A stretch of DNA of 23,617 nt from Chlamydiales bacterium (GTDB taxonomy: Bacteria; Chlamydiota; Chlamydiia; Chlamydiales; JBDQID01), in NCBI GenBank assembly GCA_047611865.1, contig JBLFWS010000037.1, forward strand, positions 1 through 23,617. The letters run 5' to 3'. Under the pieces are notes generated by a model. That model worked only from the letters and a program-made list of their open reading frames with translations, had not been told where the DNA came from and did no database searches. Position numbers and translations under genes: made by a program. Below, in pieces: positions 1 to 23,617 of the stretch. Position 1 is the first letter of the stretch. Each line of letters starts with the position of its first letter.

Positions 1-130
1 CTATTAACAAGACGATAGAGGTCAGAAATCCCTGAAGACCCCTTAGGGGAAGGTGGAATACCGAACGAATCATTAACGCTGTGAGGATTGCGTCATTGGA
101 ATAAATTGTGGGGTGTCCCTTTTTTCCTAT
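1..130 (-). pseudogene. IS5-family (IS903 group) transposase fragment, N-terminus missing, continues beyond the left edge of the window
   Basis: Manual translation of the minus strand from 130 gives IGKKGHPTIYSNDAILTALMIRSVFHLPLRGLQGFLTSIVLLI. This matches the IS903-type N-terminal motif (RGRP.xYSD.AI...L.I..VF.L.LR..QGF..SI). The frame hits TAG at 170-172 inside the adjacent repeat, and the usual NW..YN..L..RG segment is not found. Confidence 0.8.
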
Positions 131-373
131 CCCCGAGCTAAAGCACGGGGCTATCAAGAGGGAAGACCACTACCGTGGCCTTAAGAAGAAATTACCTATA
201 CACCCCTCTCCAACAAAGAAATAAAATTATCCCATTATTAGCTAATTTGAATAAGCCGGCTATGGATAACTCCTAATAGCCACGGTAGTGGCTCTGTCTC
301 CAAATAGCCCTGTGCTTTAGCTCAGGGGATGAACGATACACATTTCGTGCCACGGTAGTGGCACCTCTCCAAT
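129..373. repeat. REP-like hairpin units: an inverted doublet plus a third partial copy
   Basis: 129-179 (ATCCCCGAGCTAAAGCACGGGGCTAT...ACCACTACCGTGGC) is an imperfect reverse complement of 279-330 (GCCACGGTAGTGGC...ATAGCCCTGTGCTTTAGCTCAGGGGAT). GCCACGGTAGTGGC recurs at 349-362. Each unit carries two small hairpins. Confidence 0.75.
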
Positions 374-566
374 ACTTCAAGAACAGGTAGCTTAAGCATA
401 GCTTTACTTTTCTCGATTTAGCCTTCGCAATTTTGGCAATTAGACATATTCTAACGGCATGATCCTACAGCCCTTTTTGTTACCTAAAAAAGCCTCTTTC
501 TGAACCATGCCCAAAATTTAGAGTATTGAGCCATAGAGAACAAGGTTTGAACTGCTCCATTTTTTT

Positions 567-989
567 ATGAAGCTTTGCGAGGAAATTTTGAAGATTACAA
601 ATCAACCTTTTGTAGAAGAAGAAATAGACCATTTAACAAGTGATATCATTGGAGCTGCTATCGAAGTTCATCGTCACTTGGGACCGGGTTTACTTGAATC
701 AACTTACGAAGCCTGCCTCAGTTATGAGCTAAGAATTAGAGGGCTAAAGGTGGAACAGCAAAAGTCTATGCCTATCATTTACAAAGATGTAATGCTTGAG
801 TGTGGTTATCGTTTGGATTTGATCGTAGAGAATCAAGTAATTGTGGAAATAAAGTCCGTGAAGGAACTTGCTCCCGTTCATGAAGCTCAATTGCTTTCCT
901 ACCTTAAGCTACGCGGTGGAGGAAGAGGTCTTCTTATAAACTTCAATGTAAAGTTGTTGAAGAATGGTATTCGCCGGATGAAAATTTAG
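567..989 (+). CDS. GxxExxY family protein (PD-(D/E)XK nuclease-like)
   Basis: IIGAAIEVHRHLGPGLLESTY (GxxExxY motif), RLDLIVENQVIVEIK, QLLSYL and GLLINF. The start codon is uncertain because there is no clear RBS. Confidence 0.93.
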   Translation: MKLCEEILKITNQPFVEEEIDHLTSDIIGAAIEVHRHLGPGLLESTYEACLSYELRIRGLKVEQQKSMPIIYKDVMLECGYRLDLIVENQVIVEIKSVKELAPVHEAQLLSYLKLRGGGRGLLINFNVKLLKNGIRRMKI

Positions 990-1022
990 CCTCTCTCTGT
1001 GTTCTCGGTGAACTCGGTGGTT
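990..1022. repeat. Short 9-nt-period repeat tract directly after the GxxExxY stop
   Basis: CTCTGTGTT-CTCGGTGAA-CTCGGTGGTT. From memory, this resembles the ctctgtg-type tracts that flank GxxExxY genes. Confidence 0.5.
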
Positions 1023-1040
1023 GATTAATGCAACAACGCC
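1023..1040 (-). mobile_element. IS903-like terminal inverted repeat, probably the left end of the element whose transposase fragment is at 1-130
   Basis: The minus strand reads GGCGTTGTTGCATTAATC, 15/18 identical to the IS903 end as I recall it (GGCTTTGTTGAATAAATC). Its orientation fits the minus-strand transposase. Confidence 0.65.
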
Positions 1041-1181
1041 GTTCAAGAGCGGTATACATTTTGCTTATTCTTGGCAGACTTCCTAAGGCTTTAGAAATCC
1101 TGTATTTCATATAATTTTTTTAAACTGTTAGTATGAAGTATGAAGGAAACTCCTGAAGAGACCTATTAGTTAAGGTGTAAG

Positions 1182-2051
1182 ATGCTATTAGTTGATCCTG
1201 AAAGGATTAAGCATAATGAAGACTCCGCAGCAGATGTAAAGATTGAGTATGTTGGGAGACAGCGCTACCCCGTTCTTGTTGTGGATAACTTTTACTTGGA
1301 CCCGGAGTATGTAAGAGGCCTTGCTTTAGATCTCCACTATTCACCCGTTTTGACTTCTTCTTATCCAGGAGAGCAGGCCATCATCAGTTTACCTATGACA
1401 GAACTCTACTCATTTATTTACCGTCATATAGGAAAGCTTTATGGCTTATCGAAAAAAAGTACAATGGCTTTTGGTGATCAGATATTGAGGTTTTCACTAA
1501 TCAGGAAGCATGAAAAACCTAATCATGTGGAAATTGCTCACATAGATCCCACTCTTTTGCAAATACTTATTTATCTTACTCCTTCTGAAAAGTGTTTACC
1601 AGGCACTTTGTTCAAGCGACATAAGGAATATGATATTGATGAGCATGTCTTTGAAGTAGACACAATGAAAGCCGCGTATAAGCTCATAGGTTTATCCATA
1701 GGGGAAAGCGAGCCACAGTGTGTGGTTCAAGAAGCTATTTTGAGGAGAGTTATGAAAATGGGGCTATTTGCCCGTTATTTTAACTTACTTAAAGAAGGCA
1801 GGATGAAGAGTTTTCGAGATATGCAACTACTACTTGATACGGCAAGAGATAATTATCATTTGTGGGAAGCGTATCATTCCGTTGAAATGAAATTCAATCG
1901 TCTTGTGTGTTTCCCGGGATTTCTTTTTCACGCTCCATCTTGGGAGGAAGACGCATGGGATGGAGAAAGGAAGGAAGAATATCGATTAACGCAAAATTGT
2001 GCTGTTACCTGGCCTTTTAAATCAGGAAAGAGAAAGTGGTATTCGATTTAA
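1182..2051 (+). CDS. DUF6445-like 2OG/Fe(II) oxygenase-fold protein, subtype A, triad intact
   Basis: VLVVDNFYLDPEYVR and SYPG; AHIDP (HxD); MKFNRLVCFPGFLFH (distal His); YRLTQN (putative 2OG-binding Arg). RBS TAAGG(T) upstream. Confidence 0.8.
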   Translation: MLLVDPERIKHNEDSAADVKIEYVGRQRYPVLVVDNFYLDPEYVRGLALDLHYSPVLTSSYPGEQAIISLPMTELYSFIYRHIGKLYGLSKKSTMAFGDQILRFSLIRKHEKPNHVEIAHIDPTLLQILIYLTPSEKCLPGTLFKRHKEYDIDEHVFEVDTMKAAYKLIGLSIGESEPQCVVQEAILRRVMKMGLFARYFNLLKEGRMKSFRDMQLLLDTARDNYHLWEAYHSVEMKFNRLVCFPGFLFHAPSWEEDAWDGERKEEYRLTQNCAVTWPFKSGKRKWYSI

Positions 2052-2941
2052 CTAGAATGAGTTTGAACTCTGAAGAGAAGATGGAGATTTCTGTCGAGCA
2101 TATTGGGCGGAAAGGATATCCCATTCTTATTGTGGATAACTTTTATCGTGATCCCGAATACGTCATGCAGGTTGCGATGAGCATCCAGTATTACTATTCT
2201 ATGGGGGACTACCATCTTTTTAAACTGGGAGTTTATGAGCAAAGTCCTATGCTTATGGCTCAAATCGGAGTAGATCAATCTCCCATAAGTGACTTTCTTT
2301 ATAGGCACTGGGCATCGCATTATATCGACTCCTTTGAAAAGCTTCAACTCTCTGAGCACACAACGAGTTTGTTTGGAACAATAAAGACAGCTGATGAAGC
2401 GGAGGGAGTTTACGGATTTCGACCGCGTGATATAGGGGTACTTCTTTATGGCGTAATGTTTCTATCTCTTTTTGAGAAGGAGTCAGAGGGAATTGGCTTT
2501 TACCGAAACAGGGATGTGGATATTGAAGAAATTATCAGTTTACCACTTTTGGCTTCTCTTGAAGAAAAGTATCCTCAACAGGATCCTGAGATAATCAAAA
2601 GAGTTTGTGAGATGGGGATTTATGACCGTTTTCGTGAGCTGCAAGATGAGGGAAAGGTGGAAGATTACCTGGACCTCCTGGCTTGGGTTTATGAGGTACC
2701 GCCATCTGAATTAATGGACAAAATGATAGAGAAAGATCGGATGAGTGATAGATGGGAGCAGTACAGCTTTGTCGAGAAGAAATTTAATCGCCTGGTGGCT
2801 TTTCCAGGGTTTCTTTTGCATTCAATGGAGGTGAATTGTGAGTTAGGGGCAAAGGAGTCTGAGTTTGAGAATTTGCATCAATTTTTTATGTATCCGTGGA
2901 CTCCTGTTGTTGTGAATGGCAGGAGAGTGCCCTTGCAATAA
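2036..2941 (+). CDS. DUF6445-like oxygenase-fold protein, subtype B, HxD lost
   Basis: ILIVDNFYRDPEYV and KFNRLVAFPGFLLH. PRDIG sits where paralogues have PHVDP. The GTG start overlaps the upstream gene by 16 nt and aligns with the start of the 12886 paralogue. Confidence 0.8.
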   Translation: MVFDLTRMSLNSEEKMEISVEHIGRKGYPILIVDNFYRDPEYVMQVAMSIQYYYSMGDYHLFKLGVYEQSPMLMAQIGVDQSPISDFLYRHWASHYIDSFEKLQLSEHTTSLFGTIKTADEAEGVYGFRPRDIGVLLYGVMFLSLFEKESEGIGFYRNRDVDIEEIISLPLLASLEEKYPQQDPEIIKRVCEMGIYDRFRELQDEGKVEDYLDLLAWVYEVPPSELMDKMIEKDRMSDRWEQYSFVEKKFNRLVAFPGFLLHSMEVNCELGAKESEFENLHQFFMYPWTPVVVNGRRVPLQ

Positions 2942-2961
2942 AAGAGGATAGGAATTTTATT

Positions 2962-4185
2962 ATGCTTGGAAAGTTAATGTCATTGGAAGAGGAGGAGGTA
3001 TTTTTTCAAGATCATTTTGAAAAGAGCCCCATGATTCTTAACCGGGAGAATTCAGATAATTTTTCAGAGATTCTCTGTAATGATGAGGTAGATAAGATCT
3101 TTTCTTCCTGGGATCTGAAAAATTTGTCTCCAGAAGTGATTGGGAAAGAAGATTTTGATCTTTTCGACGGGGAAACAGATCGGGATTCTTGTTATAAGTT
3201 AAAGTCTACCAGAGGGGGAATTAAAGAACTTTTCAGGCTTTATGGAGATGGATATCCCCTTAAGTTAAACAATATGCAAAAAAATGCTTATCCTATCAGA
3301 GAAGTTTGCAGCATACTTGAAAATGTTTTTTTTAGTTTGGCCCCTCGTGCTGTAGTTTATCTTTTTCCCTGTATCTCTCGCTTCTCTATTAAAAGGGGTG
3401 CAGGGGATATGGATGCGTTTCTTTTTCAAATTTCGGGAAATACTCAGCTTCGAATTTCCAGGAATGAGCAAGGGAAGATGCAGGGAGATAAAGACTCTGA
3501 TTCTCAAGGTCTTATAGAGCAGGATCTAGTATTTTCCAGTGGAGGCCTGGCCTATATTCCCAAGGCTTATTCTATTGATATGCAAGCAGAAGAGCAGTCC
3601 TCGGCAAAAACTCTTTTGATTGAGTTTAGCGGTCTTTCAGTGAAAGATTTTTTATCTAATTTGGTCATGCAGCTGGCAAAGTTACACGAGAATGTAGATT
3701 TTCGTCGTAGCATCCCTCTATCCTGGGTAAAAGCTGGAAAAATGTTGGACGAATCAGATAGAGAGACGCAAGAGGCAAAGAAGATTCTTGGTAATTTACG
3801 GAGTTTTTTAAAAAGACCTGAGAATATTCAGCAGCTGCGTAAGCAGTTAAGTTCCTGGAAGGCAATGAAAGCAAAACCTCTCCTGAAAAGGCAGTTACTA
3901 TCCATCCATTCTCTGAAGCATTTAAGTGTAAACAGTGAAATCCAAATGAGAGCAACGGCCTATGTTTCTATGACGACAGGTCCTGAAGAATTGACGTGGA
4001 AGTTTTGTGGAAGCTCCTCCTCTTTCCCTCTGAATTTTGAAGAGGGCTTGAAGGGATTAATGTCAGGGGCGGAAGTACGCGTAAGGGATATAAAGGGGGA
4101 TATGCTACTGGAAGAAAAGTTTAATATGGCCAAGATGTTGGTAAGCGAGGGATCTTTTGAAATAATTTCCCATGAATTATCTTGA
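2962..4185 (+). CDS. YcfD/NO66-like JmjC (cupin_4) protein lacking metal ligands
   Basis: FFQDHFEKSPMIL N-terminus, DAFLFQISG, GGLAYIP and a winged-helix-like tail (VRVRDI...LVSEG). No HxD and no distal His. Start moved to ATG 2962 (RBS AGGATAGGA; aligns with paralogues). Confidence 0.78.
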   Translation: MLGKLMSLEEEEVFFQDHFEKSPMILNRENSDNFSEILCNDEVDKIFSSWDLKNLSPEVIGKEDFDLFDGETDRDSCYKLKSTRGGIKELFRLYGDGYPLKLNNMQKNAYPIREVCSILENVFFSLAPRAVVYLFPCISRFSIKRGAGDMDAFLFQISGNTQLRISRNEQGKMQGDKDSDSQGLIEQDLVFSSGGLAYIPKAYSIDMQAEEQSSAKTLLIEFSGLSVKDFLSNLVMQLAKLHENVDFRRSIPLSWVKAGKMLDESDRETQEAKKILGNLRSFLKRPENIQQLRKQLSSWKAMKAKPLLKRQLLSIHSLKHLSVNSEIQMRATAYVSMTTGPEELTWKFCGSSSSFPLNFEEGLKGLMSGAEVRVRDIKGDMLLEEKFNMAKMLVSEGSFEIISHELS

Positions 4186-4194
4186 GGAGGTGGA

Positions 4195-5397
4195 ATGTTA
4201 AAAAAGTTGATTGATCCCATAAGTGAAGAAGAGTTTTTTTCTGAATACTGGGAGAAGAAGCCATTGTTCATTCAAAGGCAGGACCCTTCTTATTTTTCAG
4301 GGCTAATGTCTTTTGAGGATTTGGACGAGATATTGACAGGCAGAGAGATCTTAGAAGAGAATTTACGGGTAATAGACACGCCGATTTCAAAGTGTTATGC
4401 GGGCAGTGATTTGAGTTGTAAGCTTGTTTATCATTACTATGGTAACGATAAAACTGTAGTGCTTAAACAAGTTCAAAGTTTGTGGGGTCCGGTTAGAAAA
4501 TTCTGCTACCTGATTAATAAGTCTTTTCGTTTTATAAGTGGGGTTTGTGCTAATGCATATCTTACACAGGCTGAGACTCAAGGTTTTGTGCCACATTATG
4601 ATACCCATGAAGTATTTATTGTGCAGCTAGAGGGATCTAAACTTTGGAAGCTTTACGATACCCTTTTGGATTTCCCCATGCCGAATCAGCCGGTTTACTC
4701 TGAGTTTCCTCAGGGTACTTCATTAGGAAGTCCGACGATGGAAGTAGAAATGTTTCCCGGGGATGTCTTGTATATTCCAGGCGGTCTTGTTCATGAGGCT
4801 AAATGTTTTGAAACAGCTTCTTTGCACCTCACTTTGGGATGGGATACGGTTACTTTTGCTGGTTTGTTGGACAGTCAGGCAAAAGCCTTTTCAGAAAAAT
4901 TCCCGGAACAGCAAGTTTCTATTCCCTTTGCTTCTTATTTTTTAGGAGCTCCAACCGGTGGAGAAAAGGAAAAGCAAGAAGCCCAGAAATGGGTGGAGAG
5001 TCTTGTGGATCAATATTTTGAGCCTTCAAAGTTTTCGATGGCATTGAGAGATATTTCGGGTGACTGGAGGGCAGGGCATGAGGTTTTTTTGGAAGGGCAG
5101 CTTAGGATGGCTGATAGCTTGAGAAAGGGGGAGTTATCTTTGAATAGTTTGATTGCTCCTAGAGATCCTTTTATTCCGTATTCCTGTGAGAAATCGGAGG
5201 AGGGCTTTGTGAATTTGTCTTTTCACGATACAAATCTTCGTGTGTCACAAGCCCAGGAAGAAATTTTTCGTCATATTCTCTCAATAGAAAAATGTAGAGT
5301 TAAGGATCTCCCTGGAGACCTTAGTGACAATGAAAAGTTAGATTTTATTCGTTTGATGGTTATGGAGTGTGTAGTCTCATTGAGTATAACAGAGTGA
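4195..5397 (+). CDS. YcfD/NO66/MINA-like JmjC 2OG oxygenase, triad intact
   Basis: FFSEYWEKKPL, ANAYLT, QGFVPHYDTHEVFIVQLEGSKLW and PGDVLYIPGGLVHEA. RBS GGAGGT. Confidence 0.9.
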   Translation: MLKKLIDPISEEEFFSEYWEKKPLFIQRQDPSYFSGLMSFEDLDEILTGREILEENLRVIDTPISKCYAGSDLSCKLVYHYYGNDKTVVLKQVQSLWGPVRKFCYLINKSFRFISGVCANAYLTQAETQGFVPHYDTHEVFIVQLEGSKLWKLYDTLLDFPMPNQPVYSEFPQGTSLGSPTMEVEMFPGDVLYIPGGLVHEAKCFETASLHLTLGWDTVTFAGLLDSQAKAFSEKFPEQQVSIPFASYFLGAPTGGEKEKQEAQKWVESLVDQYFEPSKFSMALRDISGDWRAGHEVFLEGQLRMADSLRKGELSLNSLIAPRDPFIPYSCEKSEEGFVNLSFHDTNLRVSQAQEEIFRHILSIEKCRVKDLPGDLSDNEKLDFIRLMVMECVVSLSITE

Positions 5398-5412
5398 ACG
5401 GCATAAGGGATT

Positions 5413-6606
5413 TTAGAATTCCGCATTGGTAAGACTTTTCTTTAAGTAGTTTATCAGGAGAGAGAATCGTGGGTAGCGGGCCTGGCTTGAAGTAGGGAAC
5501 CTTCTTTGGTTTTCCGAAAAGATTTTTTCCAGATATATTAGTGAGAACATCAATTTTATGAAGTTGATTTGATCTTCGGGTGGGAGTTCCTCTGCAGTAG
5601 AAAGGTATCCTTCCCGCCAGCTTGTGCAAATGTTTGCGATGTCTTCTTGTTGGCAGCATGTTTCAGAAAGTATCATCTGGGTGGTTTGTTCAAAGGATGC
5701 GAAGTCTGTAGCTGGTGATCCTATGGGGTTTCCGAAGCGGTCGATGGAAAAATGAGCTCCTGATACTCGGTGTAAAAAGAGTTGATCTTCTATATCCGCA
5801 TAAATGAATTGGTTTAGGTGGGCAAATCCTTGGGTAAAAGTACTGGGGTATTTTGTGATGCTTGCAAGTTGAAAGAGATGCAAAAAATATTTGTTTAAAA
5901 GGTGAAAATCGATATCTGGCAAATGGGGTAAGATTTCATTAGCAGGGCCTAAAAGGGATTTGTAATGTTGGATGAGGCTTTTTGGCCATGTCATTTCCTG
6001 GCCTTTTTGGAAGGAGTGCAGTTCACCAAGAGCAAGGCCTATTTTTTTTACAAGCGTGTGGATTTTTTCCAGTGCTTTGTTGTAAGGAAAGGTTTTGAAG
6101 CTGTCTTTAAGAAACTTCTCCGCATTACTTCCGCTGTGGCTGGTGTAAATATGGTGAAGAAATTCTCTGACATCGCTTTGATGCTTTCCTAGCCATATGA
6201 GTTGGGGGCTGGAAATATTTTTCATTGTTATTTTTGAATACAGCTCTATGCCTGATAGAGACTGTATAACGGTATCCTGTGAACCCTGCTTGATAAGGGT
6301 TATTACAGGATCTAGATATTGTGTAAGAGGTTCTTCCGGGAATGCTGAGGTCCACCCTGGCAAGGTGGAAAAAGGGCTTGGAACCAAGTCCATATTTTTT
6401 TGGTTATAGGATTTAATCTCTTTATTTATAGTCTCGTAGGGTTCTTTGGGATCTCTTGTAATTCCGTAGTCTTTGGCGATTGAGCAGATATTTTGAAAGG
6501 CTGTAAAAGCGCGAAGATCATTTTCACTGGTGTATACAACATCTGCGGTGGTGAACCGTGCTTCGATTGCAAATGCTAGAGCTTTGTCTACAATTTCTTC
6601 CATCAT
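5413..6606 (-). CDS. Maltokinase/APH-like protein-kinase-fold protein with degenerate catalytic motifs
   Basis: IGLALGELHS; TQGFAHLNQFI (compare HGDLHLGQVL); SPATDFAS (compare SPLRDVAG); WREGYL. The likely start is ATG 6606 or 6603, since the 6711 start would overlap the divergent gene. Confidence 0.6.
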   Translation of the reverse strand: MMEEIVDKALAFAIEARFTTADVVYTSENDLRAFTAFQNICSIAKDYGITRDPKEPYETINKEIKSYNQKNMDLVPSPFSTLPGWTSAFPEEPLTQYLDPVITLIKQGSQDTVIQSLSGIELYSKITMKNISSPQLIWLGKHQSDVREFLHHIYTSHSGSNAEKFLKDSFKTFPYNKALEKIHTLVKKIGLALGELHSFQKGQEMTWPKSLIQHYKSLLGPANEILPHLPDIDFHLLNKYFLHLFQLASITKYPSTFTQGFAHLNQFIYADIEDQLFLHRVSGAHFSIDRFGNPIGSPATDFASFEQTTQMILSETCCQQEDIANICTSWREGYLSTAEELPPEDQINFIKLMFSLIYLEKIFSENQRRFPTSSQARYPRFSLLINYLKKSLTNAEF

Positions 6607-6685
6607 GAAAATATATAGTGGTTTTTCTTTTATCTTGGCAGAATTCTCTCTTGTGAACAAGAGTTGATTCTTGGAGGTCGAGCTG

Positions 6686-7546
6686 ATGGGACAAGAAATG
6701 AGTTTGAACAAGGAAAGGTTAGAGCTGAATCATCCTTCCAGGATGGTTATTCAAATGGATAATTTTGAAGGAAAGAAATTCCCAATTATTGTGGTAGATA
6801 ACTTCTATAAAGATCCCGATTACGTTAGAGAGCTAGCCTTGAGTTTGGATTACCAAGAAAACAGAGGTCATGCTTATCCAGGTGTAGAGGCAACGATTGA
6901 GTTTGATAGCAGAAAATTTTGGGCGTTTATTTATCGATATTTTGCGAGACAATTTGGGTTTACTGCCAAAAGTCTTAAGGTCAATACTGTATCTGAGTTG
7001 AAATTTTCTATGATAGGATCGTCTGGTTCTGAGGGGTACCCCATACAAATTCCTCATGTGGACCCCAATTTGTTGCAGGGTTTAGTTTTTCTCAACCCTC
7101 CTGAGCAATGCAAGGGAGGGACATCTTTTTTTACGAATAAAGAAATGGGATTTGGAGAGGTTGTTGGAGATGTTGAGGTATTGAGCTATACCTTTGGATT
7201 ACTTGGGCATCCAGACTTTGCCGGGTGGCAAAGTTCTTTAGACGGAAGAGTGATAAACAACCTTTTGAAGATGGGCCTTCATACGGAGTTTTTCGAATTG
7301 TCAGATAAAGACAAAACTATAGATTACAACTCTTTAAGGAGAGCTCTCTCTTTGGAGAATTCTTTGTTGACAGATTTCTGGGAAGAAAAGAAGGCTATTG
7401 AGATGAAATACAATCGTCTTGCCTGTTTTCCAGGTTTCTTTATTCATTCGGTATTTTGTGAAAGCGGGTGGTTTGGAGATAAAAAGGAAGAAATGAGACT
7501 GACGCAAAATTTCGGAGTTCCCTGGCCTTACTGTTTGGAGGTATAA
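6686..7546 (+). CDS. DUF6445-like 2OG/Fe(II) oxygenase-fold protein, subtype A, triad intact
   Basis: IIVVDNFYKDPDYVR, AYPG, PHVDP, GGTSF, MKYNRLACFPGFFIH and RLTQN. GGAGG at 6673-6677 supports ATG 6686. Confidence 0.83.
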   Translation: MGQEMSLNKERLELNHPSRMVIQMDNFEGKKFPIIVVDNFYKDPDYVRELALSLDYQENRGHAYPGVEATIEFDSRKFWAFIYRYFARQFGFTAKSLKVNTVSELKFSMIGSSGSEGYPIQIPHVDPNLLQGLVFLNPPEQCKGGTSFFTNKEMGFGEVVGDVEVLSYTFGLLGHPDFAGWQSSLDGRVINNLLKMGLHTEFFELSDKDKTIDYNSLRRALSLENSLLTDFWEEKKAIEMKYNRLACFPGFFIHSVFCESGWFGDKKEEMRLTQNFGVPWPYCLEV

Positions 7547-7547
7547 T

Positions 7548-8981
7548 ATGCATCAGGATTGCCTTCTTGCTATAGATATTCCTGCTTTGCTTACGGAGCT
7601 TAGAGACTTACTTTCGTCGCCTATTGATGGAGCATCTTTAGCTGTTTTCAGGCTATTGTATGGAGCCATTTTTTTTGTTCATTATATCATAGGCTGGGAA
7701 TTTGAAGTTTTACGCTATACCAACACATCGTATAATTTTCATTACGAACTTACTCCATTTATTGTCCCATTAAAAAAAAGAGGCATGAATCTTTTATTGG
7801 GAATTCAGATTTTAGCAGCTTTTTCTTTAGCAATTGGTTTTTTATCTCCTTACTCGGCTTTTATTTTATTTCTGACTAGTGCTTACAAGCTATTGATGGA
7901 TAAATCTTTGTACACCAATCACGCTTATCTTCATGTATTGATATGCTTGCTCTTGAGTGTCGTTGATGCTGGGAAAGTTATGTCGATGGATTCTTATTTA
8001 TGGGGTAGTGGGGAGCAAGGTTTTGAGATTTCTTTTTGGCAGGTGCTGATTTTTAAGTTACAGATTTTGATTGTCTATTTCTATGGAGGGATGAGCAAGC
8101 TAAATTATGATTGGCTGTTTCGGGCGATGCCCCTTCGAAATTTGTTTGCCGACAAGAGCTATTATTTCCTGCAGCGAAATATAGGAAGGTTTATTAAGGG
8201 AGAGAGTTCTCAATATACTGCTCGTGTTTTTTCTTTTTTTATTATTCCTTATTTCGCGGCATGGTCTGGAATGTTTATAGACCTGTTTGTCATCTGGTTC
8301 ATGCTGTTTGAAGAGACCCTTTATTATGCATTAGCGATATATTTGTGTTTTACAGTACTAAATCACAAGTTTTTTGAAATTGGAACTTTTCCCTACATGA
8401 ATTATGCCTTTGTCGTTCTTTTTCTAAGTCAAGTATACTCTCGTAGCGTTGTGGGTCTATTTTTTGGAGATACTCAGGGAGGGTCCGGAGCTGATCTTTT
8501 CATGTCTGATTTTGAATTCTTTTTTTTTATAGTTTATTTAGCCATACAGTTGGTCATACCCATGAGAAGGTTTGTGAAAACCTACATCATTCGCTTGGGA
8601 AAGAGCGATATTCATGCAGATAATGCCTGGTATTTTTCCTGGAATATGATGCATGCAGTAAAGCATGGGAAAGTGAGTTTTGATGTCTACGACTTGTCTA
8701 CAAAGAGATCTTTGTCTTTAGAGGGTGTCAGTCACGAACAGATCGTCTTGGGTACTAAGCAGGAACATTGTCTGAGGACGAGGCCACGCTGTGCTATTCA
8801 ATATGTGAAATTTTTGGAAGGCATTTTGAGAAGGAATGCTTATAAAAATTTTGGCATCAGGGTAAACAGTCAGATTGATATTAACTGTAGCGGAATGAAA
8901 ATGAAGATCAATCCGAGAGCCAATTTATGTAAGGAAGAAGTGAAGGCGTATGGTAGCTATTGGTGGCATTTGGATGATTAA
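7548..8981 (+). CDS. HTTM-domain membrane protein, vitamin K-dependent gamma-carboxylase-like
   Basis: PIDGASLAVFRLLYG, YTNHAYL, QILIVYFYGGMSKLNYDWL, IGTFPY and FSWNMM follow GGCX motifs in order. Several hydrophobic helices are followed by a soluble C-terminal domain. Confidence 0.88.
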   Translation: MHQDCLLAIDIPALLTELRDLLSSPIDGASLAVFRLLYGAIFFVHYIIGWEFEVLRYTNTSYNFHYELTPFIVPLKKRGMNLLLGIQILAAFSLAIGFLSPYSAFILFLTSAYKLLMDKSLYTNHAYLHVLICLLLSVVDAGKVMSMDSYLWGSGEQGFEISFWQVLIFKLQILIVYFYGGMSKLNYDWLFRAMPLRNLFADKSYYFLQRNIGRFIKGESSQYTARVFSFFIIPYFAAWSGMFIDLFVIWFMLFEETLYYALAIYLCFTVLNHKFFEIGTFPYMNYAFVVLFLSQVYSRSVVGLFFGDTQGGSGADLFMSDFEFFFFIVYLAIQLVIPMRRFVKTYIIRLGKSDIHADNAWYFSWNMMHAVKHGKVSFDVYDLSTKRSLSLEGVSHEQIVLGTKQEHCLRTRPRCAIQYVKFLEGILRRNAYKNFGIRVNSQIDINCSGMKMKINPRANLCKEEVKAYGSYWWHLDD

Positions 8982-9002
8982 GTGATTTACAGAACTTCTC
9001 TC

Positions 9003-9043
9003 GGCCTTGTTGCATGGTCCGTGAAGACCCATGCAACAAGGCC
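9003..9043. mobile_element. 41-bp miniature inverted-repeat element with IS903-like ends; possible terminator between convergent genes
   Basis: Perfect 15-bp inverted repeat GGCCTTGTTGCATGG (9003-9017) / CCATGCAACAAGGCC (9029-9043), flanked by the 8-bp direct repeat CTTCTCTC (8995-9002 and 9044-9051). Confidence 0.75.
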
Positions 9044-9050
9044 CTTCTCT

Positions 9051-10472
9051 CTACTTATCTCGAAAGAGGCTTGCTTCTGTGCTAGAAAGAAAGGGGTCAC
9101 AATTAGCTTGCAAGCCACTCTCCAAAGGGTAGGAGGTGTTGGGATTGTAAACTTTCATCTTGTTTATTTCATCTTTGGATAAGTGCCCTGCATAAGAGGC
9201 TATGGCAACAAGGGGGTATCCTTTTTCTTTGATGGCATCCCAATGTATTTGATATCTTGGATACATTTTAAATATCAATTCTTGAGGTGACAGGTCTATA
9301 TGGGAAGATATACTCTCAGCGCAAAACGCTTTTATTTTTTTTATGCGGTCTCCAAAAGCAGAGATGACTTTTTTGTTTTCTTGCTTATTTGCGTGATAAA
9401 ATTGTTGAGCGACATTTATCATTTCAGCTTCGTTCCACTCTGTAATGGAGTGTAAAAGATCCTGGTCCATAGTTTCTTGAGCTTGAGGGAATGCCAGTAG
9501 CCAGTTTCGATAAGGGTGCCCGCCTATTCCAAAGGCGTTTTGCTGGGGCATGATGGATTGATTGTCCATGAGGGTAATGTTGCCATCCATCAGAAAATGG
9601 AGATTAGCCATATTCATATCTGTATGGAAGAGGAGGGATGTGTAGAGAACGCACTTGTCAAAGCTTTCTTTTTTTATTTTATTTACAAATGCTTTTCTTT
9701 GGGGAGGATCCAGCTTCAAAATTTGAGAGCCATTGAGTCCCCCACTCATATATAATTGTCCTAAGCCAATGATTTCCCGATTTTCTATTTCAAAAGATGC
9801 CAGTGAGCAGGGAGCTATGATATCGTAGCGAAGGAACCTGCTGAGAATGTAGGTAAACATCTCGTTTCGCGCAAAGATTTCACTGGATTCAGCCATGGCT
9901 TTAGAAATATTTCTTTGTTCAATGTTTTTAAGTTTCTCTATGAGAGTGTCTTTGATTTTCTTTAGGGGAGTTTCCGGAGCTTTGAATTCATTTGGCAGCC
10001 CCCCCTTGAATAGAGAGCTTATTTCTTTTCGATATGCAGTTTCTACAAGGAGGTCCATATAATCGTAGGGTTTTTTGCCTTGCAGGAAGATGTCAATTTT
10101 TGCGTGTAGCGAATTCAAAGTAAAGCTTAGAAGCTTTTCGGAAATAGGGTCTGGCTTTGTCTTAAAAAAGTCGTCGATTTGAGAGCTTATGTCTTTTAGT
10201 AGAGTTTCAAAATCTTGGGTTTTAGGGCATTTAAAGAAGATGGTGTAGCGATACTGATCCTCGGATTTTGAGGGTGAAATTTTTGGTTCCAATCTTTCGA
10301 AGCGATATACACTAGTTTGATTTTTTTCGAAGGGGGTAAGTTTTTGTCCAGAAGGGGCAAGTGATTGCAGCCAGGCATCGGCTTCTTCAGCTCTTTGTTG
10401 GAAGGCTTCCATGGTAAAGTTCTTAGAGGTAGTGACTTTTTTGGGAATATTTTTGGCAGCGGGTTTTGTCAT
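9051..10472 (-). CDS. Atypical kinase, phosphatidylinositol 4-kinase type II-like fold
   Basis: RNEMFTYILSRFL..IIAP, GLGQLYM, HTDMNMANL (compare NTDRHxGN), LMDNQSIMP (compare IDHG..FP) and WLLAFPQAQ (compare W..WPQA). RBS AAGG upstream. Confidence 0.65.
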   Translation of the reverse strand: MTKPAAKNIPKKVTTSKNFTMEAFQQRAEEADAWLQSLAPSGQKLTPFEKNQTSVYRFERLEPKISPSKSEDQYRYTIFFKCPKTQDFETLLKDISSQIDDFFKTKPDPISEKLLSFTLNSLHAKIDIFLQGKKPYDYMDLLVETAYRKEISSLFKGGLPNEFKAPETPLKKIKDTLIEKLKNIEQRNISKAMAESSEIFARNEMFTYILSRFLRYDIIAPCSLASFEIENREIIGLGQLYMSGGLNGSQILKLDPPQRKAFVNKIKKESFDKCVLYTSLLFHTDMNMANLHFLMDGNITLMDNQSIMPQQNAFGIGGHPYRNWLLAFPQAQETMDQDLLHSITEWNEAEMINVAQQFYHANKQENKKVISAFGDRIKKIKAFCAESISSHIDLSPQELIFKMYPRYQIHWDAIKEKGYPLVAIASYAGHLSKDEINKMKVYNPNTSYPLESGLQANCDPFLSSTEASLFRDK

Positions 10473-10617
10473 TTCTTTACCTTTACCTTAGAGAAATTAA
10501 TTATAATCTTATATTTCCAAGTGGAGCTTTAAAGGTAGCAAGCCTGGGAATAATTGAATATATACTACATATGATTTTTTTGATAACCTAAGGGAAATGT
10601 GTGCTTAGGAAAGGATT

Positions 10618-11307
10618 GTGATGGACGACTGGCGAAAATTGAATTCCATGGAGTTCTATGAGAAATATGGATTTGTGTTTGTTGAGGACGCTATTCCCGA
10701 GAATTTGGCCGTACAATGTACTCTTTATTCCTTAGTAAAGTCTCGACAGGAATTTTCTCCTGATCTCTTAACGGATCCAAAGGTTCACGGAGTGTATGCA
10801 GATACCTTGATGGAATCTCTTTTACACTTTTACGGCTCTTGGGTGAGTAATGTTGTCGGGAAAAAATTGTGGCCCAGCTATTCTTTTTATCGCGTTTTTG
10901 TCCCCGGGATTAAAGAGGAAAGGATAAGAGCTGATGTCTCAAATGAGTATCGTGCTTCTCTCTGTTTAGGTACGAGTGCCAAGTCAAAGGAGGGAGACAG
11001 CAGCTGGGACATTTATCTTGATGTGCCCGATGAGGATGGAAAAGAAGGAAGGCCCTTAAGACTTTCTCCTGGGAACATGGTGATTTATTCTCCTCTGAGA
11101 GTAGACCATTGGCGGGAAGCCTTAGAAGGAGAAAAGGGGTCCAAGTATGTTCAGGTGGATTTGAATTATGTAGATGCGGACGGGCCTTATTTCCCGCTAT
11201 GTAAGTTTGATGGGCGACAACGTCTTGGCGAGCCTCAAGCGAGTATCAGACCGGAGAAGATGGATGCCATATCAAGGCTAACGTTGATGGCTCACGGGAA
11301 GCAGTAA
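10618..11307 (+). CDS. Phage-type 2OG/Fe(II) oxygenase-fold protein lacking HxD
   Basis: LWPSYSFYRVF, SLCLG, WDIY, LSPGNMVIY, DHWRE, QVDLNYVDADGP and KFDGR..LG. ERIRADVSNE occupies the expected H.DR..CE site. Start is GTG 10618 or ATG 10621. Confidence 0.7.
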   Translation: MMDDWRKLNSMEFYEKYGFVFVEDAIPENLAVQCTLYSLVKSRQEFSPDLLTDPKVHGVYADTLMESLLHFYGSWVSNVVGKKLWPSYSFYRVFVPGIKEERIRADVSNEYRASLCLGTSAKSKEGDSSWDIYLDVPDEDGKEGRPLRLSPGNMVIYSPLRVDHWREALEGEKGSKYVQVDLNYVDADGPYFPLCKFDGRQRLGEPQASIRPEKMDAISRLTLMAHGKQ

Positions 11308-11330
11308 CAGACAAAGTGTTGGGAGGAGTG

Positions 11331-12902
11331 ATGTCGACAAAGGCGCAAAGTAGTGTACAGTATTTCAAAGAAAATCATTTTGTTTCTATCAGTGGTGTGA
11401 TACCTGCGGCCTTGACAGATATTTATGGGACCTATGCCACCCTCAAGGCGATGAATTTTTTTTCTCCGGATACTACAGTGGGTACAGGGACTCATGGGGT
11501 TTATGGAGATACTCTGATGGAAACTTTGTTGACGAGCTATAAAGAGACTGTGGAGAGGGAGATAGGTCTGCCCCTTTGTCCCAGCTATTCCTATTATCGT
11601 GTTTATGGCTCAGGATCTGAAATTACCAGGCGTAGGCTCGGTCCATCTAATGAGATTACAGCACTGCTTTGTTTGGGTCATGAATATAAGGTCGGAGTGG
11701 AGACTTCTTTTTCCTGGAAATTATTTTTAAGTGAAAAGAGAGAGGGTGGGGAGAAGGTAGAGGCCGTAAGAGTGAAGCCTGGTAATATGATTATTTTCCG
11801 TGGAAATTTGTTGGATCATTGGAGAGAGCCTTTTCCTATTTCTGAGGGAGGTTGGTTTGCTGAGGTTTTTCTGAATTACGTTGTGGATGATGGGGCTTAT
11901 AAAAACATTTGTAAATTTGATGGGAGAAAGTCCCTTTTTTCTCTTCCCGTAAATTTCGAATTGGAAAAAGTACAAGCTATTGAGAATCTGTCTCAGGAAG
12001 AAGCTAGCGAGAGCTCTCCTTCTTCGGGCGTTGTGAAAGAGTATATGGAGAAATGGGCTAAGATAAAACCGTTGGCTCCCCCTTTGGATATGGATAGGCT
12101 AGGGTTTAATGCGGATGATGACATCACTTTTACTTTGATCTCTTCCGGGGCTAGTAAATTCCCCATACTCCTTGCAGACAATGTGTATAAAGATCCCGAT
12201 TACGTCAGAGATCTGGGACTGGAGATGTCTTATGATCGAGGGAGGGCATCGATTAGTTTGCCTATGGGCGAGTTATGGGAGCTTTTGTGTCGTTCATTCG
12301 CACATCTTTACGGCTTTTCTGATGAGCTACTGAAGGCCTCTGCTTTTCCCTTTTTCCGCTATGCTTTGGAAAGATCTCCTGTAGAAAAACCCTTGTCGTC
12401 TTCGCCCTTTCTTGAGGGATTTACCTTTCTCAATTTACCTGATGACTGCAAGGGAGGACTGTCCTTTTATCGTCACAAGGAATTTGATATAGAGGAATTT
12501 ATTTATGATGCAAACATAGTAGACGTAATTTTTCAACTTAAAGAGAACAAGCTGAGAGGAGCTAAGACGACTGACCTGGATCAGCGTTTCATTAAGAAGC
12601 TTATCTCTATGGGCTTGTTTTCTCAGTATTTTACTTTGCTCGAAGAGGGGACAGTTGATAGTTATGTCCAGTTAGGAGAAAGAGCTATGGGAGAGAAATC
12701 TCAAAAAGATTGGGAAGTGGTGACGTCGATTGAAATGAAATATAATCGTCTTGTGTGTTTTCCGGGTTTTCTCATGCACTCTTTGGATAATCCTGGAGGA
12801 TGGGATAGTAAAGACAAGGAAGAACAGAGGTTGAGGCAAAGGTTTTTTGTATCATGGCCAGTGAACATGGGGGAGAAGGGAAAGGATGATTTTAGATATT
12901 GA
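11331..12902 (+). CDS. Fusion of a phage-type 2OG-oxygenase-fold domain and a DUF6445-like (subtype A) domain, both lacking HxD
   Basis: The N-half is paralogous to 10618 (HGVYGDTLMETLL, PSYSYYRVY, DHWRE, CKFDGR). An S/E-rich linker follows. The C-half has ADNVYKDPDYVR and MKYNRLVCFPGFLMH. GGAGG precedes ATG 11331; GTG 11316 is an alternative start. Confidence 0.78.
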   Translation: MSTKAQSSVQYFKENHFVSISGVIPAALTDIYGTYATLKAMNFFSPDTTVGTGTHGVYGDTLMETLLTSYKETVEREIGLPLCPSYSYYRVYGSGSEITRRRLGPSNEITALLCLGHEYKVGVETSFSWKLFLSEKREGGEKVEAVRVKPGNMIIFRGNLLDHWREPFPISEGGWFAEVFLNYVVDDGAYKNICKFDGRKSLFSLPVNFELEKVQAIENLSQEEASESSPSSGVVKEYMEKWAKIKPLAPPLDMDRLGFNADDDITFTLISSGASKFPILLADNVYKDPDYVRDLGLEMSYDRGRASISLPMGELWELLCRSFAHLYGFSDELLKASAFPFFRYALERSPVEKPLSSSPFLEGFTFLNLPDDCKGGLSFYRHKEFDIEEFIYDANIVDVIFQLKENKLRGAKTTDLDQRFIKKLISMGLFSQYFTLLEEGTVDSYVQLGERAMGEKSQKDWEVVTSIEMKYNRLVCFPGFLMHSLDNPGGWDSKDKEEQRLRQRFFVSWPVNMGEKGKDDFRY

Positions 12903-13773
12903 TCGCCTCCAAGTGAATGCTGAATCCGAGATGGATGTTAGCGTGATAAAGGTCGGATCCTGTTCCTATCCTGTTGTTGTGATGGACAATGTTTATTCGG
13001 ATCCGGATTACATACGGGAGCTGGCATTATTTCTTGAATATGACAGGAGATTTTCTGATACAACGAGCCGTAGCCTTGGTGTTTACCCAAAAGGACTTAA
13101 GGAGATTGCCAGAATAGGATTGGACCAGCGTCATTTTTTTGAGGTACTGCATAAAAACTGGGCGAATCACTATATTCCTGATCGAGAAAAATTCATTTCT
13201 CATATTCCCAGAGAGGTCATTTTCTCACGTCTGAATCCTTCAGAAGGATCCTTTGATAAGTCTTTTGCTAAACCTCGATATGGGCGAACAATGTTTTCGG
13301 GAGTACTCTATCTAAACACAGATGAGCAATGTCGAGGAGGGCTGGGATTTTATTTGCACAGGAGGACAGGCTTTGATGAATTCCTTGATCTTTCTCTTAT
13401 GGAAGCAGTCGAAAGTAAAACATCTTTGTACGATAAGAGTGTATTGGGGGCTATTTATGATATGTCTTCTTTTGATAAAGTAGAGTACTTACGGGATGTG
13501 GGTAAGCTGGAATATTATTCGAAATCTCTTAAAATTATACATAATGAACCTATCGTACGGAAAGCTTATACAAGTGGAAGTGATGAGACCTGGCTTTTGT
13601 TTGATTTTGTAGAAATGAAATTCAACCGCCTGGTTTTCTTTCCATCATTTGTATTTCATGCCCAACACTACCAAGACAATTGGTTTGGTAATTTTCCGGA
13701 GACCCAGTGTTTGACACAGGAGTTTGCATACCATTGGATACCTACAGCTAACGAAAGTCATTCACTAGGATAA
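12886..13773 (+). CDS. DUF6445-like oxygenase-fold protein, subtype B, HxD lost
   Basis: VVVMDNVYSDPDYIR; LGVY, RIGLDQ and NWANHYI shared with the 2036 gene; PRYGR at the HxD site; MKFNRLVFFPSFVFH. Confidence 0.8.
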   Translation: MILDIDRLQVNAESEMDVSVIKVGSCSYPVVVMDNVYSDPDYIRELALFLEYDRRFSDTTSRSLGVYPKGLKEIARIGLDQRHFFEVLHKNWANHYIPDREKFISHIPREVIFSRLNPSEGSFDKSFAKPRYGRTMFSGVLYLNTDEQCRGGLGFYLHRRTGFDEFLDLSLMEAVESKTSLYDKSVLGAIYDMSSFDKVEYLRDVGKLEYYSKSLKIIHNEPIVRKAYTSGSDETWLLFDFVEMKFNRLVFFPSFVFHAQHYQDNWFGNFPETQCLTQEFAYHWIPTANESHSLG

Positions 13774-14832
13774 GTTATTTGCATCATCAATTAAAATGCT
13801 TCGTTCCAGGGCCCTTCGGGAGCTAAGAAAGCCTCCAGGAATGCAGATATCTTGCAGTGGGATTACGTCATTTAGTTCTTTAAAAACTTTTTTTCCATCA
13901 AGAAAGTGGGGTGTGCTCCCGTCACGTAAGTCGATAACTTGTAAGCCACGAAAGCATGGAGTTTTAGCTTCTTCCAAGCGTTCAAAGAGAGAGGTTTTTC
14001 TAAAAGCCGGGCTTTCTCTGGCATCGGACGAACCAATGATGGCAAAGTCGCCAACGAAGCACAATCCACGTAAGTATCCAGGGAAAAATGCGATGGCTTC
14101 AAAGCATCCTTTTTCCAGGTCTATAAAGCCAAACTCACCAGTTCCTGAGTTACATACCCAAAGTTTGTCTCTATACCATCTAGGGGAGTGCGGCATGCAG
14201 AGTTCCTGACAAATGATTTCGTTACTTTCAATATCTATCAAGAGTCCTTTGTTGTTGCAATCTTTGCGCCAGCCTTGTTCTACATCGGAGTTACAAAAGG
14301 CCGTTATATATTTTGCTTTACCATCTTTCATGGCCAAGCCGTTGAGATGGCAGCGATCCTGAGGAACGACTTTTGAGATAAATTTTGGTTTCCAGATGGG
14401 ACGAAAACTGTAGCCGTCACTTGGAGTGCATAGGCAACTAAATAAAGCGTTGATAAACAGTACATTCTCATCTTTGTCTATGCCCATATCGTGTATAGCT
14501 ATGGAACCAGTGGTATGAGTGGCTACAGGCAAATAGAGGCAATCGAAATCAATATTGGAGTCTTCTGCTTTGATGATATTTTCCAGTTGCCATATTTGAT
14601 GAATGATACCCACATAAATACGTTGGGGGTTGATACAGCATAATCCCATTGGGACAGCGCAGTCGTTTTCGAAAATGGCAAGTTTTTCTTCTTTATCTGG
14701 ACCTACGATGAAAATTTTGTCTTTCCTTGATGAAGTGAACATCAGGCTTATTTTATGCTCCTTTAGCCATGACGTCCAATGTGGAGATACGCTTATCCCT
14801 GATTGTGTTTTTTCATCTCTACTTGTATTCAT
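13765..14832 (-). CDS. TIGR03032/DUF4915 family protein, copy 2
   Basis: IHDM, FSCLCT, WKPKFIS, DRCHLNGLA, MPHSPRW and PGYLRGL. The true start is probably ATG 14832 (MNTS, RBS AGGA, matching the paralogue's MNTV); the ORF-track extension to 14862 starts inside the MITE. Confidence 0.9.
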   Translation of the reverse strand: MNTSRDEKTQSGISVSPHWTSWLKEHKISLMFTSSRKDKIFIVGPDKEEKLAIFENDCAVPMGLCCINPQRIYVGIIHQIWQLENIIKAEDSNIDFDCLYLPVATHTTGSIAIHDMGIDKDENVLFINALFSCLCTPSDGYSFRPIWKPKFISKVVPQDRCHLNGLAMKDGKAKYITAFCNSDVEQGWRKDCNNKGLLIDIESNEIICQELCMPHSPRWYRDKLWVCNSGTGEFGFIDLEKGCFEAIAFFPGYLRGLCFVGDFAIIGSSDARESPAFRKTSLFERLEEAKTPCFRGLQVIDLRDGSTPHFLDGKKVFKELNDVIPLQDICIPGGFLSSRRALERSILIDDANNLS

Positions 14833-14850
14833 TTTATTCCTGTTAAATTG

Positions 14851-14965
14851 GGGTGCAACCATAAGTGGAGGTGAGTCTTTTTTTTGTTACTCTTGTGAAT
14901 AGACGAAGCCTTCGGACTCATGAATAGTAACAAAAAAAGACTTACCTCCACTTATGGTTGCACCC
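14851..14965. mobile_element. 115-bp MITE with long terminal inverted repeats and a 9-bp target-site duplication
   Basis: GGGTGCAACCATAAGTGGAGGTGAGTC(T8)GTTACT pairs with AGTAAC(A7)GACTTACCTCCACTTATGGTTGCACCC, with one mismatch and one indel. GTTAAATTG lies at both 14842-14850 and 14966-14974. Confidence 0.88.
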
Positions 14966-15011
14966 GTTAAATTGTTTTAAATTGCGATGTAACGTCCTCA
15001 AATCATAGGAT

Positions 15012-16079
15012 CTACATTATTTTTTCCGAATCATCAATCAGGAAGGTTTCTCGTAGTTCTTTAAGGGAGTTGAGGATTTTACCAGGTATTTGAATACCTG
15101 GCAGGGAGATCACATCATAGATCTCTTTTATTTTACCTAAGCAATCCAGGGAGTGTACAATCTTTCCGCTACGTAAGTCGATAACCTGTAATCCACAAAA
15201 GGCTTGAGTTTGATGTTTTTTCATTCGGTCAAATAGAGGTAAGCCCTTAAAGTCTGGGTCATGCCTTGATTCAGACAAACCCACGACAGCGAAGTCGCCC
15301 ACAAAGCATAAACCTCGCAAGTATCCGGGACAAAAGGCGACTTGTTCAAAGCGCCCCTTTTCCAAATCCATGAAGCCAAAATCCCCTGTACCAGAATTTA
15401 GTAACCACAGTTTATCACGATACCACCTTGGGGAGTGGGGCATAGATAGATCTTGACAAATGATTTCATCACTTTCAAGATCTATCAGTATTCCTCCATT
15501 TGTGCGATGTTCCCGCCAGCCGTCAACGGTATCAGTGATGCCTACAGCAGTAGTGTACTTGGCTTTACCGTCTTTCATTGCCAAGCCATTGAGATGGCAG
15601 CGGTCTTCCGCTTTTAATTCGCTGATAAATTTTGGCTTCCATAGGGGGCGGAAGCTGAAGCCCTTGCTTAAAGTGCATAGACAATTGAACAAAGAATTTA
15701 TGAATAGCAGATTTCCATCGCTGTCTACAGCCATGTCGTGAATGGCGATATTTCCAGTCGTGTAGGCTGCAGCTGGCCAGAAGAGGCAATCTACGGTTTT
15801 GTTCGGATCATCTTCTTGTACCATGTTTTCTAAATGCCAGATTTGATAAAGGGTACTCATATAGACTCGTTGAGAGTTTACGGAGCACAGTCCCATAACG
15901 CGGATGCAGTCTCTTTCGAAAACGGAGACTTGCTCTTCCTGATCCAAGCCTGTTAGGAAGAGCTTTCCCAATCTATATGATGAGAACATCAGGCTTATCT
16001 TGTGCTCTTTCAGCCAGGATGTCCATTGTGGAGATGCTGTTATTCCCGGATGTTCTTTACTTTTTCCGACTGTATTCAT
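15012..16079 (-). CDS. TIGR03032/DUF4915 family protein, copy 1
   Basis: SYRLGKLF, MGL, IHDMA, AEDRCHLNGLA, LSMPHSPRW, FCPGYLRGL and EIYDV. RBS GAGGGTGA. Confidence 0.92.
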   Translation of the reverse strand: MNTVGKSKEHPGITASPQWTSWLKEHKISLMFSSYRLGKLFLTGLDQEEQVSVFERDCIRVMGLCSVNSQRVYMSTLYQIWHLENMVQEDDPNKTVDCLFWPAAAYTTGNIAIHDMAVDSDGNLLFINSLFNCLCTLSKGFSFRPLWKPKFISELKAEDRCHLNGLAMKDGKAKYTTAVGITDTVDGWREHRTNGGILIDLESDEIICQDLSMPHSPRWYRDKLWLLNSGTGDFGFMDLEKGRFEQVAFCPGYLRGLCFVGDFAVVGLSESRHDPDFKGLPLFDRMKKHQTQAFCGLQVIDLRSGKIVHSLDCLGKIKEIYDVISLPGIQIPGKILNSLKELRETFLIDDSEKIM

Positions 16080-16275
16080 TCACCCTCAAAAAGCATGGGA
16101 TTGATGAGCACACACTGCTCTTTCTAAATGTGTTTAGTTTTTTTTCAACCGATGTTTACTAAAGCGAGTAAATCCTATGCATCTTTAACAAGTGAGATAG
16201 GAGTTTTTTCAAAATCATTTGGTAATAATCTTTACTTAGTTATCGTATGGATTAAAGAAATATGTAAAGGATTCT

Positions 16276-17415
16276 ATGCTTGAAAAGTTTATGAGTTCTG
16301 ATTCGGAAGATACTTTTTTTCAAGAACATTGGGAAAGGTCTCCAATGATTATATTTGGTGAGGACGCGGGGTATTTTCAGGACATACTCACTGATTCAGA
16401 CATCGATTATATCTTATCCTCCTTTATCAGTCTGAAGTTGAAGATTCATGTTTGGGAGGGAGAGAGTTTTGTGCCATCTTTTAGGGTAGATGGGCAAGCG
16501 TACCTGGGTACAAAAGAAGCATATAAAAAGTATGGGGAAGGGAGAGCCGTAGAAATTAGAAATCTCAAAGAATGCTGGCAGCCCGTCAGGGAGAGCTGCA
16601 GTATTTTGGAAAGGGGTATGCGCAGTATCAATACGGAAGGAAGTGCTGTGTTGATTCCATCAGGAGGGCAAGCTTTTTCCAAGATAGAGAAGAGGTCTCA
16701 CACATTTTTTATTCCGATTTTAGGGGAACTTTTTTTAAGGATTTTTTCTTGTCAAGATATTGAAGGAGGCCTTGAAAAGGCCGTTTACAAGGAATTTTCC
16801 TGTAAAGCGGGGGATTTTATTTATATCCCTCCTGGGTATCGCTATGAAGTTAATGAGGCTTTGGATCCGGCACTTCTCCTTCTCCTGTCTTTTGAACAGT
16901 ATACCTGGAAAAGTCTTATCGAAAATGTCCTAGGAAAAGTAGAGGAGAACGAGGGGATTTTGAATAGGCGCATCCCCATGAAATATTTGAAGGGGGGAGC
17001 AGCCAGAGAGTGGAAAGAAGAGGAAGAAGTTTTTTGCTCATTGACGGATTCTTTTCTTGTGAGGGCTGTGCGGGATAACTTGTCCTTGGGGCAGATTGTG
17101 TCCAGTCAGTCTCTTGACAAGAGGCGTTTGGAGGTCGTAAACAGGGTGGAGGAGATCACTTTGGACAGCCTCTTGAAAATGAGAAAAGAATGTTCTTTTT
17201 TCCTTTATACAGATGAAAGAGATTTACAGTGGCTTGTTACAGCTGGACAAACTAAGTGCCTTGTGGAAAGCGAGGAAAGGGAAGCTTTGGATTTTGTTCA
17301 AAGAGCTGGGGAATACAGAGTTAAAGATATTCCGGGTTTTGCAGCGACTCGCCAATGTCTGGATTTCGCAAGGTTTTTACTTTCGCTCGGAGTGGCGGAA
17401 ATGGGGGTAGAGTAA
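16276..17415 (+). CDS. YcfD/NO66-like JmjC protein lacking metal ligands
   Basis: FFQEHWERSPM, GDFIYIPPGYRYEV (no His), FSKIEKRS at the HxD site and a YRVKDIPG tail. Its N-terminus most resembles the 2962 gene. Confidence 0.8.
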   Translation: MLEKFMSSDSEDTFFQEHWERSPMIIFGEDAGYFQDILTDSDIDYILSSFISLKLKIHVWEGESFVPSFRVDGQAYLGTKEAYKKYGEGRAVEIRNLKECWQPVRESCSILERGMRSINTEGSAVLIPSGGQAFSKIEKRSHTFFIPILGELFLRIFSCQDIEGGLEKAVYKEFSCKAGDFIYIPPGYRYEVNEALDPALLLLLSFEQYTWKSLIENVLGKVEENEGILNRRIPMKYLKGGAAREWKEEEEVFCSLTDSFLVRAVRDNLSLGQIVSSQSLDKRRLEVVNRVEEITLDSLLKMRKECSFFLYTDERDLQWLVTAGQTKCLVESEEREALDFVQRAGEYRVKDIPGFAATRQCLDFARFLLSLGVAEMGVE

Positions 17416-18623
17416 TGTCCATGCTTAGTCGCCTTATTCATCCAATGGAGGAAGAAGAATTTTATTCCGTTTACTGGGAGAAAAAGCCTTTTGTCATCCA
17501 TCGGAAGAAAGCGGACTTTTACCAGGATTTACTGACTTTTAACGGCATGGATGAGTTGCTGAGAGACAGGCTTCCGGAGGAAGGGAACAAATTTAGGCTT
17601 ATTTCAGGAGATGAAAATCAAGAGCAGAATCTAGAAAAAGGCTATTCAGGAAGGGTAAATAAAGCGGGCACTGTAAACGATAAGCTTTGTGCTTATGGCT
17701 TGGGAGCTTCAATTATTCTGAACTCTGCGGATGTGTTTTCGGGAGGAGCTTTAGGGAAGTTCTGTCGGCAGTTGGAGGAGGATTTGAAATGCTGTAAGGT
17801 CTTTACCAATGTGTATATGACGCCTGCTAATGCTCAGGGTTTGGAGACTCATGCGGACTTTACAGATGTCTTTGTTTTACAGCTTGGCGGAAAAAAGGTC
17901 TGGAAAATTTACTCATCTATAGAAGAGTCTTTGAATTCGGAGGAGCATGAACATTTCATCAGCAATCCTGGAGAAGTGACGATGGAGTTTGTTCTTGAGG
18001 AAGGCGATGTTCTTTATATTCCCAGAGGGTATGTTCATTCCGCAAGTACAAGGAGTAGCTCTTCTCTTCACGCGACAATGGGGATTATTCGTTTTAGCTG
18101 GGAAGATTTTTTAAAAAGGGTAAAGGATCTTCTTTCCAAAAGAAATTCTATCCTGGCGACACCTGTACCACTCTTTCCTTTTATCGTCGATGCTCCTACC
18201 GACATGCATGACTCTTCTTTAGAAGAAACAGAGAAGCAGTATCGGAGTGCTGTGGAGTCTTTGTTTGACTTGTCAAATTTGAGTCAAGGTTTGGAAGATT
18301 ATCTATTCTGGTTTAAGGGGAGTAGAGAGCCCTCTCTTGAGGGACAGAAAGCTGTGATGGATGGATTGAATAGGCTCTCTCTCGATTCTGATGTCTGTGT
18401 GAGAGATGGTTTTCAATATAATTTTTCCGCTTTAGACGGAGAGTACGTTTTATGGTTTCATGATAAGCATATTTTCCTGTCAGCAGAAGAGTTTGAGGCC
18501 TTCCGTTATCTTGTATCGAGTGAGAGGTGTAAAGTCGGGGAAATTTCCCGTGTTCTCACAGCTGAAAAGAAGTTGGACTTAGTCAAAGATCTTTGTAAGG
18601 AGTGTATTTTACGGCATGTTTAG
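17415..18623 (+). CDS. YcfD/NO66/MINA-like JmjC 2OG oxygenase, triad intact
   Basis: FYSVYWEKKPF, NVYMTP, QGLETHADFTDVFVLQLGGKKVW and GDVLYIPRGYVHSA. TAATG stop/start overlap at 17413-17417; ATG 17421 is an alternative start. Confidence 0.9.
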   Translation: MSMLSRLIHPMEEEEFYSVYWEKKPFVIHRKKADFYQDLLTFNGMDELLRDRLPEEGNKFRLISGDENQEQNLEKGYSGRVNKAGTVNDKLCAYGLGASIILNSADVFSGGALGKFCRQLEEDLKCCKVFTNVYMTPANAQGLETHADFTDVFVLQLGGKKVWKIYSSIEESLNSEEHEHFISNPGEVTMEFVLEEGDVLYIPRGYVHSASTRSSSSLHATMGIIRFSWEDFLKRVKDLLSKRNSILATPVPLFPFIVDAPTDMHDSSLEETEKQYRSAVESLFDLSNLSQGLEDYLFWFKGSREPSLEGQKAVMDGLNRLSLDSDVCVRDGFQYNFSALDGEYVLWFHDKHIFLSAEEFEAFRYLVSSERCKVGEISRVLTAEKKLDLVKDLCKECILRHV

Positions 18624-19494
18624 AAAGCTTTTACAGAAGACAAAGGAAAAATGTTTTATCAGCAGCTTTCAAAAGCAGCTTCCTCTGTTGTTTCAAGATC
18701 ATGAACCTGATGGGTTTTCCTGGCTTATGAGTCAGGAAGATATGAGCCAGATATTTGAAAAGAAAGGATCCCGATATTACAAGATTTTTGTGCCATGTCA
18801 GGGGGCGTTTCGAAGCTTTAATGGTGAGGTGGAAGAGGCTTTGAGAAAGTATGAGGAGGCTTTTCCTGTCTGGATCCGAAATTTGAAAGACAGCCACGCC
18901 CAACTAAGGGAGTTGTGTTTCTCCTTGGATAGAGTGACTTTGTGCAAGGAGAGCTTTGCTTCTCTTGCCTGGATCCCGGAGCAGGCTGAGGAATTTACCT
19001 TTTCTTTGGGTTTATGGGATGCCTTTTACTTGAATATGGAAGGGGAGGTTCAGCTAGAGGTGAGTGTTCCAAAGGATGGGGAAAGTTTTAAGGTTCGAGA
19101 CATTGATCCAGGAGGAAAAGGCTGGGAAAAGGTGAAGGAAATTTCTTTGAGTAAAGGGGAGATGATTTACATCCCTCGCAATAATAGCGTCACCGTAAAG
19201 CCAGCCAAGAATGAAGCCGCTAAAATTATTGTCTTGGGCTTTCTTAGTTACACTTGGGGTGATGTGATTGACAAGGTTTTGTACGTGAAGTCACCTTCGA
19301 AAAAAGAATTGAAGGACTCTGTGCCTACAGAATGGCTGAAGTCTTCACAAATTGTGTCGTCACAGGAAAATGAAGCCGTTATAGAAAAGTTCCACAGGAT
19401 TTTTACCGGACAGCTAAGCTATTCTTTGGCGAAGGCAATCATTCGTAAAGAGATAGCCATAAAGCGTGGAGTTTCCGGAAAAGGGAATAGCTGA
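18616..19494 (+). CDS. Short, highly degenerate JmjC/cupin_4-like protein
   Basis: FISSFQKQLPL, IRNLK, DAFYLNMEG, GEMIYIPRN and SYTW. No metal ligands and no C-terminal winged-helix-like tail. Overlaps the upstream gene by 8 nt. Confidence 0.7.
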   Translation: MFRKLLQKTKEKCFISSFQKQLPLLFQDHEPDGFSWLMSQEDMSQIFEKKGSRYYKIFVPCQGAFRSFNGEVEEALRKYEEAFPVWIRNLKDSHAQLRELCFSLDRVTLCKESFASLAWIPEQAEEFTFSLGLWDAFYLNMEGEVQLEVSVPKDGESFKVRDIDPGGKGWEKVKEISLSKGEMIYIPRNNSVTVKPAKNEAAKIIVLGFLSYTWGDVIDKVLYVKSPSKKELKDSVPTEWLKSSQIVSSQENEAVIEKFHRIFTGQLSYSLAKAIIRKEIAIKRGVSGKGNS

Positions 19495-19508
19495 TACGAG
19501 GAAGGACT

Positions 19509-20384
19509 ATGCTGAATCAATGGATTGATCCTATAGAAGAGGAGGAGTTTTTTAGCCGATATTGGGGAGCCGAAGCTCTTTTGATAAAAGGAGATGGAAA
19601 AGCAAATTTTGCGAATATTTTGTCTGGAAAGGACTTGGAAGAAAAGCTTTCAAGTGGAGCTATTCCTCCTCATTTTATCTATGTGGAAGGAATGGGGGAA
19701 CTTGCAAGAGAGCGCGAGAAGGCTTTTAATGCCAATGAAGAGAATGATGATATTGCTCTTGCCAAGCAGTTAATGAGTTTTTCCAGGTCTTACGAACAAG
19801 GGCTATCTTTGAGATTTCTTGAAGCAGAGGTGTACTGTCCTCTTATAGAGGTATATAAGGCGGGGCTCAGGGAGAAGATTCCATGTAGGGAGATCCTTTC
19901 TTCTCTTATTATAAGTCCTCTACGGGGGCGAGGGATTACGGGGAAGAGCAGAGATAAGGATTTTTTTCTGCTTCAGCTTGAAGGTTCAACAACTTGGGAT
20001 GTACAGGGGAAAATCCAAGGAAAATATAGCTTGGAACCAGGAGATTTCCTCTACCTTCCGGCAGGCTTTTCTTATAGAACTAAAGGGATGGAGGAGAGGT
20101 CTTCGTATATTTGTTTTTCATTGACTCCTTATACTTGGCTTGACTTGATGAAGGAATCGTTGGCGGATTTTTCAGCAGATCCAAAAAAAACTTCGGCCTT
20201 GCCATTTTCTCAGGCATTTACAAGGACCCCCATCGGGGGCAATGAATTGGATGAGGAGACCTTTGATAAAGTTTATAAAGAGAAGATATCCTCTCTTCTG
20301 GAAGATTCGATGCTTGAAAAAGCTTTGTCTAGTCTTTCTCAAGGGGATAGGAGTTATTCTACAAATAAGGATAGGATACAGTGA
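19509..20384 (+). CDS. Short degenerate JmjC/cupin_4-like protein
   Basis: WIDPIEEEEFFSRYW, DFFLLQLEGSTTW, LEPGDFLYLPAGFSY (no His) and YTWLDL. RBS GAGGAAGGA. Confidence 0.78.
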   Translation: MLNQWIDPIEEEEFFSRYWGAEALLIKGDGKANFANILSGKDLEEKLSSGAIPPHFIYVEGMGELAREREKAFNANEENDDIALAKQLMSFSRSYEQGLSLRFLEAEVYCPLIEVYKAGLREKIPCREILSSLIISPLRGRGITGKSRDKDFFLLQLEGSTTWDVQGKIQGKYSLEPGDFLYLPAGFSYRTKGMEERSSYICFSLTPYTWLDLMKESLADFSADPKKTSALPFSQAFTRTPIGGNELDEETFDKVYKEKISSLLEDSMLEKALSSLSQGDRSYSTNKDRIQ

Positions 20385-21334
20385 GGCCACAGGGAATGAA
20401 AAAGATTTTAGTTACCGGAGGAGCCGGCTTTATAGGAAGTAACTTGATTGGACGTTTATTGCCCTTGGGATATGAAGTTATTTGTTTAGATAACTTAAGC
20501 TCCGGGAGTTTGAAGAATATCGAAGAATTTATGGGACATGGGCATTTCCAATTTGTGGAAGGGGATGTAACAGTCCCTTTTAGAAATGACGTAGACTTTA
20601 TATATAATTTAGCTTGTCCTGCTTCCCCGGTAAGTTATCAATCAGACCCTATTCAGACTATGAAGACATCAATACTAGGGACGATGAATATTTTGGACCT
20701 GGCGTGTGCGTGTGGAGCAAAGGTGTTACAGGCTTCGACCTCTGAGGTATATGGAGATCCTGATGTACATCCTCAAGGTGAGAAATACTGGGGTAATGTC
20801 AATCCCATGGGAGTGCGGAGCTGTTATGATGAGGGGAAGCGTGCGGCAGAATCCTTGTGTTTTGATTACTATCGACAGCGTGGAGTAGATGTTCGGGTAG
20901 TACGTATCTTTAATACTTATGGTCAGAAAATGGCTGTGAATGACGGAAGGGCAGTCAGCAATTTTGTAGTCCAGGCTTTAAGAGGGGACGATATTATCAT
21001 CTATGGAGATGGGAAACAGACGCGTTCTTTTTGTTACATAGAGGATATGTTGGACGGTTTTTTAACTGTGATTAATTACGAGGGTAAATTTTTGGGACCT
21101 GTTAACCTCGGGAACCAGGAAGAGGTAAGTATCTTTGAGCTTGCCTGTCTTGTAAAGAAATTGACAGGGTCGGAATCACCTATTGTCCACGTCAAGGCTT
21201 TGGGCGACGATCCCCTTCGCCGTAAACCTCTCCTTGATTTGGTGAAGGACACTTTTAGCTGGGAGGCAAAAGTGTCTTTGAGGGAGGGATTAGAGGATAT
21301 TATCAGGTATTTCCGGAAGCAAGTGATGGTTTAG
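20381..21334 (+). CDS. uxs: UDP-glucuronate decarboxylase (UDP-xylose synthase), extended SDR
   Basis: ILVTGGAGFIGS, YNLACPASP..YQ, ASTSEVYGDP.VHPQ, YWGNVNP.G.RSCYDEGKR, RIFNTYG, QTRSFCY and DDP.RR. Start is GTG 20381 (GTGA overlap) or ATG 20396. Confidence 0.92.
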   Translation: MRPQGMKKILVTGGAGFIGSNLIGRLLPLGYEVICLDNLSSGSLKNIEEFMGHGHFQFVEGDVTVPFRNDVDFIYNLACPASPVSYQSDPIQTMKTSILGTMNILDLACACGAKVLQASTSEVYGDPDVHPQGEKYWGNVNPMGVRSCYDEGKRAAESLCFDYYRQRGVDVRVVRIFNTYGQKMAVNDGRAVSNFVVQALRGDDIIIYGDGKQTRSFCYIEDMLDGFLTVINYEGKFLGPVNLGNQEEVSIFELACLVKKLTGSESPIVHVKALGDDPLRRKPLLDLVKDTFSWEAKVSLREGLEDIIRYFRKQVMV

Positions 21335-21395
21335 CTCGTGTATTAAAATTACGAAACGTGGCTTGGAGCCTTTTTCAGTAATTTTAATAGACGGC
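21335..21395. repeat. Inverted-repeat element filling a convergent intergenic gap (terminator and/or MITE remnant)
   Basis: Perfect core TATTAAAATTAC (21341-21352) / GTAATTTTAATA (21378-21389), an inner GGCT/AGCC stem, and TTAG on both flanks (21331-21334 and 21396-21399). Confidence 0.6.
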
Positions 21396-23471
21396 TTAGA
21401 AACCCGATATGAGGATTTTTGCGGGCATCTTTGTTTCCGATGAAGTAATCATAAATTGAGCGCCTTTATCTTCCAGGCAGGTGGCGGTACAGCAAGCCGT
21501 TAGTCTTCCCATCCACATTTTGAAAGAAATCTCTACGGACGATTTTGGACCGAAGCTGTCAGTCTCTCCGGTGAGTGTCAAGTGGGTAAGATCTTCCTTT
21601 TCGAAGTGAGGGGTCATTTTTGTATTCGCTATAGAGAATTCTTTTTTAGAGAGGAGGCTTTCGAATTGTTCTCGAATTGTTATAGAAGGAATACAGTCAG
21701 GGATAAGTATGAATTTATCTTTTTTAATCTTTTGAAGGATAATTTCGTGAAGTTTTTTTAAACTAAGGCTTTCTGAACCAGGATGGGTTTCTGAGGCTAC
21801 ATACAGTATGTTGCAAGCGTTAAGGAGTCTGTCATTTATTGGGTCAAAATAGACTTTACGTAAATCCTGGAAATATCTTTTGATGTCACTTTTTTTCTTG
21901 TGTGTTTCTATTATAAATTTGCTAAGGATTTGGATGTTTTTCTCATAATCATCGGTTTCAAATGAGTTGTGGAGGCAATCGGCTGCGAGTTCGCATTCTT
22001 TGGCGATAGCTTTATTATTTTCAGGAAGCATTTTACAAGGATATCTTGTGGGCCTGAAGCTTTGTTGGCCTGTAGTACAAGCATGTTGTTTAAGACGAAG
22101 GTAAGGTTTTCCCAAGTACATTGCCAAGCTAGCAGTATTTTGCCCTTCGAATACGGAAGGAAGAGAGGCCTGGTTGAATACGTATTGGTACAATTCAGGC
22201 GGGATATTGTGGAGGGAGAGAATGAGAATTTTTGTTTTTTCGTTTTTTATAAAGCGCTTTATATGGCCTGAGAATTCGTCTAAATTTGCGATACTTAGGG
22301 AGGAAAGGAATTGGACGCTAATGCCGTTATCAGTGATCATTTTTAATGATGCAGAAACTTTTTCGATGTTTTTCTGGGTCATTAGAGTTCTTTCTAGACG
22401 TTCACTGTAGCTTTTAATTAAGAGGGCTAATTGAATTGTCGTTTGGTCTCTGAGACCTTCTGTTTGGTTTTTTTGGAATAGTTCACTATATTCATTTATA
22501 TCAGTTTGTAGGTTAATCTTTAGATCCTCAAAAGCATAGGAAATGGTGGGGCTTCCCATGATGAAATATTGGCTTTGGTCCAAGCAGTACTTAGGGAAGT
22601 TTTTTTCATTTTCTAAAAGTAGTATAACGGTTTTGCCTACTTGACTGTTTTCTTTTTTTTGAGCTTGAAGGATTCCTGCGGTTAGATTGGAAAGGATTTC
22701 TTCTGGTTCTATGTCAACTTGGCCGCCACCCATACTTAGTCCATAGACGGGGCATAATTCGATTTTTTTTTCTTGGACGTAGCCTAATAAAGACTTTGTC
22801 ATTTTTATGCGCAGTTGTTCTTTTTCTTCCGGAAAGTCTTTCTCGATATCTTCCCAATTAATGGCATCTTCTACAGAGGTTGGGTAGCGGAATATATAGT
22901 CGTTGAAGTTGTTGTCGATTCCATAATTTCCACCGAGGTAACAGGTCTCGGCATCTTTAATAAATATGTGATCTTCAATGTACCATTTTGCCGGGAATAC
23001 GTTCAGGAGATACTGGGCATTGAGCATATTTACCAAGGTATCTCGGGGCATGCTTAGGATGAATTCTTGTTTGCTATTGATTTCAAATCCCCCTGCAAAA
23101 GCAAAAGTGCATGGTTCTTTGAAGAGAGGTTTGTTATCGAAATATTCGACGAAGCTTACGGTAGCTTTTGCTATTTTGATAGGGGTAGCGGGATCTTTGA
23201 AAGAAGGGAAAAGTAGCTTGATTTTTTCAATGATAGAAATTCCGCCGTCGTAGACAAGGACAATGTTGATTTCTGCATCGAGCATGATGCTGAGCTGTTT
23301 GATGATATGAGCGCATGAGGATTGGTGTCCCAGCCTTTTGGAGAAATCCATAAGAAAACGAATTTCTTTTTGTTTTTTGAGTTTTTCTAAAAATGATTCA
23401 AAAGTCAGGAAAGCTTTAGTTCGCTCTCTTTCTGAGGCTTGAAGGAGTCTTTGATGTAATTCGCGAAGCAT
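21396..23471 (-). CDS. Large hypothetical protein, probable GT-B fold glycosyltransferase-like
   Basis: N-terminal IRFLMDFSKRLGHQSSCAHIIKQL (strand, GH, helix) and C-lobe HNIPPELYQYVFNQASLPSVFEGQNTASLAMYLGKPYL resemble GT-B/EarP patterns. RBS AAGGA. The CDS is solid; the function is tentative. Confidence 0.55.
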   Translation of the reverse strand: MLRELHQRLLQASERERTKAFLTFESFLEKLKKQKEIRFLMDFSKRLGHQSSCAHIIKQLSIMLDAEINIVLVYDGGISIIEKIKLLFPSFKDPATPIKIAKATVSFVEYFDNKPLFKEPCTFAFAGGFEINSKQEFILSMPRDTLVNMLNAQYLLNVFPAKWYIEDHIFIKDAETCYLGGNYGIDNNFNDYIFRYPTSVEDAINWEDIEKDFPEEKEQLRIKMTKSLLGYVQEKKIELCPVYGLSMGGGQVDIEPEEILSNLTAGILQAQKKENSQVGKTVILLLENEKNFPKYCLDQSQYFIMGSPTISYAFEDLKINLQTDINEYSELFQKNQTEGLRDQTTIQLALLIKSYSERLERTLMTQKNIEKVSASLKMITDNGISVQFLSSLSIANLDEFSGHIKRFIKNEKTKILILSLHNIPPELYQYVFNQASLPSVFEGQNTASLAMYLGKPYLRLKQHACTTGQQSFRPTRYPCKMLPENNKAIAKECELAADCLHNSFETDDYEKNIQILSKFIIETHKKKSDIKRYFQDLRKVYFDPINDRLLNACNILYVASETHPGSESLSLKKLHEIILQKIKKDKFILIPDCIPSITIREQFESLLSKKEFSIANTKMTPHFEKEDLTHLTLTGETDSFGPKSSVEISFKMWMGRLTACCTATCLEDKGAQFMITSSETKMPAKILISGF

Positions 23472-23582
23472 TTCGATAATCCTTAGGCCGTTTTTTAATT
23501 TATTTGGATAAGTCCCTTATAAGTACTTTGTCTGTTTTTTTGTGATTTTTCAATATATTTTTTGGCTTTTCTGAAGGTGGGA

Positions 23583-23612
23583 TTGTCAATAGCAGGGCAA
23601 TCGCATTATAAT
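23583..23612 (+). promoter_or_regulatory. Candidate sigma70-type promoter pointing out of the window
   Basis: TTGTCA-18 nt-TATAAT in an AT-rich intergenic region. Motif match only. Confidence 0.35.
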
Positions 23613-23617
23613 AATTT

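Follow-up and report, generated by a model that had tools for sequence, protein, structure and literature searches.

The 23.6-kb contig analyzed here in full (the window; 23,617 nucleotides from an environmental, uncultured chlamydia-like bacterium) and a second contig of the same genome, C96, carry gene islands that we read, with a probability of about 0.42, as one system that decorates a protein or ribosomal peptide, encoded elsewhere or among the island's own products. A sequence-only reading of the window had proposed a line for the hydroxylation, carboxylation, and glycosylation of a polypeptide. We retain the leaning toward a polypeptide because C96 encodes a borosin methyltransferase homolog, the glycosyltransferase has an EarP-like fold, residues named for vitamin K gamma-carboxylase (VKGC) are kept, and TIGR03032 domains occur fused to other enzymes. 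The line itself is less secure, as 9 of 13 oxygenase domains are dead (lacking the iron triad), no substrate or precursor gene was found, the full family set occurs together in no other genome searched, and the available part of the published account of comparable arrays (PMC2938197) favors amino-acid-derived secondary metabolism.

The earlier count of 19 consecutive genes with no housekeeping gene among them is borne out by the ORF list between positions 1182 and 23471, in which four plus-strand runs (1182-5397, 6671-8981, 10618-13773, and 16276-21334) hold closely packed or overlapping genes. Within the 3.59-Mb host genome the island families are confined to the window contig and C96, and their clustering is therefore not a matter of chance. 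The island edge (2..989) consists of repeat and transposase remnants: a minus-strand fragment at 2-157, putatively transposase-like from a by-eye reading of its peptide, and a plus-strand GxxExxY/PDDEXK_3 gene at 567-989 (Pfam), a multicopy element of the host genome with copies or fragments on 11 other contigs (tblastn), including one on C100 that is 97.9% identical. A 22,591-nt contig from a public run, possibly of the source sample, matches positions 3618-23617 without difference. TIGR03032 was recovered in 0 of 400 other Chlamydiota genomes searched, the family of the GT-B protein in 1 of 399, and DUF6445 in 1 of 40 relatives; JmjC_2 exceeded its cutoff in 7 of 399 others, as a single copy every time, and the five copies compared were 26 to 35% identical. 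On these sequence comparisons and the remnants at the edge we read the island, among the Chlamydiota genomes searched, as foreign, horizontally acquired, and expanded by paralogy. No island gene neighbors the distant GT relative found in chlamydial genome G210, and none of eight bacterial DUF6445 loci has another island family within 10 kb.

Twelve genes encode 13 oxygenase-like domains: five of DUF6445, six of JmjC_2/cupin-4, and two of a third family with a 2-oxoglutarate (2OG) oxygenase fold. The sequence-only claim of 12 genes with 2OG-oxygenase/JmjC folds stands as to folds and families, but in our alignments the HxD...H iron triad is kept in only 4 of the 13 domains, and the island is therefore not a line of 12 hydroxylases. 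All of these genes lie on the plus strand. The DUF6445 domains, each above the Pfam cutoff, comprise two intact members of subgroup A at 1182..2051 (62.7 bits; H-I-D ... H ... R-L-T) and 6671..7546 (59.8 bits), two members of subgroup B with HxD lost at 2036..2941 (43.7 bits) and 12886..13773 (49.4 bits), and the C-terminal half, of subgroup A and with HxD lost, of a fusion at 11316..12902. The N-terminal half of that fusion is a dead third-family domain, 39% identical to the family's other copy at 10618..11307, which has lost HxD and retains the distal H-W-R when aligned with its phage relatives; the model of the latter (mean pLDDT, 71.7) has the 2OG oxygenases OkaE, FtmOx1, and P. putida P4H among its top Foldseek matches (E about 3e-9). 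The JmjC family includes two MINA/NO66-like oxygenases with intact triads at 4195..5397 (87.2 bits; aligned with NO66) and 17355..18623 (100.9 bits; start probably at 17415 or 17421). Its four dead paralogs lie at 2896..4185 (19.6 bits, slightly below the cutoff of 22, with support from BLASTP to paralogs; true start probably 2962), at 16276..17415 (assigned through BLASTP to paralogs), and, as short forms without the C-terminal domain, at 18616..19494 (likewise assigned by BLASTP) and 19509..20384 (26.3 bits). Live and dead paralogs adjoin inside the runs, in the order live A/dead B for the DUF6445 genes at 1182/2036, dead/live for the JmjC genes at 2896/4195, and dead/live/dead/dead for those across 16276-20384.

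The iron ligands are otherwise well conserved: HxD...H is kept in all 11 aligned DUF6445 proteins, whose sources are phage loci, other bacteria, and a further chlamydial genome, and H-x-D in all three aligned phage members of the third family. Judged by these aligned relatives (n = 11 and n = 3, respectively), triad loss is specific to the island. A full-length protein from another organism, P0275, is 51% identical to the dead JmjC protein at 16276..17415, with identical nonligand residues at the HxD position and an identical tyrosine at the distal-His position, and by this comparison the dead state appears old and maintained. P0275 shares its 15,811-nt metagenome contig with P0002, a protein 50% identical to the GT-B protein, so that orthologs of two island genes exist together on one other contig. 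A predicted complex of the live DUF6445 protein at 1182 and its dead neighbor at 2036 scored 0.74 (best of three controls, 0.06), with at least 63% of contacts shared between runs and a partner pLDDT of at least 76; in calibration, 116 of 157 solved complexes and 2 of 215 mismatched pairs attained this mark, counts that hold only roughly because our own alignments were used. The pair is thus predicted to dimerize. Because the interface is formed by equivalent segments of the two paralogs, it may simply mirror a surface through which family members form homodimers; no solved DUF6445 structure was found. In the available part of PMC12141560, TlxI/TlxJ and TlxA/TlxC are heterodimers with an inactive auxiliary subunit, the position that the dead DUF6445 protein would take in the pair predicted here. 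We infer that the dead copies may be partners of the live ones.

Among the remaining genes, the gamma-carboxylase-like, TIGR03032, UDP-xylose synthase (UXS), and GT-B assignments of the sequence-only reading all hold up. The first is a plus-strand membrane protein at 7548..8981, beginning 2 bases after the DUF6445 gene at 6671..7546 stops, with Pfam matches to HTTM (161.6 bits) and VKGC_lumenal (62.5 bits) and a match to human VKGC (E 7e-17). No other HTTM gene occurs in the host genome, and in a by-hand reading of the alignment the protein retains equivalents of K218, D263, and N290, human VKGC residues named in a preprint. The host encodes MenD (437 bits), and a naphthoquinone cofactor is therefore available; no VKOR for quinone-epoxide recycling was found. 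Two minus-strand TIGR03032/DUF4915 genes, 59% identical to each other, lie at 13765..14862 (356.8 bits) and 15012..16079 (414.3 bits), well above the cutoff of 251.5. Fusion partners among the best 120 of 1,746 longer relatives, tallied by hand and hence approximate, were about 49 GT41 (OGT-type; PF13844) with TPR, about 45 GNAT, about 14 GT2-type, 3 sulfotransferase, and 1 Asp/Asn beta-hydroxylase (PF05118), and GT4 is also among the partners of the family; TIGR03032 is thus often joined to protein glycosyltransferases. FG-GAP proteins were not found in the host genome (95.5% complete). The UXS, or UDP-glucuronate decarboxylase, gene (20381..21334, plus strand; Pfam Epimerase) overlaps the preceding JmjC_2 gene by 4 bases, and its product matches human UXS1 over residues 6-315 (E 2.1e-106). 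The minus-strand gene at 21396..23471 encodes a 691-residue GT-B protein of an unnamed family, with an extra C-terminal beta domain at about 615-676; chains of EarP, a protein arginine glycosyltransferase, lead the structure ranking of its model (pLDDT, 81.4) with a Z of 16.7 (rmsd, 3.9; 346/377 residues; best non-EarP Z, 13.3), making EarP the nearest solved fold. The host's EF-P, the target of EarP itself, is not of the arginine type.

The two kinase folds of the sequence-only reading find language-model leads in the ESM Atlas but no Pfam match. The minus-strand gene at 5413..6711 (start probably at 6606) may encode an APH-like phosphotransferase fold (structure TM 0.62-0.66 to APH clusters); no canonical HxD...N motif is evident in the protein, and a paralog on C42 is 24% identical. 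For the minus-strand gene at 9051..10472 the lead is to PI3/PI4-kinase-like proteins (features 0.95; structure TM 0.42-0.49), and the sequence reads H-T-D-x4-N followed by a D. Whether these two genes belong to the system is uncertain.

The sister island on C96 contains two further DUF6445 genes, a SAM methyltransferase, a P4H-like oxygenase, a UDP-glucose dehydrogenase (UGDH) that, together with the UXS of the window, completes the supply of UDP-xylose, and an EarP-like paralog of the GT-B gene (36% identical). It also encodes a borosin-type homolog of 846 residues; the stretch 67-424 of this protein aligns with dbOphMA/OphMA (E 9e-68) and SonM (E 5e-41), which are borosin peptide alpha-N-methyltransferases.

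An amino-acid-derived secondary-metabolite pathway, in which the oxygenases act on a free amino acid or a small nonribosomal peptide and the glycosyltransferase xylosylates the product, is unlikely but is the rival with the most in its favor. The part of the island that recurs elsewhere is the oxygenase trio: of the 63 viral loci retrieved with DUF6445, 4 hold it in a cluster with P4H-like oxygenases, and one of these, L056, is a Syn9-type array with four tryptophan halogenases. Such cyanophage dioxygenase arrays were described in 2010 by Iyer et al. (PMC2938197), the available part of which interprets them as synthesizing amino-acid-derived secondary metabolites. The small-molecule oxygenases OkaE, FtmOx1, and AsqJ among the third family's top Foldseek matches, and the APH-like small-molecule kinase fold suggested by the ESM Atlas, point the same way. 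However, neither the window contig nor C96 carries a halogenase, NRPS, ATP-grasp ligase, aminotransferase, or exporter. The sequence-only reading had noted no NRPS, PKS, transporter, or precursor in the window, and the intergenic gaps of the island contain no precursor-like ORF. VKGC, EarP, and borosin methyltransferases, the relatives of nonoxygenase members, act on polypeptides, and most of the oxygenase copies appear unable to bind iron.

Less probable still is a collection of effectors that an intracellular bacterium secretes to act, each separately, on its host, with duplicates expanded and dead copies serving as decoys or binders. Under this explanation eukaryote-like NO66/MINA oxygenases, a PI-kinase-like protein, and kinase-like proteins would make up the collection. 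In its favor, human NO66 is a far better match to the live JmjC copies (E 8e-28, for 17355..18623) than is YcfD of E. coli (E 2e-6), a LepB_N cluster is part of the PI3/PI4-kinase-like lead, and the relatives of this chlamydia-like bacterium lie within one order. Paralog expansion is reportedly known from chlamydiae (PMC4209131). The tight, operon-like layout with the metabolic genes UXS and, on C96, UGDH argues otherwise, a polytopic membrane enzyme such as the VKGC-like protein cannot be a secreted effector, and the live/dead pairing and predicted dimer point to complexes.

A locus for an envelope glycan, a xylose-containing lipo-oligosaccharide or polysaccharide built or decorated with UDP-xylose and the GT-B proteins and modified by the TIGR03032 proteins and oxygenases, seems improbable. 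UXS and UGDH are present, the genome encodes another of each elsewhere (the other UXS is 53% identical), and TIGR03032 is also fused to GT2, GT4, and sulfotransferase domains, but on neither contig is there a polyprenyl-phosphate transferase, a flippase, a polymerase, or a gene for export, and JmjC/cupin-4 proteins, VKGC, and borosin methyltransferases are not known to act on glycans. That the island is foreign DNA in decay and its dead oxygenases functionless relics, as the lost iron ligands and flanking mobile-element remnants might suggest, is highly improbable given that none of the 19 ORFs is interrupted or truncated although paralogs are only 20 to 40% identical, that P0275 keeps the same dead positions, and that across 20 kb the contigs from three public runs differ by only 3 bases and a 1-base indel between genes.

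Under the polypeptide-decorating reading that we prefer, the island genes would share one substrate. The four intact Fe/2OG oxygenases (two DUF6445 and two MINA/NO66-like JmjC) would hydroxylate its side chains, each in a hetero-oligomer whose iron-less paralogs assist it or hold the substrate, in the way that TlxI serves TlxJ. UGDH and UXS would produce UDP-xylose, and the two EarP-shaped GT-B proteins, aided by the two TIGR03032 propeller proteins, would place the sugar, presumably xylose, on the substrate. The VKGC-like membrane enzyme, with menaquinol and oxygen, would carboxylate a residue on the periplasmic side or otherwise activate it through strong-base chemistry, and the borosin-type methyltransferase, SAM methyltransferase, and P4H-like oxygenase of C96 may add further marks. 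A point against this reading is that by eye the oxygenases, glycosyltransferases, and TIGR03032 proteins look cytoplasmic, and the lumenal-type domain of the VKGC-like enzyme is expected on the periplasmic side; a single substrate would thus need to cross the membrane between steps. If its target is indeed a polypeptide, this gene set would represent an undescribed machine for decorating proteins or peptides.

The island holds 19 consecutive open reading frames, running from 1182 to 23471 with nearly no spacers between them, as the sequence-only reading had stated, and Pfam, NCBIfam, and sequence searches support the family names given there (DUF6445, JmjC_2, HTTM, TIGR03032, and UXS). The 12 oxygenase-fold genes that had been claimed can be counted as oxygenase-like genes, but the iron triad expected of such enzymes is intact in just 4 of their 13 domains. 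All five DUF6445 domains (PF20043; genes 1182, 2036, and 6671, named by their start coordinates, the C-terminal half of the two-domain fusion gene 11316, and gene 12886) pass the Pfam cutoff of 24 bits, with scores of 62.7, 43.7, 59.8, 24.6, and 49.4, respectively. The JmjC_2 (cupin-4) profile of the MINA/NO66/YcfD ribosomal oxygenases (cutoff, 22 bits) is passed by three of the six JmjC copies (87.2 bits for 4195, 100.9 for 17355, and 26.3 for 19509); 2896 lies below it at 19.6 bits, and 16276 and 18616 were assigned solely through BLASTP matches to their paralogs. The third family, for which there is no Pfam model, is formed by 10618 and the N-terminal half of 11316 (39% identical to each other), and the best Foldseek matches of the structure predicted for 10618 (pLDDT 71.7) are 2OG oxygenases.

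The loss of iron sites extends across all three families. We aligned the six JmjC paralogs and read them against human NO66 as aligned with 17355 by HMMER, which showed that the H-x-D motif and the distal histidine occur together in 4195 and 17355 alone, while 2896, 16276, 18616, and 19509 carry nonligand residues at all three places of the triad; judged from this alignment, these four copies cannot be classed as oxygenases. The complete DUF6445 motif (HxD...H...R-x-T) is present in 1182 and 6671 alone in the window, the HxD being gone from 2036, 12886, and the C-terminal half of 11316, and on C96, a contig of the same genome that carries a sister island, one of two DUF6445 copies has the H-x-D. 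The 11 outside DUF6445 sequences in the alignment, which come from phage loci, a second chlamydial genome, and further bacteria, all have the full motif. Both window copies of the third family have likewise lost the H-x-D, which is present in three phage relatives, and the distal H-W-R is invariant in that alignment. Halogenase-type HxA/G variants were considered as an explanation of these sites and ruled out because the first histidine is also missing. Domains with and without the triad, hereafter live and dead, follow one another along the island in a regular arrangement: a live DUF6445 gene of subgroup A and a dead one of subgroup B (1182/2036), a dead/live JmjC pair (2896/4195), a live DUF6445 gene followed by the HTTM gene (6671/7548), a run of dead domains only (10618 to 13773), and a JmjC series in the order dead, live, dead, dead, followed by the UXS gene (16276 to 21334).

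The window is the entire 23,617-nt contig C37 of a 3.59-Mb genome in 272 contigs, all relatives of which in a genome search fall within one order. With a GC content of 0.408, C37 does not stand out from the genome's contigs longer than 10 kb (0.416 ± 0.012), and its composition thus offers no hint of recent transfer. Within the whole genome the island families are confined to this contig and C96, which excludes clustering by chance. The same DNA is present in contigs of three public ice-metagenome runs, two of which may be the source sample: one contig of 22,591 nt, possibly from that sample, spans positions 3618 to 23617 with no mismatch, and the third run differs by three substitutions and a single intergenic indel of 1 base, at 14898, an agreement that indicates that the assembly of the island is reproducible. 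At position 14898, in the spacer between two TIGR03032 genes, one base is absent from the contigs of two of the three runs. No RNA run was found among the public runs that carry the DNA; scans of the window returned promoters and terminators in the same numbers as shuffled sequence and no tRNA. The GxxExxY/PDDEXK_3 gene at 567 to 989 is a multicopy element, which tblastn places, in whole or in part, on 11 further contigs, including a 97.9% identical match on C100; this repeat and a transposase-like fragment at 2 to 157 probably explain the assembly break at the contig start. Both island contigs begin with mobile or repeat remnants.

Among other Chlamydiota the families are rare. TIGR03032 was found in none of the 400 other genomes searched, the glycosyltransferase family of the island in 1 of 399 (where the gene is distant and stands alone, with no island neighbors), and DUF6445 in 1 of 40 relatives, where it is represented by distant single genes, again with no island neighbors within the short loci examined; JmjC_2 proteins above the cutoff occur in 7 of 399 genomes, always as a single copy, and the five that were compared are 26 to 35% identical. 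On these counts, the island is foreign to the phylum as sampled. Searching for co-occurrence of the families, as had been proposed, gave a divided result: none of eight bacterial DUF6445 loci held a second island family, in a scan limited to one genome per species and to short degenerate patterns that under-samples the family, whereas the three oxygenase families do occur together in viral loci. Searching viral sequences with the HTTM and TIGR03032 proteins gave no match. DUF6445 is common in viral contigs (63 loci were returned), and all 13 DUF6445 records in the phage collection belong to cyanophages or marine viruses. JmjC_2 and DUF6445 occur together in 4 of the 63 viral loci (L041, L056, L065, and L081), three of which (L041, L056, and L081) also carry the third family; L065 and L081 have P4H-like genes, and L041 and L056 a tandem DUF6445 pair. 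The array in L056 (741 to 19976) encodes four tryptophan halogenases and roughly ten 2OG oxygenases from five families, including the tandem DUF6445 pair, JmjC_2, and the third family, and is preceded by three Gly_rich_2 genes. In another viral locus, Synechococcus phage Sf-FS3 (L085, 1655 to 10278), DUF6445 directly follows a 2,424-aa tail-fiber-type gene annotated "peptidase S74 domain."

Arrays of this kind were described by Iyer, Abhiman, de Souza, and Aravind (2010; PMC2938197), who read these Syn9-type dioxygenase arrays as amino-acid-derived secondary metabolism. L056 is a Syn9-type array, and we infer that DUF6445 corresponds to its "Syn9-gp52 family." The co-occurrence of the oxygenase trio is thus real but already published. 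Like these arrays and the related bacterial JOR/JmjC neighborhoods of the same paper, the island places a MINA/NO66-like JmjC gene in a cluster with classical 2OG oxygenases from several unrelated families. Unlike those arrays, it lacks genes for tryptophan halogenase, SapC, and a TonB receptor in the window (Trp_halogenase matched none of 20 window and 10 C96 proteins), and, unlike the aligned phage copies, most of its oxygenase-like domains are without the iron triad; beyond them, it adds VKGC-like, TIGR03032, EarP-like glycosyltransferase, and UXS genes. The oxygenase trio is a variant of a published array, and what is new is the loss of iron sites and the added genes. The literature that we searched did not yield this combination of a ninefold iron-site loss shared by two organisms, an EarP-shaped glycosyltransferase family, and a link of TIGR03032 and a VKGC-like protein to oxygenases.

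The HTTM gene, 7548, starts 2 bases after the DUF6445 oxygenase gene 6671. Its product matches both the HTTM domain (PF05090; 161.6 bits) and the lumenal domain (PF22777; 62.5 bits) and aligns to human VKGC with an E value of 7e-17. Mapping by hand from the HMMER alignment, with a shift of 31 between chains 9wfn_A and 13ib_A, indicates that the equivalents of K218, D263, and N290 are kept, which are named as catalytic residues of human VKGC in a preprint (bioRxiv 10.64898/2026.03.26.714578). The protein therefore resembles VKGC/GGCX in its two domains and its catalytic-residue equivalents but is shorter (477 versus 758 aa) and has no known Gla-type substrate; it also keeps the lumenal domain, unlike the truncated, epoxidase-only VKE of giant viruses described in the same preprint. 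VKOR had no match in the genome, which is 95.5% complete, and the presence of MenD implies that a naphthoquinone would be available.

The two TIGR03032/DUF4915 genes (13765 and 15012, both on the minus strand) score 356.8 and 414.3 bits against an NCBIfam hypothetical-equivalog cutoff of 251.5. Longer relatives of this family number 1,746 proteins at an E value of ≤1e-10, and a hand count of the best 120 of these found the domain joined to GT41 (OGT-type) with TPR in about 49, to GNAT in about 45, and to GT2-type domains in about 14, with rarer partners in the same 120 being GT4 (2), GT9 (1), sulfotransferase (3), and Asp/Asn beta-hydroxylase (1). FG-GAP proteins, considered as clients of TIGR03032, were not found in the genome, and our literature search returned no paper naming DUF6445, TIGR03032, or DUF4915. 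The two kinase folds that had been proposed are ESM Atlas leads alone, at a TM score of 0.62 to 0.66 for the APH-like protein and under 0.5 for the PI3/PI4-kinase-like one. Pfam gave no match for the former at E values up to 5; for the latter it gave rows at chance level only, including a clostridial translocation-domain row (E = 0.052) that was disregarded. A 24% identical paralog of the APH-like protein is encoded on another contig (C42, 15033 to 16124, minus strand), and the two share A-H-x-(N/E)-x-F-x-Y in place of the canonical kinase H-x-D...N, a substitution that may mark both as members of a kinase-like family, divergent or inactive, in this genome.

The glycosyltransferase (691 aa, minus strand) had been described as a GT-B protein, and the solved fold closest to it is that of another GT-B protein, EarP (GT104), the arginine rhamnosyltransferase of EF-P. 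The structure predicted from 28 relatives (pLDDT 81.4) superimposes on EarP with a Z score of 16.7 and a root mean square deviation of 3.9 over 346 of 377 residues, compared to a Z score of 13.3 for the best non-EarP GT-B chain, and Foldseek matched it to EarP with a probability of 1.00 and a TM score by target of 0.60. It is only 9% identical to EarP, has about 300 more residues, and includes a helical insert as well as a beta domain at its C terminus. The protein itself has no Pfam match, none of the 28 family members matched a Pfam glycosyltransferase or EarP model at an E value of ≤0.01, and phmmer of the protein against PDB sequences found nothing at an E value of ≤1; the PDB sequence search was equally without useful hits for TIGR03032, DUF6445, and the third oxygenase family. 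EF-P was ruled out as a target, since the loops of the two EF-P genes in this genome read ...KPGKGQ... and ...VAKGTP..., and the motif that we take to define the arginine-type loop is absent from both. A profile search of a library of 1.8 billion proteins recovered 607 representatives of the family at an E value of ≤0.001, which are either about 500 to 600 aa long or, in many cases, form the first 540 residues of proteins of about 3,700 to 4,300 aa. Scanning metagenomes with the family alignment led to two giant LysM proteins and not to the 15.8-kb contig discussed below; these are ORFs of 3,867 and 3,703 codons from stop to stop (L010, 8015 to 19615, and L011, 7424 to 18532), with the glycosyltransferase domain first and LysM further on.

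Gene 20381 encodes an SDR protein that matches human UXS1 with an E value of 2.1e-106, compared to 4.5e-39 for the next family. Contig C96 (13 kb), with the sister island, encodes a class-II amidotransferase-like protein, a live/dead DUF6445 pair, an 846-aa TP_methylase-domain protein, a UDP-glucose dehydrogenase, a 570-aa paralog (36% identical) of the EarP-like glycosyltransferase, a SAM methyltransferase, and a P4H-type 2OG oxygenase. Its UDP-glucose dehydrogenase and the UXS of the window together suffice to convert UDP-glucose to UDP-xylose. Elsewhere in the genome are another UXS (53% identical; C17, 23943 to 24863) and another UDP-glucose dehydrogenase (38% identical; C163, 1257 to 2579), so that UDP-xylose probably feeds more than one pathway in this organism. 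The 846-aa protein (C96, 4768 to 7308, minus strand) is a homolog of the borosin RiPP alpha-N-methyltransferases; its residues 67 to 424 match dbOphMA/OphMA (E = 9e-68) and SonM (E = 5e-41) over the methyltransferase and clasp region. Unlike OphMA, dbOphMA, and SonM, it carries in place of a short core peptide a C-terminal extension of about 420 residues, in which three repeats of about 90 aa can be discerned by eye, and, unlike in borosin clusters, its neighbors are oxygenases and a glycosyltransferase, with no borosin-type protease. No core peptide was identified in this protein; its C-terminal tail is a candidate substrate or precursor. The check for precursor-like ORFs that the sequence-only reading had suggested turned up no convincing small ORF in the intergenic gaps of the window, and no ribosomal genes lie near the JmjC_2 copies there.

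We favor, with a probability of about 0.4, the interpretation that the island is a protein or ribosomal-peptide decoration system with a substrate yet to be found. A protein or peptide substrate had also been proposed from the sequence, and this is supported in part: the characterized relatives of the nonoxygenase members, namely VKGC, EarP, the borosin methyltransferase, and the GT41 proteins to which TIGR03032 is joined, all have polypeptides as substrates. A substrate of the island itself was not found. The window has no NRPS, as had been stated, and genes for an NRPS, ligase, halogenase, or glycan export are absent from both contigs, a second argument for decoration. Tailoring of a small molecule, as proposed for the phage arrays with which the island shares its oxygenase trio, is the strongest of four rivals, and the missing NRPS, ligase, and halogenase genes weigh on the side of a polypeptide. 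A set of secreted effectors directed at a host comes second, and third an envelope-glycan locus, in which the UDP-xylose route would have a place and for which export genes are lacking. Last is decay of the island, in line with the many lost iron sites, although the dead copies are all open and full length and the dead state of one of them is already present in a second organism.

This last point comes from P0275, the sole relative of the dead JmjC gene 16276 in a homolog search, which is of equal length, 51% identical, nonligand at both triad positions, and has a tyrosine at the place of the distal histidine as in 16276. It is encoded on a single contig of 15,811 nt, the length also of the only contig of P0002, a 50% identical ortholog of the island glycosyltransferase, and we take the two to be one contig; orthologs of both genes together indicate that this part of the island exists in another organism. 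Paralogs within the island are just 20 to 40% identical. Complex prediction for the live/dead DUF6445 pair 1182 and 2036 gave a score of 0.74, compared to 0.06 for the best of three controls, with at least 63% common contacts between runs and a partner pLDDT of at least 76; of 157 solved complexes, 116 score this high, as do 2 of 215 mismatched pairs, a calibration that is rough because the alignments were author built. No DUF6445 structure has been solved, so the score is unlikely to reflect a structure already known to the model. The chains are paralogs that touch via equivalent segments, and the predicted contact may therefore be a dimer surface of the family and not a specific heterodimer.

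One precedent for such pairing comes from talaromyolide biosynthesis, where TlxI/TlxJ and TlxA/TlxC were shown experimentally to form heterodimers of an active Fe/2OG oxygenase and an impaired paralog that aids substrate binding (reviewed in PMC12141560). As in the Tlx pairs, the impaired paralog is encoded beside the active one, with the dimer of the island being a predicted one. The Tlx enzymes differ in being fungal, in acting on a small molecule, and in belonging to another oxygenase family with just two pairs, whereas the island has nine dead domains in three families, known from sequence and prediction. Live/dead pairing thus has one fungal precedent, and the UXS, VKGC-like, and borosin-like genes belong to known families.

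On the decoration interpretation, the live oxygenases would act together with their dead paralogs, and the xylose donor would be produced on site. A far more specific version, which we regard as a long shot, is an undescribed multisubunit protein-modifying machine in which the dead paralogs of three families would serve as substrate-recognition or scaffold subunits for the four live hydroxylases, and which would turn out a protein or ribosomal peptide of the bacterium with hydroxylated residues capped with xylose by the EarP-shaped transferase and with vitamin K-dependent gamma-carboxylation. If true, no Gla modification would have been described in bacteria before it, and TIGR03032, DUF6445, and the unnamed glycosyltransferase family would gain their first roles.

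DUF6445, TIGR03032, the third oxygenase family, and the EarP-shaped glycosyltransferase family have no known job, and bacterial VKGC has no known substrate; all five are gathered here in a compact 36-kb, two-contig set together with a peptide methyltransferase and a sugar-donor pathway. Because this set is compact and expressible, coexpression and open-search mass spectrometry offer a direct route to the chemistry of these families. The live/dead pairing would carry the auxiliary pseudo-oxygenase principle of TlxI/TlxJ beyond its one fungal pathway and into three families of bacteria, and, given the link to the cyanophage dioxygenase arrays, an answer obtained for the island would probably apply there too.

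Follow-up and report, generated by a model that had tools for sequence, protein, structure and literature searches.

Why would a bacterium keep an island of oxygenase-type genes in which most of the encoded domains lack the residues of the metal site? This question is raised by a stretch of DNA of 23,617 nucleotides from a Chlamydiales bacterium, here called the window. A preliminary description had counted nine of thirteen oxygenase-fold domains, across three families, as lacking the metal ligands and had read this as repeated loss under selection for non-catalytic roles rather than as pseudogenisation.

Results

We identified 13 oxygenase-type domains in 12 open reading frames of the window. 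They belong to three unrelated sequence families, namely six ROX-type JmjC proteins (J1 to J6), five DUF6445 domains (D1 to D5) and two domains of an unnamed P4H-like family (T1 and T2). Pfam gave no cross-hits between the families, and hhalign of DUF6445 versus T returned a probability of 0.3%. Their genes lie on the plus strand, in the four operons D1-D2-J1-J2, D3-HTTM, T1-T2D4-D5 and J3-J4-J5-J6-SDR. Two genes provide context. One is coupled to D3 and encodes a non-oxygenase membrane protein with an HTTM (7548..8981; Pfam E 3.5e-47) and a VKGC lumenal domain (VKGC_lumenal_dom, E 5.4e-17). The other is the last gene of the J3-J6 operon and encodes an SDR sugar-nucleotide epimerase/dehydratase-like protein (20381..21334; Pfam Epimerase, E 2e-47), for which every NCBIfam match was under the equivalog cut-off.

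When aligned column by column to outside relatives (118 JmjC, 90 DUF6445 and 35 T-family sequences), only D1, D3, J2 and J4 kept the His-x-Asp...His triad together with the 2-oxoglutarate anchor; the other nine of the 13 domains (D2, D4, D5, T1, T2, J1, J3, J5 and J6) had lost this combination. The count of nine in three families is thus borne out, as is the assignment of full triads to the genes starting at 1182 (HID), 4195 (HYD), 6686 (HVD) and 17415 (HAD) only. A literal string check likewise found no H-x-D anywhere within the nine domains reported to be without it. The broader wording that metal ligands were lost holds for the His-x-Asp part in all nine, but not for the distal His of the D and T families, which each of their five ligand-less domains still carries.

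The DUF6445 proteins comprise D1 (1182..2051), D2 (2036..2941, overlapping D1 by 16 nt), D3 (6686..7546, stopping 1 nt before the HTTM/VKGC-like gene), D5 (12886..13773, overlapping the fusion gene by 17 nt) and D4, the C-terminal half of the T2-D4 fusion. All five exceeded the DUF6445 (PF20043) gathering cut-off of 24 bits, with 62.7 bits for D1 (E 6.2e-17), 43.7 for D2 (E 4.1e-11), 59.8 for D3 (E 4.7e-16), 24.6 for D4 within the fusion and 49.4 for D5 (E 7.5e-13). The family-typical H-x-D...H and R-x-T are present in D1 (HID...H) and D3 (HVD...H) and absent from D2, D4 and D5. At the His/Asp/distal His/Arg/Thr columns, D1 and D3 have H,D,H,R,T; the residues are R,I,H,N,H in D2, R,G,H,C,T in D5 and L,S,H,R,R in D4. 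D1 retains 26 of the 28 family-conserved columns, and its nearest outside relative, P0013, is 53% identical and intact. Ligand-less members are common in DUF6445, because 22 of the 90 outside rows that align at every one of the five columns have residues other than H,D,H. The distal His is kept in 20 of these 22 rows and the Arg in 18; among the 68 rows with H,D,H, the Arg column holds Arg in 67 and Lys in one. For this family, a PDB profile search gave P4H-alpha as the sole match (E 0.7). The AF2 model of D2 (pLDDT 82.9, pTM 0.86) matched mostly Fe/2OG oxygenases in the PDB, weakly, with a best E of 2.1e-3 and none reaching 1e-3; ABH2 had a probability of 0.96.

The T family is represented by T1 (10618..11307) and the N-terminal half of the T2-D4 fusion (11331..12902). 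A Pfam search with T1 gave no family, and 2OG-FeII_Oxy_2 was detected in just 3 of 10 T-family members, with E values of 0.056 or worse. Homology was established by phmmer (eight outside proteins, E 2e-26 to 4e-11) and tblastn (26 loci, E 3e-26 to 2e-9), and the Atlas model of T1 had a TM score of 0.81 to a cluster carrying PF13640. The motif H-x-D-R...H-W-R is present in all 35 outside relatives; in T1 (I,A) and T2 (R,L) its His and Asp are replaced, leaving the distal His alone. Using the AF2 model of the whole fusion (pLDDT 83.0, pTM 0.62) as Foldseek query, the top matches were Tpa1 and OGFOD1 (E 1.5e-9 to 2e-9) and the Pseudomonas P4H (E 5e-9; TM by target 0.65-0.69, a match to the whole fusion that is not assigned to one half). 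The latter structures, PDB 4iw3 and 4j25 of the Pseudomonas putida prolyl 4-hydroxylase acting on EF-Tu, were the best single-domain match, over ~200 columns at 13-15% sequence identity. Outside T-family members share the HxD...H order with this enzyme, whereas the His and Asp are missing from T1 and T2. Two outside proteins, P0019 (44% identical) and P0026 (36%), are full-length relatives of the fusion and are ligand-less in both halves; P0019 has His, Cys and Cys at the three T-site columns, which could bind metal.

Among the ROX-type JmjC proteins, J2 (4195..5397; HYD...H, Lys; Pfam JmjC_2 E 8.4e-25) and J4 (17415..18623; HAD...H, Lys; E 5e-29) are intact and hydroxylase-like. J2 matched NO66 in a PDB sequence search (E 8.4e-29) and is 45% identical to its nearest outside relative, P0161. 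The ligand-less members are J1 (2962..4185), J3 (16276..17415, its stop overlapping the J4 start by 1 nt), J5 (18616..19494, with an 8-nt overlap with J4) and J6 (19509..20384, with a 4-nt overlap with the SDR gene). Relative to the JmjC_2 cut-off of 22 bits, J2 (87.2), J4 (100.9) and J6 (26.3) scored above and J1 (19.6), J5 (14.7) and J3 (11.4) under. Using hhalign against a profile built from 20 active JmjC sequences, we obtained 99.6% over 381 columns for J1, 99.7% over 365 columns for J3, 98.6% over 234 columns for J5 and 99.5% for J6. J1 to J4 aligned over their full length, through the dimerisation domain and the winged helix, giving J1 the full three-domain length; the alignments of the short J5 and J6 stop inside the dimerisation region, and both lack the winged helix. 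The His/Asp/Lys/His columns hold G,G,T,I in J1, I,K,L,Y in J3, S,G,V,V in J5 and K,R,T,Y in J6, compared to H,D,K,H in 118 of the 118 outside relatives listed, among which we found no ligand-less protein. As none of the four residues is retained, J1, J3, J5 and J6 are relatives of the family and not members as enzymes. They keep just 15 to 26 of 62 conserved columns (J5 20, J6 26) and lie on long branches (3.2 for J5 and 3.46 for J6 versus a median of 0.82); by-domain identity showed no special conservation of the dimerisation domain in J1 and J3. Because of the few conserved columns and the long branches, relaxed constraint is possible for these four proteins, most of all for J5 and J6.

Open frames, starts and codon usage all bear on whether the ligand-less genes are decaying. 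Every frame is open, and the chance of zero stops in 290 codons of window sequence is ~4e-7. In agreement with the uninterrupted ORFs and the ribosome-binding sites or coupled starts described earlier, all genes have a purine-rich site 5' of the start or a start overlapping the preceding gene. The in-frame codon-usage score per codon was 0.15-0.24 for ligand-less genes versus 0.13-0.22 for reference genes, and was negative in all shifted frames. J5 and J6 scored 0.22-0.24; they are compact, and the spaces between genes held no remnant of a lost C-terminus. By these sequence measures, the nine ligand-less domains are encoded by intact genes and not by decaying pseudogenes, so that the rejection of pseudogenisation stands for all nine at the level of gene integrity.

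We then considered the age and number of the losses. D2 and D5 form a clade with P0014, P0022 and P0023 (support 100/98), in which all proteins are ligand-less and the three outside ones are full length; the sister of D5 is P0014, which is 49% identical. The T2-D4 fusion groups with P0019 and P0026 (support 96/85), and a single clade (support 100/98) unites the four ligand-less T domains. The identities of the ligand-less pairs D5-P0014 (49%) and T2D4-P0019 (44%) lie within the range of intact pairs (53% and 45%, as given above for D1 and J2, and 42% for D3-P0015). Proteins of the ligand-less DUF6445 clades retain 13 to 22 of the 28 family-conserved columns; the pocket columns changed together, with His120, Asp122 and Thr142 altered jointly while core columns were retained. 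The full-length, ligand-less outside relatives in well-supported clades show long maintenance after loss in the five D and T domains. For the D and T families, the alignments and trees place the loss far back in time, and the proteins have since been kept for long at full length with their core conserved, although some of the outside relatives could be same-genome paralogues instead of orthologues. The nine losses amount to about four or five events and not to nine independent ones. Loss was thus repeated across families, less often than a count of domains implies, and the proposed selection after loss finds its evidence in the five D and T domains, not in the four JmjC proteins.

Fold modelling of D1 with D2 gave a pairing score of 0.76 (0.76, 0.76 and 0.74 in three runs), compared to 0.00 for the best of three controls. 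Of 157 solved complexes, 116 reach this mark, as do 2 of 215 mismatched pairs; these counts are only rough here because our own alignments were used for the D1:D2 runs. The runs share at least 58% of contacts, with a partner pLDDT of at least 78. The interface involves residues 1-4, 43-54 and 66-72 of D1 and 1-5, 45-56 and 74-80 of D2, which are equivalent positions in both chains. The model supports a D1:D2 heterodimer that is not separable from a homodimer interface common to the family, and the pairing test is also passed by close cousins of a true partner. Hence, the suggestion that ligand-less proteins are hetero-oligomer partners gained one in-silico pass, and the predicted interface may simply be that of a DUF6445 homodimer.

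Discussion

We infer, with moderate confidence, that the ligand-less proteins are non-catalytic subunits that partner site-intact paralogues. The families would be dimeric, and after duplication a dead copy would retain the dimer interface and join a live copy. The candidate pairs, D1:D2, J1:J2 and J3:J4, are each encoded by adjacent, translationally coupled genes. Each pair would make up a hydroxylase that combines one active site with one remodelled pocket; the pocket may hold the substrate, select it or activate the partner. No live site is encoded in the T1-T2D4-D5 operon, which would provide a purely binding or scaffolding module, and the T-D fusion suggests contact between T and D domains. 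The substrates would most likely be protein or peptide side chains.

To our knowledge, the known ribosomal oxygenases NO66 (RIOX1), MINA53 (RIOX2) and YcfD/RoxA are homo-oligomers of active subunits. J2 and J4 resemble them in the layout of JmjC, dimerisation and winged-helix domains as judged by alignment, in HxD...H and in the Lys; unlike in those systems, the whole site is gone from four of the six paralogues in the window, and two have no winged helix. ROX enzymes are reported to depend on the dimerisation domain both to oligomerise and to be active (PMC6182338). The T2-D4 fusion is comparable to the eukaryotic uS12 prolyl hydroxylases OGFOD1/Tpa1p/Ofd1. These have a catalytic N-terminal DSBH domain followed by a non-catalytic C-terminal one, and the fusion, like them, has two predicted DSBH domains per chain including one without a metal site. 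The dead domain of OGFOD1/Tpa1 has been proposed to serve partner or substrate binding or oligomerisation, and the tandem-DSBH subfamily is described as eukaryote-only, with prokaryotic prolyl hydroxylases being single-domain (PMC4396695). In contrast to OGFOD1/Tpa1, both domains of T2-D4 are ligand-less and its halves come from different sequence families, with identities of 9-11%. We rejected membership because the N-terminal domain also lacks the His and Asp, and consider the fusion an architectural analogue. Heteromers of a dead paralogue and a live enzyme are exemplified by the 'prozymes' of trypanosomatid AdoMetDC and deoxyhypusine synthase (PMC5201418, PMC3663545). The mechanism is the same as we propose for D1:D2, J1:J2 and J3:J4, but here pairing is only predicted, for D1:D2 alone, and the prozymes have unrelated folds and chemistry and are eukaryotic.

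Alternatively, the ligand-less proteins might be neofunctionalised and act alone and not as partners, either by still binding a small molecule (2-oxoglutarate or a different carboxylate, for example) or by carrying out metal-independent chemistry in a remodelled pocket. The retained distal His of the D and T domains and of most outside non-HDH DUF6445 rows would fit such a function, as would the Arg of R-x-T kept in D4 and most of the same rows; this Arg is, however, also gone in D2 and D5. The pocket changes are concerted and convergent, with Thr142 replaced by a hydrophobic residue (I, L, M or V) in all eight members of the two ligand-less clades, and the D2/D5 clade has its own shared and conserved insertion, but we identified no new conserved polar constellation. 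The first His often became Arg or Lys (D2, D5, T2, J6, P0021 and P0036); one transition suffices to turn His into Arg, a change therefore expected from mutation alone. J6 is coupled to the sugar-nucleotide SDR gene. Against such a function, the four ligand-less JmjC proteins have lost His, Asp, Lys and His along with most other site columns. Together, we regard a new function of this kind as unlikely.

Some of the nine, above all J5 and J6, might instead be recently disabled duplicates that drift to loss and have open frames only through the short time elapsed. The very long branches of these two proteins, their missing winged-helix domain, their low number of conserved columns and the lack of any ligand-less JmjC among the listed outside relatives are in line with drift. 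But the long branches also mean that much time has elapsed, and despite this no stop arose in ~290 codons and codon usage remained in frame; moreover, the starts are coupled, intergenic remnants are missing and hhalign still recognises both proteins. We therefore consider drift improbable, and it is excluded for the D and T domains because of their conserved ligand-less clades.

That the site was rebuilt from other residues and all nine are still Fe(II)/2OG oxygenases is, judged by alignment, highly improbable. In its favour are the distal His of the D and T domains, the Asp that D2 has directly before the Asp column, and the His, Cys and Cys of P0019. Against it, none of the nine has an H-x-D or H-x-E at the ligand columns or close to them, J6 has one His in all and J3 and J5 have three each, and the 2OG-anchoring Lys is lost in all four ligand-less JmjC proteins and the Arg in D2 and D5. 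Fe(II)/2OG halogenases (SyrB2, CurA Hal, BesD/HalD types) have H-x-A/G...H and keep both His ligands. They resemble the ligand-less domains in missing the carboxylate ligand; in addition, HalD clusters matched T1 at 0.90 in the Atlas and CurA Hal was among the D2 model matches. We rejected this assignment because the first His is also lost in every one of the nine.

Precedents exist both for DSBH domains without catalysis, in OGFOD1/Tpa1, and for dead paralogues as partners, and the island is a variant of these. Returning to the proposal that ligand-less proteins partner live paralogues, we tentatively suggest, as a possibility and not as an expectation, that the locus encodes an obligately heteromeric bacterial protein-hydroxylase machinery. 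The four live enzymes would have prozyme-like ligand-less DSBH and JmjC proteins as their subunits for specificity or activation, and the all-dead T1/T2-D4/D5 set would be a dedicated reader or chaperone for the (hydroxylated) substrate. If true, such a division of labour would have no described precedent among bacterial 2OG oxygenases, and three families of a single locus would have evolved it in parallel.

Thirteen oxygenase-type domains in four operons

The oxygenase-type genes form four operons on the plus strand, with minus-strand genes in between, in a window of ~40% G+C. As the preliminary description had counted, they encode 13 domains in 12 ORFs, which belong to DUF6445 (D1-D5), the ROX-type JmjC proteins of the ribosomal-oxygenase family JmjC_2 (J1-J6) and an unnamed P4H-like family (T1 and T2). 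The first operon contains D1 (1182-2051), D2 (2036-2941), which overlaps D1 by 16 nt, the JmjC_2 relative J1 (2962-4185) and the JmjC_2 gene J2 (4195-5397), whose product matched NO66 in a PDB sequence search (E 8.4e-29). D3 (6686-7546) shares the second operon with an HTTM/VKGC-lumenal membrane protein gene (7548-8981, plus strand). This gene encodes a complete protein of the vitamin-K-dependent-carboxylase-like type, with HTTM (E 3.5e-47) and VKGC lumenal (E 5.4e-17) domains, and starts 1 nt past the D3 stop, which hints that the two proteins act jointly. The third operon consists of T1 (10618-11307), the T2-D4 fusion of a T and a DUF6445 domain (11331-12902) and D5 (12886-13773; 17-nt overlap with the fusion), and has no live site at all. 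In the fourth, J3 (16276-17415) overlaps the JmjC_2 gene J4 (17415-18623) by 1 nt, J4 overlaps J5 (18616-19494) by 8 nt, and J6 (19509-20384) overlaps by 4 nt the last gene, which encodes an SDR sugar-nucleotide epimerase/dehydratase-like protein (20381-21334). Each live J gene is directly preceded by a full-length dead one. All five D domains exceeded the Pfam gathering cut-off for DUF6445, and neither Pfam nor NCBIfam has a model for the T family. DUF6445 and T are separate families at the sequence level; treating them as one was ruled out by an hhalign probability of 0.3%.

The J proteins have a well-supported oxygenase fold; for T this fold is supported, and for DUF6445 it is probable. Neither the D nor the T family had a significant match in PDB sequence and profile searches (best E 0.22 and 0.26), and the profile search found no solved DUF6445 structure. 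The AF2 model of the fusion (pLDDT 83.0, pTM 0.62, with a low-confidence linker at residues ~200-250) had its best PDB matches in the tandem-DSBH proteins Tpa1 and OGFOD1 (E 1.5e-9 to 2e-9), followed by Pseudomonas P4H (E 5e-9, TM by target 0.65-0.69), with further matches to HygX, SnoK/SnoN, viral collagen P4H and PHD2. The T1 Atlas model matched a PF13640-bearing cluster at TM 0.81. The D2 model (pLDDT 82.9, pTM 0.86) matched mostly Fe/2OG oxygenases, weakly, with a best E of 2.1e-3 and none at 1e-3 or better.

Loss of site residues in nine domains

Ligand positions were read column by column from alignments with outside relatives and not by string search. For JmjC, the comparison set comprised 118 outside proteins, namely the 120 listed of 192 profile matches less the window's own two. 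The His, the Asp, the 2OG-binding Lys and the distal His are present in all 118 and in J2 and J4, and the same columns read G,G,T,I in J1, I,K,L,Y in J3, S,G,V,V in J5 and K,R,T,Y in J6, a protein with a single His in its entire length. For DUF6445, an exhaustive profile search gave 1821 proteins at E up to 1e-3, of which we used the best 150; 147 of these are from outside the window, and for 90 of the 147 the alignment covers all five site columns. H,D,H was found in 68 of the 90 (67 with the Arg of R-x-T and 1 with Lys), and the other 22, about a quarter of these fully aligned rows from the best 150 of 1821, deviate from it. D1 and D3 read H,D,H,R,T, and the ligand-less domains read R,I,H,N,H (D2), R,G,H,C,T (D5) and L,S,H,R,R (D4). 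The T family was compared with 27 ORFs from 26 genome loci and 8 proteins, the genome scan having covered genomes other than the window's own, with a best match of 35% identity. All 35 relatives have the motif H-x-D-R...H-W-R, in which the His and Asp columns read I,A in T1 and R,L in T2.

Thus the site loss claimed earlier for nine of the thirteen domains was borne out by column-wise alignment and by a literal check, which found no H-x-D string anywhere in the nine. In the five ligand-less D and T domains, the loss concerns the H-x-D part of the triad, and each of them retains the distal His. An alignment artefact was ruled out, since in each of the three families the conserved motifs on either side of the ligand columns aligned without gaps, and a reading as halogenases was rejected on the grounds that all nine domains lack the first His. 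The commonest replacement of this first His is Arg or Lys (D2, D5, T2, J6 and the outside proteins P0021, P0036, P0094 and P0047), which could be a cation mimic in the pocket or merely reflect the single-transition path from His to Arg.

Integrity of the ligand-less genes

Judged by their sequences, the genes of the nine ligand-less domains do not look like decaying ones. Scored against a codon-usage table of nine genes from the neighbourhood, they reached 0.15-0.24 per codon in frame, compared with 0.13-0.22 for the reference genes, and shifted frames scored negative in every case. A run of 290 stop-free codons has a chance of ~4e-7 in this sequence. Starts overlap or adjoin the preceding gene, and no gene remnants were found between J5, J6 and the SDR gene. 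The open frames, the codon usage and the gene spacing agree with the earlier view that these genes are not undergoing pseudogenisation.

Maintenance after loss

A maximum-likelihood tree built from 40 rows of DUF6445 placed D2 and D5 in one clade (support 100/98) with the outside proteins P0014, P0022 and P0023, all ligand-less (triad columns Q,N,H, G,G,S and Q,L,H, respectively). D4 grouped (96/85) with the outside fusion proteins P0019 and P0026, also ligand-less, and among intact domains D1 paired with P0013 and D3 with P0015 and P0020. The T halves of P0019 (H,C and a distal C) and P0026 (K,G and a distal R) are without the canonical triad as well, and the four ligand-less T domains form one clade (100/98). 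Identities of ligand-less pairs (D5-P0014, 49%; T2D4-P0019, 44% over 513 residues) fall in the same range as those of intact pairs (D1-P0013, 53%; D3-P0015, 42%; J2-P0161, 45%).

Across 80 outside H,D,H rows, 28 DUF6445 columns reach a conservation of at least 75%. D1 keeps 26 of these, D3 25, D5 20, D4 19 and D2 16, and the outside ligand-less relatives of the last three keep 13-22. The losses in the ligand-less D clades are concerted and comprise His120, Asp122, Thr142 and the Pro-Gly ahead of the first core strand, with the Arg lost in a variable manner; position 142 carries I, L, M or V in place of Thr in 8/8 members of the two clades. The D2/D5 clade has in addition an insertion of its own of ~10-12 residues. 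The D and T proteins have diverged for long while their frames stayed intact and their core conserved, and their clades have gained new features of their own; this looks like what selection on a non-canonical function would leave, and not like drift. The ligand-less outside relatives may be either orthologues or distant paralogues of the window genes; a word-based homologue search with D2 returned D2 itself and no close orthologue.

The case for maintenance is weaker for JmjC. No ligand-less relative was present among the 118 outside proteins listed, and of 62 conserved columns J1 keeps 15, J3 18, J5 20 and J6 26, compared with 45 in J2 and 41 in J4. Branch lengths are 1.69 (J1), 1.6 (J3), 3.2 (J5) and 3.46 (J6), with a median of 0.82 and 1.63 for the intact J4. 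J1, J3 and J5 were grouped (100/99), a placement to which the long-branch warning applies, and J6 was placed near J2 with weak support. All four are still clear homologues (hhalign 98.6-99.7%); the alignments run through the dimerisation and winged-helix regions in J1 and J3 and end inside the dimerisation region in J5 and J6. Comparing the identities of J1-J6 domain by domain gave no decisive sign that the dimerisation domain is conserved. Of the selection for non-catalytic roles proposed in the preliminary description, the part that concerns selection after the loss is therefore favoured for the five D and T domains, with their ligand-less clades and conserved core, and less so for JmjC. Loss was repeated across families, but as four or five events and not as nine, with T accounting for one, DUF6445 for two and JmjC for one or two.

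Predicted pairing of live and dead copies

We chose D1 and D2 for complex prediction because they were the most open case, with no DUF6445 structure solved. The D1:D2 prediction scored 0.76 (runs 0.76, 0.76 and 0.74) vs 0.00 for the best of 3 controls; the score mark is reached by 116/157 solved complexes and 2/215 mismatched pairs, a rough guide here, where our own alignments were used. The runs had at least 58% of contacts in common, with a partner pLDDT of at least 78. In the predicted, pseudo-symmetric interface, the two chains contribute equivalent residues, which lie at the N-terminus, in the helix that follows the conserved DNFY-x-DP-x-YVR motif and in a strand (D1 66-72, D2 74-80). The D2/D5-specific insertion lies directly before this strand. 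The model supports the view that DUF6445 proteins dimerise and agrees with a D1:D2 heterodimer, so that the hetero-oligomer suggested earlier gained a positive prediction, although a homodimer interface of the family would fit equally.

In ROX enzymes, the dimerisation domain is required for oligomerisation and activity, according to passages of PMC6182338. With this need and the order of dead and live genes, J1 would pair with J2, and J3 with J4. The existence of the T-D fusion suggests contact between the two kinds of domain.

Gene context

Intact T genes elsewhere adjoin peptide-modification genes, which points to peptide or protein substrates. Examples are L001 (beside a PqqD-like gene, a nucleotidyltransferase and a MauE/thioredoxin gene), L009 (an MvdD-type ATP-grasp, another 2OG oxygenase and HlyD) and L004 and L017 (large proteases). 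At L024 (9754-11407), two tandem T copies are both site-intact. At L016 (5622-9394 of an actinomycete MAG contig), a JmjC_2 gene lies immediately before an intact T gene, and an SDR gene is close by; the set echoes the T, JmjC and SDR combination of the window. When all 20 window proteins were compared by tblastn with the 26 T-family loci, only T matches were found except at L016 (JmjC and SDR too); hence, the neighbourhoods of T relatives do not conserve the island as a unit. DUF6445 occurs in other multi-domain settings, as seen in P0086 (3397 aa, five DUF6445-matching stretches) and P0062 (477 aa, an unrelated N-terminal part followed by an intact DUF6445 domain).

The island may adjoin a mobile element, since the left edge of the window carries a DDE transposase fragment (2-157, minus strand; Pfam DDE_Tnp_1_5, E 3.7e-10) next to a 58-nt inverted repeat (131-327; arms 131-188 and 270-327, 76% complementary). 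Among the minus-strand genes, 5413-6711 encodes a 432-aa protein without Pfam family, which Atlas places with APH/kinase-fold clusters (score 0.97; TM by row 0.72-0.77). Its kinase catalytic H-x-D position reads H-L-N by eye, and it may be a further dead enzyme of the island. The 473-aa protein encoded at 9051-10472 weakly matches the catalytic-loop region of STE20-like protein kinases (E 0.083), with a loop reading H-T-D-M-N-M-A-N; BLASTP gave no support for the two being paralogues. Two tandem DUF4915/TIGR03032 paralogues lie at 13765-16079 (minus strand; E 1e-111 and 1e-127), over which the GC skew is ~0, compared with +0.1 to +0.3 in the remaining window, other minus-strand genes included. 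The 691-aa ORF at 21396-23471 (minus strand) has no Pfam or NCBIfam family and no PDB sequence match, and no tRNA or Rfam family was found in the window.

Relation to known systems

Non-catalytic DSBH domains and dead-paralogue partners are already known, mainly as single cases from eukaryotes. OGFOD1, Tpa1p and Ofd1 have a metal-free second DSBH domain, for which passages of PMC4396695 suggest a role in binding or oligomerisation; the same passages describe this subfamily as eukaryotic and prokaryotic prolyl hydroxylases as single-domain. In trypanosomatid AdoMetDC and DHS, dead paralogues activate live ones, according to parts of PMC5201418 and PMC3663545. A literature search returned nothing on DUF6445, on DUF4915 or TIGR03032, or combining pseudoenzyme, 2-oxoglutarate and JmjC. 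What is new is the scale and parallelism, with nine of thirteen domains ligand-less in three families at one bacterial locus. Also new are the joint encoding of live and dead neighbours and a fusion with both domains dead, whereas only one DSBH domain is metal-free in OGFOD1, Tpa1p and Ofd1.

Overall, three unrelated oxygenase families have come to the same outcome at one bacterial locus, with live and dead copies side by side, and for two of the three there is evidence of long retention of the dead copies. If the pairing is real, the island would be a compact system for studying how pseudo-oxygenases shape substrate choice or activity, and would provide a first functional handle on DUF6445.
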